Assembly: GCA_964461135.1 (NCBI GenBank)
Contig: CAYWTB010000002.1
Location: 3,585-67,584, forward strand
Length of the DNA: 64,000 bases
Direction: 5' to 3'
Origin: an uncultured Caldithrix sp.
Lineage (GTDB): Bacteria; Calditrichota; Calditrichia; RBG-13-44-9
In this document: positions 1 to 64,000 of the stretch, in pieces
How the letters are laid out: the number at the start of each line of letters is the position of its first letter
How positions within the stretch are numbered: the first letter of the stretch is position 1
Notes under the pieces: model-generated
Databases searched by the model: none
What the model was told of the DNA's origin: nothing
Seen by the model: only the letters and a program-made list of their open reading frames with translations
Made by a program: the position numbers and the translations under genes

Positions 1-420
1 AACATACGTTTCATCCTTTTCCACTTTCAACGAGTGTACGGGCAGGTCCTGAACCATTTCATAGTAGATCTGAACCGGATACCATCCACCTTCTCTGCTT
101 CCATCATAAACACAGATCTTCATCAGTTCAGGAATTATCTCTCCAGTTTGAATAACAAATTCCGGCGTTCCATTTTTCCACCGAACCAACCATTTATGAA
201 TCGGCGTACACCGTGTCGATTTTCCACCGGCACTCACCGTAGCTAATGGTCCAGAATAAAAACGCACACTTTTATCTAAAACCTTATTTGTCGGTAACAT
301 CTGACCAACGAAGGCTTTTTCAGAACGTGAATAACTGACCACGTAATCACCAATCTCTAATTCTTCAATAGGCTTCCATTCACCCCCGGAAACAAGAACC
401 ATAGTTCCTGCAGGCTGGCA
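1..420 (-). mobile_element. Intein 2 (partial, at least 140 codons; probable mini-intein) inserted in helicase motif III
   Basis: It begins with Cys directly after VGDPRQ. Visible blocks are CQPAGTMVLVSGGEWKPIEELEIGDYVVS (Hint block A-like), STRCTPIHKWLV (TxxH block B) and VHSLKVEKDETYV (block F-like) at the window edge. No endonuclease motifs are seen. The terminal HN and +1 residue lie outside the window. Confidence 0.7.
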
Positions 421-2454
421 TTGTCTCGGATCCCCCACAGCGAAAAAATTCTGGTGCTTTGATTGCAACATCAGTGACACTTCCAGCTGTACCTTATTGG
501 TATCCTGAAATTCATCCATCAATATAAATCGAAACTTATTCTTGTAAATTTCTAATATCTGGGGCTTGCTTTTGAACATCCAGTATGTTTCAGAAAGCAT
601 ATCATCAAAACCAATCATCCGGTTCATCTCTCTCATTCGCTCATAGTACGAATAAAAATCAATAAACCAATCTTCTTTCCATCGATCAAGACCCTGTTCT
701 TCTAAAAACTGAACATAATCATGAATGGTCATACAGTTATTCTTAATCATTCCGATTTTCTGAATGGCAATTTTCGGATTCTGATAATTATTCGCTTCAA
801 TTCGCAGTTCCTTAAAACAATCCTTCACAAATTTTAACTGTCCCCAGGAATCCATAATCTGGTAATTCCTCATATTCGGCTTCCACATAGCAATCGACTC
901 ACGCAATATTCTGTTCAACTGGCTGTGAATTGTACCCACATTCAAAGTCTGAACATGATCACCAACTATCGCCATCAATCTCATTTTCATTTCATTGGCA
1001 GCATCATTGGTAAAAGTAAATACGAGCATTTCACTTGGCTTCACACCTTTCTGAATAAGCTTTCCCACCCGATGTGTCAACACGCGAGTATTATGATTCA
1101 CGAAACCATTGGCGATAAAGGAATGAGTGTCCGGAATGGTGAAGTCATAAACATCAAGCTTTTTGGCAATCGGTATTATTCTTTTGATCGGATCAAACCA
1201 AAAATTCGTTGCCAAATCAATCAAATACCGGGCATCTTTATTATCTGGTAGCAACTTACCAACATCAAGACATCTCTGCCTGGAAGGATTTCTTTTTCCT
1301 TTAAAATAATCATGTAAAGTCATACTGGGTTCTATGACTTTATTATTATGTCCATCCCACCAGGACTTTCCGACAAAATCCTTTCTCATTCTTCTGAACC
1401 GGTCTCTCTGGTGATACAGAACATCTACATTGGTATTTGCCGGACGATTAATTGCTTTTTCCAGCCTTTCCTGTTTTTGAATAGCTTCCCTGAAACCAAT
1501 TTGGTCCGAGAATCTTCTTAATGCATTACCCGTACACTGTAAAAGAAAATACATCACCCCTTTCACCATTTTTTCAATAAAAACAGTCCGTACTCCCATA
1601 TTCATCAACATTAACTGAACCTGCTTTGCTAACTCCGAAGAAGCAGTTGAAAATTCAAAAGTACATCCATAAACACCAGCATCTGTATCAAATAATCCCT
1701 GCAGAAAGGCAACCTGATCTTCTTTCACTGCGGATAAAATAGAGTGCGGAACAACTTTATTCAAAGCCCCACAATCAAGATACAATCCCAATTCTTCCAA
1801 CTTCTTCTTGATCTCAACTGAACAAACATAGTGAGTCACAGAATGACGATCAGAATCATCTTTGCGGTAATAAGACTTTACATTCGTATAACCAAATAAT
1901 TTCCGGATCAGTCTACGGAACATGACTTCTACACGAATATCCCATTTACTAAATCCAATCGTTCCTTCTCTTGACCACCCATCACCCAAAAGTAATCCCA
2001 TCAGATAGGCCATATCCTTTCCTACCCCGTTCTCTCCAAAGACCTGCGTATTAAATGCCAGTGCTGCCACGTCACCGGTTCTAATCCGATCCAGTCTTCT
2101 GAATTCCAAATCCCCATTTTCGTTAAGCACCAAAATCGGATGTTCATACGTCCCGGTAATTGAAAAACCACTCTTGGTCTCGATCCGGATAACAGACGAC
2201 TTGTCCAGTTTATACCAGTGACTTGATTTTCCACTTCTGAAACATCGTTTCTCCAAATCAAGAATTGGCATTGCGGATCCCAATTCACAGGACTCCATGC
2301 CAAACCTGTCGATTCTTTTTAATCCAGAATTACTTAACACCAGCGAATCACCTTTAACACATTTCCCAGATCCCGCGCCACTGATAACAAGCCATTGTCC
2401 ATCAAAAGTTTCTACAGCTTCCGCTTGTCGATCATCAAAACTTGCTTGTCCCAT
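1..2454 (-). CDS. UvrD/Rep/PcrA-type SF1 DNA helicase, N-terminal part (ORF runs off the left edge); host gene of two inteins
   Basis: My own minus-strand translation from ATG 2454..2452 is stop-free to position 1. The extein pieces read MGQASFDDRQAEAVETFDGQWLVISGAGSGK|T-RVLTHRVGKLIQKGVKPSEMLVFTFTNDAANEM...GTIHSQLNRILRE...FILMDEFQDTN...FAVGDPRQ|. These are Walker A, motif Ia, DExQD motif II and motif III of UvrD-like helicases. Confidence 0.85.
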   Translation of the reverse strand, partial: MGQASFDDRQAEAVETFDGQWLVISGAGSGKCVKGDSLVLSNSGLKRIDRFGMESCELGSAMPILDLEKRCFRSGKSSHWYKLDKSSVIRIETKSGFSITGTYEHPILVLNENGDLEFRRLDRIRTGDVAALAFNTQVFGENGVGKDMAYLMGLLLGDGWSREGTIGFSKWDIRVEVMFRRLIRKLFGYTNVKSYYRKDDSDRHSVTHYVCSVEIKKKLEELGLYLDCGALNKVVPHSILSAVKEDQVAFLQGLFDTDAGVYGCTFEFSTASSELAKQVQLMLMNMGVRTVFIEKMVKGVMYFLLQCTGNALRRFSDQIGFREAIQKQERLEKAINRPANTNVDVLYHQRDRFRRMRKDFVGKSWWDGHNNKVIEPSMTLHDYFKGKRNPSRQRCLDVGKLLPDNKDARYLIDLATNFWFDPIKRIIPIAKKLDVYDFTIPDTHSFIANGFVNHNTRVLTHRVGKLIQKGVKPSEMLVFTFTNDAANEMKMRLMAIVGDHVQTLNVGTIHSQLNRILRESIAMWKPNMRNYQIMDSWGQLKFVKDCFKELRIEANNYQNPKIAIQKIGMIKNNCMTIHDYVQFLEEQGLDRWKEDWFIDFYSYYERMREMNRMIGFDDMLSETYWMFKSKPQILEIYKNKFRFILMDEFQDTNKVQLEVSLMLQSKHQNFFAVGDPRQCQPAGTMVLVSGGEWKPIEELEIGDYVVSYSRSEKAFVGQMLPTNKVLDKSVRFYSGPLATVSAGGKSTRCTPIHKWLVRWKNGTPEFVIQTGEIIPELMKICVYDGSREGGWYPVQIYYEMVQDLPVHSLKVEKDETYV
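1090..2361 (-). mobile_element. Intein 1 (424 codons) with LAGLIDADG homing-endonuclease domain, inserted in the helicase P-loop
   Basis: In-frame 1272-nt insert between GAGSGK and T. It starts CVKGDSLV (block A) and has GFSITGTYEHPILV (block B, TxxH). Two LAGLIDADG motifs are present: YLMGLLLGDGW and AFLQGLFDTDAGV. VYDFTIPDTHSFIANG is block F. The insert ends FVNHN, followed by a +1 Thr that regenerates GSGKT. Confidence 0.85.
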
Positions 2455-2511
2455 ATCCTTTATCCTTTCGTTCAGTTGAACATCTGTTCAGATATTCATA
2501 TATTTATAGAT

Positions 2512-2540
2512 AAAATACTTTGTTAGAATTCCATTGTCAA
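2512..2540 (-). promoter_or_regulatory. sigma70-type promoter for the helicase gene
   Basis: Minus strand reads TTGACA (2540..2535), a 17-nt spacer (ATGGAATTCTAACAAAG), then TATTTT (2517..2512). It lies about 60 nt upstream of ATG 2454. Confidence 0.5.
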
Positions 2541-2575
2541 ATAAAAAATGTGATAAATTCAATATATACAATAAT

Positions 2576-3427
2576 TTATATTATATTTATACCATCAAAA
2601 AATGGCTTGTTTTCCATTCTGATAAAGCTTGTCTTTTTGCGAGAAAGCCTTGCCCAAATTCGCTTTCCGCATCTCGGCATTATGTCAGGCAGATTATAAT
2701 TTGTAGCAAAAACGATAATCTTTTCAGATTCAACCGCTTCCTCAATCACCCGATAGGCACGTTCATAGATCCACTGCTTTTCCGTATAATTGTAGAACAG
2801 GAATTCATCCCACATAACCACATCGGCTTGTGCAAAAGCCTCATACAATTCCTTCTCAATGGGCTCGGTAGAATCAAATCCCTCTTTTATCTTTCCGAAC
2901 ATAACCGGTTCATTGATATAAAAACAGGGGATCTCGGACAACGACAACTTATTGGTCAACGCTCCCAATAAAGCACTCTTACCCGTATTGTTCGATCCGG
3001 ATAAAATCACAAATGGTCTCCCTCTTTGAAAATTGCTCGGGTCACGCAAATGCTGGAAAGCTTTCTCTGCACCCTTTCTAATTTCCAGACTTTTAAATGC
3101 AAACCTGCCATAATCATCCGGAATACCCGAATTTTTGAAAATCTGTTTTATTCTATTCATCTTGGCTTTTTGCAGATCGGCAACTTGCCTCTGATACTCT
3201 TTCTGTTTTTCAATTCTGGCACAATTTCCACATTCACCCTTTTTCCAAGGATACTCTACCCGCTTAAAAATCCATTCCTTGTTTATCTCCCAATTATTAT
3301 TCACTGCTCCACAAACCACACACCTCCATTCATTTACCGGACACGTTTCTTCAATTTCCGGAGTCACCAAATTCATGACCTCCAGAATGGAATCACCAAC
3401 AGATTTTATCTCAGCAGTTTTTTCCAT
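2576..3427 (-). CDS. DnaC/IstB-like AAA+ ATPase (helicase loader) with N-terminal zinc ribbon
   Basis: Walker A is VILSGSNNTGKSALL and Walker B is DVVMWDEF. The N-terminal CVVCG...CGNC pair forms a zinc ribbon. The gene abuts the upstream gene (3428). Confidence 0.7.
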   Translation of the reverse strand: MEKTAEIKSVGDSILEVMNLVTPEIEETCPVNEWRCVVCGAVNNNWEINKEWIFKRVEYPWKKGECGNCARIEKQKEYQRQVADLQKAKMNRIKQIFKNSGIPDDYGRFAFKSLEIRKGAEKAFQHLRDPSNFQRGRPFVILSGSNNTGKSALLGALTNKLSLSEIPCFYINEPVMFGKIKEGFDSTEPIEKELYEAFAQADVVMWDEFLFYNYTEKQWIYERAYRVIEEAVESEKIIVFATNYNLPDIMPRCGKRIWARLSRKKTSFIRMENKPFFDGINII

Positions 3428-4153
3428 TTAAAATCCCTCAACATTCTTTTGAAATTTCTTTGCCTTGCCATTCATCAAAACTTTTTTCAGATAATTATGA
3501 TTTTTCAAATCAGTCATTTTTCGATTAGCAACCATTCTGACATTTTCAATGAACCGGGACTTATTAAAAGAATATATCTTTCCACCATATAGCAGACTTC
3601 CAGTAGAATACATATCCAGCAATTCTTCCAATAACTTGATATGCTTTTCTTTTCCCATGGCCGACATCGAAATACCTTTTTCAACCTGATTCTTGGTCAT
3701 GAATGATCTTATATAATCCTGAATAACAACCTGATCATGCATTCTGAATTTGCCATACAACTTATCCAGTTTCCTTCCCAGGCTATCGTCCTGAGCCACT
3801 TCAATCCGCAAAAGCTTTAATTCTTCCGGTGAAAACTGCTCAATCAATACTTTTACCTTGGTCAATGCCAATTTCAAAACAGGCTTTTGAATGAATCGCT
3901 CCAAATCTTTCAGATAGTAGACCTGACGAATTCGATCTATCCATCCCGATACAAATAATACCCTGAGCAGATTTCCACAATATTTTTCCGGAACTCCAGC
4001 CATTTCATAGATGTCTTGCTCTGTCAAAATCTTGCTTTTATAAAACACCCCACTAACAGGCATTTCCAGAGCAAGCTCGGCAATACAATAAGCATAATAT
4101 CGATGGGCTGGACTCAAACGGTCCAACCCATCATTTCTTGAGAACGTAATCAT
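3428..4153 (-). CDS. Hypothetical protein; its position suggests a replication initiator or organizer
   Basis: 241-aa ORF packed between the SSB-like gene and the DnaC-like gene. No diagnostic motif was recognised. Confidence 0.55.
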   Translation of the reverse strand: MITFSRNDGLDRLSPAHRYYAYCIAELALEMPVSGVFYKSKILTEQDIYEMAGVPEKYCGNLLRVLFVSGWIDRIRQVYYLKDLERFIQKPVLKLALTKVKVLIEQFSPEELKLLRIEVAQDDSLGRKLDKLYGKFRMHDQVVIQDYIRSFMTKNQVEKGISMSAMGKEKHIKLLEELLDMYSTGSLLYGGKIYSFNKSRFIENVRMVANRKMTDLKNHNYLKKVLMNGKAKKFQKNVEGF

Positions 4154-4168
4154 CCCAAAAACTCCGAA

Positions 4169-4711
4169 TTAAAAGGGAACATTGTCATCTTCATCTGCAG
4201 GATCCGGAATCGGTCCGTCAGAACCTTTTTCTTCCTGGAAATCCACCTGGGCAGGATCAACCGTTATATCAACCGGATCATTCTGACCGATCTCACTCGG
4301 AAAAACACTATCAACCCGCGTTCCCGTGTCACCACTCTGTTTGGTATATTCCCGAACATCAATCCGGCAAATCCGGCCAACGAACCCTTTCTCATCAAAA
4401 GCCGGTCCCTTGAAAGTCACATTGAGCATTTCACAGAATCCCCGGAAATAATTCAGGGTGTTCGGCTGCAAACTTCTTGTGCCGTATACAGTTCCACCCT
4501 GAGCGTCTCCTGAAACAACCTCATATTTAATGTTCAGTTTCGGGTATCCTTTCTGATCAGTTTGAACCTCAACGTCCACAATCTTGGCTTCGTAAACCCC
4601 GGGATCAATTTTCACACCACCCGGGCTCCAGCTTTCCAGATTTTCAAAATTAGTGTCTTGGGGCAACTTAATTGGCATAGTACATCTCCTTTCTTTAGGC
4701 TTTTTGTGCAA
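4169..4711 (-). CDS. Phage SSB-like protein with acidic C-terminal tail (probable true start at 4678)
   Basis: The C-terminus PDPADEDDNVPF mimics the SSB acidic tip (DDDIPF). AAAGGAG lies upstream of the internal ATG at 4678 (MPIKLPQ...). The gene sits directly after a Sak4-like ATPase, as in phage recombination modules. Confidence 0.6.
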   Translation of the reverse strand: MHKKPKERRCTMPIKLPQDTNFENLESWSPGGVKIDPGVYEAKIVDVEVQTDQKGYPKLNIKYEVVSGDAQGGTVYGTRSLQPNTLNYFRGFCEMLNVTFKGPAFDEKGFVGRICRIDVREYTKQSGDTGTRVDSVFPSEIGQNDPVDITVDPAQVDFQEEKGSDGPIPDPADEDDNVPF

Positions 4712-5552
4712 CTGGTTTAGGTTTCTGGCCTGCAGAAGCAGGCTTCTTTATTTCATCTGCTTTTGGCTTCTCAACCGATGCTTCTGCGGTCTGCGTTACC
4801 GCTTTTTTCAGTTCCGTAAACAAAAACGTGTAGTCAGCTGGTATCACTTCCGGAAATCCCCTGAAACTTCCCTTGGCTGCCACTGTATTGGTTGGCTTGA
4901 AACTGATCACCCTTTCTTCCATGTCACCCTTGGTCCGCAATTCCATATGACCACAAAAATCAATGACATGGAGAAATTCTTTGGCGAACGTTCTTCCCAC
5001 TTTCGGAAACAGCATGGATCTTTTTGCACCGGTTCCCTCAATCTCAACCTCATAGGTATCTTCATGAGCTTCAATCATGACATTGATACCTCTCCGGTTC
5101 AGGGATTTAAGCAATCTCAAATACTCCCTGCCCTTGTTTGCAGCATCCCCATACTCTTTCAGGGTGATAAACTTTTTACCACGGGCATACTGCAAGCCGA
5201 ATTCCAGAAATTTCTGTAACTCCGACCAACTGTTAATGAACAACCACTTCACGCCCATTTTGTCATAAGGCGGTTTGTCCGGAAATTCCCTTAAAAAATC
5301 ATTCCAAGCCTTCAATGCTTCGATCATATCCTTTTGCATTGAGAACTGAATAAAAGGAATATCCAGACCGTGCAAGGCTCTCATTACCCCACCTTCTTCA
5401 AATTCCGCTATCAGAATTTTCTTCCAATAACTTTTCGGCAGGGTACTTACGAGCGTTGTCTTGCCCAGACCGGACTGACTGTAAACACAGACAGTGACAC
5501 CGTGCTTACCAAGATCAGCCGTATCCTTGGCAGAAACGATCCGTAATCCCAT
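4695..5552 (-). CDS. Sak4-like / AAA_24-type phage ATPase (RecA-fold recombination protein)
   Basis: N-terminal P-loop VCVYSQSGLGKTTLVSTLP. Size is 285 aa. The position upstream of the SSB-like gene fits this family. Confidence 0.65.
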   Translation of the reverse strand: MGLRIVSAKDTADLGKHGVTVCVYSQSGLGKTTLVSTLPKSYWKKILIAEFEEGGVMRALHGLDIPFIQFSMQKDMIEALKAWNDFLREFPDKPPYDKMGVKWLFINSWSELQKFLEFGLQYARGKKFITLKEYGDAANKGREYLRLLKSLNRRGINVMIEAHEDTYEVEIEGTGAKRSMLFPKVGRTFAKEFLHVIDFCGHMELRTKGDMEERVISFKPTNTVAAKGSFRGFPEVIPADYTFLFTELKKAVTQTAEASVEKPKADEIKKPASAGQKPKPVAQKA

Positions 5553-5770
5553 ATCCTATCCTTTCTTTTTTGGTTGAACTATTAGGCAAAAATCTGTTTA
5601 GCATGATGTTTGCATATAAATTGCAGTTTAGTATACTGCATTGTCAAGTTAAATTTTTTTAGATACCAAAAAAATACCAATTTCTGATCTTTTTTCAATT
5701 TACTCCGTAATATTTACGTAACTACCATTTTAAAAGGAATTGACAAAAGTGCTGGAAGGCTTGATTTGAT

Positions 5771-5820
5771 TGGTCGGGGCGGGGAGATTTGAACTCCCGG
5801 CCTCCTGGTCCCGAACCACA
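5771..5820 (-). other. 3' fragment of a tRNA gene = integrase attachment-site core (att)
   Basis: Minus strand reads GGGAG-TTCAAAT-CTCCC (T-arm), CGCCCCG (3' acceptor strand), A, CCA. No matching 5' acceptor strand, D-arm or anticodon arm lies upstream. Confidence 0.7.
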
Positions 5821-5880
5821 TTTTGCATGTTTTTGAATCATTTGATTTTTCTATATTTCCTTAATAATCAACAATTTACA

Positions 5881-5908
5881 AAACGCACCGAAACGTACCG
5901 AAACGCAT
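5881..5908. repeat. Three tandem decamers AAACG(C/T)A(C/T)CG; candidate arm-type integrase binding sites
   Basis: The sequence is aaacgcaccg aaacgtaccg aaacgcat, located between the integrase stop (5920) and the tRNA-like core. Confidence 0.5.
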
Positions 5909-5919
5909 CAAATTAAACT

Positions 5920-7020
5920 TTACATCGCAGTATTATCGCATTTCAGGCTACTTGACAACAAATCCACTCCAGAATTTTTCTTAATTTCAAAATTAACACA
6001 GTTCTTATCTCTATGTAAACTATCCGGAGCCAGCTTGGCATAGATCTGAACAGTTTGAATATCCGAATGTCCAAGTATATCTTTTAAATGATACAGGTTC
6101 CCACCATTCATTACAAAATAGGAAGCATACGTATGCCTTAAATCATGAAACCGACCATTAATTTTGGTTTTCATCTGAAATCTTCGCCACATCGAACTGA
6201 CCGCCGATTCGTTTTTAATTTCCCAAAACACTTTCGGATTCTTGATATGTCTTAATCGATTTTTCAAAATTCTAAGTGCCTCATAATTCAATGGCACCAT
6301 TCTGGACTTATCATTCTTCCCATAAGGCATGACCTGTTCTTTTCCCAAATCCACATGATCTGGCCATTTCAACCTTAACAATTCCTTTCTTCTTAATCCC
6401 GTATTTATTGCCAGAAAGACGAAATCTACTTGCCACTTCGGATGCCTGGGATCAGAAAAATATTCTCTTATAACTTCAATCTCATCATCCCTAAAATATC
6501 TCGGAACATCATTAACCGGTCCGGGAACACGACCACTAAACGGATTTTTCTGGACATATCCCCACTTAATTGCCACATTCAACATTTTACGCAAATTAAT
6601 CAGATGATGCCTGACTGATCCCATTGAATAATTCGCCAGAAAATAACCCATCACCTTCTTTTCAACCAAAACATCATCCAGTCTTCGAATATCTATATCA
6701 CCAAGAATGTCTAATAATTTATCAGCAGTTTCTTCATAGTCTGTTTTTGTTCTGGGCTTGATCTTTTTACCATTCTTTGTAACCATAATAGGCAAGTACT
6801 TTTTCCACTCATCTATAAATCCAGCCAAACGAATTCCCTGTTTGCTTGATCTGTCCAGAAACGATGGATCCAAAGAGCCCATGCTTATCTCATAATCAAT
6901 TTGACTTTGTATTTTCTTCGCAGCCTTATATTCTGAAACACCTAAACTTTTATGATACTTTCTACCACCATAATAAAATTCAAGAGAATAATTCTTCCCT
7001 TCTTTTCTCAAATAACTCAA
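5920..7020 (-). CDS. int: Tyrosine site-specific integrase
   Basis: C-terminal catalytic signature FHDLRHTYASY...LGHSDIQTVQIYAKL (R..HxxR..H..Y). An N-terminal SAM-like/arm region is present. The gene is adjacent to the tRNA-fragment att core and an excisionase. Confidence 0.9.
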   Translation of the reverse strand: MSYLRKEGKNYSLEFYYGGRKYHKSLGVSEYKAAKKIQSQIDYEISMGSLDPSFLDRSSKQGIRLAGFIDEWKKYLPIMVTKNGKKIKPRTKTDYEETADKLLDILGDIDIRRLDDVLVEKKVMGYFLANYSMGSVRHHLINLRKMLNVAIKWGYVQKNPFSGRVPGPVNDVPRYFRDDEIEVIREYFSDPRHPKWQVDFVFLAINTGLRRKELLRLKWPDHVDLGKEQVMPYGKNDKSRMVPLNYEALRILKNRLRHIKNPKVFWEIKNESAVSSMWRRFQMKTKINGRFHDLRHTYASYFVMNGGNLYHLKDILGHSDIQTVQIYAKLAPDSLHRDKNCVNFEIKKNSGVDLLSSSLKCDNTAM

Positions 7021-7118
7021 TTCACGCCTCCAGCTTATTAGCCTATTCTTAATAGACTAATATACAGTTTATCAAACTGCAAATATATCATAAATACAAG
7101 TGATTATCATCACTTTTT

Positions 7119-7376
7119 TTATTTCACACTATCCACCAATGTCTTTACGACTCTTCTTTTTTGCTTCTCTATATCTATCTTATCTTTTTCCATCAAATAA
7201 TCCAAATCCTTCACATCAAACCGTGGCGATCTATTGCCCTGGGGCTTACTGTATGGCAATACTCCATCCCTCATCCAGATTTCAAGCTGTCTCACACTAT
7301 ATCCAGTATATAATGATGCCTGTTCTTTATTTAGCCATCGTGGCCATACCTGTAAAATCACTGAACCCATACTCAT
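7119..7376 (-). CDS. xis: AlpA/Xis-type helix-turn-helix excisionase
   Basis: WLNKEQASLYTGYSVRQLEIWMRDGVLPY resembles excisionase-family HTH proteins. The gene lies immediately upstream of int. Confidence 0.6.
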   Translation of the reverse strand: MSMGSVILQVWPRWLNKEQASLYTGYSVRQLEIWMRDGVLPYSKPQGNRSPRFDVKDLDYLMEKDKIDIEKQKRRVVKTLVDSVK

Positions 7377-7417
7377 TCCTTGTGGTTTAGTATACTATAC
7401 TTTTTGACCAAAAAAAA

Positions 7418-7984
7418 TCAAATCCAATGCGGAAACTCCAAGCATTCTTTAATTCGTTTTTCATAACCTGCAATTTGCTTTTTCAATTTGGTTATTCTGT
7501 CAGAAAGCCTGGAATTCAGTTCATACAGAGACCGTGGATCCGCATGCTTTAACTCGGCCTGTTCTTCTTCCCGTTTTATCAATTCATCAGCCCTGGCCAA
7601 GAGTGGATCCAATTCTTCCTGCAAATCCTTTTTGTATTCTGCCATTCTCTCCACTCTTTTCCGGTTGTTTATCAATCCGGTCTGTGTCTCACAGTGAGAC
7701 ACGCCTTCCTCCACAACCTCTATTTCGGTCTGCAGATCCATTTCACCGGGCGTTAAAACTTCTTGTTTTGCTGAAATATCCTCCTGGAATACTTCATTTT
7801 CATTAATCAGATCGTTTTCACCAGACTCCATGACCTCCGGTTTCGGGTCTGGAACCGGTTGAACTTCCATTTCCTGGGATTTTAACTTTCCTATTTCGAC
7901 CTGAATTCGCTGAAATTCAGTAATCGATATATTAGGATTAAGAAGCTGGCGTTTTAACTGTACGATTTCCCGGGCAACATCCAT
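7418..7984 (-). CDS. Hypothetical coiled-coil protein (contains a hairpin-family copy in frame)
   Basis: 188-aa ORF rich in E/K/Q heptad-like sequence. The palindrome at 7684-7702 encodes VSHCET. Confidence 0.55.
   Translation of the reverse strand: MDVAREIVQLKRQLLNPNISITEFQRIQVEIGKLKSQEMEVQPVPDPKPEVMESGENDLINENEVFQEDISAKQEVLTPGEMDLQTEIEVVEEGVSHCETQTGLINNRKRVERMAEYKKDLQEELDPLLARADELIKREEEQAELKHADPRSLYELNSRLSDRITKLKKQIAGYEKRIKECLEFPHWI
7684..7702. repeat. Hairpin-family copy 1
   Basis: GTGTCTCAC-a-GTGAGACAC, a perfect 9-bp inverted repeat inside ORF 7418..7984. Confidence 0.8.
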
Positions 7985-7986
7985 TC

Positions 7987-8433
7987 CTATTTCTCCTCAT
8001 CGATTTTCAGATTTTCTATCCACTGCAAAGACGCTTTCCCATCCAGGGTTGCCACTTTTAAACATGACCGGCTATATCTGTAACTTACTGGTAATTCACC
8101 TTTCAGAATTTTAATCGCAGAATCCACAACACTTCCACCAAACACACTAAATCCGGTTTCCACAAAATAAACAGCTTCCTCAATTTCATCAGTCCTGTCC
8201 CGGAATTTGCCATTAAACATTAATTCATCACAAATATCAACCTGACGATCATCATCAGTAAAAAAGTCCCATCCAACTGAATGATGGTCAAACATTTTCC
8301 CGCTGAACAGTACCGCTCCATCCGGTTCAAAAATTCTTACAGGAATGACAAAAGCATAATTCTCGCCAAGATTTTCATCAAGTCCTAATGGACCAGTCTG
8401 TTCAATAGTTACAATAACCGATCTGTGTCCCAT
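7987..8433 (-). CDS. Hypothetical protein
   Basis: 148-aa ORF, tightly packed in the same-strand operon (2-nt gap to 7984). Confidence 0.55.
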   Translation of the reverse strand: MGHRSVIVTIEQTGPLGLDENLGENYAFVIPVRIFEPDGAVLFSGKMFDHHSVGWDFFTDDDRQVDICDELMFNGKFRDRTDEIEEAVYFVETGFSVFGGSVVDSAIKILKGELPVSYRYSRSCLKVATLDGKASLQWIENLKIDEEK

Positions 8434-8448
8434 ATAACATCCCCTTTC

Positions 8449-8730
8449 TTATAATATTTCCCATTTACCTTTTCCATCTTCCTGATATTTCAAGGTCGTA
8501 CAACCGGCATCGTTAGCTGCCCAATCTAAAACATCAAACGGATACTCATCATTGGAATCAAATCTGCCCTCATAAGACAGGTTTCCATCATCATCATATA
8601 ACCGAAATCTATCCGGAAGTTTTTCTTTCCATTCTTTTGGTGGGGGGCAATCCTTCGAACACACACCCTGCCGATTGAGAGAATCATGCTCACCGTTATT
8701 AATATAATCTTTCGTAATAACCCAGGGCAT
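8449..8730 (-). CDS. Hypothetical protein
   Basis: 93-aa ORF in the same-strand operon. Confidence 0.55.
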   Translation of the reverse strand: MPWVITKDYINNGEHDSLNRQGVCSKDCPPPKEWKEKLPDRFRLYDDDGNLSYEGRFDSNDEYPFDVLDWAANDAGCTTLKYQEDGKGKWEIL

Positions 8731-8733
8731 CGT

Positions 8734-9096
8734 CTACTCCTTTTTCTTTTCGTCCTTCTTTTCCTTTTCTATAAAATATGAAGCCACGGCTATTCGTAGT
8801 TCTTTGTTTCCATGACTGATCAGCCATCTCCCATCCGCTCCATACTTTTTATCAATACTCAAAATCTTCTCAACAAATTCCGGTTTCAACTCCCTGCCAT
8901 AAAGAACCTTCACGGGATTACCAAACCGGTAGGCAACTAAAATCTTGTACTGCCAATTCACATAGAGAACCGCATCACCCCAATCGGTATTGAACCGTTC
9001 GAACAGAAAATTCACATCCCCAACTTTCTCGAATCCGCAGGAAACCATCAAACCGTGTACTTCATCCTGGGCTCTAAAGTAACAGGGCTTATTCAT
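8734..9096 (-). CDS. Hypothetical protein
   Basis: 120-aa ORF in the same-strand operon. Confidence 0.55.
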   Translation of the reverse strand: MNKPCYFRAQDEVHGLMVSCGFEKVGDVNFLFERFNTDWGDAVLYVNWQYKILVAYRFGNPVKVLYGRELKPEFVEKILSIDKKYGADGRWLISHGNKELRIAVASYFIEKEKKDEKKKE

Positions 9097-9202
9097 AACA
9101 CGTCCTCAAATCCATTAAAATCTCAAAGTTTCGCATACTATTCACTTATAACTAATGTTGCTATTACTAAACAAAACAGGTAAAAAAACACAATAGTCGG
9201 TA

Positions 9203-10375
9203 TTATATCAGCACCAACTGTTCCCCGGCTTTAGTCGGCGTCTGGACTTTCAGTCCATGCTTTTCAGCCAATCGATGTAAAAAACTCAATTCGGTTTCAT
9301 TCTGGAAATCCACAGCTTCCTGGCGAATTTTATCAATGTGCTGTTCCAGAATTTCACACATGGCACGATTCACATCAGCATAGTCCGACATCGATGGCCA
9401 CCGAAGACTCTGACCATTATGCTTCAAGAAATGCTCACAGAATCGTAGAAAATCCTGCGGATCATTATAGGTTGCCTTGAATCCATTAATATCATAGTGA
9501 GCAATATATCCGCAGTGCAGATGCAGGTGTTCATACAGGTTCTTGTCCATCAAATGAATATCCCGCTTTTCAATGACAGACTTGAATCTCTTGAACGCCT
9601 TGTACTTCTGTTGCGCAGTCAAAAACTGCATATCTTTGAAGTCTGATAACACATACTCAGTCATTTGCATCTCCTCATATTTTTGTTTGATAAAATCTTT
9701 GAAAAACTGCTTGTGAATTATCTTTGACTTATCTTTATCATTCCTCTTCAAATAAAATTGCAGGAAGGGGAAATAATACAACATCCATTCCGGACTCTTC
9801 CGTGTGTGAACACGTGGTCCTTTCCAATCCCAGTTATATGGAGCAGTAAAGCAAGTATCCACTTTATCCGTGGCTTGAAAAGCTCCAAAATTGTGAGTTG
9901 GATTAATCAATTCGGGAAACCTGCATCTCATAACAAATTTGAAAATTTTGTTCCCGATAATCTTCGCAATAAATTGAAATAATTCTTCAGATTCTTCAAA
10001 CAGCAAAAAATTAAGATGATCGCTGATTGAGATTCGCTTATAGAATGGATGATCGTTGACCAAATCGTTCAGCCTTTGCCATGACCGTTTTCGTGATCCA
10101 TTGACATACTGTAGATATTCGATTGCGAAATTTCCGGAGAAGATCAGAGCAAATGTTGGTGTAATTTTATACTTATTCTCAATCATTGTGGAATGGATCT
10201 GATCCAAATACGCAGACATCCTTTTCAAATCCTGGCAGGTTACTCCACACTTGCATTCCAAAAAAGATTCATCAAGATTCTTTAAAAATTCAGTTTTTCT
10301 TTGCCCTAAAATCAGACCAATAAATATTATGATAATTGCCAGGATCGTGGCAACCCTGCGATCATTTCTGCTCAT
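9203..10375 (-). CDS. Hypothetical protein with N-terminal transmembrane anchor
   Basis: 390-aa ORF. The N-terminus VATILAIIIIFIGLILG is hydrophobic. It overlaps the upstream gene by 4 nt (ATGA type). Confidence 0.6.
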   Translation of the reverse strand: MSRNDRRVATILAIIIIFIGLILGQRKTEFLKNLDESFLECKCGVTCQDLKRMSAYLDQIHSTMIENKYKITPTFALIFSGNFAIEYLQYVNGSRKRSWQRLNDLVNDHPFYKRISISDHLNFLLFEESEELFQFIAKIIGNKIFKFVMRCRFPELINPTHNFGAFQATDKVDTCFTAPYNWDWKGPRVHTRKSPEWMLYYFPFLQFYLKRNDKDKSKIIHKQFFKDFIKQKYEEMQMTEYVLSDFKDMQFLTAQQKYKAFKRFKSVIEKRDIHLMDKNLYEHLHLHCGYIAHYDINGFKATYNDPQDFLRFCEHFLKHNGQSLRWPSMSDYADVNRAMCEILEQHIDKIRQEAVDFQNETELSFLHRLAEKHGLKVQTPTKAGEQLVLI

Positions 10376-10758
10376 AGTTCGATTAACTCCGGTTTAAAAT
10401 ATGCAATCTTCTCAATCAATTTCTTTTCGGCCAAATCACTATGCTGATATTTAAACGACAATCTCTTCGGGACAAATTTAAGATTCCAGAAAAATTCCTT
10501 GGTTCTGGCATCTCTGATTCTATTGACCGACGCATAATATTTTTGATCAACAAAATACTGAAATGAATCCTGGCCACAAACCTTAACAATCAGGGCCCTT
10601 TCGAATGCATAAAGCAGAGCATCATCCCGATCAAAAAAGACAATTTTCTCCTGCGGATGGCTGTACGGAAAAACCTTGACTACATAACCCGTGCCCTGTG
10701 GAATCCCGGAAAAACTTATATCAGTAATAATCACCAGCATCATTCTCTTAACCGTCAT
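10372..10758 (-). CDS. Hypothetical protein
   Basis: 128-aa ORF, coupled to 9203..10375 by a 4-nt overlap. Confidence 0.55.
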   Translation of the reverse strand: MTVKRMMLVIITDISFSGIPQGTGYVVKVFPYSHPQEKIVFFDRDDALLYAFERALIVKVCGQDSFQYFVDQKYYASVNRIRDARTKEFFWNLKFVPKRLSFKYQHSDLAEKKLIEKIAYFKPELIEL

Positions 10759-10887
10759 ACTCTTTTCCCTCCACGCATTCCAAAATGAATAGCCTTTCCC
10801 TCAAAACTGGCAAAAGGAAGCACAACAACACCGTACAAAATAATCAAAACAAGAATTTTTAACATTGCCGATCTCCCTATCTTTTGG

Positions 10888-12009
10888 TTAAATCACCTTT
10901 CTGTAGATATATTCCAATCCAGCCGGAATCACTTCCACACCCTTTAATTCAGAATGCCTCCTGTCTTTTTTCAGGAAATAATACTGGAGTGCCAGTTCCT
11001 GAGATTCCCTGCTGGATAAGCAAATATCCCTAAAATCGCACCAACCACAGTGCAGACCTTGGGTTCGGTAAATCGCCAACTTCCCGATTTCAGATACCAC
11101 CGCACGAATCTTTTCGATGAAAATTTGAATTTCTTCCCGGGTTCTGGAAACTTCAACCCGGTCAAAATAGTGTTCGGGACGAGCCAGATAATCCGCTACC
11201 AACCTTTCCTCATACTCTGCCGGGCTCTCTTTTCGCTCGTTCAGAACAATTTCACCATCATAATTTTCGGTCTGTTTTTTCAGATCCTTTTCGGCCTTCT
11301 GGGCATCTGATTTCAACCGGAAAAATTCATTGGTTAGAGACTGTCCGGTCCCGGCGGACACAATCGAATACTCCCGTTTCAAATTAGGCTTTGTACCGGG
11401 CTTTTTTATTATGGAATAATATCCCCGCACAACGGGATTTCGCCATTTGGCCATTAAAGCCAAAAGATACAGTGTTACCTGATCATCAATTCTCAGCATT
11501 TCCCGATCCGATTCACCCCACACAGATTTGGTCTTAATCTCGTGCAAGCGATATCCGTTCTTCCTTACAACTCCATCAATTTTTCCCGACAAAATGAAAT
11601 CACCAAAATCCAAGGCAAACTCCATTTCGGGCAGATAGGCTTGAAAATCCTCTTGTTGAAAATAATGAACATGGTATCCTGTCAGCATGGCAATGATGGC
11701 AGCCCTTTCAGCATAGTAATCCTCATCCTCCATGTCCGCATACCACTGCATCCTTTTGCCATAATCCAGATATTCTTTGGCCTTTTTCTGGAGTACGGCC
11801 AATTCACACCGGTTGTTATACAAATAATCCAGCATTTCATGGACCACAGATCCAATTCTGATATTTTTTCCGTAATCTTTGGGAGTGTATCCTTCCTGGT
11901 AGGCCCAATAATGCTGCTGCCTGCAAATAATCCATGATCTTTCTTCTGAGTAAGTGATAACAGGTTTTCCGATCATTTTACAGTCCATTTCTCCTAAAAT
12001 TTGCGACAA
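10888..12009 (-). CDS. PD-(D/E)xK exonuclease of the Cas4/RecB family with Fe-S-type Cys cluster
   Basis: GKIDGVV...LHEIKTKS is the D..E-x-K motif. The C-terminal CGWCDFRDIC (C-x2-C-x5-C) plus an N-terminal Cys (WIICRQQ) gives the Cas4/AddB four-Cys pattern. The true start is probably an internal ATG after AGGAGA. Confidence 0.7.
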   Translation of the reverse strand: MSQILGEMDCKMIGKPVITYSEERSWIICRQQHYWAYQEGYTPKDYGKNIRIGSVVHEMLDYLYNNRCELAVLQKKAKEYLDYGKRMQWYADMEDEDYYAERAAIIAMLTGYHVHYFQQEDFQAYLPEMEFALDFGDFILSGKIDGVVRKNGYRLHEIKTKSVWGESDREMLRIDDQVTLYLLALMAKWRNPVVRGYYSIIKKPGTKPNLKREYSIVSAGTGQSLTNEFFRLKSDAQKAEKDLKKQTENYDGEIVLNERKESPAEYEERLVADYLARPEHYFDRVEVSRTREEIQIFIEKIRAVVSEIGKLAIYRTQGLHCGWCDFRDICLSSRESQELALQYYFLKKDRRHSELKGVEVIPAGLEYIYRKVI

Positions 12010-12010
12010 T

Positions 12011-12039
12011 AATTTAGCATTCTAAACATGTCATGTCAA
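12011..12039 (-). promoter_or_regulatory. sigma70-type promoter for the exonuclease gene, overlapping a TTTAG-N4-CTAAA palindrome
   Basis: Minus strand reads TTGACA (12039..12034), 17 nt, TAAATT (12016..12011). The palindrome ATTTAGCATTCTAAAC lies at 12012-12027. Confidence 0.5.
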
Positions 12040-12121
12040 CTGTTTTTTATACAAAACTTTTTGGGTCAAAGAAAAGGCGGTTTTAAAAGTCGCCTTTATA
12101 TCAGCCCAAAAATGACGCAGA

Positions 12122-12373
12122 TCACACAGAATTTATTAATTCTTGTTTACTTGCAACAGCAAGCTTAACTTGGATCAGATTTGTGACGATATAATTAACC
12201 GTATGGGATACAGCATGAACAAATTCATCTTCAATCTGACTGGCCAACTCTGGATATCTTTGCTTTACGTCCCACATCAAGGTTTCAAATCTCTCGGTTT
12301 CAACGGCTTGGTCAATAGTTTCTACCGCAAGCTCGTTTTTAATTGTCTGTGTAAGTCTTTCCCTGAATTCCAT
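12122..12373 (-). CDS. Hypothetical small protein (start trimmed to the ATG after AAGGAG)
   Basis: The track ORF 12122..12478 contains TTGACA (12441..12436), 17 nt, TTAACT and AAGGAG upstream of MEFRERLTQ at 12373. The 5' third of the track ORF is therefore probably promoter and leader. Confidence 0.5.
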   Translation of the reverse strand: MEFRERLTQTIKNELAVETIDQAVETERFETLMWDVKQRYPELASQIEDEFVHAVSHTVNYIVTNLIQVKLAVASKQELINSV

Positions 12374-12585
12374 ACACCTACTCCTTGTGTTTTTGAGGTG
12401 GTGAAAAGTTAAATCGAAGTTGAAACATTTGTCAAGTCGAAAATTTGAAGAAAATTGTTTTTTTAATTTCACGACCATAATTCAAAAACTGTTGCTGTAC
12501 GCAATAAACAGGAAACGGTTGAACAGTATCTGCCAATTCAGAACTTGTATTAACAACGTACAGGAAGGTATTTATTAAAGTCAAA

Positions 12586-13017
12586 ATGAAAAAATTCGTA
12601 TTTCTGAATGCGTTCTATTCCAAAATGCTTGGTCTTAAACCTGACGAAGCCACCCGGAAACCATTCATCGATTTCGTGGCATCCAAAGATCAGGACATGA
12701 TCACCAAAATGCATCATGACAGGATGAAGGGCAAACCTGCAAAAGACGAATACGAATTACGAGTCATCAATGCTGCCGGAATTCACCGAACCACAAACAT
12801 CAAAGTAAGCATGGTTCAATACAACAATAAGCCAGCTGTTCTTGGGACCGCCAGAGACATCACCGATCAGAAATATGAAGCCGAAGTTACTATTCAAAAA
12901 CAAAAACAGCTGGAAAAAATAATTGCATCAGCACTTGAAATTCTGCTTCCGGATTCAAAAAAAGCCAGAACGGAATTTTTAAACAAACTTCTCGCAAATG
13001 TCGAAAGCAAAAAATGA
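12586..13017 (+). CDS. Stand-alone PAS-domain protein
   Basis: The PAS core ends in the hallmark GTARDITDQKYEAE, preceded by FLNAFYSKMLGLKPDE...YELRVINAAGIHRTTNIKVSMV. No output domain is present. It is one of only four good plus-strand genes in the window. Confidence 0.7.
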   Translation: MKKFVFLNAFYSKMLGLKPDEATRKPFIDFVASKDQDMITKMHHDRMKGKPAKDEYELRVINAAGIHRTTNIKVSMVQYNNKPAVLGTARDITDQKYEAEVTIQKQKQLEKIIASALEILLPDSKKARTEFLNKLLANVESKK

Positions 13018-13106
13018 AAAAAAATTTTGCGCCTATAATTCAATTTTCAAAATTTTCCTATATAGTATTTATATATATATAATAATATATCTAATAATCG
13101 ATTTAT

Positions 13107-13135
13107 GAATTGAAAGAATTGAAAGAATTGAAAGG
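13107..13135. repeat. Three tandem GAATTGAAA(G) repeats next to a (TA)n tract
   Basis: The sequence is gaattgaaagaattgaaagaattgaaagg, located in the PAS-XRE intergenic region. Confidence 0.6.
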
Positions 13136-13212
13136 TGTATCTAAATATTGTGCAGCCGAAAAATTTAAGTTGTTGAAAAATATGGATTTATGAAAATGGC
13201 TGCCCAAAATTT

Positions 13213-13234
13213 CGTGTCTCACATGTGAGACACG
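13213..13234. promoter_or_regulatory. Hairpin-family copy 2; candidate operator of the XRE repressor gene
   Basis: CGTGTCTCACA|TGTGAGACACG is a perfect 22-bp palindrome 45 nt upstream of ATG 13280. Confidence 0.55.
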
Positions 13235-13279
13235 GCGAGTCGATTGTAAAGAGCCACGCTAAAAACGAAAGGAGCTACC

Positions 13280-13639
13280 ATGATTTCACAAGATACGCTG
13301 GACATTATCAGTCGAGTTGTTGCCTTGCGAAAAATCCGGGGCATCAGCCAGGCCGATTTATCTCGCAAGATTAATCTTAGCAAAGGTTCATTGAGTCAGT
13401 TTGAACGTGGCCTCATGCGCCTCAGCGCTGAGAATCTTGGCAAAATCGCCAAAGCGCTGGACACCTCTACGGATTATCTGATTTTTGGCAAAGAAAAGAA
13501 GAATCCTAAAACAACTACAATGGAATTATTTAGAAAATTTCTTAATAACGAGAAAATCAAACAAATGATCAATCTTACCAATGACGAAGAACTGAACGAC
13601 CTTATCCAGCAGATGAAAGACTATCTAAACCAAGACTGA
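13280..13639 (+). CDS. XRE/CI-type helix-turn-helix transcriptional repressor
   Basis: LRKIRGISQADLSRKINLSKGSLSQFERGLMRLSAENLGKIAKALDTSTDYLIFG is a canonical HTH_XRE sequence. The gene is transcribed opposite to the surrounding operons. Confidence 0.85.
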   Translation: MISQDTLDIISRVVALRKIRGISQADLSRKINLSKGSLSQFERGLMRLSAENLGKIAKALDTSTDYLIFGKEKKNPKTTTMELFRKFLNNEKIKQMINLTNDEELNDLIQQMKDYLNQD

Positions 13640-14108
13640 TCACGTTATTGGCGATCTTGTAAACCGGCTTTTCCCATTCCACAGACAGGTAAAGGAGCTT
13701 TTTAAAGAGCTCCTTTTCTATTCTAACCATCTTATCTGCTCGACCTAAATCTTTCATTTTTTCGGCATCAAATATTTTTAATCCCGCCTCCACCACATCA
13801 TCGATCACTTCAATGTGCTGTTTCCCCGGAGCCCTGTCAATCAATTTTTGAAATAATTTAGCATCTATGTTTACAGCTTTGCGGGGTTTTAATTCCAAAA
13901 TCCGTCTTTCGTTTCTTTTTTCAGCTAAAAATTGATCCACTTCTGCCAGGCTAAACCGCAATTCTCCAAGTTCTGTTTTGGAACGCTGTAATCCTTTGTC
14001 CATCCAGCTATATATGGTCTGCCGGGACACACCCGCATGTTTCATAACATCATAAATGGTCATGGTCCGGTTCAGTTTGTCCAGTTTTTCCAAAACATCT
14101 TTTTTCAT
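13602..14108 (-). CDS. Excisionase/MerR-like HTH DNA-binding protein (candidate Cro/early regulator)
   Basis: N-terminal TIYDVMKHAGVSRQTIYSWMDKG is HTH-like. Its 3' end overlaps the convergent XRE gene by 38 nt. Confidence 0.6.
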   Translation of the reverse strand: MKKDVLEKLDKLNRTMTIYDVMKHAGVSRQTIYSWMDKGLQRSKTELGELRFSLAEVDQFLAEKRNERRILELKPRKAVNIDAKLFQKLIDRAPGKQHIEVIDDVVEAGLKIFDAEKMKDLGRADKMVRIEKELFKKLLYLSVEWEKPVYKIANNVISLGLDSLSSAG

Positions 14109-14153
14109 CTGTCAACTCCAATTTTTCATTTTGACTTGACATAAATTAATCAT

Positions 14154-14460
14154 TGTCAATTCAAAAAGCAATAAAAATCATTATTAGTTTACAATCATTT
14201 GTTACTGTCAATCCAAAAAGAAATATTATTCTGTGTTTAGTTTACAACAATCCATAACTGTCAACCCAATATGAAATAAATATTCTTGATTGATTTACAG
14301 TTATCTTTTGCTGTCAATTAAAAACGAAAAATAAATCTATTTCATTTTACAGACTTTTATTATTGTCTAATCATAATGAAATAAATTCCTCAATGAGATT
14401 ACAGGCATTTTTCTATTGTCTAATACAAAAGAAATAAATGTTCGTATCACTTTACAGGTA
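14154..14460. repeat. Six contiguous direct repeats with 52-53-bp period (iteron-like array)
   Basis: TGTC(A/T)A starts at 14154, 14206, 14259, 14312, 14364 and 14417. (T/A)TTACA starts at 14188, 14241, 14294, 14346, 14398 and 14451. Each unit also carries GAAATAAAT-like A-rich boxes. Confidence 0.8.
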
Positions 14461-14483
14461 GATTTAAGCAATCAATCAACATA

Positions 14484-14927
14484 TCATATTCTTTCTGTCT
14501 GTTTGCATTTCGGATAATTCAGGCATCCGTAAAAATCACCATACCTGCCTGTTCTCGGGATCATCGCTGCACCGCACTTCGGACACCGTTTCACCCGATT
14601 CTTATTGGCCGTAAACCACACGATTCTTTGACGCATTCGCTGACTCCACCCAGGGACCCGATACACCTTTTTCGTACCCACAGCTTTTCCGGAAACATTA
14701 TCGAACAGGGCAATCCGAATAGCATCCTCGCCCACTCCCCTGCTCAATCCGGCTTTATTGATCGAGCTGTAAATGGTAATCGAGACACCGTTCAGCGGGA
14801 TCTCATAAATCAACTCACCGGCATACCGCGTTTTTTCTTCACTTAATTTTGCTTTCCCCGGGAGAGCTTTTTCAAAAAACTCTCTGGTAATCAATTCGTA
14901 ATGACCTGGTTGTGCCATTCTTTTCAC
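14484..14927 (-). CDS. Protein with C-terminal topoisomerase-type C4 zinc finger; paralog of 62679..63089
   Basis: The C-terminus is CPKCGAAMIPRTGRYGDFYGCLNYPKCK. The N-terminal ITIYSSINKAGLS...IRI aligns with IRVYSSIPKFGSS...IRI of 62679..63089. Confidence 0.65.
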   Translation of the reverse strand: MKRMAQPGHYELITREFFEKALPGKAKLSEEKTRYAGELIYEIPLNGVSITIYSSINKAGLSRGVGEDAIRIALFDNVSGKAVGTKKVYRVPGWSQRMRQRIVWFTANKNRVKRCPKCGAAMIPRTGRYGDFYGCLNYPKCKQTERI

Positions 14928-15102
14928 CCCTCAGCTTTATCAGTTTAAGATTGCGACAATTCCAACCTAATTTGAAGCGGAATTGCCTCCAGAAATCATC
15001 AAAACGGTTGTTCATGGATTTGATATAGACCTGACCCTTGACAGCGACCATAGAGCCTAATGGAAGCATAAAGTACCAATTCCGAATTTTCTTCTTTCTC
15101 AT
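14872..15102 (-). CDS. Hypothetical small protein (uncertain)
   Basis: 76-aa ORF overlapping the downstream gene by 56 nt. It is preceded by AAGGATGGG and hairpin copy 3. Confidence 0.4.
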   Translation of the reverse strand: MRKKKIRNWYFMLPLGSMVAVKGQVYIKSMNNRFDDFWRQFRFKLGWNCRNLKLIKLRGEKNGTTRSLRIDYQRVF

Positions 15103-15127
15103 ACACCCATCCTTGTGAAATGATGCT

Positions 15128-15148
15128 CATGTCTCACAGTGAGACACG
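15128..15148. repeat. Hairpin-family copy 3
   Basis: CATGTCTCAC-a-GTGAGACACG lies in the intergenic leader, about 26 nt upstream of ATG 15102. Confidence 0.8.
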
Positions 15149-15267
15149 AAAATTCGATTTTAACGGGCTATCGTTTTCGGGGCAACCTGAGTTCATTGTT
15201 TGGGTGATCTTCATTCCTACCCCCTATAAACCCATCGAATTTGGAGCTTTTCCGATGGCATACGGAT

Positions 15268-15825
15268 CTAAAATTCAGACGAACCATTACCGGCGAATTC
15301 CTGAATAGTCTTGATCGCTTCGGCAACATTCCGCAGTTTGACTAATTGCGCCCTTCGATCCACAGACCTTCGGGTAGCATCTCGCAATTCTTCGGTCAAA
15401 TAGTCAACCCGGCTCTGTAACCGAACGTTCTCTGTCCGGAGATCACCAATCTTCCGGTAGATCTTCTTTTTGGATTCTTCCAGAGCATTTTCGCGTTCTT
15501 CGATGTTGTCCAGAAGGGGCTGAATCTCTTTCTGAAAATAGTCACCCTCGGCCCTCTTCATCCGGTACTTAATCCAGGCATCCACTACAGTCGAAAACGC
15601 CCATTCACCGCTGCATTTCCAGATAGCAAAGAACACATACGACCTTTCAGATCCTTTGAGCTCTATCGCTATGTCTTCGATCAGTTGATAACTGGAGCGA
15701 CCATACACATCCTGCAGATCAGTCCACTGTGCAGTCGAACCGCCAGCATAATTCCGAACAACTTCCGTCCACTTTAAAAGCTGGTCTTTGTTCTCAATCT
15801 TCCGAAAATCCACCAAACTTACCAT
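15268..15825 (-). CDS. Hypothetical coiled-coil protein
   Basis: 185-aa ORF with GGAGG upstream. The GTTTAGATTGCTAAAC palindrome (15842-15857) sits in its leader. Confidence 0.6.
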   Translation of the reverse strand: MVSLVDFRKIENKDQLLKWTEVVRNYAGGSTAQWTDLQDVYGRSSYQLIEDIAIELKGSERSYVFFAIWKCSGEWAFSTVVDAWIKYRMKRAEGDYFQKEIQPLLDNIEERENALEESKKKIYRKIGDLRTENVRLQSRVDYLTEELRDATRRSVDRRAQLVKLRNVAEAIKTIQEFAGNGSSEF

Positions 15826-15864
15826 TACTTTACCTCCAAAAGTTTAGATTGCTAAACTATTTGC

Positions 15865-16212
15865 TTAAAAATAATTCGGTCCTTTGTAAAAGTCTTCCAA
15901 AACCCTTAACCTGTCATCCACCTTGGCGATCACCGTGTAACCAACTCTTTCCATGTCCAGGGCAAACCACTCTTTTTCTGTGGCAACCCAGATTTGATAT
16001 CCGGCGATATACGGTTTCATTTCGATTCCGGGAGCAATCAGTTTGATTATCTCGGGCTTGGCCGAACTCATCACAAGGTAGCCAATCCTATGCTCTGCCA
16101 GGAATTTTTGACCATCCTCAAGTGCGATTTCGTCCTGGCTCTTTTCAATTTCAGTCTGCTTTTTTTCTTTTTCCTCGATTTTGCTTTGAATGATTTCGCC
16201 GATTGTAAACAT
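15865..16212 (-). CDS. Hypothetical protein
   Basis: 115-aa ORF with GGGAGA upstream. It is the first gene after promoter 16251-16279. Confidence 0.6.
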   Translation of the reverse strand: MFTIGEIIQSKIEEKEKKQTEIEKSQDEIALEDGQKFLAEHRIGYLVMSSAKPEIIKLIAPGIEMKPYIAGYQIWVATEKEWFALDMERVGYTVIAKVDDRLRVLEDFYKGPNYF

Positions 16213-16250
16213 TCTTTATCTCCCTGTTTTTATTAGGTTTATTTAAAGGA

Positions 16251-16279
16251 AAAATACATCAGGGAAAACCCATTGTCAA
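16251..16279 (-). promoter_or_regulatory. Conserved promoter cassette (family member)
   Basis: Minus strand reads TTGACA-ATGGGTTTTCCCTGATG-TATTTT. The spacer is nearly identical at 19846-19874. Confidence 0.55.
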
Positions 16280-16382
16280 GTGAAAAATAAAATATATTTT
16301 ATCTTCGCTATACATCATCCAGAAAAAACTAAAAAAAGGGCGACTGCCCATTGACAGCCACCCGATCATTCTCAATCATCAA

Positions 16383-16799
16383 TTATAAATTTACTCGATC
16401 ATACTTATAATCGATCATTTTACCGGTTGAATCGAATACAATTTTCCAGATCATTTTCCAATTAAATACATCCGCAATGCATTCCATAACCAACCCAATA
16501 TTCTTATTCGATTCACGGTTGTCGAGCCAAATCTGCCGGGCAAGTTTTTCAATGAATTCTGGTGACGGATTCGAATTCCTTTCAATTTCAACCATGATCA
16601 CATATCCATCATCTACTTCAACTTTCTGTAGAATCTTATACTGTATGGTCTTGGCAACTGGAGCCTTTTTCTCAACCCGAATCCGTTTCGGCTGATCTGC
16701 AACTTTCTTCTCGGTTTTAATATCAGGGAGCAAGGCCAGAACCACACAGATCAAAATAAATACAACAAATATCCGTGCAACAATTTTAACTGCTTTCAT
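16383..16799 (-). CDS. Hypothetical membrane-anchored protein
   Basis: 138-aa ORF with the N-terminal TM segment IVARIFVVFILICVVLALL. Confidence 0.55.
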   Translation of the reverse strand: MKAVKIVARIFVVFILICVVLALLPDIKTEKKVADQPKRIRVEKKAPVAKTIQYKILQKVEVDDGYVIMVEIERNSNPSPEFIEKLARQIWLDNRESNKNIGLVMECIADVFNWKMIWKIVFDSTGKMIDYKYDRVNL

Positions 16800-16832
16800 A
16801 AAAATCTTTCCTTTCTTGGTTTTAATGAATCT

Positions 16833-16997
16833 TCAATCTTTCTTAAAATCAACAATATAGACGACCACATCACACTCCGGACAGGTCCATGAAGTCTTTC
16901 GCTCATATTCATCCTCATAACAGATTTCAACAAACTTCAATCTCACCATCCCGTGACCTGTATTCGGACAGTATCGAATTAAATCACGATCAGTCAT
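16833..16997 (-). CDS. Unlisted 54-aa zinc-ribbon protein (below the track cutoff)
   Basis: My translation is MTDRDLIRYCPNTGHGMVRLKFVEICYEDEYERKTSWTCPECDVVVYIVDFKKD. It has CPxxGH...CPEC pairs. Its ATG overlaps the TGA of 16994..17176 (ATGA coupling). Confidence 0.5.
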   Translation of the reverse strand: MTDRDLIRYCPNTGHGMVRLKFVEICYEDEYERKTSWTCPECDVVVYIVDFKKD

Positions 16998-17176
16998 ATT
17001 GTCACCTCCTCTTGAATTAGTCTATGGTTGCCAATTACATCACCAGTCAGATAGCACACATACACTTTGCGTTTTTCAGCCAGCGTTATCGGAATTTTTG
17101 GATATCCGATTTCAGCGATCATCTCTGACCAATCTTCATCGGTCAAAGACAGAATATCCTGACTATCAATTTTCAT
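16994..17176 (-). CDS. Hypothetical small protein
   Basis: 60-aa ORF with 4-nt overlaps to both neighbours. Confidence 0.5.
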   Translation of the reverse strand: MKIDSQDILSLTDEDWSEMIAEIGYPKIPITLAEKRKVYVCYLTGDVIGNHRLIQEEVTI

Positions 17177-17613
17177 AACCAGTCTCCTTCATCAATCAAT
17201 TCTTCAATTTCCTGTTGAATTTTCAGAGCCATTTCCTTGTTCTTTGGCTTGGGCTTTTCTTTTACTTCCAGGGGCTCATCACTATCATCATGCCGAAATG
17301 ACGGATGAAAGTCTCTGAACTTTTTTCCGTCACCATCGTGGTACAAGTCGCGCTCGATTTTCAGACCGAATGGTCCTTTCAGATCTTCCATTTCTTTGAG
17401 CGAAAAATATCCCCATTCATCACACAAACCTTCAACATATCCCCAGAACATCCAATTACCATCTTCCTGCAGGGAACCTTCCACCACATACCCCGTCCAG
17501 TTTGACCAGGGCGTGAAATACTTGCAGACGCATACCTTGTCATGGAGCGGAACCTTTTCGGTTGCATACAGCTTGGGTAGCTTCCTCTTAATTTCCTCAG
17601 TGAGCATTTTCAT
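17173..17613 (-). CDS. DUF2958-family protein (typical of plasmid/ICE/phage leading regions)
   Basis: KLPKLYATE...KYFTPWSNWTGYVVEG...FWGYVEGLCDEWGYFSLKEMEDLKGPFGLKIERDLY matches the conserved DUF2958 pattern as I recall it. Confidence 0.75.
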   Translation of the reverse strand: MKMLTEEIKRKLPKLYATEKVPLHDKVCVCKYFTPWSNWTGYVVEGSLQEDGNWMFWGYVEGLCDEWGYFSLKEMEDLKGPFGLKIERDLYHDGDGKKFRDFHPSFRHDDSDEPLEVKEKPKPKNKEMALKIQQEIEELIDEGDWL

Positions 17614-17984
17614 AAGACCTCCCCAACATTTACGTCAGAATACAGGTTAATTGAATTGACCACATCTTCCAATCTGATTGCCGGCTCATACCCATCAATC
17701 TCGGATCGATCCAGGGCTAATTTCTCAGCATTTTGCAGGATCACATTATTCATCAGCTTGTGATATTCCATTAAGGCATTACAGGCAGCCATGCTGGCTC
17801 CAATCTTCCAGATATAACTGCATACTTCAAAGTCACGAATCCATTCCCGGGCTTCATTCCAGGTATCAAATTTCTGTTCAAAATACTTTCCGGGAAGATT
17901 CCATTCTTTCGTGGGCTTAATCCAATAAATTTCCCATCCATACAACTTGCCCTCAACAATCCAAACCTGAGCAGTGTACTTCAT
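17610..17984 (-). CDS. Hypothetical protein
   Basis: 124-aa ORF with a 4-nt overlap to 17173..17613. Confidence 0.55.
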   Translation of the reverse strand: MKYTAQVWIVEGKLYGWEIYWIKPTKEWNLPGKYFEQKFDTWNEAREWIRDFEVCSYIWKIGASMAACNALMEYHKLMNNVILQNAEKLALDRSEIDGYEPAIRLEDVVNSINLYSDVNVGEVL

Positions 17985-17987
17985 TTA

Positions 17988-18182
17988 TCAATCCTCCATT
18001 TCTGGAATATTTTCGATCACATCAGTTACCGTACCTCGAATGTTATTTGTTTCTAACCACCGTTCTGCTTCGGAGATATGCTTAAAGGTCTTTTCCGGAA
18101 AAGCCAGTCCACCGTATTCGTCATACAAATGACCATCCTCCATACATAACCGAAAATATGGCCACTCAAATCCACCACACAT
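17988..18182 (-). CDS. Hypothetical small protein
   Basis: 64-aa ORF in the operon. Confidence 0.5.
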   Translation of the reverse strand: MCGGFEWPYFRLCMEDGHLYDEYGGLAFPEKTFKHISEAERWLETNNIRGTVTDVIENIPEMED

Positions 18183-18186
18183 TTTC

Positions 18187-18636
18187 TTATCCTCCCGTTT
18201 GGTATTTCATCCAGAGCTTCACCGTAATCGCCGGGGCTATATACTGTTTGCCGGAACTGATTTCTTTGAGAATCACAACATTCTTAGTCTTGTTCAGATC
18301 AAGACCGATAATTTCCATCTTTTTGTCACCCTCTTGAATAATCTTGTGCAGCCAGTCCGGATCCAGATCAAAGGTTTTAGCGTGTTGCTTATAATCCGCT
18401 TCAAACTGAGTCTCGCCACTGGCATTGGTAGTCCGAAAATAAAATCCAAAACTGATCTCGGTATCGGAAAACCGTGCCGATCCGGGCTTGAATTCATACC
18501 CATATTTTTCTGCAATTTGTCGAGCCATATCATCAATTTCCCGATGCAGCTTTTTTGCTGTTTCCCGATCAAACATTTCAATTACCTCCATGACATTTTT
18601 TGTACTTTTTTCCACTACCACAAGGACATGGTTCAT
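18187..18636 (-). CDS. Hypothetical protein (start may be an internal Met near 18576-18591)
   Basis: 149-aa ORF. As drawn, its 5' end overlaps the SEC-C gene by 59 nt. Confidence 0.5.
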
Positions 18637-18826
18637 TCCGTCCCACGGCCTTGAATAGCTGACGATTATATAAGGAAATTACAGTTTCAAGTTTTGCTAC
18701 CCTGCCCTTCCGGTTCTGATCCCACCACTGCAGAATCTTCACTAATTCCGGGTACTTTTCGTCGATAGGTTTCAAGATTTCTTGCATTTGAACTCCTTCC
18801 TGATTCCGATCACATACGCCACACAA
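18578..18826 (-). CDS. Small protein with C-terminal SEC-C metal-binding motif
   Basis: The C-terminus is [21 protein letters not shown]. Confidence 0.65.
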
Positions 18827-18878
18827 GTTATCAGAATCATAAATGCTTTTATCAAATCAACCACACTCAATTCGATGG

Positions 18879-19373
18879 TCAGGCTGCCTCCACCATTCCG
18901 TACCGAATGCCCATAATCCTGGCACACACCGGTCCATATCCAGTGACAATTGAGTCAGGAACCGTCAGAAGTGTACCGCAGCGACCGCAGTACCCTTCGT
19001 GGAAAATCTTGATCTGCTCGGGCAATTCATTCCGCATCAGTTTTTTCAAAACCCAAAGGAACGCCTTTACGGATGGAGCATCCTGCGAAATCCGGGCTTT
19101 CTTGGAATGGATATACTTTCGCTGATTGAACAGCGTACCGAAAAAGGAATAGTCATTCCCGTTATCTTGACCGGTCAGAACCTGGCAGAAGTGAACTTCC
19201 TGGCGAGAATAACTATCTTCCGCACCAAGCCGGGAAAGCCGGTACGTGAACCGGTTCCCGGTATCCAGGTTCTGGACAGTGAATATCGAATGCCCTGCCA
19301 AAATGAATCGCAGAGCGTCTTCGTGACCTAATTCATGCCTTTCCATGTCTTGCATCTCCTTGCAGTTTAGCAT
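18879..19373 (-). CDS. Hypothetical protein with C-terminal CxxCG...GxGPxC zinc-ribbon motif (DUF6011-like); probable start at 19346
   Basis: The C-terminal motif is CGRCGTLLTVPDSIVTGYGPVCARIMG. The first ATG lies inside the palindrome GTTTAGCATACTAAAC. AAGGAG precedes the ATG at 19346. Confidence 0.55.
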   Translation of the reverse strand: MLNCKEMQDMERHELGHEDALRFILAGHSIFTVQNLDTGNRFTYRLSRLGAEDSYSRQEVHFCQVLTGQDNGNDYSFFGTLFNQRKYIHSKKARISQDAPSVKAFLWVLKKLMRNELPEQIKIFHEGYCGRCGTLLTVPDSIVTGYGPVCARIMGIRYGMVEAA

Positions 19374-19379
19374 ACTAAA

Positions 19380-19616
19380 CTATCTGGCCAAAAATTTTTT
19401 GACTTCTTCCCAAAATAGCCGGATACTCTTTCCGAACCGCAGACCCCGAATCCTTCTTTCCATCTTCCGCAATTCACGTTCCCCGTATTCCCTTTCCAAA
19501 TAATCCGGCGCATCAAAGGGGTTGATATCATCAAGATCAACCAAATCCTGAATATTGCTATCCAGCCTTTTGCGCATTTCCCGATCAGTGCTCGTTGTCG
19601 TTTTCATCATTACCAC
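19380..19616 (-). CDS. Hypothetical small protein
   Basis: 78-aa ORF in the operon. Confidence 0.5.
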   Translation of the reverse strand: MVMMKTTTSTDREMRKRLDSNIQDLVDLDDINPFDAPDYLEREYGERELRKMERRIRGLRFGKSIRLFWEEVKKFLAR

Positions 19617-19807
19617 CCCCTTTCATAATCAGGTATCCATAACAGGCCCCAGGTATTTCCCGCTTCATCGGTGGCCGTTTTTTCAAACTTATCGAAAAAA
19701 GCGTGGGTCTCATGAACCCATTCACAATTCTCTGGCGTTTCCGGTAAACCCTTGCCATACCCTCTGCCAAGAATTAATTCATAGATCTTGCCAGCAGTCT
19801 GTTCCAC
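19610..19807 (-). CDS. Hypothetical small protein, first gene after promoter 19846-19874
   Basis: 65-aa ORF with GGAGA upstream. Confidence 0.5.
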   Translation of the reverse strand: MEQTAGKIYELILGRGYGKGLPETPENCEWVHETHAFFDKFEKTATDEAGNTWGLLWIPDYERGW

Positions 19808-19845
19808 TTCTTATCTCCTTGTTAATTAAGAGTTTATTTAATGAT

Positions 19846-19874
19846 AAATTGCATCAGGAAAAAACCATTGTCAA
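19846..19874 (-). promoter_or_regulatory. Conserved promoter cassette (family member)
   Basis: Minus strand reads TTGACA-ATGGTTTTTTCCTGATG-CAATTT. Confidence 0.5.
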
Positions 19875-19914
19875 GTAAAAAATAAAATATATTCATATCA
19901 CCTTTACAGAAGCC

Positions 19915-19933
19915 GTGTAACACTGTGTTACAC
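19915..19933. repeat. Hairpin-family copy 4 (compensatory variant)
   Basis: GTGTAACAC-t-GTGTTACAC. It lies about 40 nt upstream (minus sense) of the -35 box at 19874. Confidence 0.7.
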
Positions 19934-20090
19934 AAGCACTATTTAACACAAAGCCATCCAAAAATATTTTATTTGCTTTTATCAAATTAAATATATGTAC
20001 TACGGTCGCAACAAGCGTCTCTATAAACGTTTGGTACATAAACCCTCCCATCCAGAAGAATACTTTCGGATGGTTTTTTATTTCAACAAT

Positions 20091-20114
20091 AAAAAAGCCC
20101 CAACGAATTGGGGC
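20091..20114 (-). terminator. Rho-independent terminator (minus strand)
   Basis: Minus strand reads GCCCCAATTCGTTGGGGC followed by TTTTTT. A near-identical copy lies at 24161-24185. Confidence 0.6.
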
Positions 20115-20696
20115 TTAAAATTCATTGAATATTCCTTCTGATTTGTTTATATGAAATGCCAACCCTTAAATGTAAGTAACAAAAATAAAAAGATAGCTAT
20201 CAAACGACAACTGTCTATTCAACGTCAATTATTTTTCTTTTCAGAAATTTAATTGTCACCAGTCAATTATCTATAATCATCTTAAAATTAACCTTCTCTG
20301 TTAATATTAGCGGACAGTAAGAAAACACAATTTCCATCAATGCGGCGAGAACCGGCACTTGAATTTCTCACTGCCCGTACTTATAAATAATTGGAAATGA
20401 TTTCCTGCTTGTAGAGCTCAATCACAGATATGAAGATAGAATTATAAGGCACGTCCCTGTGCCCGTCCTGTCATTTTTCAACCGGAGGAGGCCAGCTCTT
20501 CCATTTTGTTGAGCCAGTGCCCGGTACGTTGGAGTGTGCAAAGTTTTTGATACAGAGGAGTGTTATCTTTTTTATGGTAAATAATATTTGCCTATCCCCC
20601 CATCTCACCGATCACGGCGAGAATCTCCTGATAGTTTTTCTGATAGGCCTCACGGATTTCCCGCCGTGTCATCATTTTTCTATTCAGACCGGTGAT

Positions 20697-21116
20697 TTAT
20701 TTTTTATTCTTATTTTTCTTTTTAGCCTGTCCCGGGGGATATTTTTTCTGGTGCTCTTTGTAGTACAGATACGGTTTATCCGTCTCCAGTTCCAGGGTGA
20801 CCAATTCCCCCAGTTTTACTCTCAAGCCTGAGGGTAATTCGGCACTTACCCTCCAGTTATCACCGGAAAGATAAAAGTAGAGTTTACGGTTAATGTCAAA
20901 ATAAACCGCACAGGCCGGATAATAATGATACCGGTATTTCGCCCGATACCCGTGGGCAGGTGCATGAGGAGGCGGGCCTTTTTTATCGGGAGGCAGCTGA
21001 CTCCATTTTGCATGACCCGGGGAACCTGATTCAATACCGCCGCGGGTTGAGCTGCAGGACGTTATAAACAGAAGAATTACCGAAAAAATGAAAAACCGAA
21101 ACAAATAAATCACCAT
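20697..21116 (-). CDS. Putative lipoprotein
   Basis: Signal peptide with lipobox LLFITSC. The mature part is Pro/Tyr-rich and the tail is Lys-rich. Confidence 0.55.
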   Translation of the reverse strand: MVIYLFRFFIFSVILLFITSCSSTRGGIESGSPGHAKWSQLPPDKKGPPPHAPAHGYRAKYRYHYYPACAVYFDINRKLYFYLSGDNWRVSAELPSGLRVKLGELVTLELETDKPYLYYKEHQKKYPPGQAKKKNKNKK

Positions 21117-21422
21117 GACCTCTTTATCCTTTTAGTCATTATCTCCTGTTTATATTATCGGCGGGATTTAAACTCACTTAACAAATGTTCCAGGGTTAAA
21201 AAGGCTTGGAATAATTTATCTGGTTATACAAAGCACAAAAGCTTTGAGAATAATATTATTCCAGAAATACTTTAAACGAAAAAGAGGAAATTTAAAACAC
21301 CTTAAAAAATTCATTTAATCTTCATTATTTACTCTCAGATTAAAATTCGGGATTGAATTTAAAGGTATGATTAAAAATAGATTTTCGGTTTAAAAAAACA
21401 GCATCTCCCTGGAGTACACAAT

Positions 21423-22382
21423 TTGAGAGTATTTCTGGCCGGCAGCACAGGCGTTATTGGTAAGAGCCTCCTACCGCTTTTATTGGAGAAAGGCCATGAG
21501 GTGTTCGCCCTTATTCACACACCTCAGAAAGCTAAAGCAGTTGAGGAACTTGGGGCCAGGACCGTTATTGCTGATGCCCTGAACAGGAATGAGTTGACAG
21601 AAGCCATCAGGAAAACGGAACCGGAGGTTATCATCCATGAACTCACCGCACTATCCACAGTTACCGGTAGTTTCAGAAAATTTGACCAGGAATTCGCCTT
21701 GACCAATCGCTTTCGCACCGAGGTTACCGACACCATGCTTGCAGCGGCAGGTGCGGTAGGAGTACGCCGATTTATTGCCCAGAGCTTCTGTGGCTGGCCT
21801 TATGCCCGTGAAGGCTGGATAGTTAAAACCGAAGACGATCCACTCGACACCAATCCTCCTGCCAGTTTCAGAAAAACCCTGGAGGCAATACGGTATTTGG
21901 AGAATGCTATAAGCCGGGCAGAAAACATCGAGGCATTAGCACTGCGATACGGACTGTTGTATGGGCCGGGTACCGGTATTGCTAAAGATAGTGCAATTGT
22001 CACGCAGGTTCGTAATCGTAGAATACCCATTATCGGCGACGGAGCAGGCGTGTGGTCTTTCATCCATGTGGACGATGCGGCCCAGGCAACCTTGGCTGCC
22101 ATCTCCCGGGGTAATCCGGGAATTTATAATATCGTGGACGATGTGCCGGCACCGGTCTCAACCTGGCTTCCGTACATGGCGCAAATCCTGGGTTCCAAGC
22201 CACCTTACCACCTGTCAGTATGGCTTGGCAGGCTCCTGATCGGTGAAGGTGGTGTAACAATGATGACGCAGATTCGAGGCGGTTCTAATATCAAAGCAAA
22301 ACGTGAACTGGAATGGCAACTTGTTTACCCAAACTGGCGGAATGGTTTCAAAATGGAGTTGACAGAGAATACCATAAAATAG
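21423..22382 (+). CDS. NAD(P)-dependent epimerase/dehydratase (extended SDR)
   Basis: N-terminal Rossmann motif VFLAGSTGVIGKSLL. Length is 319 aa. It uses a TTG start. Confidence 0.8.
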   Translation: MRVFLAGSTGVIGKSLLPLLLEKGHEVFALIHTPQKAKAVEELGARTVIADALNRNELTEAIRKTEPEVIIHELTALSTVTGSFRKFDQEFALTNRFRTEVTDTMLAAAGAVGVRRFIAQSFCGWPYAREGWIVKTEDDPLDTNPPASFRKTLEAIRYLENAISRAENIEALALRYGLLYGPGTGIAKDSAIVTQVRNRRIPIIGDGAGVWSFIHVDDAAQATLAAISRGNPGIYNIVDDVPAPVSTWLPYMAQILGSKPPYHLSVWLGRLLIGEGGVTMMTQIRGGSNIKAKRELEWQLVYPNWRNGFKMELTENTIK

Positions 22383-22714
22383 ATTATGTAAAAAAAGACG
22401 AATTATTTTTTACGGGCAGTGCAGCGTATAGTTTTAATACACACCTTATGTGTAAGATTCTGGCAGGTCGACAAACCAGATTCCTACAACGCATTGAATT
22501 AATTGACTTAAAAATAGTAGTGAAAAATTCACTATTGAATATTAAAATCCAGTAAAGTAAATTCATTCAGAGCTCCTTAGTCTAGCTCCAATATGATAAT
22601 GAATTAAAAAAATAAAATAGATCAATAAACAAATCATCCACAGGACTACTTTAATTATTTTTCTATATAAATTATAAAATTAGGTCTAACAAACTTTAGC
22701 CAGAGAAAAATATC

Positions 22715-23086
22715 ATGCAAGTCGCTGGCAAATGGCCTCGTATTCTGGTTATTGTCGGATTTGTCCTGATGCTGATCGGCATCCTTGATCCTCTGGAAGG
22801 ATCCCTGGTCATCCTCCCTGGGACCGGCCTGGTGGCACTTGGAGCACTGCTCAGAAACAGCCCGTCCAGAATTTTGATCTCCTGGGCATTTTGGCTGGTT
22901 TTGTTTGGTATTGGTGCCATGTGGGGATTGAGTGCGATCGGGGGGATTGGCGGAGAGACCGGCCGCTCGCACTGGTGGGGACTAACCATTCTACCCTATC
23001 CAATCGGTTGGATTATGGGTTTTGTGGGTGCCATCCGTATATTTCGGGAACATTCCCGGTATGTAAGACCACATGCTGTGCAATAG
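22715..23086 (+). CDS. Small integral membrane protein
   Basis: 123 aa with three or four hydrophobic helices (ILVIVGFVLMLIGIL, LVLFGIGAMWGL, ILPYPIGWIMGFVGAI). Confidence 0.5.
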   Translation: MQVAGKWPRILVIVGFVLMLIGILDPLEGSLVILPGTGLVALGALLRNSPSRILISWAFWLVLFGIGAMWGLSAIGGIGGETGRSHWWGLTILPYPIGWIMGFVGAIRIFREHSRYVRPHAVQ

Positions 23087-23295
23087 CCAACAGATAGAAT
23101 GCTTTGTACACAGCTTTTAGGGAATTGTAGCTGCAAATGTCTGATTTTTAATTTATTCATGTCAACAACAACATAAAATTCTATCTAATTTTCCAATTGT
23201 TTTTAAATCTTTGATTCGCTAAACTGTTGACGTCAGCCGATCCCTCCCTTAAATCCCACCTCCCTATTAAAATAGTTTACTAAATGGCTGACATG

Positions 23296-23325
23296 AAAAA
23301 GCCCCGCTTATATTCGAGTGGGGCT
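23296..23325 (-). terminator. Rho-independent terminator (minus strand)
   Basis: Minus strand reads AGCCCCAC-tcgaatata-AGCGGGGCT followed by TTTTT. Confidence 0.6.
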
Positions 23326-23375
23326 TATATTTATTATAAAATTTTTTGTTAATTTAAAAGACATAGAGCTTTTCA

Positions 23376-23392
23376 TGTGTCACAGTGACACA
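23376..23392. repeat. Hairpin-family copy 5 (variant)
   Basis: TGTGTCAC-a-GTGACACA. It is preceded by a 37-nt arm shared with copy 6 (aaattttttgt.a.tttaaa.ga.c.tagagcttttc). Confidence 0.7.
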
Positions 23393-23424
23393 CGAAGTCA
23401 TTTCAATAAATTTTCTTTAAAACT

Positions 23425-23910
23425 TTAATATTCCTCATAATGACAAAAAAACTGAATATCATGAATCTTCACAAAACCTTGGTTGGCTTCCAGTGCCCTT
23501 GTGGTATGCGGTTTTGCGACCTTAACCGTTTCATAAATAACATTCTCTCTATGAACCGGATCCCTTATTACATGAGAATTGCTGAAATGCCAGCCCAGCC
23601 ATTTCATAATAGTCTTATTAGCACAACGAATCTTTGTTTGGCCTTTATCTTCCAGAACATGAACCACGGCCACAATCGGATATCCCTGATACTTATGAAT
23701 AATATCAGTTTCTTGTGGTTCCGGATCCAACATCTGAAAGTACAGCCTGGGCATATGCCAGTTCCCCAACAAATTAAAATAACCTTTTAAAAACATGGCC
23801 TTACGATATAATATCGTACCCCTCAAATACTTTTCCAAATACTTTTGCGTATATCTATCACCATTTAACAAAGAAGTCAGTGAATTCGTCCAATCCTCTG
23901 ACGGATTCAA
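23425..23910 (-). CDS. Hypothetical 161-aa protein, enclosed by the X-hairpin and Z repeat arms
   Basis: ORF with a TTG start inside the 56-nt Z repeat homolog (23884-23957). It ends about 35 nt before hairpin copy 5. No motif was recognised. Confidence 0.5.
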   Translation of the reverse strand: MNPSEDWTNSLTSLLNGDRYTQKYLEKYLRGTILYRKAMFLKGYFNLLGNWHMPRLYFQMLDPEPQETDIIHKYQGYPIVAVVHVLEDKGQTKIRCANKTIMKWLGWHFSNSHVIRDPVHRENVIYETVKVAKPHTTRALEANQGFVKIHDIQFFCHYEEY

Positions 23911-24160
23911 TTCATAATTCTTGCCGAAAAAAGATTAAACAGCCATATATCCTGGTTTCTTATGCCAATTAATATTATCAAATTCAAACTTGGGTTCTTT
24001 TAATAAATCCAACTGAATTCAGCATACTTTTTAAATGCACTTTCATAATGATATGTTTGAACCGGCAATGTCAACACTTTTTATAAGTTTTTGGGTCGGT
24101 AACAGTCTGAAGACAAGCGGCAATATCGCTTAAATTGTATGAAAAAATCATTTAGTCGAC

Positions 24161-24185
24161 AAAAAAAGCCCCAACGAATTGGGAC
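24161..24185 (-). terminator. Rho-independent terminator (minus strand), degenerate copy of 20091-20114
   Basis: Minus strand reads GTCCCAATTCGTTGGGGC followed by TTTTTTT. Confidence 0.5.
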
Positions 24186-24279
24186 TAAATTCAATGATTA
24201 TTGTTGTCCTTGAAGATACTTTCTTTAATCACGCCACGTTAGTATCTTGGCGTTTCAGGCATAGAACATCACCCTCCTT

Positions 24280-24450
24280 TCAACTAATCATGTAATCCAC
24301 CATGGTCCAATCCGCACCTAATATTTCACTACATTCTGTTAGCTTAATTTCAATAAGATCATACAATCCAATTTGGGATTTGTACGCTTCCTCTTTCAAT
24401 TCCTCAATACGTTCATCACTAAAATCATACTGTACTTCGATCTTATTCAT
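24280..24450 (-). CDS. Unlisted 56-aa ORF (uncertain)
   Basis: My translation is MNKIEVQYDFSDERIEELKEEAYKSQIGLYDLIEIKLTECSEILGADWTMVDYMIS. It lies directly downstream of 24464..24766. Confidence 0.35.
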   Translation of the reverse strand: MNKIEVQYDFSDERIEELKEEAYKSQIGLYDLIEIKLTECSEILGADWTMVDYMIS

Positions 24451-24463
24451 TTTTCCCCACTCT

Positions 24464-24766
24464 CTATCTGTTTTGTAGCAATTTAAATTGTTTCAAATCC
24501 GGATTCACCCAGACCGGGCCGGAGAAACATTGTTTCTTGTAATCTTTATCAAATAGCCAATGGTGAATACACTCCATTAATAATTCGAGCAAATATTTTG
24601 AGTCTTTAATGAATCGATCATCAATGAATATCGAATAATTGATCACAAACTCACCTGGACCACTGTTTATGGCAATTAGTAATTCCTTTTCAAGAGCCAA
24701 TCCAAAGGCAAATTGATTACTACTTTCCACTCCAACGAAATGAACCTGTCTAAATTTAGGTTTCAT
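24464..24766 (-). CDS. Hypothetical protein
   Basis: 100-aa ORF with a 4-nt overlap to 24763..25026. Confidence 0.5.
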   Translation of the reverse strand: MKPKFRQVHFVGVESSNQFAFGLALEKELLIAINSGPGEFVINYSIFIDDRFIKDSKYLLELLMECIHHWLFDKDYKKQCFSGPVWVNPDLKQFKLLQNR

Positions 24767-25026
24767 CCTCCACTCCTATCAAATTCTTTCAAACACCTAT
24801 TAAGTTTTTGCCTAAGCTTATGGAATTGCGAATCACTAAATTCATTTTCAAAATATACAGTCCAATATTGAGCATCTTTGCTTAAAGAAATATTTGTAAT
24901 GTTTATTTTCTCCGGTTTAAAAAAGCCCTCCAATAAAGACTGCAACATATAAACCGAATCAATCTTAATATTCGGATATTTGCTTCTCTTAATTTTAAAA
25001 CCTCTGGCCTTTTCTTGATTGCTCAT
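24763..25026 (-). CDS. Hypothetical protein
   Basis: 87-aa ORF coupled to the downstream gene. Confidence 0.5.
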   Translation of the reverse strand: MSNQEKARGFKIKRSKYPNIKIDSVYMLQSLLEGFFKPEKINITNISLSKDAQYWTVYFENEFSDSQFHKLRQKLNRCLKEFDRSGG

Positions 25027-25562
25027 TTTTCTATTCTCCAGAGTTATTCCATTAAATCTAATACAATATTTATTCGTTTGAAATTATTTCAAATAAGTTC
25101 TAATATTTCTTTTCAAAATTTTTTTTCAACTGTAAAAACTTTTAATGCAAACACACCTGGGAAAGCTAATGAGACGTACGATTTCTGTTCATTTTATACG
25201 AAAGTATATCGGGATTTTTAAGTTTCGTGGTGTATAAACACTGTACTTTTCACTCCTCTCAAAAAGATTGCCTCGGATCCATCTACTTCTTTTCCAGAAA
25301 TCTTAATCCATGCTTTTAAGTATAATATCTTTGACATTCCTGATACGATGTTTACTCCAGGTAGTTAATTGCATAATATAATTAAAAATCGGTTTTCTAT
25401 TATAACGCTTGTGAGTTTTACTGATTTCTATATAATTTACCTTTTAAGATTGTTTGTAATAAAATTTCATTACATTCCTTGGTAGGATGAAATGCAGGGC
25501 TGGTATATTTTAAAAATTAATAATATATAAGATGATTTTATAATATCCGGAATTTAGGATGA

Positions 25563-26138
25563 TCACTTCTTATGAAAAGTTGTATCAAAGTGATTATCAC
25601 TTAAAATTAATTCTCCTTTTAAAAGCATCAAGTTAACACGATTACCGAGTTCCTTGAAATTGTATGAAACAGCCGTAGAAGAATCCCGCAAAGCAACAAT
25701 CTGGTTGTCTAACATCATTATTAATCCTTCCAGCGTTTTATTCACACCCGGGGTTTCCTTCCTTACCATTTTTAATACTAATTTTCTGGCAGATGACAGC
25801 TTATCATTCGCGAGGCCAATTTTTCCCAGAAAATAGCAACGATCTGAATCGTATACCAATTCCCTGACCTCAGTTAACGGAATATAATAAGCATGCAATT
25901 CAGTGAGAATACCGGCAATTGCTTCTGCGTCACTTCGAATGAGTGAGTTTCCCTTTGCATTAATTAAAAGATTGTTTGTAAGTTCTGAGGCTTTAACCAC
26001 TCTATCATCCAGGTAATGAAATGTCGTTTCTTTCAGGGCCGGTATCCACGGTTTGGTCTCTTTACGATTTAATACACTAACAGCGACTATAACTGTTAGA
26101 ACAAAAAAAACTATTAAAGCTGTAATCACCGTTTTCAT
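25563..26138 (-). CDS. Hypothetical membrane-anchored protein
   Basis: 191 aa with the N-terminal TM segment VITALIVFFVLTVIVAVSVL. It is the last gene of the kinase-TrkH operon. Confidence 0.55.
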   Translation of the reverse strand: MKTVITALIVFFVLTVIVAVSVLNRKETKPWIPALKETTFHYLDDRVVKASELTNNLLINAKGNSLIRSDAEAIAGILTELHAYYIPLTEVRELVYDSDRCYFLGKIGLANDKLSSARKLVLKMVRKETPGVNKTLEGLIMMLDNQIVALRDSSTAVSYNFKELGNRVNLMLLKGELILSDNHFDTTFHKK

Positions 26139-26160
26139 TTTTAATCTCTCCGGTTTTATT

Positions 26161-27561
26161 TTAACCGATATATAATATTCCTGCAGGATATCGAAAATCA
26201 GCTGGTTTGGGTCTACCCAAAAGAGAATAGCCCAAAGTCAACACCCCAATCCGACCAACAAACATGGTGATGATTATTAAAATTTTTCCTACGAATGATA
26301 ACTGAGATGTAATCCCGGTTGATAAACCGACGGTACCGAAAGCTGAAACCGTTTCAAATAGTATTTTAAGGAAAGAGATTCTTTCCGTTAAAATAAGTGT
26401 TAAACTAACTCCCGTAATTAGCAGAAAAGCCAGTATGGCAATTGCAAAAGATTTATCGATGGCCTCTCTGGGAATCTCCTTCTTAAAGGCATTTGTATTT
26501 ACCTGACCTTTCAGCAATCCAATGAGATGAAAGACCATCGCACCCAAAGAAGTCGTTTTGATTCCACCGCCGGTTCCCCCGGGCGAGGCGCCAATAAACA
26601 TCAGGATGATTATAATAAATAATGCATCCTGACCCAGACCTCCAATTTCCACAGTATTAAATCCGGTCGTAGAGGTGGCTGAAATTGTCTGAAAGGATAT
26701 GGCCAATATTTTTTCCTTGAGGGGGATAATTGCTGAGAGGTTGGTATCGAAAAATAAAATAAAGCAACCGAAAGTTATCAGAAAGAGAGTAATTATCGAT
26801 ACTAATTTTGAATGCATGCTTAGTTTAGCGTGTACATTATGTTTTAATTTCTTCAAAAAATATAGATTAAAATCCTGTATGACAAAAAAGCCAATACCTC
26901 CGGTAATGCAGATGATGTCAAGGAGAATGTTTAGGGAAATGTTATCTTTATATACTTCAAAACTGTTGGGGAACAAGGAAAATCCAGCAGTACAGAACGC
27001 GGAGATTGAATGAAATAATCCCAGGTAAAACGCATGGACAGCCGTATACTGTTTCAGATAAAAAAGGCTGAGCAGGACTGCCGAACCCAGCTCAAACAGA
27101 ATGGTAAACAGTATCGTCGAACCTACAAATCTTTTAATCCCCCCCAAAGTTGTCCCGGCTAAAGATTCGCGTAATAAACTTTTAATATTTAAAGATGGCT
27201 CTTTGCGAATGAGATAAGTGAATAAGGTGATCAGGATCATATATCCCAATCCCCCGATCTGAATGAGGGAGAGAATGATGAGCTGTCCTGTTAACGAATA
27301 ATAACTTCCCGTATCGACGATTATTAAGCCGGTGGTAGTTACAGCAGACGTTGCGGTAAAAAATGCATCAATCCACGGTTCATGGTGGTGCTGTTGGGAT
27401 GAAAAGGGAAATTGCAGCAATAACGCCCCGATACCTACAATTATTACAAATCCAAGGAAAATAACCTGGAAAGGAGTCAGATTTACAAATCTATTTTTGA
27501 GAAATGATATCATACTCGTTATTACCCTGCACTTTAATTGATTGATGCACCCGACCCACAT
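26161..27561 (-). CDS. TrkH/KtrB-family potassium transporter (probable start at 27513)
   Basis: Polytopic membrane protein with repeated pore-loop signatures (TATSAVTTTGL, FCTAGFS, ATSTTGFN, GASPGGTGGGIKTT, FGTVGLSTG). The track start overlaps the kinase gene; MISFLKNRF is the more likely start. Confidence 0.85.
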   Translation of the reverse strand: MWVGCINQLKCRVITSMISFLKNRFVNLTPFQVIFLGFVIIVGIGALLLQFPFSSQQHHHEPWIDAFFTATSAVTTTGLIIVDTGSYYSLTGQLIILSLIQIGGLGYMILITLFTYLIRKEPSLNIKSLLRESLAGTTLGGIKRFVGSTILFTILFELGSAVLLSLFYLKQYTAVHAFYLGLFHSISAFCTAGFSLFPNSFEVYKDNISLNILLDIICITGGIGFFVIQDFNLYFLKKLKHNVHAKLSMHSKLVSIITLFLITFGCFILFFDTNLSAIIPLKEKILAISFQTISATSTTGFNTVEIGGLGQDALFIIIILMFIGASPGGTGGGIKTTSLGAMVFHLIGLLKGQVNTNAFKKEIPREAIDKSFAIAILAFLLITGVSLTLILTERISFLKILFETVSAFGTVGLSTGITSQLSFVGKILIIITMFVGRIGVLTLGYSLLGRPKPADFRYPAGILYIG

Positions 27562-29402
27562 GTGGGAATTTGAAAATAAAAGGTGCTCCCCTGACCCGAT
27601 TCACTGGTCAGTCCAATAAATCCTCCCTGGGATTCAATGAATTCTTTGGACAGGGCAAGTCCAAGTCCTGAACCTTTTTCACCTTTCTCACCTAATTGGA
27701 CAAATTTTTGGAATAATTTCCTTTGATCCTCGGCCTTAATTCCCGGACCTTCATCCTTGACAGTAAAGACAACAAAATTGCCTTCTTTCGACACCTTCAA
27801 TAATATGGTTCCATTTACCGGCGTATAACGAATCGCATTTCCCAGCAGATTTACCAAAACCCACACGGTTTTTTCAATGTCTGCCCACACTAAAGGCAAG
27901 TCAGGTTCAATCTCCTTTTTTATGGAAACTTGTTTTTCCTTTATAAAAATTGCCAGCGCATCAATGGCAAAGCTTAGAATTATGAAAGGTTCAACTTTTA
28001 CAATTTCCAGATGGATATTACCCATTTGAATTCGTGAATATTCCAGTAATTCGTTGACAATCCGCAGCAATCTTGCGGTTTGCAGTGAAATGGAATCGGT
28101 CAAATTTTCCTGCTCAGAATTCAGCGCACCAACCCGGTGATCTTTCAACAATTTTAAGTTTAAATTAATAGCTGAAATCGGCGTCTTGAGTTCATGAGAA
28201 ACCGTGGCCATAAAACTGGTCCGGGCAACATCACGTTCTTCGAAGCGGGTAATATTTTTCAGCAAAATAAGATGTCCCAGAGTTATACTAACCTCACTTG
28301 GGGACGCAAAGGACCTCATTTTAATAATTTGAACATGATAAAATCTCTTCTGATTATCATGTTCCCATTCAATAATTTCATCCTGGGATGGTTTACTCTT
28401 ATTTTCCAATAATATTTCATTAATTAATTCCTGGAGCTGGTTATTTCCCCAGGAAATAGATGATACTGATTTGCCAATAACCTGTGACTTTTCCAGCCCA
28501 AGCAATTTCAAGGTAACATGATTGATATAGAGAATGGTATTGTCCTTTCCAAGCACGAGCACGGCATCATCAAAATTTTCGATAATGCTTTCCAGTCTTT
28601 TCTTTTCCAATAAAATTTGTTCAAGATTTTGACTTTCGAATTCCCTTAATTTGACAGCCATTGTATTGAAGGCTAACGCCATTTCACCCAGTTCATTACC
28701 GGGAGGATAATCCAAACGCTGATCATAATTTCGCTGAGATATTTCTCTGATCTTTGCCGTCAATTCACTTATAGGCTTTAGTATCATTTTGGGCAAATAA
28801 ATCAGTAGCCAAACAGTAAAGATGATGCAAAACAAACCCAATATTGAAATATAGGTACCCACATGATCAGCAGTATTTTCTGCTTTTGTATTCCTTTGCA
28901 ATATTGCGTTCATGTTTAAATTATAAATTTCCTCCACCACATTCCGCACTTGGTTGTACTTCACCTGAATTTCCGAATAATAGTGTGACGGGTTGTATAC
29001 ATTCTGTTGAATGATAAGGCTAAAATTATCCAGATAACTCTGATAGTTTTTACCGAGTTTTTCTACTAATTCCTTCTCACCCACTTCTGTTATATTTTTT
29101 TCCTGTGCCATTAGCGCATTATTAAAAGTAGTTATCGCCTGGGCATATTCTGTTGTAAAATTATTCAATGCAAGACTATCCCTATTCATGAACATGATCC
29201 GTTTAATCTGCATGGTTTGGATCACATCCAACGAATTCAACATAATATGGGCATAGTTTACCGATGCATTGTTGTCGCGAAGAATTGCCCGCGAATCTCT
29301 GGAAAGTTCAAATACAAAAAGAGAACCGGCCAGGCTGAGCAGGACGATGAGTAAAAACAGAATGCTAATGCCACCCACAATTCGCGTTTTTAATTTTTTC
29401 AT
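27534..29402 (-). CDS. Sensor histidine kinase (TM-HAMP-PAS-HisKA-HATPase_c)
   Basis: H-box is FMATVSHELKTPISAI, N-box is LVNLLGNAIRYTP, and the G-boxes are VKDEGPGI and GSGLGLALSKEF. There is an N-terminal TM pair. Confidence 0.85.
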   Translation of the reverse strand: MKKLKTRIVGGISILFLLIVLLSLAGSLFVFELSRDSRAILRDNNASVNYAHIMLNSLDVIQTMQIKRIMFMNRDSLALNNFTTEYAQAITTFNNALMAQEKNITEVGEKELVEKLGKNYQSYLDNFSLIIQQNVYNPSHYYSEIQVKYNQVRNVVEEIYNLNMNAILQRNTKAENTADHVGTYISILGLFCIIFTVWLLIYLPKMILKPISELTAKIREISQRNYDQRLDYPPGNELGEMALAFNTMAVKLREFESQNLEQILLEKKRLESIIENFDDAVLVLGKDNTILYINHVTLKLLGLEKSQVIGKSVSSISWGNNQLQELINEILLENKSKPSQDEIIEWEHDNQKRFYHVQIIKMRSFASPSEVSITLGHLILLKNITRFEERDVARTSFMATVSHELKTPISAINLNLKLLKDHRVGALNSEQENLTDSISLQTARLLRIVNELLEYSRIQMGNIHLEIVKVEPFIILSFAIDALAIFIKEKQVSIKKEIEPDLPLVWADIEKTVWVLVNLLGNAIRYTPVNGTILLKVSKEGNFVVFTVKDEGPGIKAEDQRKLFQKFVQLGEKGEKGSGLGLALSKEFIESQGGFIGLTSESGQGSTFYFQIPTCGSGASIN

Positions 29403-29411
29403 GGTATCTCT

Positions 29412-29516
29412 TTAGAATTTTTTGTTTTTTTTGTAATTTTTTCTCTTTATCCATTTTTCGAATTTGAATCCCAAATAAATAGTCAGGATAATTATGACTA
29501 AAATGAGTATGTCCAT
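29412..29516 (-). CDS. Unlisted 34-aa hydrophobic micro-ORF upstream of the kinase (speculative)
   Basis: My translation is MDILILVIIILTIYLGFKFEKWIKRKNYKKNKKF. It lies between the sigma54-like promoter and the kinase start. Confidence 0.3.
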   Translation of the reverse strand: MDILILVIIILTIYLGFKFEKWIKRKNYKKNKKF

Positions 29517-29547
29517 TTTTGCATTACCTCATTTTTTAAGGTAAAAA

Positions 29548-29564
29548 CTTCAATATCCATGCCA
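29548..29564 (-). promoter_or_regulatory. Candidate sigma54 (-24/-12) promoter
   Basis: Minus strand reads TGGCAT-GGATA-TTGAA, against the consensus TGGCAC-N5-TTGCA. It lies about 30 nt upstream of the micro-ORF and downstream of the sigma54-dependent regulator gene. Confidence 0.4.
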
Positions 29565-29734
29565 ATTCGATACTCCAGTCGCGTGGGCAAAAATAATATG
29601 TTGTTTTTACTGTAATTAGAAGGTGTAATAAGAAGTGAAAATACTATTCAATCATGTTTTTATATACTCTCAATTTGAGAGACTCTATCATTTTGAAATA
29701 CTTTTAGGTCAAAGAAGATGAATGAACAGATATT

Positions 29735-31105
29735 TTAAAGGCTGGCCAACTTTCGATATAAGGTTGCTGGGCTTATTCCCAGAATTTTTGCTGCCCTTGT
29801 GCGGTTCCCATTGCATGCTTCCAGGACGTCTTTGATATGTTGTTTCTCAAGTTCGGATAAAGAAAGCGAACTGGCAGGAACATTGTCAGATTCTACACTT
29901 TTTCGGGCTGAAAAAACGAAAGGCAAAGGTACTTCACCCAAAATTTTAGTGTTACAGAGAATCACCGCTCTTTCAATAATATTTTTCAATTCCCGAATAT
30001 TTCCAGGATAATCATATTCTATAAGCTGTTTTAAAAAGTCAGATTTAATACCGTCAATATTTTTATTGAATTTTTGATTATAGTGTTTTAGGAAATAGTC
30101 CGCTAACATGGGAATATCAGTTTTACGAAGGCGTAATGGGGGGATATCTATAACCATTACAGCAATCCGATAATACAGGTCTTCCCGGAAATGGCCTTTT
30201 TCCATTTCCAGTTCCAGATTACGGTTTGAAGCGGCAATTATCCGGACATCAACCTCTGTGGGTTTGGTATCTCCCGCCTTTATAAACGTACCTGTTTCCA
30301 GGGCACGCAGAAGCTTAGACTGCAGATTTTGCTCCAGCTCACCGATCTCATCCAGGAAAAGCGTACCGCCGTCAGCTTCTTCAAACAGACCTTTTTTATT
30401 TTTCGAAGCACCGGTAAATGCTCCGGCTTTATAACCAAACATTTCAGATTCTAATAAATTATGAGCAAAAGCACTGCAATTAAGTGCTAAAAAGGGATTT
30501 TCACAACGTTTTCCGGAATAATGAATGGCCTGAGCAAAAATCTCTTTGCCTGTTCCGGTTTCTCCCATGAGCAAAACAGGGACATCAGTTTCTGCGGCTT
30601 TTTTGGCCATAGTGACTGCACGCAGTAAATTATCAGACTGTCCTATTAAATTTTCAAAGCCATATTTCTTTAACAGTTGATTTTCCAAATGATCAATGCG
30701 CATTTTCAACTGTACCTTTTCCAGCGCACGTTCCACCACGGGTGCAATTTTATTATCCTCATCACCCTTGGTAATGTAGTCAAAGGCACCTTCTTTAATG
30801 GCCCTGACTCCATCACCGATGCTCCCATAGGCTGTGAGAATAATAATTTCAAGGTTGGGAAATTCCGATTTAATTTGAGAAAGATAGTCAATCCCATTGC
30901 CATCGGGTAACCGTACATCCAGAATGATAATTTGAATATCCTCACTTCGCAGAATATCAATTCCTTTATGAAGAGTAGATGTTTCCCAGACTTTATAGTT
31001 TTCCAATTTAAGAAGACGTGCAAGTGCCTTGCGCAAAGGCTCCTCATCATCTATGATAAGTACATTTTTTGCCAGCATACTTAATAATACCACCTTGATG
31101 ATCAC
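29735..31105 (-). CDS. Sigma54-dependent response regulator (NtrC family: REC-AAA+-HTH_8); probable start at 31078
   Basis: REC domain shows VLIIDDEE...IILDVRLPDGNG. The AAA+ domain shows GETGTGKE, GAFTGA and GTLFLDEIGEL. The C-terminal Fis-type HTH is NRTRAAKILGISPATLYRKL. Confidence 0.9.
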   Translation of the reverse strand: MIIKVVLLSMLAKNVLIIDDEEPLRKALARLLKLENYKVWETSTLHKGIDILRSEDIQIIILDVRLPDGNGIDYLSQIKSEFPNLEIIILTAYGSIGDGVRAIKEGAFDYITKGDEDNKIAPVVERALEKVQLKMRIDHLENQLLKKYGFENLIGQSDNLLRAVTMAKKAAETDVPVLLMGETGTGKEIFAQAIHYSGKRCENPFLALNCSAFAHNLLESEMFGYKAGAFTGASKNKKGLFEEADGGTLFLDEIGELEQNLQSKLLRALETGTFIKAGDTKPTEVDVRIIAASNRNLELEMEKGHFREDLYYRIAVMVIDIPPLRLRKTDIPMLADYFLKHYNQKFNKNIDGIKSDFLKQLIEYDYPGNIRELKNIIERAVILCNTKILGEVPLPFVFSARKSVESDNVPASSLSLSELEKQHIKDVLEACNGNRTRAAKILGISPATLYRKLASL

Positions 31106-31254
31106 TAAAATATAAAAATAATTATTGTATTCTGCATCTTATCAAAAAATAAATGAAATAATCAAAATTTATGCACATGAGTAGTAAATAAATCAGATCG
31201 TTTTTATAATCTCAAATATTGTGGAGGGAAATTTAAATTCAATCATTCAGGAGA

Positions 31255-31530
31255 TTAGTACATCTTGTCATTATTAGAAATTAAATCACTGGCCTTTACT
31301 TTTGCTAATTCCAATACAGCTACAAACTGTAATGGAGTCAGATGAGACTTGGCTTGCAGATCCAAAATTCCAGTGACAATAGCTTCATTTTCATCCATAT
31401 AAAAACAATTCTCATCAATTCCAGTTGGCTTGCCATTCCTTTTAGCAACCACTTCTTTTTCATTTTCCAGCAGTTCTTTAAAAGATAAAATTCTAATTGG
31501 GCTTACCCACGGCATAGCATTTCCTTTCAT
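31255..31530 (-). CDS. Hypothetical small protein (phage-like operon)
   Basis: 91-aa ORF with a 4-nt overlap to the upstream gene. Confidence 0.5.
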   Translation of the reverse strand: MKGNAMPWVSPIRILSFKELLENEKEVVAKRNGKPTGIDENCFYMDENEAIVTGILDLQAKSHLTPLQFVAVLELAKVKASDLISNNDKMY

Positions 31531-31826
31531 TTAAACATTCCATCCAAAGCATCAACCGGAACCGAGCCTGACCAAACGAACCGATACCAATCACCATTCT
31601 CTAACTGAAACCAATAGATCAATCCCTTAACCCATTTCCTTCCCGCGATCTCAAACTGTTTGGGAAATTGCACTGGCCGTGGAATATGTCCTGCAGAAAA
31701 CAACCTATTGAATTCCTTGATCATCTGAGAATGACTAACCTGAGTCGTCCTTATATAAGGTTTAGGCGGTTCCGTTGTCGATACTTGTACGATCTTAGGA
31801 CAACCGATCATATTCCGTGACCTCAC
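31527..31826 (-). CDS. Hypothetical small protein
   Basis: 99-aa ORF in the same operon. Confidence 0.5.
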   Translation of the reverse strand: MRSRNMIGCPKIVQVSTTEPPKPYIRTTQVSHSQMIKEFNRLFSAGHIPRPVQFPKQFEIAGRKWVKGLIYWFQLENGDWYRFVWSGSVPVDALDGMFK

Positions 31827-31992
31827 CGGTTATCAGATCCACATCATATTTCTTGAACAGGGCATAAACCTGAACAATGACCGTTGCTTTTTTTTCCGAT
31901 CCATTAATCACACCAACCATCCGGAACTTATTGTGCATCAGATGTTTCTGCATCCGGGCTTCCAGGTGTCTGAATAAATGCGGTCCGTTCAT
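31795..31992 (-). CDS. Hypothetical small protein
   Basis: 65-aa ORF in the same operon. Confidence 0.45.
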   Translation of the reverse strand: MNGPHLFRHLEARMQKHLMHNKFRMVGVINGSEKKATVIVQVYALFKKYDVDLITGEVTEYDRLS

Positions 31993-32168
31993 GCCTGCAC
32001 CACAATCGTTTGAATCGCGTCATTCAAATCATCCGGATTAATTTTCAGTCCGGAAATCTCACTGGCTATTGCAAAATCCCGAATTGCTTCCTGATTCCCA
32101 GGATCTCCACCACCATCCAAATATTCATGAGCCAGTTCATAAATCAAACCATTCGGTACATTATTCAT
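31989..32168 (-). CDS. Unlisted 59-aa ORF
   Basis: My translation is MNNVPNGLIYELAHEYLDGGGDPGNQEAIRDFAIASEISGLKINPDDLNDAIQTIVVQA. AAGGGAGA lies upstream. Its stop overlaps the next ATG (ATGA). Confidence 0.45.
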   Translation of the reverse strand: MNNVPNGLIYELAHEYLDGGGDPGNQEAIRDFAIASEISGLKINPDDLNDAIQTIVVQA

Positions 32169-32207
32169 AACTTATGTCTCCCTTGTTTAGAATACTAAAC
32201 TTTTTGG

Positions 32208-32672
32208 CTATAACAAAACACCATTCCACACAATCTTAACTGAATAGGCTTTTGCCAATTCCTGTAAAAATTCATGGTCATTTACCGCAGGATTCATTTC
32301 TTCAAATTTGATCGAAATGTTCTTACCATCAAACATCGATCCCAGATAACCAATATCAGCTGCCGTAACCTGCCAGCTGTAATGTGCCACATTCACATCA
32401 AAATCCGGAAGCAGATAACCTCCCCTGAACACCTTACCAATAATTTGTTTCACTCCATGCCATACCGCTGGCGACCACATCAGCCCTCTTTTCCGCAGAG
32501 TATTCGGATCAATCGCATCCACATTAGCAACCGACCAACCGACTGGGAGCGGAGTTACTATAACTATTTCCGGTTTCTTATCAATCAAAGCCTGGGATAA
32601 TTCAGCCATCTTTACCAGAGCAAATTCCACATCTTGCTCAAACGCACAGTCAGCGATCCTGAAATCCATCAT
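32208..32672 (-). CDS. Hypothetical protein
   Basis: 154-aa ORF in the operon. Confidence 0.55.
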   Translation of the reverse strand: MMDFRIADCAFEQDVEFALVKMAELSQALIDKKPEIVIVTPLPVGWSVANVDAIDPNTLRKRGLMWSPAVWHGVKQIIGKVFRGGYLLPDFDVNVAHYSWQVTAADIGYLGSMFDGKNISIKFEEMNPAVNDHEFLQELAKAYSVKIVWNGVLL

Positions 32673-32786
32673 TCTATCTCCCTGTTTTTATAATGAGTTT
32701 CAATTCGTTCTTGGTCATTTGATCATAATCTTTTTCAATGACCCGTGCCATTTCCACTCCTTGTTAAATGAAAAAGGAAAGGACTT

Positions 32787-33047
32787 TCACTCTTTCCGTG
32801 GTTCCACATTTTCCAAAATTAGAATGAACTTTCCATCCGGGTCCACTTCTACTGTTATGGACTGTCCTTTCTTGTTTTCCAAAATTACCTGTCCAGTCCA
32901 TCCATGAATGTTGACCGTGATATCGTTCCAATTTTCGTGATTTAATTTGAAGTCCACGTCTGATGTTACCGCAACATACCTTTCATCCTCGGTTTCCACG
33001 AAATTTAAGGATTCGTTCACCAGTGGGTTATTGCAGTCCATTTCCAT
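32787..33047 (-). CDS. Hypothetical small protein, first gene after promoter 33076-33104
   Basis: 86-aa ORF. Confidence 0.5.
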   Translation of the reverse strand: MEMDCNNPLVNESLNFVETEDERYVAVTSDVDFKLNHENWNDITVNIHGWTGQVILENKKGQSITVEVDPDGKFILILENVEPRKE

Positions 33048-33075
33048 TTCCTTGTTTATGTTATTGTTTTAATTA

Positions 33076-33104
33076 AAATTACGGAAATAATAACCCATTG
33101 TCAA
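33076..33104 (-). promoter_or_regulatory. Conserved promoter cassette (family member) inside the cargo region
   Basis: Minus strand reads TTGACA-ATGGGTTATTATTTCCG-TAATTT, with an upstream AT-rich tract as at 16.27 and 19.87 kb. Confidence 0.5.
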
Positions 33105-33212
33105 GTATAAAATTAAATATTTTATATATACTATTTACATTCATGGGCAAAAAAAGACCGGATCGCTAAAATCCGGTCCAATATACTGAACAGTAGACAG
33201 AAATAATTTTAT

Positions 33213-33830
33213 TCAGATCGGGGGAAGCGTTCCTAAAATTTTATCCACAGCCAAATTTACCGCATCAATTATTGGGGGTGCGCTCTCAAGTTTAGTTGCA
33301 GTTCCTTTAATACCGTCACTTGTTGCTTCCCAAAGTAGTTTTCCGTCCTTGGTCCCTAACATTGAAAATCTTACAGTTACTCGTGTTTTGCCTCTATTTC
33401 CACCATAACCGAATTCTCCGTCTTGCTGGAAAATATTTACAATCTCACCTTGGAGAATTGCATCTATTCCCAAGGCATTACCAATATCTATCAAAATCGT
33501 TCGATCCGGAACGCCACTCGTTACATAATTATCAATAAACACAGCCCAATCATCAGCCAAATTATTATCATTAAGCAATCTGTTTACTTCTGCACTGCTC
33601 ATAATCTCAACTTTTGGATTTTTGAGTTTAATTGCTTGCGAAATTTTACGATTAATTTGCTGCGCCTCGCTTGGAGCTAATCTCGTGTTTTTTGCAGGAA
33701 AAACGGCTATCTTTTTAATGATTCCACCACCATACCCGGGATCAGTAAAGGTATTAATTGTTGCTTTTTGAACTGCACAGTTAGTTAAAACAATACTCAA
33801 AACCATTACTACCAAAAACCAAAGTTTCAT
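33213..33830 (-). CDS. Putative lipoprotein
   Basis: Signal peptide with lipobox VLTNC. Length is 205 aa. No confident family assignment. Confidence 0.55.
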   Translation of the reverse strand: MKLWFLVVMVLSIVLTNCAVQKATINTFTDPGYGGGIIKKIAVFPAKNTRLAPSEAQQINRKISQAIKLKNPKVEIMSSAEVNRLLNDNNLADDWAVFIDNYVTSGVPDRTILIDIGNALGIDAILQGEIVNIFQQDGEFGYGGNRGKTRVTVRFSMLGTKDGKLLWEATSDGIKGTATKLESAPPIIDAVNLAVDKILGTLPPI

Positions 33831-33889
33831 ATAAAATCTCCTTTCTAAAAAAGTTTAATCCTCCCAACTCAATTCAATCGAAGATTCTA

Positions 33890-34402
33890 TTATTTCGATT
33901 CTTTTAAAAATTTGGCAATCTTTTTCTGATCATCTTTCGATAAATCAATATCCCAATATTGTGAACCACTACCAAACACCCTTAAACTACCTCCCCAGTG
34001 ACTTAGAAAACCCAATTCCATATCGATTACTCTATAACCCACAACTTCAAATATCCAACCATCCTCATCATAGCGTTCCTCATGTCCAGACTTTAAATAT
34101 CTAACCGTACTATCATATACAAAAAATAATTTTGCATCACTCAAACCCAAGTCGGTTTTACTGCAGGACATAACCAGTAGCAACCATTCACCATAATCAT
34201 CTGTCTTGTAAATTGTCCTTACTAATTTCAATTCAAGACCCTGATTTCCAGTTTGATTTTCCGGTTCCCACCAATCCGAATACCAAGTAACTTTTCCTTG
34301 ATTAAACTTGTCTCCCTTGCTCTTATAAACATTCCATTCATCCAGACAATATCCAAAATAAACCACACCAATAATCAATATCAGGACAAAAACTTTTTTC
34401 AT
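33890..34402 (-). CDS. Hypothetical secreted/membrane-anchored protein
   Basis: 170 aa with the N-terminal hydrophobic segment VFVLILIIGVVYFGY. Confidence 0.5.
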   Translation of the reverse strand: MKKVFVLILIIGVVYFGYCLDEWNVYKSKGDKFNQGKVTWYSDWWEPENQTGNQGLELKLVRTIYKTDDYGEWLLLVMSCSKTDLGLSDAKLFFVYDSTVRYLKSGHEERYDEDGWIFEVVGYRVIDMELGFLSHWGGSLRVFGSGSQYWDIDLSKDDQKKIAKFLKESK

Positions 34403-34413
34403 TTTTTTCCTTT

Positions 34414-35037
34414 CTATCTGGGTGGATTACATTTGCTGCAGGGCGAACATTTCTTCCTGGCTTCACTTAACGGAATGGGAATACAGCTCTTTCTCAAACA
34501 AGAACAATCACTCCGATGATATTTCGTTCCTGTCTTAGTTACATATACAATAACGTCCTTGTCCTGATCTTTCTGCTGTTCGTTGAACTGCACTCCCCAC
34601 AATCCACGACCATTCTCTCTGGCCTCTTTCTGTAATTTCGTTAACAGGTCCACGTACTTTATGTTCGGGGGATACGTTGAAACCTGAGCATACCCCTGTT
34701 TCACCAATTCAGCGTTAAAAAAAGCTCCATCTTCCAGATAAGCATAAGCTAAGAGCCGGCCATACTTATCTCTTTCCTGAACGTCAAATTCAAGTCGAAT
34801 CCTTTTACCTTCCAACATTTTCTTGGTAAAATTACTGGCCTCTTTTCCATAATACTGAACCGGTTTTGAAGGATGAACTGTCTCCGGAGTATCAACCCCT
34901 ATCAGACGAACTTTCTCACCATTAGCCAATACAAAGGTGTCACCATCAATAACCCTGTCAACCTTAACCAATTCCTGGGCATACAATCCCAAGAATAGAG
35001 CCAAAAGCAATAGCAAGACATTCCTTGTCAATCTCAC
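34414..35037 (-). CDS. Secreted thermonuclease (staphylococcal-nuclease fold) with C-terminal Cys-rich tail
   Basis: VIDGDTFVLANGEKVRLIGVDTPE...YGKEAS...DKYGRLLAYAY is a canonical SNase pattern. A signal peptide is present. The tail is KYHRSDCSCL...CSPCSKC. Confidence 0.85.
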   Translation of the reverse strand: MRLTRNVLLLLLALFLGLYAQELVKVDRVIDGDTFVLANGEKVRLIGVDTPETVHPSKPVQYYGKEASNFTKKMLEGKRIRLEFDVQERDKYGRLLAYAYLEDGAFFNAELVKQGYAQVSTYPPNIKYVDLLTKLQKEARENGRGLWGVQFNEQQKDQDKDVIVYVTKTGTKYHRSDCSCLRKSCIPIPLSEARKKCSPCSKCNPPR

Positions 35038-35144
35038 AGTGCCTCTACAATTTTGAATGAATTTTGATATAATTTAATTCACCTGTTTCCCTTGTCAAGC
35101 TAATAATGAAATTTTTTGTGATTTTAAAGAACTTAGAGCTTTTC

Positions 35145-35165
35145 CATTTCCCACTGTGGGAAATG
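35145..35165. repeat. Hairpin-family copy 6 (compensatory variant)
   Basis: CATTTCCCAC-t-GTGGGAAATG, a perfect 10-bp stem. It lies about 47 nt upstream (minus sense) of the -35 box TTGACA at 35098..35093. Confidence 0.7.
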
Positions 35166-35231
35166 ACTAAAAACCATATTTTCCGAAAAATACCACCAAA
35201 TCCATAAAAATTGCCAATATGCCAAAAATTG

Positions 35232-35287
35232 ATGCGTCCTAAATCGACCTGGATTCAACTAAATAGATTAAACAATATGATAGGTTG
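35232..35287. repeat. 56-nt repeat Z, copy 1
   Basis: The sequence is atgcgtcctaaatcgacctggattcaactaaatagattaaacaatatgataggttg. It differs at only about 3 positions from 49584-49639 and is in the same orientation. Confidence 0.8.
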
Positions 35288-35328
35288 TTCAAAATAAGGC
35301 AGGAAAATTCTAATCAAATTCTATATTT

Positions 35329-37890
35329 TTAAGAGCTGTTTTTCGCTAATTCAGCATCGAGTTTCGAACAGAATTTGAAATTCTCATGTCTCAGGTGATC
35401 AAAAAAATAATCATTATCTTCGGGCGTTAAAAAATTAAAAAAATATTTCAATTTGCCTTGTTGTTGATTCAATATTTCAAAGTGCTTTATAGCTGCTTTG
35501 TATTTTGCTTTGTTTTCATCAGATCTCTTTTTTATTTCTTCATCTTCTTTAATCTCAACTACCAAAACATTTTCTTCAATTTTAATAAAAAAATCCGGAT
35601 TGAATTTTCCTCGTTGAGGATGTTCGCCTTTCTTCCATGAATATTCAATTGGATAAAAATCCTGATCGGTTGATTTAATCCAGGCATCAATACATTTTGC
35701 ATTGTCATGTGCAATTAACCTTCTGACAAATAGTCGCTCTGGTTTATGATCAGAAATCACCAAATTCAATGGAGTTTTGAAATTAAATATATTTTCGATC
35801 TTTTCCATTGCAGACACAGGTCTCGTCTCATCCTTTTCAAGATCTTTAATAAAAGTAATACTATCCTCATCACTGAATTTAAAAGTCAAATTATCAAAAA
35901 AAACCGTTGCATCACCGCGTTTAATCGCTGCATATCCAATACTATTTCTATTTCTATTTTTTGTATTGATTTCAATTAGTGCCTTTGGTGACATTCTATA
36001 ACGGACTGCTTTGGCTGCAGCACGATGAATAACACCAAAAGCTTGGTATATTTTCTGACGGTTTTCATCACTTACCTGATCACCTTTTTCTCCAATTCTG
36101 ACCAATGAATTCTTGATAAGTTTTTTCAACCAATTCAAATCATATTTCTCAGCGTAGTTAGTTGGATTCTCCGTGTCTGCTGTTTCCACATCAATTGATT
36201 TAAACCTATTATGTAATTGTTCAGCGATGTCATCAATTGAAAACATTTTGTATTTAATTAAAGTTTTTTTTCTACGGATTTCTCCTGTTGTTGCCCGCAC
36301 ATATTCCGTTTCCCTTTCCAGTTCAGAAGACTGTCGAATAAGTGTTATATATCCTTTTGTAAATTCATATTCTTTTTCTTGCTTGTATTCCTCGGTTTCA
36401 GTTAGTTTAGCGTAATCTATGTGGTGAATGGTAAAATGATAGTTTTGTTCTTTTTCAACAGGGTAAGAATAAGCGCGTTTTTCAATTTCCAAGACTTCAT
36501 CAACCAAATGCTTAATTCTACCCGACCAGCGGTCATGGTTAAATACAGTAACTACTGGTTTTTGACCTGAATAAACTTCGGGTATACGTAAGCCTCTTCC
36601 CAAAACCTGAGCAATAAGCAATTTGCTGTCAAATGCTCTTTCTTCGTGCGGAACAATCTGGAATACATTTTTAACGTCCCATCCTTCGGTTAGCATACTC
36701 ACGGAGGTGATCCACTCAATAGAACAATCTTTTCGGTCAACTTCTTTAAGTTTCAGAACATTTTCTTTGTGTTTGGGGGAAGATGTTACTTCCAAAACTT
36801 TTTTTGAAGCATCTTCTTCTGAAATATTTTCTGTTTCTTCCAGAAAATGAATAATATCCTCAGTCAATTTATTGCAAGCCCTAATATCTTTGGTTATTAA
36901 TATAGTTAGAGGTCGGATCAAACGATATTTAGTATTCTTATTCTCAGTATGGTTATCATAGATTTTTTGAAATTTTTCATCTTGCGTATTAGGTGAATCT
37001 TCTGAAACATAATCGATGATTTTAACAAAGCCTTCTTCAATGGCTTCCCGTAAAGAGTAACGACTAACCACATCTGTAAAATAGTTGTCATCTACATAAC
37101 AGGTTCCAGAAAGACCCACAATATGATTGAATCCAAAATCTTCATCAACCAAAAACTCTTTCCATTTTTTGAAAGATTTTCCTGTCTGATTAAAAACGTG
37201 GTGTGTTTCATCATTAATAATCAGAGTTCTATCGCCTTTGCCAGCTAAACTCTCACGAATCGATGATTTGACATGCTCATAGAGCGCATGGCAGTTTTCC
37301 ACACAAATCGTTCCTGTCGTGATACTCTCGGTAGCATTGATGATATGGGGATTCTTAATGACCGCATCTTCTGGTAAAAGATTTCTCAACGTATCATCAC
37401 CAGAACGCAGTTTGAACTTTTCCATCAACCCGTCTTCAATGGTTGTTGATGGACAAACCACTAAAACATAATCCACTGCACCCTCAGCCAGCAGAATACG
37501 GGCGATTCCATAAATAACATAACTCTTTCCTGTTCCAGTTGCCATGTCCAGAGAACAAGATAATTTATTTGGGAATTGTAGATGTTTCCTGAACTGTTCA
37601 AATGTGCCGTAAAAAGTTTGCAGCGTTTCATTATTATGATAATTTTCTTCGGCAAGGTCGGTAACGCTCTTGTAATTGCCACCTAAAAGATAAGAAAGTG
37701 TATTGCGAATCGCTATCTTCTGATATTCTCGTTCACCGCATAGGACGTTCAAAAAGCCCTCGTATTTGTTAATATCAAAAACAGCAGGATTGACGCTTTT
37801 GTTGACCTTTAAAACAAGATCCTGGTTGAGAAAGCGTTGATGATCCAGCATATTATTTGCCTCCCCGTTTAGCTTGGTTTGAATCGCCAA
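35329..37890 (-). CDS. res: Type III restriction enzyme, Res subunit (SF2 helicase + PD-(D/E)xK nuclease)
   Basis: Motif I is MATGTGKSYVIYG and motif II is IINDETHH. The helicase C-domain shows TEGWDVKNV...GRGLR. The C-terminal nuclease motif is NPDFFIK...LVVEIKED. It overlaps mod by 38 nt. Confidence 0.85.
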   Translation of the reverse strand: MAIQTKLNGEANNMLDHQRFLNQDLVLKVNKSVNPAVFDINKYEGFLNVLCGEREYQKIAIRNTLSYLLGGNYKSVTDLAEENYHNNETLQTFYGTFEQFRKHLQFPNKLSCSLDMATGTGKSYVIYGIARILLAEGAVDYVLVVCPSTTIEDGLMEKFKLRSGDDTLRNLLPEDAVIKNPHIINATESITTGTICVENCHALYEHVKSSIRESLAGKGDRTLIINDETHHVFNQTGKSFKKWKEFLVDEDFGFNHIVGLSGTCYVDDNYFTDVVSRYSLREAIEEGFVKIIDYVSEDSPNTQDEKFQKIYDNHTENKNTKYRLIRPLTILITKDIRACNKLTEDIIHFLEETENISEEDASKKVLEVTSSPKHKENVLKLKEVDRKDCSIEWITSVSMLTEGWDVKNVFQIVPHEERAFDSKLLIAQVLGRGLRIPEVYSGQKPVVTVFNHDRWSGRIKHLVDEVLEIEKRAYSYPVEKEQNYHFTIHHIDYAKLTETEEYKQEKEYEFTKGYITLIRQSSELERETEYVRATTGEIRRKKTLIKYKMFSIDDIAEQLHNRFKSIDVETADTENPTNYAEKYDLNWLKKLIKNSLVRIGEKGDQVSDENRQKIYQAFGVIHRAAAKAVRYRMSPKALIEINTKNRNRNSIGYAAIKRGDATVFFDNLTFKFSDEDSITFIKDLEKDETRPVSAMEKIENIFNFKTPLNLVISDHKPERLFVRRLIAHDNAKCIDAWIKSTDQDFYPIEYSWKKGEHPQRGKFNPDFFIKIEENVLVVEIKEDEEIKKRSDENKAKYKAAIKHFEILNQQQGKLKYFFNFLTPEDNDYFFDHLRHENFKFCSKLDAELAKNSS

Positions 37891-39901
37891 AATCCTGTAG
37901 CGTCTTTATTTCCCGATATTCATTCCCGTATATATCAAGATATATTACCATGATCTGTTTTTTAATTTCTTCCAAAGGCAAAAATACCTTCCAACCATTT
38001 TTCTTAATCTCGCTGGCGTAAAAGGATTTATCAAGATTAAATATTTCACCATCATAATCGAAATCCACCATGATCATGGAAAGCGACTTTCGATTTTCTA
38101 ATTGGCTTGCGCCTTTTAGCATGGCTTCACTTTTGAATGTTTTGATTTTAATAACAGCATACTCAAGCAATTGATCTTTTGGCTTTTCAATGGCATAGGC
38201 GCACTCCACTCTGGGCTGGCGGATAAAATCAAAGCCGACTGCATCCACCGTATCATTGATTTGACTTTCATCAATAGGTTGTTTGATAGCTTCGAAATCC
38301 TTGCTATGCAGTTCGTTGATAATTGAGTAGGGAATACGAAGAAGATAATAGCTGCCAGAACCTTTATCAATATAATCTTCAAGAAAGGTAACACTTGCAG
38401 CTGGGGCGATAACAAAAAATTGACTACCGATTTTGGAACCGATCATAGAATGAAGGTCGTCGATAAAGCCATAATCCAACACTACACCTCCATCTTTTTG
38501 ATAATCAAAAACCAGAACGTCTGAACGGCCTTTATAGCCATCCAGTTCAATGCCTGATACTGTATGTTTATCATCCCTACAATTGAACAGAAGTAGAGCA
38601 AATTTACGCCATTCTGCCCAAGGCAATTGTTTGAGTTTGGAAAAGTCATACAATCCAGCATGATAAAGGGTAAACGGTTTTGGTTTAAGTTTTTTACCCT
38701 TATTACCAATCTCGCTTTTCAGATTGAGCATACGTTTCTGCATCGTATAAATAGCAAGTTTGCCACAGTCGATACCAATCCAGCTACGACCTAATTTTTC
38801 GGCAACACTTAAAGTAGTACCTGAGCCAGCAAAACAGTCTAATACCAAATCTAATTCCTCTGAACTTGAGAGAATAACTCTCTCAAGTAATTTTTCTGGT
38901 TTTTGTGTTGGATAATCAAACTTTTCTAACGCTCCGCCTTGTATTGGTGGTATGTCAAACCATAAATCTTGAAGTGGAACACCTTTTGATTCGTCCAAGT
39001 ATCGTTTTTTTTGTGGAACAGATCCTGGTTTTGTCTGAACTATGTATCCCTGTTTCAACAGTGATTCCATTTTTTCTTTTGAATGAACCCAATATCTCGA
39101 GATTCCCATGAATTCATAATATGGATTACCTTTGTTAGCACCTCCAGGGCCTAATAATGAAACAAGTCGGTATCGACGTCCATCAGGATCTTCATATTTA
39201 TAGAAATCATCAAGATACTTTTTTGAGTAAGGAGTATAAACAGTATTTATCAAAGTGGCAGACGACTTTTTATAAAAAAGGATGACATCATGAAGTCGGC
39301 CAAAATGCATTGCTCCTTGACCAAGATCGCCATGTGAAAATGTTCTTTTCCATATTATTTCATTTACAAAGTTATGCTCTCCCATCAATTCATCGACAAT
39401 AGTCTTGATATAATGCATCTTCTTCATATCAAGATGAATATATATACTTCCGTCATCAGCAAGTAATTCTCTCAAAAAAATTAATCGTTTCCTTAAGAAT
39501 TCAATGAAATGGGCACCAACAATTTTATCTTGATAAGCCTTTTGATCCTGGCTTCCCCGAAATTCCTGTTTCGTAGCAAATGGCGGATCGATATAGATCA
39601 ATTTCACCCGTCCTTTCACTTCAGGGTCATCCAGCAGCGATTTCATCACCTGCAAGTTATCACCGAAAATCATTTTATTCATCCAACCGTTACCATTTGT
39701 TCCAAAGGTTTTAATAGGTTGTAGGGGCACGGCCATTGTGTCTGCTAAAATATCTTCTTCTCGTTCTTTCCCTGCATATACCAATTCATACTCTTTCTTC
39801 TCGGGAGGAAAAAGAATATTCTTATAGTCTAAAGGCAATTCCTCACCTTTTTCCAATATTTCAATTATTCGTTTTTTTTCTTGAATATTCAATGTTGACA
39901 A
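37853..39901 (-). CDS. mod: Type III R-M DNA methyltransferase, Mod subunit (N6-adenine, beta-class order)
   Basis: Motif IV is LIYIDPPFAT and motif I is VLDCFAGSGTTLSVAE. Length is 682 aa. It lies directly upstream of res. Confidence 0.85.
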   Translation of the reverse strand: MSTLNIQEKKRIIEILEKGEELPLDYKNILFPPEKKEYELVYAGKEREEDILADTMAVPLQPIKTFGTNGNGWMNKMIFGDNLQVMKSLLDDPEVKGRVKLIYIDPPFATKQEFRGSQDQKAYQDKIVGAHFIEFLRKRLIFLRELLADDGSIYIHLDMKKMHYIKTIVDELMGEHNFVNEIIWKRTFSHGDLGQGAMHFGRLHDVILFYKKSSATLINTVYTPYSKKYLDDFYKYEDPDGRRYRLVSLLGPGGANKGNPYYEFMGISRYWVHSKEKMESLLKQGYIVQTKPGSVPQKKRYLDESKGVPLQDLWFDIPPIQGGALEKFDYPTQKPEKLLERVILSSSEELDLVLDCFAGSGTTLSVAEKLGRSWIGIDCGKLAIYTMQKRMLNLKSEIGNKGKKLKPKPFTLYHAGLYDFSKLKQLPWAEWRKFALLLFNCRDDKHTVSGIELDGYKGRSDVLVFDYQKDGGVVLDYGFIDDLHSMIGSKIGSQFFVIAPAASVTFLEDYIDKGSGSYYLLRIPYSIINELHSKDFEAIKQPIDESQINDTVDAVGFDFIRQPRVECAYAIEKPKDQLLEYAVIKIKTFKSEAMLKGASQLENRKSLSMIMVDFDYDGEIFNLDKSFYASEIKKNGWKVFLPLEEIKKQIMVIYLDIYGNEYREIKTLQDFGDSNQAKRGGK

Positions 39902-39912
39902 GAGGTACTCTC

Positions 39913-40674
39913 CTAAGATTTTAATTTTCGCTTATATTTTAAATATTTCCATTTATAATATAAATTCCAATGCGAATTGTTTATTGACTTTTCAGACATA
40001 AGTAAAATAATGAATGAAATTGTTATTATAACCATAATATCATACTGAATAGACTCACTCATTTCAAGAGTAGTTGCTTTCTTATCATACCAGTTTATAC
40101 TGTATAAAAAGTGTAGTAAAGGTAGAAAGGGCTTTGTATAAATAGGGTAAGAACGTAGTCCCTGAACTTGTTCTTCATATAATGCTTGAAGTGTATCAGG
40201 CAAATCCAAAATATTATCTAAAGGAAGCCGTATTCCTTCTGGTAAGGATCCTTCATTGGCCTGATATGCAAGCTGATTATATAAACGCTTCATTGCCAAA
40301 TCATTAACCATTGATCCATATTGCTGATGTATAAACAAACAAAATAAATATAATAAAGGGAGGATAAATACTAAAAAAAACCATTTCTTAGGTTTAATTT
40401 TGTCAATCTTTAGAAATAAAATCCATAAAATTGACAAATATAAAACTGTAGCAGACCAAGCAGCAATTTCTTTTTGTGCAATCCATGGTTTACCAAATGT
40501 AGTCTGATCAACCAACATTCTTATATATTCTTGGACCTTATCATCCTTTTTCCCATTAAAATTATTGCCTTTTGCTATAGAGTCATTGGCAAAAAATTCG
40601 TTTGATACCCCATTTTTTGGACAGGAAAAAGATAAACACAAAAAAACAAAAAAGAGAGAAATTACTCTGTTCAA
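39913..40674 (-). CDS. Membrane protein co-transcribed with mod-res
   Basis: 253 aa with a lipobox-like N-terminus (CLSFSC) and three further TM helices. It ends 11 nt before the mod start. Confidence 0.55.
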   Translation of the reverse strand: MNRVISLFFVFLCLSFSCPKNGVSNEFFANDSIAKGNNFNGKKDDKVQEYIRMLVDQTTFGKPWIAQKEIAAWSATVLYLSILWILFLKIDKIKPKKWFFLVFILPLLYLFCLFIHQQYGSMVNDLAMKRLYNQLAYQANEGSLPEGIRLPLDNILDLPDTLQALYEEQVQGLRSYPIYTKPFLPLLHFLYSINWYDKKATTLEMSESIQYDIMVIITISFIILLMSEKSINNSHWNLYYKWKYLKYKRKLKS

Positions 40675-40820
40675 ATTATACTTCGCCTTCTAAATAAGTT
40701 ATAGGATAGGGAGGAGTTTTTCACACATATTTCAGAGTATCTTTTCTGTTGATGATAGAAATTATATACTCTACATTTCCCAAGAATTCAAATAGTCATT
40801 AAAAGAATACATAATTTTTC

Positions 40821-40997
40821 TGAAATTGTCAAGAGAAAATACTTTATCTAATACAAAAGCCCTACCAACAATTCAGAGTAGCAGGGCTTTTAGAAAAAAG
40901 TAAATGCTAACCGATGAGATCATCATTGATAACACACCTGAATATGAGAAAAACCTTCAAGAGCCGCGGGGAGCCTTTCAGATCGGTTGCAAATTGT
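40821..40997. repeat. About 175-nt intergenic repeat, copy A
   Basis: Aligns along its length with 44586-44758 (tgaaattgtcaaga.aaatactttatctaa.acaaaagccct...gtaaatgc...atcattgataaca...cagagccgc...tcgg.tgcaa.tg). It contains a terminator hairpin, TTGACA (minus) and a GTTAGCA core. Confidence 0.75.
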
Positions 40998-41024
40998 AGT
41001 GAGGGACTGTTTTTTCATCCCTCA

Positions 41025-41579
41025 CTAATAATGGTGTAAATGAAGTTCGTTTATTGTGATTTCTGAAATGGTTTTTATAATAAAAACCATTTCGTCAGCA
41101 ATTCGATTCAACTCATCAACCGTCTTTTTCTCAAGAGTATGCTTGAGGCCGTTCTTTCGTTTGGCGGTTACTTTGTATCTAATTAAAGACTGTGGATCAG
41201 TCATGTTTACGGCCCAAATTGAGTGTATTATTTGATTCCTCTTTCTTTCAAACCCTTCTGCTTTCTTCAATAGTTCAGTAAGTTTATTAATATCTTTTTT
41301 GTCTGTTTTTCTTAAACGGTAAAGGGAACTGAGCAATGCCAGCAGATTACGAAATGATAATTCTGATGTTATAATTTCTCCAACTTGTTGCCCCGCACCA
41401 ATTAATGTCCAAACCAGGACTGAAGCATAAGTTTCAAGTACATTGAAATATTGTGAAATTCGACCAATTGCCAGAAATAACTGATCCTCACGCGACATTT
41501 CTTGTTCTTGCATGTGCCTGATTATGCTCTTCTTTTTTAATACAAGTAATTGGAATGAAGCCACTAATTTACACGGCAT
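41025..41579 (-). CDS. HEPN-domain-like protein (Rx4H motif); probable start near 41513
   Basis: Predicted all-alpha protein with FERKRNQIIHSIWA, an R-x4-H motif in the position typical of HEPN ribonucleases. It sits in an AT-rich island. Confidence 0.45.
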   Translation of the reverse strand: MPCKLVASFQLLVLKKKSIIRHMQEQEMSREDQLFLAIGRISQYFNVLETYASVLVWTLIGAGQQVGEIITSELSFRNLLALLSSLYRLRKTDKKDINKLTELLKKAEGFERKRNQIIHSIWAVNMTDPQSLIRYKVTAKRKNGLKHTLEKKTVDELNRIADEMVFIIKTISEITINELHLHHY

Positions 41580-41661
41580 ATTTTATAGATTGAATAAATA
41601 CCCGTTTCTCAAATAAACACTTCGCGAACACTTTGTTACCGTCTCAGCGTAATTTCCGAAT

Positions 41662-42123
41662 CTAATCCACTATTTCACAAATTGAAGGATCTACATTCAA
41701 TCTTTTCCCAACACTATTGATTAGTTCCTGCCGAGTATGATACTCAATATTATCGACAAGCTCTTGATGGTCTTTGATTATATTCCCATTCTCATCTTCC
41801 GATATAACTGAGCCAACTCGTATTATGCCATCCATAGATTCTGGAACATTGTCGTCCAGAGTAATGCGGACATGTGCAATTTGCTTCATTATCTCCTTGA
41901 CAATTCTATCATGTCTTGATTGTGCTTCTCTTAATTTCTTTTTTACTTCTTTTCTTAATTTTTCTACTTGCTTAATGAGTTCATTGGCTTGAAAATCAAT
42001 TTCACTCTCAGTCATGCACTCTGATGTCATATTAAGTTGTATTAAACGAAATTTTACATATGGTCTGAAAAGCCTATCTGATGTTTTTGGTTCTGTTAAA
42101 TCAATTTCAAATTTGCATTGCAT
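41662..42123 (-). CDS. Hypothetical protein (coiled-coil segment)
   Basis: 153-aa ORF with AAAGGAGGAG upstream. Confidence 0.5.
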   Translation of the reverse strand: MQCKFEIDLTEPKTSDRLFRPYVKFRLIQLNMTSECMTESEIDFQANELIKQVEKLRKEVKKKLREAQSRHDRIVKEIMKQIAHVRITLDDNVPESMDGIIRVGSVISEDENGNIIKDHQELVDNIEYHTRQELINSVGKRLNVDPSICEIVD

Positions 42124-42249
42124 ATTTTTTTTCTCCTCCTTTTAATATTTATGATGGCTAATGCTTGAGTATAAGTTGCCCGAAACGATGCCTGACATGA
42201 AACAAAGGACAGGTCCACCATCTGAGTGTCGGATCAGATTAATACTTTG

Positions 42250-43833
42250 TTAAGATGGTTTAAGACCATACCATTTAGATTTCCATTTACCAAAAGAGAT
42301 ATTTACAGGTTTAACCCAAAAATCTATATCTCTTTTTGGCAAATATTCTTTATTTCTTAACCAATGTATTACTTTATTTAATGATCCATATTCTTTTATT
42401 TTGTTTAATATTGGCCACACTTTAACAATAGGTACTTCATCATCTTGAACATCAAATTCACCTATCCAGTTTCGCGAAGCCACAATAGATAAATATGAAT
42501 AATTGGCATCTATTTTTAAAACATCATTCAGCATATGAGCATTTTTTAATTTAAACAATTCATTTAGTCTTTTTGCTTGGAAAACACCTTTTTCTAATTC
42601 TTCTGATCTTGCGATTACTTCCCTAATCTCAGCTGGCTCGATAAACCATTTGAGTTCCATTATTAAACACACTTTTTCTGTTCTATCTATTATTGCACAA
42701 TCAATATTGGTATTCTCGACACTACCGGATTTAACATCATAATTCATATCTTTTAAAAAATCTTTTATTTCTTTTCTCAATAAAGTTTCTTTTTCATTCA
42801 CAAGTTTTGCATATATAGCTTTTTCTTGAGGAATTTGATTTAATAAGGTACACAGGTTTCTTTCTGCATTTGTGTTAGTCCATACAAAGGGGGAAAGCGC
42901 AAAATAACCGTTATTTAGATCAACAAGTGGTTGTAAGGCAATATCCGGTTCACGTATTTCCATACCACCATACGTTAAATATTCGAGTATTTTCAAAATT
43001 GTTATTTCATTTAAATTTGTATACCTTTTTAATCTGTTGGATAACTCTTCCATTGAGACTACCCAAACAGATGAACAATAACCGAATTCTTCAATATCTT
43101 GATAAAATAATTTTCTACCCACAAACCATCCGTACAACATTGATTGAATAGTAGTATATAAAATTTTAAAGTCACCAATTGTAAAATATGTGAATTCCCA
43201 ATTTCCAGGGAGATTGTATCGATCCTCATTAATCTTTGAGAAATAAGAATACAATTGATTTACAATTTTTGGATTAAAATTAATATAGTATATATTTCTT
43301 TTTATTTTGGTATTAGCAGCTATTAGTTCAAATATATCTTTATTACTTACATGTAGCAATTCTTCTTTGGCATCTTTTCGAAATAACCTATTGTAAGCTT
43401 CATATTCTAATTCAAGTCTTGTCCAGTCTGAAGGTATAAGATTATAACCATCCAATTCAATTTCAATTTTATTTCTGTGCCATAAAGGAAATATTGAGCA
43501 AAAAAGACCATAATCATCTGCATCATCAAGCCATTGGATGGCTGATTTATAATCTTCATCTATCATTTTTTTTTCGAGTTTGTTTTTACTCCTGTCTGAT
43601 TCTTTATAACATACACGCAAAGGATAGTTTAAAGAATTCAAAGATTTATCAACATAAGCGTTAAGCTCATTTTCAGTTTTGAGTGGTCTTCTTGTAGTTA
43701 TCTTTAAATAATGTTCCTCAGCAATATTAAGTAAAGTCCAAATAGCTTGTGTATAACCAATAGACTTAAGTCTATTTCCTGCAAAAATTAAATCGATTTC
43801 TTTCTCTGCTAAGTAAATAGCATTTTTTAACAT
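42250..43833 (-). CDS. 527-aa protein with C-terminal PD-(D/E)xK nuclease-like core
   Basis: NIDCAIIDRTEKVCLIMELKWFIEP gives D...E-x-K after a beta-strand-like stretch. The large N-terminal region carries no recognised motif. Confidence 0.5.
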   Translation of the reverse strand: MLKNAIYLAEKEIDLIFAGNRLKSIGYTQAIWTLLNIAEEHYLKITTRRPLKTENELNAYVDKSLNSLNYPLRVCYKESDRSKNKLEKKMIDEDYKSAIQWLDDADDYGLFCSIFPLWHRNKIEIELDGYNLIPSDWTRLELEYEAYNRLFRKDAKEELLHVSNKDIFELIAANTKIKRNIYYINFNPKIVNQLYSYFSKINEDRYNLPGNWEFTYFTIGDFKILYTTIQSMLYGWFVGRKLFYQDIEEFGYCSSVWVVSMEELSNRLKRYTNLNEITILKILEYLTYGGMEIREPDIALQPLVDLNNGYFALSPFVWTNTNAERNLCTLLNQIPQEKAIYAKLVNEKETLLRKEIKDFLKDMNYDVKSGSVENTNIDCAIIDRTEKVCLIMELKWFIEPAEIREVIARSEELEKGVFQAKRLNELFKLKNAHMLNDVLKIDANYSYLSIVASRNWIGEFDVQDDEVPIVKVWPILNKIKEYGSLNKVIHWLRNKEYLPKRDIDFWVKPVNISFGKWKSKWYGLKPS

Positions 43834-43965
43834 AACCTTACTTTTGAGAATTAAACCAGCTTAAGGGTTAGGTATAACTGGTTCAAACGTTTTGAGAAAC
43901 CTCCGGGGGCGAATTCATCGTCCTACGTGAGGATTACATTGATACCTTTAAGATCAAAATTAACC

Positions 43966-44409
43966 TTAGGGAAATATTAATATTTTTGCAATTAATATAA
44001 ATCCGATTAAAAATAATAGTGATTGAAAAGATGAACATTTATTTAACCACACAACCGATGGATGATTATAAATTTCCTTTCTGAGTTGATTATATATTAA
44101 AGATTGATTTTCAGGAATACTTTTTTCTATATCATGAATAGCTTTTTTAACTTTCCGATTTTGGCTTTTAATAAATTTAACATAAAAATATTGGACACCA
44201 ACGCCTGTTAAAATTGATAACCATAAGACAAGGTATATATAGAAAAATAAATTACTTTCAGGTAAGTTTTTGTTTTGACTTAATAATAATGTTAAAATAC
44301 CTGAAGATAAACCCAATAATAATTGTGATTGCTTTTTAAATTCATTATTAAATTCTTTTTGAATATTACTTGATAGATCATATAAAAAATCAATACTTGC
44401 TTTTGGCAT
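43966..44409 (-). CDS. Small membrane protein (three predicted TM helices)
   Basis: 147 aa. TM candidates are LLLGLSSGILTLLL, FFYIYLVLWLSILTGVGV and LLFLIGFILIAKILIF. AAAGGAGAA lies upstream. Confidence 0.5.
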   Translation of the reverse strand: MPKASIDFLYDLSSNIQKEFNNEFKKQSQLLLGLSSGILTLLLSQNKNLPESNLFFYIYLVLWLSILTGVGVQYFYVKFIKSQNRKVKKAIHDIEKSIPENQSLIYNQLRKEIYNHPSVVWLNKCSSFQSLLFLIGFILIAKILIFP

Positions 44410-44585
44410 TGTTTCTCCTTTGAGTAAATTTTGCTAACGGCTGAAGCTTAAATTACTGACTATTAGTTTCTATCTTATCCACAGCTCTGCATCATCACTT
44501 GCAGGATGTAACTTAGGCCATTGGCGAGAAGCCATGAATAGAACATACGGAAATCAATAGTTGAATATAGAATATTCATTTGTAA

Positions 44586-44758
44586 TGAAATTGTCAAGAA
44601 GAAATACTTTATCTAAAACAAAAGCCCTATCACCATCCATATTGGTAGGTGTTTTATGGAAAAGTAAATGCGAATTGATTAAATTATCATTGATAACAGA
44701 CTTGAGTATGAGCTAAGCCAATCAGAGCCGCTAAGTTCTCAGGTCGGCTGCAAGTGCT
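44586..44758. repeat. About 175-nt intergenic repeat, copy B
   Basis: See copy A (40821-40997). Same orientation. Confidence 0.75.
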
Positions 44759-44924
44759 ACGTTGAAGACCTTGAAGTGATCTTTCATTTAAATTAGCTCA
44801 AATTTCGCCTTCCATATTATAAAATCCTCTGAAATGTAAAACTCATACAGCCCACAATAGGCTTAATTCAACCATGCGTTGCACACCGACCCCATCCCGG
44901 GTTCAGGTGCTAACGTTTAATACG

Positions 44925-45410
44925 TTAGCCAAATTCTTTGACGTAATTCTTATCCTCGTCAATCCTGTAATATAAAATTGACAATTGAACCGAGGATGTT
45001 ACTGGTTTTTTATCTAAGAAAGCAGGATTAAATTTTAGGTTTTCAAGTTCTTTAATAACAAAATTTGAAAGCCACGTTATTCCACTAACAGGTTTTATAT
45101 TTTTAGCCCGTCCATCAATATCAATATTAAAGTTAATAATTATCGCGCCATAAAGTCCAGCCTTTCTTGCGAGGTCAGGATGCTTGAGCATCTTTGCCAA
45201 GGAATCAAGCCCATTTGGAAAACTGGGATTCCTTGTTATTGCACTGTCATTCAGCACCATAAAACCTGTGATTTTAGTGACAATGGAATCGGGATGTGCA
45301 ATATTTAAATCAAGATCACCATCAAGATGCGGATGTTCATAAGAGTAACAACCTGCAATAATTAAAGACAGCAATATAATATAGCAACAAAACACAACAA
45401 AAAATCTCAT
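44925..45410 (-). CDS. TonB C-terminal-domain-like secreted protein
   Basis: Signal/lipobox-like N-terminus (IIAGC). The C-terminal ARKAGLYGAIIINFNIDIDGRAKNIKPV...LENLKFNPA resembles the TonB_C fold pattern. Confidence 0.45.
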   Translation of the reverse strand: MRFFVVFCCYIILLSLIIAGCYSYEHPHLDGDLDLNIAHPDSIVTKITGFMVLNDSAITRNPSFPNGLDSLAKMLKHPDLARKAGLYGAIIINFNIDIDGRAKNIKPVSGITWLSNFVIKELENLKFNPAFLDKKPVTSSVQLSILYYRIDEDKNYVKEFG

Positions 45411-45429
45411 TTATCTGTTCCTAATTACA

Positions 45430-45502
45430 GGCTAACGTCAAGGGTAGGGCACAAAGCGGCGAAGCCCATTTGTCGCGTTGACCCGTTTGTTGGACGTTAA
45501 AA
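45430..45502 (-). repeat. attC-like imperfect palindrome (73 nt) ending in GTTAGCC
   Basis: Sense (minus) reads TTTTAAC-GTCCAACAAACGGGTCAACGCGACAAATGGGCTTCGCCGCTTTGTGCCCTACCCTTGAC-GTTAGCC. Pairings seen are AACGTC/GACGTT, GGGT/ACCC, ACAAA/TTTGT and GGC/GCC. The core lies 19 nt before ATG 45410. Confidence 0.45.
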
Positions 45503-45671
45503 ACAACTTGGTTTAGATAAATAATTGGAAATAGAAATACAATATTTTGACCACTTTTATTTTCTAACATGATACCTCAAAATGGCAAGCATTTAAATCT
45601 CTCTCTTTAATTGAAGTTGTGGAAATTGCTTTGGTTCTAACTTGAGGATTCGTTGGATGAGAATCCAATAC

Positions 45672-46454
45672 CTATGCTATCCCTTTTACCGCCCAGGATC
45701 GCGCAGACAATATGATCGAACCGTTATTTTGAATCGGTAATTTTTGCAACAGTGCTGCTTGAAGCAATTTCCTTTTCGGGGGCTTCAATTTTGATATATA
45801 AGTTGGTGCAGGTCCCTGTCCTCCAAGAAAGGGTTGCCAATAGTTTTCAAAGTTGGAAAAAGTTATTTCTATTTCAAGAGGAATCGTCTTGATGTTTGAA
45901 AATCCAACGCTCTCAAAAATTGTAGCTAAAGCTTTACCATTTGAATCTGGAAATCGACGGCCTTCGTGCAAAATGGATGCATCAGGATCAAGTTCAATTG
46001 CGGTATCCCAAAAATAGGAAAGGAATTCCATATTACCAGCATAATCCCAGATATACGCTGCAACGGTACCGCCTTTTATTGTGATCCGTTTCATTTCATC
46101 AAGAGCCTTTTCCGGGGTTGTTATAAAGTTGAGTACCAATCCGGAAACCACAATATCTACCGAAGCATCACCAAAGGGGAGGGACAGTGCATTCCCGACT
46201 TTACATTCAGCCTTGTCACCCAATCTCTTTTGAGCTGAAAGCACAAACTCTTCGGATTGATCGATGGCATAAACGATTTTGGGGTTATGTTTGTTAATAA
46301 TAGCTTCACTTAAAGCCCCTGTCCCACAACCAACATCTAACCACCGCAACCATGGCTTTGGTGATAGCCAGTCCACAAACAATTCGGCGATAGGCTTACT
46401 CCACCTGCCCATAAAAAATTCGTATGGGTTACCCGATTGCCACAAGTCTTGCAT
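45672..46454 (-). CDS. Class I SAM-dependent methyltransferase
   Basis: Motif I is WLDVGCGTGALSE. A post-I acidic residue and motif II are present (IVVSGLVLNF). Length is 260 aa. Confidence 0.8.
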   Translation of the reverse strand: MQDLWQSGNPYEFFMGRWSKPIAELFVDWLSPKPWLRWLDVGCGTGALSEAIINKHNPKIVYAIDQSEEFVLSAQKRLGDKAECKVGNALSLPFGDASVDIVVSGLVLNFITTPEKALDEMKRITIKGGTVAAYIWDYAGNMEFLSYFWDTAIELDPDASILHEGRRFPDSNGKALATIFESVGFSNIKTIPLEIEITFSNFENYWQPFLGGQGPAPTYISKLKPPKRKLLQAALLQKLPIQNNGSIILSARSWAVKGIA

Positions 46455-46473
46455 GTTGGTTTCCTCGTTTTAC

Positions 46474-46698
46474 GCCTAACGCGCTCATTTAAGCCGCAGC
46501 CCAAAACAAGCACCTTACATTTATTACTAATACCAAAGATTAAGCCTGAGGTGCATAACTTTCTCAGTACGCACTGGAGGCAACACTATTAATTAGAATG
46601 ACTTCTATGAACAAGCAATTCTAAGCGGACTTCCTACTTTAAAAATCCTAAAAATGCCGAATGTGTATACGCTGTCGGCTTGAAATGCATTGTTATAC
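46474..46698 (-). repeat. Long attC-like structure: canonical R''/L'' and L'/R' boxes about 225 nt apart
   Basis: Sense 5' half reads GTATAAC-aatgcat-TTCAAGCC (46698..46674). Sense 3' half reads GGCTTAAA-tgagcgc-GTTAGGC (46495..46474). The L boxes are complementary in 7 of 8 positions. GTTAGGC fits GTTRRRY exactly and lies 19 nt before ATG 46454. Confidence 0.45.
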
Positions 46699-46739
46699 CA
46701 CGGCCTCATTTAAATAATTTTTTTTATTAACCTCTATTT

Positions 46740-47021
46740 TTATTCAATCAAAAACTTTTTTACTTCTCTTACAAACATTTCCATGTCTGTATCCATTGCT
46801 ATATGTTGCTGACCTGGCATAACAAGAACCTTGCTGTCCGGTAATGTTTCATCTAAAACTTCGGTAGTTTTATGACCGACCTGGAATATATGTCCATCAG
46901 GCCATTTCTGTTGATGCGCGAGTCCTCTTCTTTCTAAATCATTGGTTATGCCAGAATGGATAATTTTTCTACCTCTTTTGTAATGATACTTATATGTATT
47001 CCTCGCTTTTGCCATGATCAA
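46740..47021 (-). pseudogene. Chimeric remnant: GIY-YIG (UPF0213-like) N-terminus fused to an alpha/beta-hydrolase-like C-terminus
   Basis: The N-terminal YKYHYKRGRKIIHSGITNDLERRGLAH matches the small GIY-YIG family (GxTNDLxRRxxxH). The C-terminal VLVMPGQQHIAMDTDMEMFVREVKKFL looks like the last strand, His and helix of alpha/beta hydrolases. Confidence 0.4.
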
Positions 47022-47122
47022 TCCCCATTAGATTGTGATTGAATTTTAAAATGATGATAATATTATCCAAGACAGACAACACTACTCCCCTATTGGTATT
47101 TGTAAGTCTTTTTCATGAGAAA

Positions 47123-47437
47123 TCAAGGCAGTATCATCCAATAATAATTATTGGTTTCCACTTGCATAACTTTACCCCGGGTCAACATCTGAGTCAAAGC
47201 ATCAATGATGGCCTGATGGGGATTTTCACCCGTACCCATTATAGAAGTAAATTCATTTTCATCGGATCTTTTGATATTATAGTTCGCTTGAGCAGAATAT
47301 TTTTTTAAGAATCTCATTTTCTCTGCACGGATTCGCACTCTTGGAACCGGAAAATCCTGGACAATAAATTCACATTCACGATCACTTATTGTGGTATAGG
47401 CTGCGACCCATTTTTCAAGAATCCTTGGAAATTCCAC
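47123..47437 (-). CDS. Hypothetical protein, paralog of 47479..47838
   Basis: Shared core DFPVPRVRIRAEKMR...YSAQANYNIK...GTGENPHQAIIDAL against DLPLTKVRIRALKIR...YFAESNLKIK...GIGNEPVEAIFLCL. Confidence 0.5.
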   Translation of the reverse strand: MEFPRILEKWVAAYTTISDRECEFIVQDFPVPRVRIRAEKMRFLKKYSAQANYNIKRSDENEFTSIMGTGENPHQAIIDALTQMLTRGKVMQVETNNYYWMILP

Positions 47438-47478
47438 TTCCTCTCTCTGTTCTATTATTTTCTATAATGGTAACCTTA

Positions 47479-47838
47479 TTAATCTGATGCGGGAGTACCA
47501 GAATAGGATTTATTCACTATTGTCCCGTAAATTTTCCCTCCGTTTATTAATTTTTCCAAACACAGGAAAATGGCTTCCACGGGCTCATTACCAATTCCAG
47601 TTGGGACGATATATCGATCCTTTGCTGCCAGGATTTTAATTTTGAGATTGGATTCAGCAAAATATTTGTCGGTTTTTCTGATTTTAAGTGCCCGGATTCT
47701 TACTTTAGTAAGAGGCAGGTCTCGTAAAAAGAAATCAAACTCATTATTATCAATATTCAAATATCCGACTACCCAGGGAGTTAAATTATCCGGGATATTC
47801 AATTCGGTATGAGGAATGCTTTCAAACTCCATAACCAA
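47479..47838 (-). CDS. Hypothetical protein, paralog of 47123..47437
   Basis: See the paralog alignment above. 119 aa. Confidence 0.5.
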   Translation of the reverse strand: MVMEFESIPHTELNIPDNLTPWVVGYLNIDNNEFDFFLRDLPLTKVRIRALKIRKTDKYFAESNLKIKILAAKDRYIVPTGIGNEPVEAIFLCLEKLINGGKIYGTIVNKSYSGTPASD

Positions 47839-47908
47839 TTCCTCCGCATTTAATTTTATGTATATTAGAATCTTAAAAAGATTTTCTCTTCAAAGACATC
47901 TCAGACTC

Positions 47909-48337
47909 TTAAGAGGGACCAACTGTAAAATTTTTATGTAAATAGAATATATTTCCAGCAGAAGAGATATTCATTGTAGGGAAAGGAAAGGAATATTGGA
48001 ATTCTTCATTGAGGAGAGGCTTATGCTCAAAAATCATGGCAGCTTCAATCTTTCTGCGAATAACCGGATCTACCAATGCATATGAATAACAGATTTGATT
48101 CTCGGGTCGAACCTGGGATTTCCAGAGATCCCGTTTTTCATGATTATGAATTCTGACTCTTAAATACTCCGCCTCTCCAATATACAGAAGCCTGGTAATG
48201 ACTAACCGGTTATTAGGCTGGTCATGAGTGCATTCATATACACAGAAAATCCCTGATTTATTTGGGATTCCAGAAATATCCGGGTACAGCCAATATCCCA
48301 CAAAATTTATGATTATTGGATCCATAAAAAGTCCCAA
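47909..48337 (-). CDS. GIY-YIG-like nuclease-domain protein
   Basis: SGIFCVY ... LLYIGEAEYLRVRIHNH ... IEAAMIFEHKP gives GIY, YIG, Arg and Glu elements, with a longer than usual GIY-YIG spacer. Confidence 0.45.
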   Translation of the reverse strand: MGLFMDPIIINFVGYWLYPDISGIPNKSGIFCVYECTHDQPNNRLVITRLLYIGEAEYLRVRIHNHEKRDLWKSQVRPENQICYSYALVDPVIRRKIEAAMIFEHKPLLNEEFQYSFPFPTMNISSAGNIFYLHKNFTVGPS

Positions 48338-48342
48338 TATTT

Positions 48343-48987
48343 TTAGGAACGACTTGTCGTAATAATCCCTTCCTCTATGAGATATTTAGTCAGTTCGACA
48401 TCATTTTTTAATCCCAACTTTTTTAACATATGAATATGGTGGGCACTGACCGTGCTAATGCTCAAATGCATTTCGCGGCCAATCTCCCTACGTGATTTAC
48501 CGTCAATAACTGCCATCATCACATCATATTCCCTCCTGGATAATTTAGCCAGGTCAGGTATTTTTGAATAGATATCGAGTTTTGCCATAAAATTTTCGGC
48601 AACTCTATGAGATACATATCTGCCGCCTTCGGCCACTTTGTGAATGGCTTCCAGGAAATCATTGAGTTTTTCATGGTGAGTTATATATCCCAAAGCTCCT
48701 TCTCTGAAGGACAATATTCCATATTTTTCTTCCGCATTCATATTTAGAACTAAGATTTTAGCTGAGGAATTGATAGCCTTAATCTTCCTCACTGTAGCTA
48801 ATCCATCATAATCGAATCCTTCAAGTTCGAGAATGATAACGTCATAATCCGTTTTTCTTATATATTTAAGAGCTTCTTTACCACTAAAAACTTCGTCTTT
48901 TATTGAAATATCTTTTTGGCGGGCTAAAAATTTCTTTAATCCTTCCTGATATAGTCCAGGGTGGTCTATCAATAACACTTCAATCAT
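48343..48987 (-). CDS. NarL/FixJ-type response regulator (REC + LuxR HTH) with atypical receiver (Glu at the phospho-acceptor position)
   Basis: The HTH is LSRREYDVMMAVIDGKSRREIGREMHLSISTVSAHHIHMLKKLG. The receiver reads DYDVIILELEGFDYDG where DxxxxD(L/M)xMP is expected, and LLIDHPG replaces DDHP. Confidence 0.8.
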   Translation of the reverse strand: MIEVLLIDHPGLYQEGLKKFLARQKDISIKDEVFSGKEALKYIRKTDYDVIILELEGFDYDGLATVRKIKAINSSAKILVLNMNAEEKYGILSFREGALGYITHHEKLNDFLEAIHKVAEGGRYVSHRVAENFMAKLDIYSKIPDLAKLSRREYDVMMAVIDGKSRREIGREMHLSISTVSAHHIHMLKKLGLKNDVELTKYLIEEGIITTSRS

Positions 48988-49271
48988 TGATCCACCTCAC
49001 CAATATATTTATTTTAAAAAACCTGAATAAGTAGTCTTTGCTGATTATCAGAATAATAATAATATGGAACTTGCCTGTTCAACCGTTTCAAATTACATCT
49101 TTTAAGGATTTGATTTAATTTATTTAACAATCATGAATTTGTCAAGATCAAAGATCAACTTTTCTAAAATAATTAAAACTTAAAAAAACTTCAAACTGTA
49201 TGCCAAAAATCAGAAATTCAATATTTATCATACGTTAGACAATTTATATCAAAATTATCACCACTTCTGAC

Positions 49272-49311
49272 TGTGAACTATACTTCACAAAGTGTGAATT
49301 AAAATTCACAC
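49272..49311. promoter_or_regulatory. Two adjacent TGTGA-N8-TCACA palindromes
   Basis: The sites are TGTGAACTATACTTCACA (49272-49289) and GTGTGAATTAAAATTCACAC (49292-49311). They lie about 130-160 nt upstream (minus sense) of the TTGACA at about 49150 that precedes the LuxR-type gene. Confidence 0.5.
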
Positions 49312-49494
49312 CCACTCCCATTCAGATAATTTCTAAAACCCAAATTTCATATTTTCAACCGGAATTTTTTAATCAGATTCTTTTCCTCTCCTACACCGGT
49401 AATCCGCATCTGATTGAACCGCTTGCTCCTGACTTCCATTCGAAAATAAAAATTATCAGTCAGAATACTGCCATTCGATTTCTTCACCATATTC

Positions 49495-49515
49495 CATGTC
49501 TCACAGTGAGACGTG
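49495..49515. repeat. Hairpin-family copy 7
   Basis: CATGTCTCAC-a-GTGAGACGTG (one T-G pair). Confidence 0.75.
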
Positions 49516-49583
49516 GGCAAAATATCACAAGTGTCGAGAAAAAATCGCCAGATGCTAAAAAACCACCAAAATACCCCAAATAA

Positions 49584-49639
49584 ATGCGTCGTAAATCGAC
49601 CTGGATTCAACTAAATAGGTTGAACAATATGATAGGTTG
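49584..49639. repeat. 56-nt repeat Z, copy 2
   Basis: The sequence is atgcgtcgtaaatcgacctggattcaactaaataggttgaacaatatgataggttg. Confidence 0.8.
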
Positions 49640-49891
49640 AACTTACCTATTCGTAAAAATAAAAAGCCCCACCACTTTCTATAGTGGCAGGGTTTTTATA
49701 ACACAGGAAGCTATGATAAGTCTATATCTTTAATCTGAATTTCTTGATCAGCTGCGTTTCCTCACGTCCCTCTGATACATTCCTTCTATTGAAACACATA
49801 TTTCTTAAACCTGTCAGCAGCTAAATGATTAAATCCCCGGCATTATCAGGTTTGAATCCTTTCACTCACAAATTTTCCTCTGTTCATAAAT

Positions 49892-49921
49892 AAAAATGCC
49901 CCGCATTGAACGGGGCTTTTT
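49892..49921. terminator. Bidirectional rho-independent terminator after the T9SS beta-helix gene
   Basis: GCCCCGCATTGAACGGGGC is flanked by A-rich and T-rich runs. An identical hairpin lies at 55180-55198. Confidence 0.65.
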
Positions 49922-49940
49922 AGGTTGTAAAACGAACAGG

Positions 49941-52793
49941 TCACTTCATGAACAACATTTTTTTCGACTGCACAAAATCTCCTGCCTGAATGCGGTAGAC
50001 ATAGAGACCTGATGCTACTGAATTGCCATGATCATCCTGACCGTTCCAGACCACCTGATGAGTCCCGGCGGATTTTGGTTCGTTGAGCAGAGTCCTGATC
50101 CTGCGACCGGAAACATCAAAGATGTCAATTCTGACACTGACCTCTTCGGGCAGATCGAATGAAATGGTGGTGGATGGATTGAAGGGATTCGGAAAAGCCT
50201 GGTTTAACCGGAATTCGATAATTGTTTTGATGGTTTGATCTTTCAACCCACTTTTCCGACTGAATTCCTCCTTGTTTTCGCCCACCAGAATATGGGCAAG
50301 GAAGGTCAGCTCATCATCGGGATAGGCAGATTCCATACGGGTAAGTAGCTCCGCTGCTTTCTTGAAATCGCATTTTATTTCCACATGATACGCGATGGCA
50401 TCGTACAGGGCAGTCAGCTCATGAAAAGTATCTGGATATTCATCGATGATCCGGTCATAAAGAGATATCATGCTGTCATAATTCCGTGCCAGTGCATACT
50501 CCAGCGCCTGAAATCGTAGACCAAAGGGCCGCAGGCTGTGCTCTTTTGGTTTTGCTATCAGTTCCGCAAGCAGACTGTTCAGCTCTCCCTGAACGATGCT
50601 TTTGTTTCGTATCGATTTGGGATCCCGCAGCTCCCTTTGGGTAAGATTGTTATACATTACCACCGAAAGCGCAGCATATTTGGAACCCGAGTTATTATCG
50701 ATAAGTCCTTTTAGAATTTCCTTGGCCTTTTCATACTCCGATTTATATCCGGCCTGCAGGGCTTGATTGAAAAGCTCCTCTTCCCCAGTGACCTCTGTAC
50801 TGGTTTTTTCCACGACAGGCGTTTCCCCGAATTCTGTAGATCCCATATTCATCGATAATACTTCGACGCTACGTTCAGAATTGGGATTTGTGGAAAGCGG
50901 ATAACGATTGGTAATCGTCGATGTCCCATCGGCATAATTTAAAGGCCCCTCCGGTCCCCAATAGTTAAAATCCGCTTGTACGTTGGAATGGTTCTCTACC
51001 CAGATATGCGGCAAATCGCAGTCATAGATACTGTTATAGCCGCCTTTCTCACCGGTGCCACCATAACCCAGAAATGAAGAGGCATAATTTTGGACCTTTA
51101 TCAGGGGGGCAGCGGAGTAATTTACGGTATTATGACCATGCCAATTGTCTCCCTCAGAGTCTCTTGTCGCAAACCAAGGGTGCCCACCGTTGATAAGCAC
51201 CCGGCAATCGTAGATATAGTTATACATCAAATGAGGGGATGATGAATTCAAAAAGATTCCCCATTTCGTAAAATCCACATGGCTTATGCTATTGTCACGA
51301 TAATCTGGAACGGTAGTAACATAATCAGCCTGGATGCCGTAAATATAGCTGTTTTGAATGGTATTTCCAGTTAGGAAAGCCTCCGAGGAGTAGCAGCGAA
51401 TCCCATAGCGACAGGAAGTAAAGGTATTATCAGATACGGTAACATCAGTTCCGGTATTGAGTGCATAGACCCCGATACCGTTTGCCCCCGAACCGGTAAA
51501 GCTGCAATTGTTGATATTAACCGAATTTTCAGAATTATAAACCGTGATAGCCCGGGCATCCGAATTATACCCGAAGGATGAATAATTGCAATGGGAAATG
51601 GTGGCGCCAGAAGTATTGCGGATAAGCAGATGATAAGGTGAAGAAGTAAAATTGGTGTATTGAAGATTGGCCGAGGCTCCATCCTTTATTTCTACCATGG
51701 AATTGGTGTAGTCAACCCTGGAATAACCCTGGCCGTTGATAATGACGGGATTGCCGGCAGAACCAAGACAGTTAAACGCGCCATAATCTTCGATTTTATA
51801 ACTGCCGGTGAAAGCAATATTTACACCGGGATTAAAGTTCAATGATTTTGAAGAGGGCACTGTCAGGTTAGCAGATTGTGTAAATGAACAAGAATTGACA
51901 TAGGTTGCCCAGCCGTTTGAGGTCCAGTTCAAAACATAAGGAATGGTATAGGAAGATGGGAAAAAACCTTTAAAATATGAGCCCGCTTTTACATAAATGG
52001 AACAGCCATTTATTGTACCATTGCTTATGATATTACCGGTACCTTCGCATTTTAAAACATATCCATTCAGATTGACGATAGCGTCAGATCGTATGTTTAA
52101 TGTAATTCCTGAAGGAACAGTTACATTTCCCGACAAAGTATGAGTCTTGCCTCCTGCTCCAATCCAGGTTTTATGATAATTTGTAAGTGTGCCAGTGTGG
52201 GTTGTTTTGAGTTTTTTGAAAGCATGTCCCCTGTCTTGTTTCAAATAGTAACAATCATGATTTTTGGCATGTTGATATAATCCACAATTTCCCCATTTGG
52301 AAACATAATCCCTACCATCTTCAATTACACATGGATAAGAATTTTGAATTTTTCTAACTGAATGATCATCGTCTGTATACCAAGAATGGGTTGCTTCCGA
52401 TTCAGAAGCACTCAAATAGGATGGTTGTCCATCATTTGACCATGCCACATCTGTCCAAAAATAGGTTTCAACATCTGGATCTTCCCTTGTTCCAATCCAC
52501 ACTGCTTCACAACCTTCCGAAAGACTCCAGGCGTAACCATGACAATTATAGGTACCGGAGGCATTTCCAATACGTACTGCATTGAGCTGATAAGGGTCTA
52601 TATAATAGTGTTGTACATACCAGTGACAATAATCAATATCACTTTGTGACATTTCTTGCGGTGTATCTGCAGGGCAAGGTCTTCCTTCTGGTGTCCTGAT
52701 TGTTATATCCCCTGCATATAAGAGATGCTGATAGAGAAAAATAAATAATATAAAAAGATAAACAAACATAGTTTTATAAGTTTTTATACACAT
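49941..52793 (-). CDS. Large secreted protein: parallel beta-helix repeats + TPR-like helical region + T9SS-type C-terminal sorting domain
   Basis: Signal peptide is FVYLFILFIFLY. There are many NxxI/G-rich beta-helix repeats (ISHCNYSS, NINNCSFTGSG, VSDNTFTSC, LTGNTIQNS). The C-terminal sorting domain is FPNPFNPSTTISFDLP...GLYVYRIQAGDFVQSKKMLFMK. Confidence 0.75.
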   Translation of the reverse strand: MCIKTYKTMFVYLFILFIFLYQHLLYAGDITIRTPEGRPCPADTPQEMSQSDIDYCHWYVQHYYIDPYQLNAVRIGNASGTYNCHGYAWSLSEGCEAVWIGTREDPDVETYFWTDVAWSNDGQPSYLSASESEATHSWYTDDDHSVRKIQNSYPCVIEDGRDYVSKWGNCGLYQHAKNHDCYYLKQDRGHAFKKLKTTHTGTLTNYHKTWIGAGGKTHTLSGNVTVPSGITLNIRSDAIVNLNGYVLKCEGTGNIISNGTINGCSIYVKAGSYFKGFFPSSYTIPYVLNWTSNGWATYVNSCSFTQSANLTVPSSKSLNFNPGVNIAFTGSYKIEDYGAFNCLGSAGNPVIINGQGYSRVDYTNSMVEIKDGASANLQYTNFTSSPYHLLIRNTSGATISHCNYSSFGYNSDARAITVYNSENSVNINNCSFTGSGANGIGVYALNTGTDVTVSDNTFTSCRYGIRCYSSEAFLTGNTIQNSYIYGIQADYVTTVPDYRDNSISHVDFTKWGIFLNSSSPHLMYNYIYDCRVLINGGHPWFATRDSEGDNWHGHNTVNYSAAPLIKVQNYASSFLGYGGTGEKGGYNSIYDCDLPHIWVENHSNVQADFNYWGPEGPLNYADGTSTITNRYPLSTNPNSERSVEVLSMNMGSTEFGETPVVEKTSTEVTGEEELFNQALQAGYKSEYEKAKEILKGLIDNNSGSKYAALSVVMYNNLTQRELRDPKSIRNKSIVQGELNSLLAELIAKPKEHSLRPFGLRFQALEYALARNYDSMISLYDRIIDEYPDTFHELTALYDAIAYHVEIKCDFKKAAELLTRMESAYPDDELTFLAHILVGENKEEFSRKSGLKDQTIKTIIEFRLNQAFPNPFNPSTTISFDLPEEVSVRIDIFDVSGRRIRTLLNEPKSAGTHQVVWNGQDDHGNSVASGLYVYRIQAGDFVQSKKMLFMK

Positions 52794-52809
52794 GGTTGTG
52801 CCCTTAAAA

Positions 52810-53538
52810 TTAATATATGTTTAGAAATTCTTTTGCTTTTTGAATAACAAGATTTAGGACATCGTTATTTTGTAATTGGCCAGTTTTTAATAAATGTTTC
52901 ACACCTGGTGATTTAGATAGAGCCTCCAAGATTCTATTTCCCTTTCCTTTGAATTCTAATAACCTTGCAATCGAGTAAGTATTAAATTGAATGCTCACAA
53001 TTGAAAAAATTTCAGGATGATTAATTTTGAATTCGTTTTTCTTTAACAATTCATTTAAGAATGTTTTTACTTCTGATTTTGTCATTTTCTCAAGAATACT
53101 TTCATGAGAGATAAGAACTTCAATAAAAACAAAGGAGAAGGTAAAAGCTCCTTTCTCAACATTATCCCAACTCGATTCATATGCAGCAGGATCCATTCTT
53201 TGGTAAAATTCGATCAACTTTTGTGATGCATCTCTTCGCTTTAGTAATTCTCGTAATCCGTTAAAATCATTATATGCATGTTCGAAAGCGTTATGTATAT
53301 AATTGTAAATTAGTATGTAACCAGGATAGCGGCTATCTAAATATTCCTGAATCAACATTTCTGTAGATATAGTAGAAAGATTTGCCTCCGGAATCTGCTC
53401 TGCCAATTTTATTTCATCCAATGGTCTTCCATCCTGTTTACTTTGCGCATTAACTTGGAAACTACAGCTAAAGACACAAAAGCAAATAAAGAAAGAACAA
53501 AACAATTTTTTCTTTTTTGTTTTCATTACAACCTCCAA
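52810..53538 (-). CDS. Hypothetical secreted protein
   Basis: 242 aa with a signal peptide (LFCSFFICFCVFSCSFQVNA). AT-rich gene. Confidence 0.5.
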   Translation of the reverse strand: MEVVMKTKKKKLFCSFFICFCVFSCSFQVNAQSKQDGRPLDEIKLAEQIPEANLSTISTEMLIQEYLDSRYPGYILIYNYIHNAFEHAYNDFNGLRELLKRRDASQKLIEFYQRMDPAAYESSWDNVEKGAFTFSFVFIEVLISHESILEKMTKSEVKTFLNELLKKNEFKINHPEIFSIVSIQFNTYSIARLLEFKGKGNRILEALSKSPGVKHLLKTGQLQNNDVLNLVIQKAKEFLNIY

Positions 53539-53551
53539 TTAATTTATTTGA

Positions 53552-54679
53552 TTATTTAACGCCTCTATAAAGAAGGATGACCCCTTCCGCTTCGGTATTA
53601 ATCTCTTCTAAACCAACTGCCCATCCTAAGTCATTATTAATAAAATAAAAGGAATTAATGTTATAAACATTCATATCTTCCTGTAGAAATTTCCATGTTT
53701 TCCCTCCATCTCTTGTTTGAATGATTGCAGAAGGACCTGCCCCTGGAAAAGTACCTAACCAGCCGTTCAATGTATCAACAAAAAAGAAGATTTTTACACC
53801 CAAAAATATTGGCCATGATTCGGGTGATCTTTGAACCCATATACTTCCGCTATCTGTTGTTCGATAAAAACCCAGACAATCATCTCTGCTCCCTACCCAA
53901 CCGTTATTCTGATCCACAAATTGAATTGTTGTAAGAGATGGTGCTGGTGATATATTAAGATTTCTCTTTTCCCATGTTAATCCAATGTCCATAGTTAAAA
54001 GTACGTTTCCGCCAAAGCCACATATCCAGATATTTTGTCTATCAACAATGGAAATATGCGTTAGCGTTGATAAACCGTGTGGTATGGCATCACTCCATGT
54101 TTCTCCACCATCTTCTGTTTTCAACAAAACACCTGTACTTCCAAATGAACCTCTACCTCCAACTACAAAACCAATGTTCCTATTTAAAAATTGTATATCA
54201 CGAAAACGTCCTTCTCCTAAATCTTCACTATATTTTAGCTCCCAATTTTCTCCTCCATCTGTTGTCTTCAAAATAGAATGCCAGCTACAAATCCAACCAT
54301 TTCTACTATCAACAAAATCAACCGCCCATAATGACTCTTCTATTGGGCACATTTGGCCTTGCCATGTTTCACCGCCGTTTTTTGAATTAATAATTACACC
54401 ACTATCTCCAACAACCCAACCGTTTCGTTCATCACTAAAATCAACATCATATAACCATACTGACACACCGCTTTTAATTTTAATCCATGTTCCAACTCCA
54501 TCATTCAATGCAGCTGGCAGTGCAGCCGGGTTTTTATTACAATCTTGAATGAGGATACAAAAAACAAAAAGTGATATTATTTTAAATTTTATTTCCTTCT
54601 CCTCTTTTAATCTATTATAAAAACGGGTGGAGAATGATAAAGTATGGAGAAATTTACTGATAAACGGCACATGTGACAC
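53552..54679 (-). CDS. BNR/Asp-box repeat beta-propeller protein (Ycf48/sialidase-like)
   Basis: Six Asp-box-like repeats are present: SKNGGETWQ, TTDGGENWE, TEDGGETWS, TMDIGLTWE, TTDSGSIWV and TRDGGKTWK. Confidence 0.75.
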   Translation of the reverse strand: MSHVPFISKFLHTLSFSTRFYNRLKEEKEIKFKIISLFVFCILIQDCNKNPAALPAALNDGVGTWIKIKSGVSVWLYDVDFSDERNGWVVGDSGVIINSKNGGETWQGQMCPIEESLWAVDFVDSRNGWICSWHSILKTTDGGENWELKYSEDLGEGRFRDIQFLNRNIGFVVGGRGSFGSTGVLLKTEDGGETWSDAIPHGLSTLTHISIVDRQNIWICGFGGNVLLTMDIGLTWEKRNLNISPAPSLTTIQFVDQNNGWVGSRDDCLGFYRTTDSGSIWVQRSPESWPIFLGVKIFFFVDTLNGWLGTFPGAGPSAIIQTRDGGKTWKFLQEDMNVYNINSFYFINNDLGWAVGLEEINTEAEGVILLYRGVK

Positions 54680-55060
54680 AATTCCTTTTGGTTAAGTTGA
54701 CGGAATCTGCCCTTTTAACCGTTCGCGGATACTTCCTGTTTGGATTAATTTTAATTTATACCATTCAATTGAATTTGTCAAGAGAAATCTTCAACTTTAT
54801 GAAAATATTTTTCAACGTATTCAGAGAATATGGTACAAAATCATCTTTATTCCATTCTTCTTAATTTTGTCAAATATTCAAGGATATTCATTCCCCTTTT
54901 ATTCCAAACAATTCAAATTTTCAGCCGGAAATTTTTAATCAGATTCTTTTCCTCTCCCACACCGGTAATCCGCATCTGGTTGAATCGTTTGCTCCTGACC
55001 TCCATTCTAAAATCAAAATTCTCCGGCAGTATTCCCCCATTCAGTTTCTTCACCATGATC

Positions 55061-55081
55061 CATGTCTCACCGTGAGAAATG
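55061..55081. repeat. Hairpin-family copy 8 (degenerate)
   Basis: CATGTCTCAC-c-GTGAGAAATG (9 of 10 positions pair). Confidence 0.65.
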
Positions 55082-55174
55082 AGCAATACATTTCTTCCAA
55101 ATCGGTCATCTACAATTTTCACGGATAAATCAATACCAAAAACATGATTAATTTGTCAGGCAAAAGACTAAAAA

Positions 55175-55203
55175 CAAAAGCCCCGCATTGAACGGGGCTT
55201 TTT
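55175..55203. terminator. Rho-independent terminator, duplicate of 49892-49921
   Basis: GCCCCGCATTGAACGGGGC followed by TTTTT. Confidence 0.65.
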
Positions 55204-55221
55204 CGTTACAAAACGAACAGG

Positions 55222-56322
55222 TTACTTCATGAACAGCATCTTCTTCGACTGAACAAAATTTCCGGCATGGATGCGGTAAACATATAATCCGGATGCAACC
55301 AGTTTCCCGTTATCATCATTTCCGTTCCAGACCACTTGATGAGTTCCGGCAACTTTGGGTTCATTGAGCAGGGTCCTGATCCTGCGACCGGAGACATCAA
55401 AGATGTCAATCCTGACACTGACAGCTTCCGGTAGATCGAATGAAATGGTGGTGGAGGGATTAAAGGGATTCGGATAGTTATTCCACAATCTGAATTGGGT
55501 GGGAATTTCCCGTGCTTCTTCAATAAACGTAAGAGCTTCACCTTCCTGATGCGAGGATCCCCTCACATCATAAACATTGGCAATTCCAATAGCATCGGCA
55601 GAGGTTTTGGTATCTACATTGGCTTTTACCACCAGGGAAACCAGTTTTCCCACATAGTCATCCAGATCCACCAGAAAGGTATCGGCAACAACAAAGTTTG
55701 TGGAATCCGATACGGACAAAAGACTGCTATTAAAACTATGAACCGTCTTTAACAGCTGTTTACTCTCCGCATCCCTCACGGCTATATCCACCATGCCAAT
55801 ATCCAATCCTTCTGTAGCCTTTGGGGCTCGAGTCAGATTCTCAACCGTCATATGAAACGGCACCACAATTCGGCTATTTTTTGCTCCCACCTTTACCGGT
55901 TCAAATTCAAATACGTTTTCCGGAGTCACCAGTGTATCGGTATATTGAAAATCCAGAGTTTTAGCTCCCGGAGAGGTTACCAGGGTCGGTTTGTGCATCT
56001 CCAGAGTTATATCGGCATTGGCATTGATTAAGCTGGCTCCGATAAGTGACTTTTCCAGGTTAAAGGATAACAGCCGGAAGTGAGGAGCGGTCATCATATT
56101 CTCTTCCCCCTGGGCAATGACCTGGGTCTGAATCCGGTAAGGAGACTGATGGACCTCAGTCCAGGCCAGCTGAATGTCATCATCAATAATATTCATGGCC
56201 GGATTATTACCGTCACTGATCTGGGGTTGAGAGGGATACACCCACATTGGATCATAGCCGAATACATATTGAACCTGCCCCCCGGTCTCCTGATAGGCCA
56301 CGTAGAGGGTTCTGTTTCCCAT
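55222..56322 (-). CDS. T9SS-type C-terminal-domain protein lacking a signal peptide (probably 5'-truncated)
   Basis: The C-terminal YPNPFNPSTTISFDLPEAVSVRIDIFDVSGRRIRTLLNEPK...KKMLFMK is nearly identical to the tail of 49941..52793. The N-terminus MGNRTLYVAYQETGG has no hydrophobic leader. The frame is open only 23 codons upstream. Confidence 0.6.
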   Translation of the reverse strand: MGNRTLYVAYQETGGQVQYVFGYDPMWVYPSQPQISDGNNPAMNIIDDDIQLAWTEVHQSPYRIQTQVIAQGEENMMTAPHFRLLSFNLEKSLIGASLINANADITLEMHKPTLVTSPGAKTLDFQYTDTLVTPENVFEFEPVKVGAKNSRIVVPFHMTVENLTRAPKATEGLDIGMVDIAVRDAESKQLLKTVHSFNSSLLSVSDSTNFVVADTFLVDLDDYVGKLVSLVVKANVDTKTSADAIGIANVYDVRGSSHQEGEALTFIEEAREIPTQFRLWNNYPNPFNPSTTISFDLPEAVSVRIDIFDVSGRRIRTLLNEPKVAGTHQVVWNGNDDNGKLVASGLYVYRIHAGNFVQSKKMLFMK

Positions 56323-56339
56323 ATCACCGATACCGCTCG

Positions 56340-59300
56340 CTACCGCACTGCTTGAGCCCTTAGACTGGACTTGGCTTTTATCGATTGCGATTCATCTACA
56401 GCGACCATAGACCAAGTTATTCGTTTCATATACTTATATAACTGTTTACTTTTTACGGAATGCCCCTTCAACCATTTCTTACCGGCTTTCCATTTACACA
56501 CCGGACATTCCTTGCCAGTAAATTCCCTACCACATTTCCCGCACTTCCCCGGAATATACGTAGTCGAATAACTGGTCATTTTCTCATAGCTGACTATATA
56601 AAATATGGTCTCATTTGTAGCCTTAATTCCGTTCACATCATCCGGTCCAACAATAACCTTGTATTTCAACCCAATCCGATCTGCAATTTCTATCCAGGTA
56701 TCAATCAAGCTGGATAAACAAACAATCAATACTTTCTTCATACCCATGACCGTTGCCAGAGCATAAGTCGTATCTGTCTTACCCAAACCCTGCAAATACC
56801 CGAGATAATTGAACGGCTTCAAAGCCAAACGAGCTACATCCTGTTTCTGATAAGGAAACAAATAATCAAATTGCGGAAATTCCTCGAACTTCTTCAACCA
56901 TTTCTTGTATTCAGGGCGATAAGCAGTCATAATCCCTGTTTGGTCTGTACTGAATCCCATATCTACCTTACCAAACAAGGTGTTGAATTCAAATTCTTGC
57001 GAGTCATTAGTTCCATATCTATTTGATTTAAAAACTTTCAATTCGCCCCTTCCAAACGTAAATTCTTTTTCTTCATCTTCCGAGCTAACTGTAATCAACC
57101 TGTTTTCACCCTCTCCCTCAACTTTAGTCACCAAATAATAACTCCCATCGCGATACAAATAAGTCCACCAGATTTTTTCATGAACAGTAGACTGGGCTTG
57201 AACATGATCACCCGATTTTACAGTGCCAAAGATATCATTCTCATCAATATGTTCATACGGATCCCCTTCAAAAATTTCATACGGAGTTTCCATCCGCGTA
57301 AACCATTTCCGCTTTTTCTTAATCCAGTTCAATAGCTGTGGATCAATCCTAACCCTTAATCCCATAGCTTTTAAATACCAAACCAGATCACTGAAAAACA
57401 CATCTCTTTTCTCGGTGTAGAAATTCTTCAAATTCGTATGTGTCTTATAACCATATTCATAATCCTGAGCTTGGTAACTCCAGACAGGTCCTAATATTAC
57501 ATTCTTCAATTCCTCAACTTTAAGTGCTGCTATCAAACCCTTGGGCTTCATAACAATATCATATTGACCGAGCTTCAAATCGACCACATCCACATCGGTT
57601 TCGGGCAATGTCTTTGTCCAGGGTTCAACCGGTATCTCCGGATTCGGATTATATTTCCTGAGAACAAGATCGTAGTCCAATACTTGGTATCTTTCAAAAT
57701 GCCTTTCCAGTAATCCCCACCATTCAGATTGCCTGAACCGTTCCACTGCTGCATGACCCGGATTGACTTTATCCAGTTTTTCATCCCAGACAATTTGATG
57801 AAAAAACTGGTCTGTCCGACCCATCTGCCAATCCCAATCTTTAAGCAAAATCCATACGAAGGTTTTAGCTTCCGTACCGTTTGGTTTGAATGTTTCTTTC
57901 GGAAGATCAATCACTCCGATTTCAGTACAACTGTTCCTGATCCATCTGCGAAAATGCATCATATCTTCTCTATCCAACGTACCCTGCGGTAAAACGGCGA
58001 AAAGAATTCCACCCTTCCTCAGCGATCTCACAGCAATTTCCATGGTTGCCAAATGACTCATCACACGCCCCTCGTATCCAGATCTTTCCAGAATCGTTTC
58101 ATCCTCTGCTCTCCAGTGCAAACCAAAGGGTGGATTCGTCACCACCACATCCATCTGTTCTTCCACATCTTCAACGTGATAGATCACATCATCCTGAATC
58201 AAATTGGCATTTGGCATAACAGCCTGTGCAACCTTGATTGCAGTATCTTCTATCTCAATTCCGTATTTCGTAACATTGCCCGGAAAATTCCAGAGCAGAC
58301 TTCCGGATCCACAGGTCGGATCGAACACTCTCAGTCTTTGATCTAAAAACTTGTTCGGCAAAAGAGCAGTTATCATTTCTGAAACCCAGAGCGGAGTCAA
58401 ATACTGTCCACCGGCGAGAATATTCGAAGCTGTATAACCATATTCCTGAATCTGTTCCTGGGTAGCTTTTATCAATCCTCCCCAACCAGTAAAATACCGT
58501 ATGGCTTTTTCCGGATCTACCGAACCATCCTCGATCATCTGCAGAACTGTTTCATTGTTGTGCTTTCTATCCCCATCCCGAAATTCATATTTCCGAACTT
58601 CCTGTATGGGTTCGGAAATATCTTCAAACGGCAATTCAAGTTCTTTCAGCTTTTCTTGTATTGCCTTAATCTCTCCCCTTGCATAAGCGATATGTCCAGC
58701 CACCAGGCTAAAAGCAACCCGTGGATCATCTACTATATTATGATCTCCCTCAAAGGGCCCTCCCCATTCTTTCAGCAAGGCTTCATACCGATCCAATGAA
58801 TACTTTAGTCCTTCAATATTTTCATTAAGTTTTTTTCGCAATCCTTTCTCATTGTCGGGCAATTCAAATTTGTTTGCTTCAATGGACGGAATATCAGATA
58901 CCGGAACTGGATCATTCTTGAAATAATATTGAGAATGGAAAATATCATACTCTGGCAAAAGATAATTCGGTACTTCTCCGCGTTTTCTGTTTTCTCTAAG
59001 TACCTTAGCCACCCTCTGTAACAATTCTTCGTCTCCACATTCCCGAACTACCTCCTTCGTGAGCGATTTTATGTGTTGCCTGATCGTAGCTGTTCGTTCA
59101 TCAGATTCAGCCCACTCCTTCAAACTGTCATATACGTCCAACCACTCATGCAAATCCGTCCATTTCTCTGCTTCAAGCGCTTCTTCTGGTACAACCACAT
59201 CGTTTTCCGTTACAGTTTCATTCTGAGCTTCCCGAACCTGTCTCCAATTCAACCCGGCACTCCACTCATCATTTTCACCAGTTTTGATCGGGCATTCTGA

Positions 59301-59951
59301 AATTTCATAGGGCTTCATTTCCGGATAGATCCCCCGTTCAACCAAAAGAAGCTGTTTCTTAACTTGTTCTAAATAATTCTTCAATTCTTTTTGATTCGTT
59401 ATCCCACCACCAAAGTCATTGCTTTTGAGCTTTGCAACCAATTCATCCCGAATCATTATCAATCCCATCTTGATCGCTTCTTCTCTTGTCAAAAACTTGT
59501 ATCTATCCCAAATTGACGGTCCACTACAATGTCCCGGAACCCACATCCCAACCCCCCAACCGTCCGGAGCTTCCCCGATTTCCAGCTTACAAAAGGAAGC
59601 ACCTTTTTTAGACTTGAATTCAAGTTCAGTGATAACCATTCTGAAATGAACCCACCCATATTCAATGCTGGCATCACTTTCCTTAAATCCCCAATGCGAT
59701 GCCCGCTTAATCTCAATCGTATTTTCTTCCTTTTGCCGGGCTTCATGAGTTTCGTAATCAGATGCCAGTTTGGTTTTCCTTAAAGCCCGAATCTCCGGAA
59801 TCGCATCCAGATCAATTACAAACCCGGGAGCAAAAACCCGTGTCTCACAGTGAGACACGACATGAGACTCCGCAACCGGAGCCTCATTCGCGCCTTTCCC
59901 CTCAACCTCACCTTCCTGCGGTGCTATATCAAAAATAGATAACTGTCCCAT
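56340..59951 (-). CDS. Large fusion protein: N-terminal unknown region + N6-adenine DNA methyltransferase + SNF2-type helicase N-lobe, ending prematurely after motif II
   Basis: The methylase shows VFDPTCGSGSLL (motif I) and VVVTNPPFG (motif IV). The SNF2 part shows LFPYQKQDV...LQGLGKTDT (motif I), a zinc-ribbon insert CGKCGREFTGKECPVCKWK, and VAVDESQSIK (motif II). A stop follows at ...SSLRAQAVR. No motifs III-VI are present. Confidence 0.75.
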   Translation of the reverse strand: MGQLSIFDIAPQEGEVEGKGANEAPVAESHVVSHCETRVFAPGFVIDLDAIPEIRALRKTKLASDYETHEARQKEENTIEIKRASHWGFKESDASIEYGWVHFRMVITELEFKSKKGASFCKLEIGEAPDGWGVGMWVPGHCSGPSIWDRYKFLTREEAIKMGLIMIRDELVAKLKSNDFGGGITNQKELKNYLEQVKKQLLLVERGIYPEMKPYEISECPIKTGENDEWSAGLNWRQVREAQNETVTENDVVVPEEALEAEKWTDLHEWLDVYDSLKEWAESDERTATIRQHIKSLTKEVVRECGDEELLQRVAKVLRENRKRGEVPNYLLPEYDIFHSQYYFKNDPVPVSDIPSIEANKFELPDNEKGLRKKLNENIEGLKYSLDRYEALLKEWGGPFEGDHNIVDDPRVAFSLVAGHIAYARGEIKAIQEKLKELELPFEDISEPIQEVRKYEFRDGDRKHNNETVLQMIEDGSVDPEKAIRYFTGWGGLIKATQEQIQEYGYTASNILAGGQYLTPLWVSEMITALLPNKFLDQRLRVFDPTCGSGSLLWNFPGNVTKYGIEIEDTAIKVAQAVMPNANLIQDDVIYHVEDVEEQMDVVVTNPPFGLHWRAEDETILERSGYEGRVMSHLATMEIAVRSLRKGGILFAVLPQGTLDREDMMHFRRWIRNSCTEIGVIDLPKETFKPNGTEAKTFVWILLKDWDWQMGRTDQFFHQIVWDEKLDKVNPGHAAVERFRQSEWWGLLERHFERYQVLDYDLVLRKYNPNPEIPVEPWTKTLPETDVDVVDLKLGQYDIVMKPKGLIAALKVEELKNVILGPVWSYQAQDYEYGYKTHTNLKNFYTEKRDVFFSDLVWYLKAMGLRVRIDPQLLNWIKKKRKWFTRMETPYEIFEGDPYEHIDENDIFGTVKSGDHVQAQSTVHEKIWWTYLYRDGSYYLVTKVEGEGENRLITVSSEDEEKEFTFGRGELKVFKSNRYGTNDSQEFEFNTLFGKVDMGFSTDQTGIMTAYRPEYKKWLKKFEEFPQFDYLFPYQKQDVARLALKPFNYLGYLQGLGKTDTTYALATVMGMKKVLIVCLSSLIDTWIEIADRIGLKYKVIVGPDDVNGIKATNETIFYIVSYEKMTSYSTTYIPGKCGKCGREFTGKECPVCKWKAGKKWLKGHSVKSKQLYKYMKRITWSMVAVDESQSIKAKSSLRAQAVR
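59839..59859. repeat. Hairpin-family copy 9
   Basis: CGTGTCTCAC-a-GTGAGACACG, a perfect 10-bp stem inside the 5' end of ORF 56340..59951 (encodes VSHCET). Confidence 0.8.
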
Positions 59952-59995
59952 ATTTCTCCCTGTAACAGTTTACTAAACTATTTGAGTAAAAAAAC

Positions 59996-61135
59996 TCAAT
60001 CTGTTTGCTGTTCTTCAATTCTCATAGGCATTATCAGCAACAGATAGGATCCGGCATCTGCTCCGATCTGGCTCAACACCACTGCTTTATCCGGTTCGTT
60101 CAGTTTGAAGATCACCTTGTCAGATTCAACCCGGTGAAGCATTTCTTTCAAATAATTGGCATTAAATCCAATTTTATACTGATTGTCATTCGAATAATCA
60201 CACACAATCGTTTCCACGCCCTCATTTCCATTATCACTATCTACCACCTCAATCCGGACTTTGCCACTGACAAAGGTCAAAGCTATCAGACGATTCACAT
60301 TGTCGGTGAACACTCCAAGCCTTTTGACCGTATTATACAACGCATCCCGGTCAATGGTAATTTCATGCTTATAACTGGCGGGAATCACCTGCTTATACTG
60401 AACAAATTGATCCTGGATCAACCGTGCATATATCTCACCACCGTCAAATGAAAATCGAATCTGATTCTCGCTAATCGTAACAGTGATGGGCTCCTTGCCT
60501 ACCAACCGGCCAATGATCTTGGTCAGTGCATATTTTGGAATCAATACCTCAATCTTTTCTTTTGCAACCGGTTCTGATAAATAACTTTTCTTAACAACCA
60601 GCTGATGTCCATTTGTAGCAACAGTTTTAACTTCCTTACCGTCAATAACCAGTTGAACAGCCATAAGCCATGGACGCAAATCATCGGTACTGCACGCGAA
60701 CGCCACCGATTCAAAATGAGTTCTCAGAATCTGTGGCGAAATCTTAAACACCCTGTCTTTTTCTGACATCTCCGGCTTATTCGGAAAACTATCCGATGCC
60801 AATCCGGGCAGCTTGAACGTACCCTTGTCGGTTTTCATCTTCAATGCCAAATCTTTTCCGTTCAATTTCTCAAAATGCACCTGGGCTTTTTTCGCAAAGG
60901 CTTTCACCACATCTTTAAACGCTTTCGATGGCAATCCTATTTCACCCTCTGCTGTGATCTCTGCCGGAATGCGATACACACCTGTTATTTCCAGATCAGT
61001 TCCCCGGACTTCCAGCATACCATTCTTTGCCGACAACAAAACATGGGACGTAATCAACATATTATACTTATTGGCAATAGACACGGCATCCTTTATGCCC
61101 ACTTCCAAATCTTCCTTAAATGCTGAAAACTTCAT
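59996..61135 (-). CDS. dnaN: DNA polymerase III beta subunit (sliding clamp)
   Basis: 379 aa with a three-domain clamp pattern: MKF...L...A....V....N..PIL..VLL-like N-terminus (ITSHVLLSAKNGMLEVRGTDLEI), TDDLRPWLMAVQL, ATNGHQLVV, and C-terminal LLIMPMRIEE. Confidence 0.88.
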   Translation of the reverse strand: MKFSAFKEDLEVGIKDAVSIANKYNMLITSHVLLSAKNGMLEVRGTDLEITGVYRIPAEITAEGEIGLPSKAFKDVVKAFAKKAQVHFEKLNGKDLALKMKTDKGTFKLPGLASDSFPNKPEMSEKDRVFKISPQILRTHFESVAFACSTDDLRPWLMAVQLVIDGKEVKTVATNGHQLVVKKSYLSEPVAKEKIEVLIPKYALTKIIGRLVGKEPITVTISENQIRFSFDGGEIYARLIQDQFVQYKQVIPASYKHEITIDRDALYNTVKRLGVFTDNVNRLIALTFVSGKVRIEVVDSDNGNEGVETIVCDYSNDNQYKIGFNANYLKEMLHRVESDKVIFKLNEPDKAVVLSQIGADAGSYLLLIMPMRIEEQQTD

Positions 61136-61174
61136 ATCAGCCCTCCTATCTTATTGATTTTTATGGAATAATAG

Positions 61175-61203
61175 ATAATACATCAAGAAGAAACCATTGT
61201 CAA
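61175..61203 (-). promoter_or_regulatory. Conserved promoter cassette (family member) upstream of dnaN
   Basis: Minus strand reads TTGACA-ATGGTTTCTTCTTGATG-TATTAT. Confidence 0.5.
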
Positions 61204-61226
61204 ATCGAAAGGAAATAATTTTCGTT

Positions 61227-61877
61227 TCAGGATTTAGCTTTTCCTATATATCGCAGGACGAACATTTTTTTTAAAAGGTGAAAAGACTTTAATCCTTCCT
61301 TATTGACTCCAGTCCCCAAAAAATCATTCAGTTCGTCTATTGTATAAACCACGCCACCATACTTCTCATACTTTTCCTTAATTTCATCTGCATGGGTCTT
61401 ATACATCTCGGCATGCGAAATAATAATAATCGATTCATCCACCAACCGCGAATGAAACACCAATAACAATTCGGCATTTCTGAATTCTTCCAATGTATAT
61501 CTCTTCCAGGCCGGTTCCGCATCAACATCCGACACCTTGTTATGAACTATCGGTTCTTGTTTCGGAACTACTCCTGAATTCTTTTTCTGATCGTTGAGCT
61601 CTTTCTGTCTTTTTATAGCATGTTCAATTTTGTCTTTTAACAATTCCCGTAACTTGTCTCCTTCGACACTCCAGACATCTTTGGTCACACTTGACCGGAC
61701 TATCCATTTATCTTCCAGTAAATATCTCCGATCCATTCCAATCACCATCATCATGTTCCCGGTCTGCTTTCCCCTGGGAGCCATATACTCCATTCCACTC
61801 ATATCAACCTTCTCAAAAGCCAACTCTGTCATACCTTCTCCCCGATACTTGACGGTTGCCTCTTTACAACGAAACAA
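61227..61877 (-). CDS. Hypothetical protein (probable start at 61832, ATGA-coupled to the upstream ORF)
   Basis: The ORF is 216 aa as drawn. The internal start MTELAFEKV overlaps the TGA of 61829..62092. Confidence 0.55.
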   Translation of the reverse strand: MFRCKEATVKYRGEGMTELAFEKVDMSGMEYMAPRGKQTGNMMMVIGMDRRYLLEDKWIVRSSVTKDVWSVEGDKLRELLKDKIEHAIKRQKELNDQKKNSGVVPKQEPIVHNKVSDVDAEPAWKRYTLEEFRNAELLLVFHSRLVDESIIIISHAEMYKTHADEIKEKYEKYGGVVYTIDELNDFLGTGVNKEGLKSFHLLKKMFVLRYIGKAKS

Positions 61878-62092
61878 CCAGACTTAAACATTTTGCCACA
61901 ATCCACACATACTTCCCTGTGAAAATCACCACTGGCTCCCCCATCCAAAGCAGATTCAAAGGGCAACATATAACACCTATGTCCACCGGCCAGAAACCGT
62001 GAGTTTTTGCATTTACCATCCTTGTAAAACGCCTTCCCAACAGATTCTTTTTTAATCGATTCAAGCTGAGCTCCTTCGTATCTCAATGCCAT
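61829..62092 (-). CDS. Hypothetical small Cys-containing protein
   Basis: 87-aa ORF with GGAGA upstream. Confidence 0.5.
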   Translation of the reverse strand: MALRYEGAQLESIKKESVGKAFYKDGKCKNSRFLAGGHRCYMLPFESALDGGASGDFHREVCVDCGKMFKSGCFVVKRQPSSIGEKV

Positions 62093-62114
62093 ACCCTTAT
62101 CTCCTATGTTTAGT

Positions 62115-62393
62115 TTACTGTACTTTTTGCTGAAATTTTTTTAACTGCCTCAAATCCTCTCTTTTAGATATTTGCACAACTTTATCCTTATGTGGTCCAC
62201 TCAATATTTTCATCCGCATTACTTTGATACCACCGAACAAATATGTTCTCTGGCTATTCAAAAATTCTAAAATCGTTCCAGGTGACAAAGTGATACATGG
62301 TCCATAATACCAAACACGATGAGTCCTCTCAGACGGTCTTTCCTCAATAGGCAAACAAACCTGGGACACCACTTCATATTTATCACCCATCAT
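62115..62393 (-). CDS. Hypothetical small protein
   Basis: 92-aa ORF. Confidence 0.5.
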   Translation of the reverse strand: MMGDKYEVVSQVCLPIEERPSERTHRVWYYGPCITLSPGTILEFLNSQRTYLFGGIKVMRMKILSGPHKDKVVQISKREDLRQLKKFQQKVQ

Positions 62394-62682
62394 TTTTCTG
62401 ATTCACCTGATTTAACCATTCATATTCTTCCCGGGTAAACACACCAATCTCCGCGCCCACACGTCTACCCGAAACAACCCGGAATGCCAAATACTGAGAT
62501 CCATTCATAAAATTGGACCAATAATATCCTTTCAATTCCAAAAAATCATTAGCTTCCAATATCACTCCATCAAATTGCGGATATCCGCCAACTAATTTCT
62601 CTTGCGTAAAAAACAAAGCCTTTCTAACCACAACATATTTGGTTCCAGCTGGAATCTGTCTACTTTTGGGAATTACTTTCAT
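62383..62682 (-). CDS. Hypothetical small protein
   Basis: 99-aa ORF with a 4-nt overlap to the upstream gene. Confidence 0.5.
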   Translation of the reverse strand: MKVIPKSRQIPAGTKYVVVRKALFFTQEKLVGGYPQFDGVILEANDFLELKGYYWSNFMNGSQYLAFRVVSGRRVGAEIGVFTREEYEWLNQVNQKNDG

Positions 62683-63089
62683 AGAATAGGCAATTCCTGT
62701 TTCTCTTTACAGCAAGGAAAACGAGTACACCCTAAAAACTTACCCCGTAGCCCGGGCTTAACAACCAATATACCACCACATTTACAGGGCCGGAATCTAT
62801 TCGCATCCCGGATCACCATCCGGATCACACTCTGAATATCTTCCCATTCAACGCTTTCTATTTGCCTGGCATAAATAAATCTTTCAGTTTTCGATTCAAC
62901 AATCTTAATTCTGATCGTATTCTTTTGATATAATGACGAACCAAATTTAGGAATACTGGAATAGACCCGAATGGTTAACCAGTTGTCCACCGAAAAGTCA
63001 TAAACCATTTCTTTCTGTGTAATATGGTTATTCCGCGCAAATCCCAAGTCATATAACAATTTTTCGAAAGTAGCAACGCTCTTGACCAT
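62679..63089 (-). CDS. Protein with C-terminal topoisomerase-type zinc finger; paralog of 14484..14927
   Basis: The C-terminus is CKCGGILVVKPGLRGKFLGCTRFPCCK. The N-terminal domain aligns with 14484..14927. Confidence 0.6.
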   Translation of the reverse strand: MVKSVATFEKLLYDLGFARNNHITQKEMVYDFSVDNWLTIRVYSSIPKFGSSLYQKNTIRIKIVESKTERFIYARQIESVEWEDIQSVIRMVIRDANRFRPCKCGGILVVKPGLRGKFLGCTRFPCCKEKQELPIL

Positions 63090-63095
63090 ACATCC

Positions 63096-63722
63096 CTATG
63101 CGAATTCCAAAAAATACTGTTTAGTTCTATTGACAATGTACTGACCCAGGCAGACCGCATCTGCAGAATCCTCATCCAATTCCTGATCGTTCCGCATTCC
63201 TAAAATACCTTTGGCGATCACCATGGAGAGCTGCTTACGAATCTCGCTCGGTTCATTAAATACCCCCAAAATGGAACCTTGCCAGGTTGCTGCAGGAACA
63301 GAAACGGTATCAAATCCAAGCATGTCACACCAGCCGAATATTCGATTCTTCTGTTCGGTCAATTTTTTGCTGGCCTGATAATTCTTTCCCAGGTACTGAT
63401 CTTCCACGGCCACAATCACGCTTTCATTACAAAATTCATTAGCAAATAACTTGAACTGATTCTGCAGGTCCTTCGGCTTTACCCTCTTTATAACCTGAAT
63501 TTCAGATTTCAGCCAAACCGATATTGCAACCTTCTTTTTCACATCAACCTTGGGATCAACGGCAATCACCACATCATAATTCTTCAAGATCTTAATGGTC
63601 ACACCTTTTCCCTCCTGAATCGGAATCACTTTTCTTTCCCACTTCGCACTCATCTGATCTCCCACATCTTCCACTTTTTCCGAATTCCAGTATAATATAC
63701 GTTGCATTTTTGGGTTTAGCAT
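63096..63722 (-). CDS. RuvC-like Holliday-junction resolvase (RNase H fold)
   Basis: Catalytic acidic residues sit in the expected order: VVIAVDP, IVAVEDQY, EDSADAVCLG. The first ATG lies inside a GTTTAGCATACTAAAT palindrome, so the true start may be 63707. Confidence 0.65.
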   Translation of the reverse strand: MLNPKMQRILYWNSEKVEDVGDQMSAKWERKVIPIQEGKGVTIKILKNYDVVIAVDPKVDVKKKVAISVWLKSEIQVIKRVKPKDLQNQFKLFANEFCNESVIVAVEDQYLGKNYQASKKLTEQKNRIFGWCDMLGFDTVSVPAATWQGSILGVFNEPSEIRKQLSMVIAKGILGMRNDQELDEDSADAVCLGQYIVNRTKQYFLEFA

Positions 63723-63793
63723 ACTAAATTATGACTGCATCTCCCATATCCACCACATCCCTGGGCGAGCATTCACACTGCTCGCCCTTTTAT

Positions 63794-63991
63794 TTACATC
63801 TGAATATCCTTCTGAATTTCCCGGATTTCCTTTATCACTTCCTTTCGGAATGCCTCATTTACCGTAGCCACATTACCATCCGCAACATCCTGAGTCAAAT
63901 CATCATATCCGGCATCAAATCCTAACTCTGCCAGAAACCGTGACGGTTCGGTTTCCTGATTGAACCTTGTCAGTACATGGCTTAAATACAC
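63794..63991 (-). CDS. Hypothetical small protein (near the window edge)
   Basis: 65-aa ORF on the dominant strand. Confidence 0.4.
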   Translation of the reverse strand: MYLSHVLTRFNQETEPSRFLAELGFDAGYDDLTQDVADGNVATVNEAFRKEVIKEIREIQKDIQM

Positions 63992-64000
63992 TCGCTGGAT

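Follow-up and report, generated by a model that had tools for sequence, protein, structure and literature searches.

The 64,000-nt stretch of DNA that we analysed (the window) begins, on its minus strand, with 818 stop-free codons (2454..1) that translate as part of a UvrD-like helicase. The C-terminal portion lies left of the window and was taken from P0001, the 1228-aa full-length form of this double-intein UvrD/PcrA-like helicase, together with a JGI contig (L002); the 1228-codon frame of this copy, hereafter copy 1, is intact. The original prediction had placed such a helicase on the minus strand from 2454, with its motifs interrupted twice in frame, and translation showed these coordinates to be exact. 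The gene is also absent from the program-made list of open reading frames, as had been remarked, since it runs off the window.

The exteins

The N-extein (aa 1–31; 2454..2362, minus strand) extends from the ATG at 2454 to the GAGSGK of Walker A (2379..2362), and its MGK/Q start is also kept in P0003, P0004, P0008 and P0012. The middle extein (aa 456–678; 1089..421, minus strand) is matched by the Pfam UvrD-helicase model over residues 456–679 and is colinear with PcrA (1pjr). Its first residue, T456, supplies the end of Walker A; motif Ia (1020..997, minus strand) and motif II/Walker B, LMDEFQD (522..502, minus strand), follow, and the extein closes with VGDPRQ (438..421, minus strand), the first half of motif III. 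In-silico splicing, which had been put forward as a check, returned a colinear helicase once both inserts were taken out. The spliced product is 656 aa long and aligns with PcrA 1pjr over residues 6–614 (1.4e-93), gap-free at both junctions. Its match to PF00580 (UvrD-helicase) is one colinear stretch with E = 3.8e-59, the value before splicing being 4e-51. Motifs I–III are colinear once spliced, and both the N- and C-terminal UvrD domains are present, PF13361 and PF13538 being on record for P0001. The protein shares ~35% identity with PcrA and with UvrD-like helicases of phages, and the TIGR01073 score is 199.7 bits (spliced protein, N-terminal 254 aa only) against an equivalog cut-off of 911. 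Judged by its sequence, the host protein is best called a UvrD-like SF1A helicase (UvrD/Rep/PcrA-like).

Neighbouring genes encode an integrase, a Sak4-like protein, an SSB, a DnaC-like protein, an exonuclease and DnaN, and from these it is plausible that the helicase belongs to a mobile-element-like replication–recombination module. Its earlier description as a mobile-element helicase is plausible on the same grounds. A scan of ~40 ORFs showed no virion genes, on which ground we rejected a tailed phage for the element, and a scan of IMG/VR found no relative. Megablast of positions 1–12000 against GenBank phages gave no match, and the window carries no tRNA, tmRNA or Rfam family. A second, diverged copy of the helicase (copy 2) is found at the opposite end of the window, with an empty P-loop site. 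The two module copies are 63.7 kb apart, and may be linked in tandem or be two variants of a circular element of ~64 kb that were joined during assembly. The empty P-loop site of copy 2 reads GGAAGCGGAAAA before the insertion point and ACATCCGTG after it, and is identical to copy 1 at 71 of 90 nt, with many synonymous differences.

Two inteins in catalytic motifs

By its sequence, insert 1 is a canonical class-1 intein with a predicted LAGLIDADG homing endonuclease. It comprises 424 aa (aa 32–455; 2361..1090, minus strand) between K31 and the T of Walker A, and holds the full class-1 set of splicing residues: Cys1 (C32; 2361..2359), the TxxH of block B, here TYEH (aa 102–105; 2151..2140), the Asp and His of block F, VYDFTIPDTHSFIANG (aa 435–450; 1152..1105), and the terminal HN (aa 454–455; 1095..1090) followed by the +1 Thr, T456, all on the minus strand. 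Two LAGLIDADG motifs, LMGLLLGDG (aa 151–159; 2004..1978, minus strand) and LQGLFDTDA (aa 251–259; 1704..1678, minus strand), are spaced ~100 aa apart, each with its acidic residue retained. Everything claimed for this insert, from the Cys start and its 424 codons to the HN/T end, is therefore present. The HMM searches that had been proposed, run here with Pfam and TIGRFAM models, likewise gave scores above curated cut-offs, with 60.4 bits for PF14890 Intein_splicing (cut-off 35.8), 32.0 for TIGR01445 intein_Nterm (24.5), 28.6 for TIGR01443 intein_Cterm (15.6) and 45 for PF14528 LAGLIDADG_3 (22.5). Intein 1 also matches PI-PfuI (1dq3; 3.4e-7).

Insert 2 sits in motif III, between VGDPRQ and SIYAFRGA, with codons 1–140 of 148 inside the window (1..420, minus strand). 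As predicted from the 140 visible codons, it starts with Cys directly after VGDPRQ (420..418, minus strand); block B reads TPIH (207..196, minus strand) and block F reads VHSLKVEKDETYV (39..1, minus strand). Extension to the left, another suggested check, recovered the C-terminus and the +1 residue from P0001 and L002: the final 8 aa of the intein (ADGLMTQN) and the +1 Ser, so that the full protein has a 148-aa insert ending in GLMTQN ahead of SIYAFRGA. A C-terminal HN had been expected here; P0001 reads QN and then the +1 Ser, Gln standing in place of the penultimate His of block G. This His is typical of inteins, not universal, and some inteins without it splice poorly. Among relatives of intein 2 the position is occupied by His (P0003), Lys (P0004) or Cys (P0011). 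In block F, Ser is found at the usual Asp position and Glu or Thr at the usual His position. C1, T72, H75, N148 and the +1 Ser are invariant in a four-sequence alignment (A1).

The proposed Hint search gave a divided answer for insert 2. Single-sequence Pfam Hint matches were sub-threshold (15.8–18.1 bits against a cut-off of 29.7), while a profile of the four sequences matched the solved inteins 4o1s (2.9e-5), 2lwy and 7cfv. The AF2 model (pLDDT 86.9, pTM 0.82) is a single HINT domain over its whole length, with no endonuclease domain, and the top 50 Foldseek matches are all inteins, BIL domains or Hedgehog HINT (TM 0.6–0.8), the NpuDnaB intein, a BIL domain and Hedgehog HINT among them at TM 0.74–0.79. 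The profile, the AlphaFold model with its Foldseek matches and the homology to SPO1 gp34.33 confirm insert 2, at the level of modelled structure, as a HINT-fold mini-intein. The prediction of two inteins of different architecture, one with a LAGLIDADG endonuclease and one a mini-intein, within the catalytic motifs of one SF1 helicase (Walker A, between GK and T, and motif III, between GDxxQ and SIYxFRG) is thus upheld, and the second lacks an endonuclease over its full 148 aa.

Natural alleles fix both intein boundaries exactly, because some lack both inteins (P0008, P0012) and others have the mini-intein only (P0003, P0004). The empty P-loop site reads GAGSGKT in all four, the sequence that removal of insert 1 had been predicted to restore, and the empty motif III site reads GDPRQSIYAFRGA in P0008 and ADPRQSIYAFRGA in P0012; the allele junctions agree to the residue with the predicted splice sites. 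In the nucleotide alignment with contig L001, breaks fall at 2371 and 1084, around intein 1. We rejected a sequencing or assembly artefact since the JGI contig, an independent one, is 100% identical over window positions 1269..1 and intein 1 recurs, with 84% of its residues identical, in a contig of an independent NCBI MAG (L082). BIL or Hedgehog-type domains were rejected on the in-frame position within conserved motifs, the exact empty-site alleles and the terminal Asn followed by a +1 nucleophile. A class-3 assignment of intein 2 was also rejected, as it has Cys1 and has Ser, not Cys, at the block F position.

Splicing, selection and spread

We consider it very likely that copy 1 encodes a 1228-aa UvrD/PcrA-like precursor, from a phage/plasmid-type module, that is interrupted by two inteins splicing by the class-1 route, the first of them probably homing. 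To judge from their anatomy, each intein would excise itself after translation by the standard class-1 pathway, in which Cys1 forms a thioester that is attacked by the +1 Thr (intein 1) or the +1 Ser (intein 2), the terminal Asn cyclises and the peptide bond is finally closed by an O-to-N shift. This would yield the 656-aa helicase, in which Walker A again reads GAGSGKT and motif III GDPRQSIYAFRGA. ATP hydrolysis and its coupling to DNA require both motifs, so unspliced or half-spliced protein should be inactive; with both inserts in essential motifs, helicase activity would depend on two splicing events. Intein 2 would be an endonuclease-less derivative of the intein family that occupies this site in SPO1 gp34.33 and in many bacterial UvrD/PcrA genes. 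It is probably fixed and vertically inherited, and probably persists because only its precise deletion is tolerated.

Selection acting on the two inteins could be gauged only roughly, since dS is about 1 or higher and saturated in most comparisons. With that limit, dN/dS is ~0.04 for the exteins and 0.15–0.35 for intein 2, and for intein 1 against L082 it is 0.16 across the whole intein and 0.18 within its endonuclease domain. These rough values suggest that the exteins and both inteins are under purifying selection.

The QN ending and the altered block F could also mean that copy 1 is crippled, with intein 2 splicing very poorly or not at all, and that it is a decaying paralogue whose function is supplied by the second copy. 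The same contig does hold a second copy of the helicase module, whose mini-intein ends in THN. We nonetheless regard this as unlikely. The reading frame is unbroken, and the dN/dS values of exteins and intein 2 speak against it. Measured against the outgroup L004, the exteins of copy 1 have about the same dN (0.163) as those of copy 2 (0.155), which argues that copy 1 is not decaying. The variation of the penultimate residue (H, K, Q, C) among intact mini-intein relatives further suggests that this clade does not depend on it. Fainter still is the prospect that the inteins are kept as regulators, conditional splicing (through Cys1 redox state, DNA or stress) turning the helicase on post-translationally. 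In its favour, ATPase activity requires both of the interrupted motifs, two distant proteins carry inteins at both of these positions, and selective retention has been proposed as the reason why inteins cluster in P-loops (PMC4760082). Yet we saw no sign of conditionality in the sequence, and close relatives are often intein-free (P0008, P0012). Insertion into conserved motifs is equally expected of purely selfish elements, because homing targets are conserved and imprecise loss is lethal.

The interpretation that we favour, of two class-1 inteins with the first one probably homing, is consistent with the divergence of intein 1. This intein would also encode a LAGLIDADG homing endonuclease with both catalytic Asp kept. 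Its third-codon-position similarity is 73% against 55% for the flanking exteins (Fisher p = 9e-4), its silent-site divergence being the lower. The occurrence of homologues between GK and T or S in other proteins points the same way. Intein 1 thus probably still spreads, or recently spread, through cleavage of empty alleles followed by copying into them. That copy 2, on the same contig, is uninvaded counts against this, and may reflect an inactive endonuclease, synonymous differences that block recognition, or residence of the two copies in different cells. We give little credence to an endonuclease-resistant paralogue beside its invaded twin (if both are in one genome), or to two-key post-translational control by the two inteins.

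Relation to known inteins

Intein 1 falls at the same Lys/Thr position as the P-loop LAGLIDADG inteins of the RFC small subunit, DnaB (site b), MCM (site a) and UvrD/PcrA, and shares with them a class-1 splicing domain joined to a LAGLIDADG endonuclease. NCBIfam models of intein-containing RFC, DnaB and GyrA align across it. It would be a member of a family inserted between GK and T or S in many unrelated P-loop ATPases, with homologues of 417–437 aa at that position in FtsH, PhoH, MutS, RadA/Sms-like and RecD-like proteins (30–36% identity). P-loop inteins of UvrD/PcrA (PMC5874633) and the clustering of inteins in P-loops (PMC4760082) have been reported. The sequence of intein 1 is new: its closest database relative, at 84% identity, is P0002, a partial protein of an unclassified MAG, and the next UvrD P-loop inteins are in proteins ≤41% identical over the whole alignment.

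For intein 2 the nearest known system is the intein of the UvrD-type helicase gp34.33 of SPO1 (and CampHawk), which has the same host family and the same insertion point in motif III. The SPO1 intein is annotated in GenBank FJ230960 and that of CampHawk has been described (PMC3868849). In SPO1, VGDDDQ precedes an intein running from CQPAG to GLVTHN, and SMYSFRGA follows; here VGDPRQ precedes CQPAG to GLMTQN, and SIYAFRGA follows. BLASTP (2e-15) aligns the two inteins at 40% identity in an N-terminal part of 100 aa and at 35% in a C-terminal part of 69 aa. They differ in length (275 aa in SPO1, 148 aa here), a central stretch of ~115 aa being missing here, and in the penultimate residue, which is His in SPO1 and Gln in intein 2. 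The SPO1 helicase, in contrast to copy 1, has no P-loop intein, its Walker A reading AVAGSGKTRV.

The original prediction implied that such an arrangement is rare, which the survey of relatives did not bear out. Inteins are common at both sites among UvrD-like helicases: one is present at the motif III site in 74 of the 120 best matches, and at the P-loop site in at least 10 other UvrD-like matches. UvrD is among the top 15 bacterial intein hosts. Double occupancy recurs in two distant metagenomic proteins, P0011 (1138 aa) and P0017 (1366 aa). A narrow literature search found no paper specifically on a UvrD-like helicase that carries inteins at both. The allele series seen here (both inteins, mini-intein only, neither) could serve for work on homing, on loss of the endonuclease and on splicing where the penultimate His is missing, and a 148-aa mini-intein with a QN/S junction could interest collectors of compact inteins. 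Multi-intein DnaB (sites a and b; PMC4760082) likewise has its ATPase domain interrupted twice, once in the P-loop, although DnaB belongs to SF4 and the host here is an SF1 UvrD-like protein. The double-intein helicase is real but ordinary, both insertion sites and multi-intein helicases being already documented, and it adds one more well-defined case in which inteins occupy catalytic motifs of a P-loop ATPase.

The host helicase and its two interruptions

Translation of the minus strand from window position 2454 to 1 yielded 818 stop-free codons, a frame missing from the ORF list because it passes the left end of the window. The original prediction had noted this absence, and its coordinates for the frame are correct to the base. 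The N-extein (aa 1-31, 2454..2362) has the Walker A residues GAGSGK at its end and is followed by insert 1 (aa 32-455, 2361..1090, 424 codons), which begins with Cys and ends with His-Asn before a Thr. The middle extein (aa 456-678, 1089..421) ends in VGDPRQ, and insert 2 starts with a Cys at 420..418, with 140 of its codons visible.

A protein search recovered the full-length product of this gene (copy 1), the 1228-aa P0001. The unspliced fragment matches Pfam UvrD-helicase at 4e-51, improving to 3.8e-59 in a single colinear stretch once both inserts are excised in silico; the NCBIfam pcrA, uvrD and rep models are likewise colinear on the N-terminal fragment, with scores far under their equivalog cut-offs. 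Taking aa 32-455 and 679-826 out of P0001 leaves 656 aa that align without gaps at either junction to two natural intein-free alleles, P0008 (656 aa, 77% identity) and P0012 (653 aa, 69%). The splicing and alignment to UvrD/PcrA proposed in the original prediction gave a colinear product: residues 6-614 align with Geobacillus PcrA (1pjr, 1.4e-93), and GAGSGKTRVLTHR and AVGD..QSIY.FRGA run unbroken across the splice junctions. By these alignments the host protein is a UvrD/PcrA-like SF1A helicase. Its identity to PcrA is ~35%, as it is to phage UvrD-like helicases, and at this level we make no claim of orthology to PcrA or UvrD.

A P-loop intein and a motif III mini-intein

Four models score insert 1 above their curated cut-offs: Intein_splicing (60.4 bits, cut-off 35.8), LAGLIDADG_3 (45 bits, cut-off 22.5), TIGR01445 (32.0 bits, cut-off 24.5) and TIGR01443 (28.6 bits, cut-off 15.6). 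The anticipated first Cys, TxxH, pair of LAGLIDADG motifs and closing HN followed by T were all found; the class-1 residues are complete (Cys1, block B TYEH, block F VYDFTIPDTHSFIANG, terminal HN, +1 Thr), and the two LAGLIDADG motifs, separated by 100 residues, have both retained their acidic residue. Among solved structures, the intein endonuclease PI-PfuI (1dq3, 3.4e-7) is nearest in sequence. Insert 1 is, judged by its sequence, a canonical class-1 intein (intein 1) with a predicted LAGLIDADG endonuclease. That its excision from between GAGSGK and T restores GAGSGKT is borne out by the empty sites of P0008, P0012 and two alleles with the mini-intein only (P0003 and P0004), all of which read GAGSGKT.

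The same P-loop site in P0002, encoded by an NCBI MAG contig (L082; GCA_003855055.1, RQOK01000200.1), holds an 84%-identical copy of intein 1. Between these copies dN/dS is 0.16 over the whole intein and 0.18 over its endonuclease part, indicating purifying selection. Third codon positions are 73% identical in intein 1 versus 55% in the flanking exteins (Fisher p = 9e-4), and dS is 0.58 for intein 1 versus 1.66 for the helicase exteins. The third-position excess is expected if intein 1 moved between helicase alleles after those alleles diverged, and the lower silent divergence is a signature that recent horizontal spread would be expected to leave. An intein occupies the P-loop site in at least 10 other UvrD-like matches (carriers: P0002, P0005-P0007, P0009-P0011, P0013, P0014-P0019), and homologues of 417-437 aa with 30-36% identity to intein 1 sit between GK and T/S of FtsH, PhoH, MutS, RadA/Sms-like and RecD-like proteins.

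Insert 2 had also been predicted to be an intein, correctly so, although its visible fragment by itself gave Hint HMM matches below threshold and weak Hedgehog matches. Complete in P0001, it is 148 aa long (CQPAG...ADGLMTQN, then SIYAFRGA) and interrupts motif III precisely at the Gln-Ser junction; this motif is uninterrupted in P0008 and P0012. The expected terminal Asn and a +1 Ser are present, but the ending is QN rather than HN. A profile of insert 2 and its relatives (four sequences) matches solved inteins (4o1s, 2.9e-5; the BIL domain 2lwy; the DnaX mini-intein 7cfv). The AlphaFold2 model (pLDDT 86.9, pTM 0.82) has inteins, BIL or Hedgehog HINT domains as all of its best 50 PDB matches in Foldseek, at TM 0.6-0.8.

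An intein of 147-372 aa occupies the motif III site in 74 of the 120 best matches of the helicase protein search. In the Bacillus phage SPO1, the published gp34.33 intein lies at the identical position (VGDDDQ, then CQPAG...THN, then SMYSFRGA), with 40% identity to insert 2 in the N-terminal part and 35% in the C-terminal part; CampHawk has the same intein as SPO1 (PMC3868849). A central segment of ~115 aa in the SPO1 intein is absent from insert 2, whose visible part the original prediction had described as free of endonuclease motifs. Insert 2 therefore belongs to a widespread family of inteins at UvrD motif III, as a member that has no endonuclease. Its penultimate residue is Gln, where relatives have His, Lys or Cys, and its block F has Ser and Glu/Thr at the usual Asp and His positions.

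The second helicase copy and the gene neighbourhood

Copy 2, a second UvrD-like helicase (P0003, 804 aa), has its C-terminus encoded in the final 204 bases of the window (64000..63797, minus strand), and its gene runs past the right window end (493-2907 on contigs L001/L003). P0003 carries the motif III mini-intein only, ending THN before Ser, and its P-loop site is empty. Extein protein identity between the copies is 91%, with saturated silent sites (dS of 1 or more). The upstream flank of copy 2 and at least 3.8 kb downstream have ~84% DNA identity to the copy 1 flanks (window 2371-2946 and 60194-63996 against L001 1-576 and 2300-6095 of the JGI contig L002), and a related 154-kb contig, L004, has a single helicase between homologues of both window ends; the window therefore approximates one unit of a repeated module. 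Two diverged replication/recombination modules, with the same orientation and a spacing of 63.7 kb, share a 131,076-bp contig (about 2 x 65.5 kb); they may form a true tandem of related elements, or may be two variants of one circular element that the assembly fused into a chimera. At its empty P-loop site (L001 541-630), copy 2 matches the flanks of intein 1 (window 2316-2406) at only 71 of 90 bases; the differences are almost all synonymous, and several are no more than 12 bp from the insertion point. This mismatch could confer on copy 2 immunity to the intein 1 endonuclease.

Upstream of copy 1, on the same strand, are genes for a DnaC-like protein (2576-3427), an SSB-like protein (4169-4711), a Sak4-like AAA_24 protein (4695-5552), a tyrosine integrase (5920-7020), a PD-(D/E)XK exonuclease (10888-12009) and an excisionase-like protein (13602-14108). 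At the other window end are an N6-adenine methylase fusion (56340-59951), DnaN (59996-61135) and a Holliday-junction-resolvase-like protein (63096-63722; a weak match, 3.1e-5). To call copy 1 a mobile-element helicase is a reasonable inference. No virion genes were found among about 40 ORFs scanned, the window gave no tRNAs or Rfam families, and an IMG/VR scan returned no relative.

Between the helicase modules, the minus strand also encodes cellular-type cargo (26161-31105: a TrkH cation transporter, a PAS/HAMP histidine kinase and a sigma-54-dependent response regulator). Restriction-modification-like genes on this strand occupy 35329-39901, where a type III restriction res-like helicase (853 aa, 35329-37890) adjoins a DNA methyltransferase (682 aa, 37853-39901); the N6-adenine methylase fusion near the right end (1203 aa, minus strand), which has a helicase-like C-terminus, is also of this kind. 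Two proteins (49941-52793 and 55222-56322, minus strand) have C-terminal FlgD-Ig / Por_Secre_tail domains for type IX secretion sorting, which suggests an FCB-group host, in agreement with a Calditrichaceae MAG (L084) as the nearest relative in a genome bin. Across the whole window, GC skew stays negative (-0.03 to -0.31) and ORFs of at least 150 aa are nearly all on the minus strand, which fits a single direction of replication/transcription over the 64 kb.

Proposed splicing and homing, and known inteins

Measured against the outgroup, extein dN does not differ between copy 1 (0.163) and copy 2 (0.155), an argument that selection still acts on copy 1 and, by extension, that both inteins probably splice. 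dN/dS is 0.15-0.35 for insert 2 and ~0.04 for the exteins, ratios that saturated dS makes rough. Each intein would leave by the four-step class-1 pathway, with the +1 Thr or +1 Ser as oxygen nucleophile. Intein 1 breaks the Walker A loop and intein 2 motif III, which in SF1 helicases such as PcrA/UvrD couples ATP hydrolysis to DNA binding, and the helicase is probably inactive until both are gone. Intein 1 presumably homes via its endonuclease; intein 2 has probably lost its mobility, and may persist because only its precise deletion would be viable.

P-loop insertion is a recurrent theme of inteins, and UvrD, with 16 inteins, is one of the 15 bacterial proteins that most commonly host inteins (PMC4760082); DnaB, PcrA and UvrD are stated to carry P-loop inteins (PMC5874633). 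Both UvrD sites are also occupied in P0011 and P0017, distant UvrD-like proteins from metagenomes. Two-intein proteins are documented for DnaB, with one intein in the P-loop (PMC4760082), and the two-intein UvrD-like helicase is an additional example of this already known type.

Follow-up and report, generated by a model that had tools for sequence, protein, structure and literature searches.

Dispersed CAC-N-GTG palindromes with compensated arms in DNA of an uncultured Caldithrix sp., tentatively read as RNA stem-loops

In coliphages of the T7 group and the K1-5 type, conserved stem-loops are dispersed between co-directional genes, just past stop codons and just ahead of ribosome-binding sites, and their stems differ by compensated changes. 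Mycobacteriophage L5 and its Cluster A relatives carry stoperators, asymmetric 13-bp duplex sites that stand in one orientation, are bound by the phage repressor and recur in many copies across the genome, transcribed regions included; together with KorA/KorB and the CI/Cro operators, they are models for the coordination of several promoters. REP/BIME elements, associated with RAYT (Y1 HUH) transposases, are imperfect extragenic palindromes with a GTAG head. The PeSLs of T4-type phages are composite terminator/promoter motifs mediating indels (PMC4122927, PMC2839356). We describe a family of palindromes that resembles each of these in part.

We analyzed a stretch of 64,000 nt from an uncultured Caldithrix sp., called the window below, and found nine palindromes of 17–22 bases with a CAC-N(1–2)-GTG centre, all at the positions reported in an earlier note on this DNA; the number expected by chance is zero. 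The motif GTCTCAC-N-GTGAGAC occurs four times and YRTGTNNCAC-N-GTGNNACAYR five times in the window, and neither occurred in any dinucleotide-preserving shuffle, a form of the shuffled control that the note had proposed. Perfect arms of 6–10 bp flank 8 of the 14 CACNGTG heptamers, and the window has 21 perfect palindromes (arm at least 8, spacer at most 6), compared with 7.7 ± 2.2 in shuffled sequence, of which the family supplies seven. A looser scan of the window (10-bp arms, at most two mismatches) returned no tenth copy and a lone half-site at 7289. The description of the copies as self-complementary, CAC-centred sites stood, with amendments: that at 13213–13234 is even (centre AT, 11+11 bp) rather than built on a single base, and those at 49495–49515 and 55061–55081 belong to the family but have one unpaired position each within the 10-bp arms. 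The centre is thus 1 nt in eight window copies and 2 nt in the copy at 13223, as it is in contig L216 from a distant relative. The palindrome at 7684–7702 can be extended to 7683–7703 through an outermost T·G.

All copies except the second are given on the minus strand. Copy 1 (7683..7703; sense CGTGTCTCAC T GTGAGACACA) lies within a 188-aa ORF (7418–7984), where it spans codons about 95–101 and is translated VSHCET. The even palindrome, copy 2 (13213..13234, plus strand; CGTGTCTCAC AT GTGAGACACG), ends 45 nt before the XRE gene (13280–13639), and copy 3 (15128..15148; sense CGTGTCTCAC T GTGAGACATG) ends 25 nt upstream of a 76-aa ORF (14872–15102, start at 15102) that precedes a Zn-ribbon gene (14484–14927). 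Three copies are arm variants. Copy 4 (19914..19934; sense TGTGTAACAC A GTGTTACACG) is followed 39 nt downstream by a TTGACA box (19874–19869) that is part of a repeated promoter/5'UTR module; copy 5 (23374..23394; sense CGTGTGTCAC T GTGACACATG) begins 31 nt past the stop of ORF 23425–23910 and lies about 45 nt ahead of a canonical terminator (AGCCCCAC..GCGGGGCTTTTT); and copy 6 (35145..35165; CATTTCCCAC A GTGGGAAATG), whose flanks lengthen it into a long, bulged stem, lies 164 nt past the type III res stop and 46 nt upstream of another TTGACA box (35098–35093). Copy 7 (49495..49515; sense CACGTCTCAC T GTGAGACATG) stops 4 nt short of the ATG (49490) that opens a 47-aa ORF, and the imperfect copy 8 (55061..55081; sense CATTTCTCAC G GTGAGACATG) likewise stops 4 nt short of the ATG (55056) of a second copy of that ORF. 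Copy 9 (59839..59859; CGTGTCTCAC T GTGAGACACG), a perfect 10+1+10 palindrome, lies at codons about 31–37 of a 1203-aa N6-methyltransferase ORF and is translated VSHCET. Another strong hairpin, at 59864–59885, adjoins it.

Seven of the nine copies are intergenic, while the coding fraction of the window is 0.83 (binomial P about 1e-4), which bears out the earlier claim of non-random placement; the distances to the XRE gene, the 76-aa ORF and the two TTGACA boxes had also been given correctly. Both intragenic copies do read VSHCET, but with two of the three frames open, their agreement in frame does not reach significance. Almost all genes in the window are on the minus strand, and the copies sit in co-directional arrays, after stops or ahead of starts. 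No T-run follows the hairpin in any of the nine copies, on either strand, and they are therefore not intrinsic terminators, a reading that we rejected; a terminator scan of 12400–15400 likewise listed no palindrome of the family. Among relatives, the copy at 7049 of contig L214 is an exception and has a T-run. All four L214 copies are intergenic and in the early region, and three of the four have in common an asymmetric apex that reads CAU-U-GUG on the sense strand.

The conserved property of the palindromes is base-pairing. Among the nine window sites, 96.7% of the cells pair and four pairs are altered on both sides, a result matched by 0 of 500 shuffles. When sites from four related metagenomic phage-like contigs (salt-marsh phages) were added, giving 17 sites, 95.9% of the cells paired and 6 of the 10 stem pairs were altered on both sides (14 cells), again with 0 of 500 shuffles matching, and controls slid along the sequence collapsed. 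The earlier proposal that paired arm changes reflect selection on a stem-loop is backed by these counts and more strongly by orthologous sites, where the covariation that it had suggested looking for in related elements was found. Four further relatives retain the palindrome ahead of the small-ORF/Zn-ribbon operon, with arms that differ from those of the window and are compensated: on the sense strand, this site reads CGTGTCTCAC T GTGAGACATG in the window, CGTGTCCCAC T GTGGGACATG in L212, CATGTCTCAT T GTGAGACACG in L214 and L215, and AGTACCAC C GTGGTACT in L219, while contig L217 begins inside its copy. The flanks of these orthologous sites are only 70–80% identical. The XRE-proximal copy has an orthologous even palindrome in L216 and is missing in L212, L214 and L215 (four relatives examined). 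An L214 copy (6474–6494) lies upstream of a module homologous to the promoter/5'UTR module of copy 4, and other copies have been gained or lost between relatives within small indels. After shared ancestry was taken into account, G·U outnumbered A·C by about 6–7 events to 4, and a strand preference is not clear. Six of the nine window copies have nearly identical arms, as do the two L212 copies, which calls for recent spread, conversion or sequence-specific recognition besides pairing.

One 18-mer of the family, TGTCTCACATGTGAGACA, is also present in multiple copies in SP6/K1-5/K1E-like coliphages, where hairpins with this sequence as their upper stem can be aligned to the RNase III sites of T7. 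The K1-5-group upper stem, TGTCTCAC-AT-GTGAGACA, is identical to 13215–13232 within copy 2. The motif ACTCAAGG..stem..CCTTTAT|GAT is common to the T7 sites and the K1-5-type hairpins, in agreement with the positions that we take the T7 sites (R0.3–R18.5) to have; the coordinates reportedly go back to Dunn and Studier in 1983. The window copies resemble these hairpins in being dispersed conserved stem-loops between co-directional genes, just past stops or just ahead of ribosome-binding sites, with compensated differences among their stems. However, that motif is absent from the flanks of all nine window copies, which lack its lower stem and internal loop, and we rejected membership in the T7 family on this ground. 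Unlike the T7 sites, most window stems have only 10–11 bp, and two copies are intragenic; the host, too, is an uncultured salt-marsh bacterium rather than an enterobacterium. [quoted passage not shown] Given the number of hairpins in sequence collections, the presence of this 18-mer in other elements may be coincidental.

A longer version of the palindrome occurs in multiple copies in conjugative elements of gut Firmicutes, oriented with transcription and 15–63 nt ahead of start codons, with C as the sense-strand centre base in 25 of 32. These palindromes of gut and rumen Firmicutes, which are uncharacterised and were found in the present analysis, share with the window the 19-nt core GTGTCTCAC-N-GTGAGACAC, an invariant apex above a variable lower stem, and an intergenic location in several copies per element with mosaic flanks. 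Their stems reach 14–15 bp (GGAAAT..ATTTCC or AAAAAC..GTTTTT), more than those of the window, and T-runs follow many of them; the centre base is S where that of the window is W. A search for a protein common to the window and these elements found none. The two sets may have a common origin.

We read the nine copies as a family of cis-acting RNA stem-loops for processing, stability or translation control, with a probability of roughly 0.4. What is selected is most likely pairing of the stem beneath an apex that does not vary, CAC-N-GUG or CAC-AU-GUG. Every copy would be transcribed because the window genes are nearly all co-directional, and the hairpins are calculated to be stable when folded as RNA. 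A centre of either N or AT is tolerable for a loop and not for a rigid dimer, which favours a stem-loop. Among the roles suggested by the earlier note (stoperator-like repressor sites, hairpins recognised by a recombinase or HUH enzyme, and RNA processing signals), the last fits best, on the basis of the 18-mer in the upper stem of the coliphage RNase III hairpins. Several considerations count against the RNA reading: the palindromes would pair just as well in DNA, as hairpins or cruciforms; two copies are intragenic; and the unclear strand preference, the near-identical arms of most window copies, the short bare stems, the missing T7 lower stem and the possible coincidence of the 18-mer weigh in the same direction. 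No RNA run was found to contain the window.

The foremost rival, which we regard as unlikely, is that the copies are double-stranded operators through which a dimeric, element-encoded regulator coordinates several promoters; the RstR/DicA-like XRE protein (13280–13639), the HTH_17 protein (13602–14108) or another regulator would be the candidates. Dyad symmetry with half-sites of about 10 bp, arms that are homogeneous within one genome and the position of two copies about 85–92 nt upstream of putative start sites all agree with an operator. So does the copy next to the XRE gene; in L216 the corresponding even palindrome precedes the XRE orthologue by 26 nt. A second conserved copy stands at the start of the convergent small-ORF/Zn-ribbon/HTH_17 operon, and the two copies thus bracket the regulatory module. 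A dimer, however, has no need for differences between sites to remain complementary within each site, as they do at the 6 of 10 pairs altered on both sides, and the half-site spacing is not fixed but differs by 1 bp between sites. The three relatives without the XRE-proximal copy retain an intact XRE (57–68% identity), and the base-contacting recognition helices of XRE (S/T-K-G-S-L-S-Q-F-E) and HTH_17 (VSRQTIYSW) stay constant while the arms change from TCTCAC to TCCCAC. Four copies are perfect palindromes with 9–11-bp arms, unusual among natural operators, and some copies belong to blocks that have no relation to the phage-like module. With the XRE copy absent in three relatives, the centre variable in length and the helices constant, an XRE operator or stoperator is not supported as the leading role. 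The window resembles L5 in having many copies of one short site, transcribed regions included, but we rejected an L5-like stoperator: the window sites are palindromic with the centre base as their sole asymmetry, and their arms covary without matching changes in the candidate repressor. A site of the parS or KorB-operator type, loaded by a ParB-family CTPase clamp for partition or long-range silencing, is far less probable still. The half-site TGT-N-N-CAC resembles parS, TGTTNCAC|GTGAAACA; the KorB operator is likewise an odd palindrome with a central S, and variants in the gut conjugative elements include CGTTTCAC-g-GTGAAACG, adjoining a ParB_N gene. The sites are also dispersed, and some are intragenic. 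Yet no ParB-family protein or ParB_N match was found in the window (about 78 ORFs, Pfam), the window sites depart from the canonical 16-bp parS (or 13-bp OB) in having an extra central base and a variable position 4, a conserved ParB would not predict compensated arm changes, and the K1-5-type copies are clearly RNA hairpins.

Doubtful as well, and ranked after the operator, is a hairpin or cruciform DNA repeat that spreads or undergoes recombinational exchange and delimits gene cassettes, any effect on expression being secondary. The mosaic of flanking sequence pivots on the palindrome: the upstream flank of copy 6 (35155) recurs at 49505 and its downstream flank at 23384, and the downstream flank of 49505 is common to 55071. 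Indels of 39–55 nt carry copies (13223 of the window relative to L212, and 4056–4076 of L212 relative to the window), 49419 is directly followed by 55125 in one Logan contig, the copies of any one genome are near-identical, and two copies are composites of a stem-loop and a TTGACA promoter. No target-site duplications were found at the copies, however, and the about 78 window ORFs scanned against Pfam include no Y1/HUH transposase or integron-type integrase; the suggested HUH or recombinase role thus lacks an enzyme in this set, while the indels and the flank mosaic sustain a DNA-level alternative. Strain-level breakpoints in block 1 fall elsewhere than at the palindromes, and a centre of 1–2 nt is unlike the 6–8-bp overlap of tyrosine-recombinase cores. 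The small-ORF site is fixed in position across five lineages with compensated changes, which argues for a local function and not for a selfish or neutral repeat. The window may resemble T4-type PeSL cassettes (PMC2839356, PMC4122927) in its repeated stem-loops together with repeated early promoters and small accessory genes, linked to indels and module replacement between close relatives; a promoter is joined in only two of the nine copies, though (39–46 nt upstream of repeated TTGACA modules), the stems have no T-run, the apex is invariant in sequence and the context is not a T4-type phage. With REP/BIME elements, the palindromes share a short extragenic form, genome-specific sequence, compensatory variation, presence/absence polymorphism and a possible stabilisation of mRNA. 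They differ in being perfect and in belonging, as far as visible, to a phage-like element rather than the chromosome; the REP/RAYT assignment was rejected, with no GTAG head in the flanks and no Y1_Tnp match in about 78 ORFs (Pfam).

Returning to the RNA stem-loops, we infer from the sequence that the family acts at the level of RNA and not of DNA, that a protein reads its apex and that expression is affected. Each transcript copy is predicted to fold into a 10–11-bp hairpin of about –11 to –14 kcal/mol, placed just past a stop codon or 4–60 nt before a start codon. A protein, either a nuclease or an RNA-binding protein, would read the conserved apex, and the hairpin may serve as an endonuclease entry or processing site, as a protective end structure or as a local brake on translation. 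The hairpins would then be cis signals that, like the RNase III sites of T7, punctuate the polycistronic transcripts of a phage-derived region.

An earlier note had described nine dispersed palindromes in the window, and all nine were recovered at its positions: hairpins of 17 to 22 bases with the centre CAC-N(1-2)-GTG, named here by their midpoints (7693, 13223, 15138, 19924, 23384, 35155, 49505, 55071, and 59849). A looser palindrome scan found no tenth copy in the window. The pattern search against shuffled controls that the note had proposed gave five occurrences of YRTGTNNCAC-N-GTGNNACAYR in the window and none in 100 dinucleotide-preserving shuffles; GTCTCAC-N-GTGAGAC occurred four times versus none in 100 such shuffles. 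The shuffles rule out a chance origin of the nine palindromes. Perfect arms of 6-10 bp were present on 8 of the 14 CACNGTG heptamers in the window, and a census of perfect palindromes gave 21 versus 7.7 expected, 7 of the 21 belonging to this family. The copy at 13213-13234 is an even palindrome with an AT centre. At 41065-41093, within a 184-aa ORF (41025-41579), there is also a perfect palindrome that is unrelated to them and has arms of 14 bp (GAAATGGTTTTTAT a ATAAAAACCATTTC).

Folded as RNA, the copies with a one-base centre form a 10-11-bp stem closed by a loop of three bases, and seven of the eight reach -11 to -14 kcal/mol; the exception is copy 55071, with a weaker fold at -6.4 kcal/mol. 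Across the nine copies, 96.7% of the stem positions pair, four pairs are altered on both sides, and only the apex CAC-N-GTG is invariant; over 17 sites in the window and its relatives, 95.9% of the positions pair and 6 of the 10 pairs are altered on both sides. Neither level was reached by any shuffle. The covariation counts in both sets bear out the earlier reading of the paired arm changes as selection on a stem-loop. Counts of G·U pairs gave no significant preference for one RNA strand once shared ancestry was allowed for, and the G·U asymmetry is not decisive between RNA and DNA.

The relatives were reached through one XRE homologue of 69% identity and eight Zn-ribbon homologues and come from other marsh and sediment samples. 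They are the phage-like contigs L212, L214/L215, L216, L217, and L219, with L214 being a piece of a 42-kb phage contig that carries an amidase and RadC. The copy 5′ of the small ORF and Zn-ribbon gene occupies the same position in L212, L214/L215, and L219 as in the window; contig L217 begins inside its copy. Its arms read TCTCAC/GTGAGA, TCCCAC/GTGGGA, and GTACCAC/GTGGTAC (three pairs changed), and its flanks are only 70-80% identical. The changes are compensated, so that covariation in homologous elements, which the earlier note had called for, is seen at an orthologous site. The even palindrome 5′ of the XRE gene is present in the distant relative L216 and missing in L212, L214, and L215. 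An additional copy, not in the window, lies within an insertion of ~40-55 nt in L212, and the early region of L214 contains four copies in 3.4 kb, all intergenic, three of which have one asymmetric apex, CAT-T-GTG, in common and point the same way. A 143-aa PAS ORF of the window (12586-13017) is what is left of a 564-aa HTH+PAS gene, which L212 retains whole (432-2126). Directly 5′ of the XRE-proximal palindrome, at 13050-13136, three direct repeats with the sequence GAATTGAAA come after an AT-rich tract, a layout that resembles a replication origin; L212 retains a shorter form of the tract and repeats.

Seven of the nine copies are intergenic in a window that is 83% coding (P ~1e-4). Read on the sense strand, copy 13223 lies 45 nt 5′ of the XRE gene (13280-13639, + strand), and copies 19924 and 35155 lie 39 and 46 nt, respectively, 5′ of repeated TTGACA promoter modules; these distances, like the location of copies 7693 and 59849 within two ORFs, agree with the placements claimed earlier. 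Also on the sense strand, copy 15138 is found 25 nt 5′ of the 76-aa ORF (14872-15102), which itself precedes the Zn-ribbon gene (14484-14927), and copy 23384 is found 31 nt 3′ of a stop codon and 5′ of a real terminator. Copies 49505 and 55071 each end, on the sense strand, 4 nt 5′ of the ATG of a 47-aa ORF (MVKK..FRLKI), present twice on the − strand (49347-49490 and 54913-55056). The differences between its copies are mostly synonymous, so the ORF is a real small gene; it had no Pfam match.

Nearly all genes of the window are on the − strand. A phage-type early and replication module at 1-20 kb encodes a DnaC-like loader, AAA_24, DUF669, a tyrosine integrase, a PD-(D/E)XK nuclease, an RstR/DicA-like XRE repressor, an HTH_17 protein, a Zn-ribbon protein, DUF2958, and DUF6011. 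Further regions contain TrkH, a histidine kinase, and a sigma-54 activator (25-31 kb); a type III restriction-modification system (35-40 kb); T9SS-tailed proteins (50-56 kb); and a 1203-aa N6-methyltransferase with a beta-clamp (56-61 kb). The source is a salt-marsh metagenome; the lineage lacks a close representative genome, and TrkH was at most 50% identical to any GTDB match. No relative of the methyltransferase (56340-59951) reached E<=1e-20 in a set of 5.8 billion proteins, and its matches to MADS2 and Alw26I/Esp3I-family models were only weak, the latter sub-threshold; a second strong hairpin (59864-59885) adjoins palindrome 59849 in the 5′ coding region of the methyltransferase. Viral contigs searched with the methyltransferase and PDDEXK proteins gave no useful match.

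The window contains other repeats. A second family, which combines an A/T-rich tract with cTTGACAATGG and a conserved leader (its end being AAGGAGATAA), occurs at 2518-2566, 16216-16305, 19811-19900, 33041-33130, and 61181-61229 and as the pairs 40791-40870/44556-44635 and 49134-49174/54770-54810; it looks like a reused sigma-70 promoter/5′UTR module and has a homologue in L214 (6532-6637). A 65-nt noncoding block is ~97% identical between 35222-35287 and 49574-49639, in surroundings only ~70% alike, and on the sense strand precedes palindromes 35155 and 49505 by 60-90 nt; it had no match in Rfam or in GTDB genomes, including for a 21-mer of the conserved D5 block. A terminator-like 28-nt direct repeat (20091-20118 and 24162-24189; 93% identical) flanks a 4-kb segment with the only + strand genes of that part of the window, which may be an inserted cassette. 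In one marsh-sample contig, 49419 is joined to 55125 by a deletion between two 180-nt repeats. In others, loose ends lie to either side of the integrase gene (5774-5817 / 7383-7410), which suggests that this gene is a strain-variable cassette.

Several candidate functions were rejected. No T-run follows any of the nine copies, which are therefore not intrinsic terminators; target-site duplications, as expected of a MITE-like insertion, are absent; and no GG-N10-GC box was seen by eye near the copies, as pairing with a sigma-54 enhancer/promoter would require. For a 5′-terminal hairpin right behind a promoter, -10-like hexamers do lie 5-9 nt 5′ of several copies, but a -35 box is lacking and the relatives conserve nothing of the arrangement. 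The main arm type contains the GTCTC/GAGAC of a possible methyltransferase target, but the variant arms lack GTCTC.

The same palindrome occurs in other mobile elements. A metagenome search with the 19-mer core gave >119 stretches, mostly from gut or rumen conjugative elements of Firmicutes that carry RepA_N, ParB_N, ArdA, ArdC, NikA/MobC, and a serine recombinase; the gut elements also bear cargo genes. Their palindromes are longer than those of the window, number up to three per 5 kb, include the variants TTGTCTCAC and CGTTTCAC, and, read in the sense direction of the gene that follows, are centred on C in 25 of 32 cases. In the gut and rumen contigs L092-L170, GGAAAT-GTGTCTCAC-S-GTGAGACAC-ATTTCC recurs many times, as do its variants, in intergenic positions and with mosaic flanks; these palindromes are uncharacterised in Rfam and in the literature searched, and no protein common to the window and the gut elements was found. 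Among viral contigs, the even 18-mer TGTCTCACATGTGAGACA gave 19 stretches, mostly SP6/K1-5/K1E-like coliphages, in which it forms the upper stem of 60-nt bipartite hairpins, two or three in each genome. These align with T7 RNase III sites by a common frame, ACTCAAGG...CCTTTAT|GAT, so that in at least one phage group a hairpin for RNA processing has exactly the palindrome's sequence. The T7 cleavage coordinates, which we take to be those of Dunn and Studier (1983), agree with the shared motif. Another unrelated lineage using the same core is an IMG/VR contig of G+C 0.68 (L235, 963-3020), in which a 2-kb stretch contains three TGTCTCACATGTGAGACA copies with G+C-rich extensions, one pair being separated by 40 bp. 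The palindrome strings were absent from the literature searched; the palindromes of the window and related loci matched no Rfam family or tRNA; the 19-mer gave only single, chance-level matches in GTDB genomes; and neither megablast of window 1-25000 against a phage collection nor a 31-mer search of a plasmid collection gave a useful match.

We tentatively favour, at a probability of about 0.4, an RNA stem-loop family that would punctuate phage-type polycistronic transcripts in the manner of T7-group sites, with the apex read by a protein. Dispersed phage stem-loop families are already known, as T7 RNase III sites and as PeSLs, the promoter-early stem-loop cassettes of T4-type phages (PMC2839356, PMC4122927). 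The window copies would work similarly to T7-group RNase III sites without belonging to that family: they lack its lower-stem motif, most of their stems are shorter than the minimal RNase III substrate of 34 nt (PMC1540722), and only 35155 and L214-7804 extend into a bipartite stem. Duplex operators seem rather unlikely. Two conserved copies do flank the XRE/HTH_17 module (HTH_17 gene at 13602-14108) on either side, but in a simple operator of these proteins one would not expect bases that vary between sites to stay complementary within each site, a centre of inconstant length, or an XRE-proximal site that three of the four relatives examined do without, and the base-contacting helices of both proteins are identical across genomes with differing arms. 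These points weaken the repressor-site role raised in the earlier note. A DNA element akin to PeSLs or REPs (short extragenic palindromes) would fit the flank mosaicism that pivots on the palindrome, the copies carried by indels, and their near-identity within one genome, and is in our judgment unlikely; low-depth read-derived contigs of block 1 showed no joints at the palindromes. A parS/KorB-like site is very improbable, and the ~78 window ORFs scanned against Pfam included no ParB-family, Y1/HUH, or integron-type protein.

The recurrence of one 18-19-nt palindrome as a multicopy hairpin across several phyla, in mobile elements that are not related to one another, is unexpected; with collections of this size it could be coincidental, or it could reflect a hitherto undescribed shared host factor or constraint. 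In a bolder and quite doubtful extension, GUCUCAC-N(1-2)-GUGAGAC would be a portable module, a stem-loop recognised by a single host factor of wide conservation, either RNase III or a different protein specific for hairpins. SP6/K1-5 coliphages, conjugative elements of Firmicutes, an element of high G+C, and the salt-marsh phage lineage would each have acquired it independently, with the minimal 10-bp form of the window as a new, shorter class of signal.

The palindromes coincide with cassette boundaries and may therefore help account for how modules are exchanged in these elements. If they are RNA punctuation signals, they would offer a testable handle on how polycistronic transcripts are shaped in an uncultured phage lineage, and T7-like dispersed processing hairpins would also exist outside Autographiviridae, in a shorter and apex-defined form.
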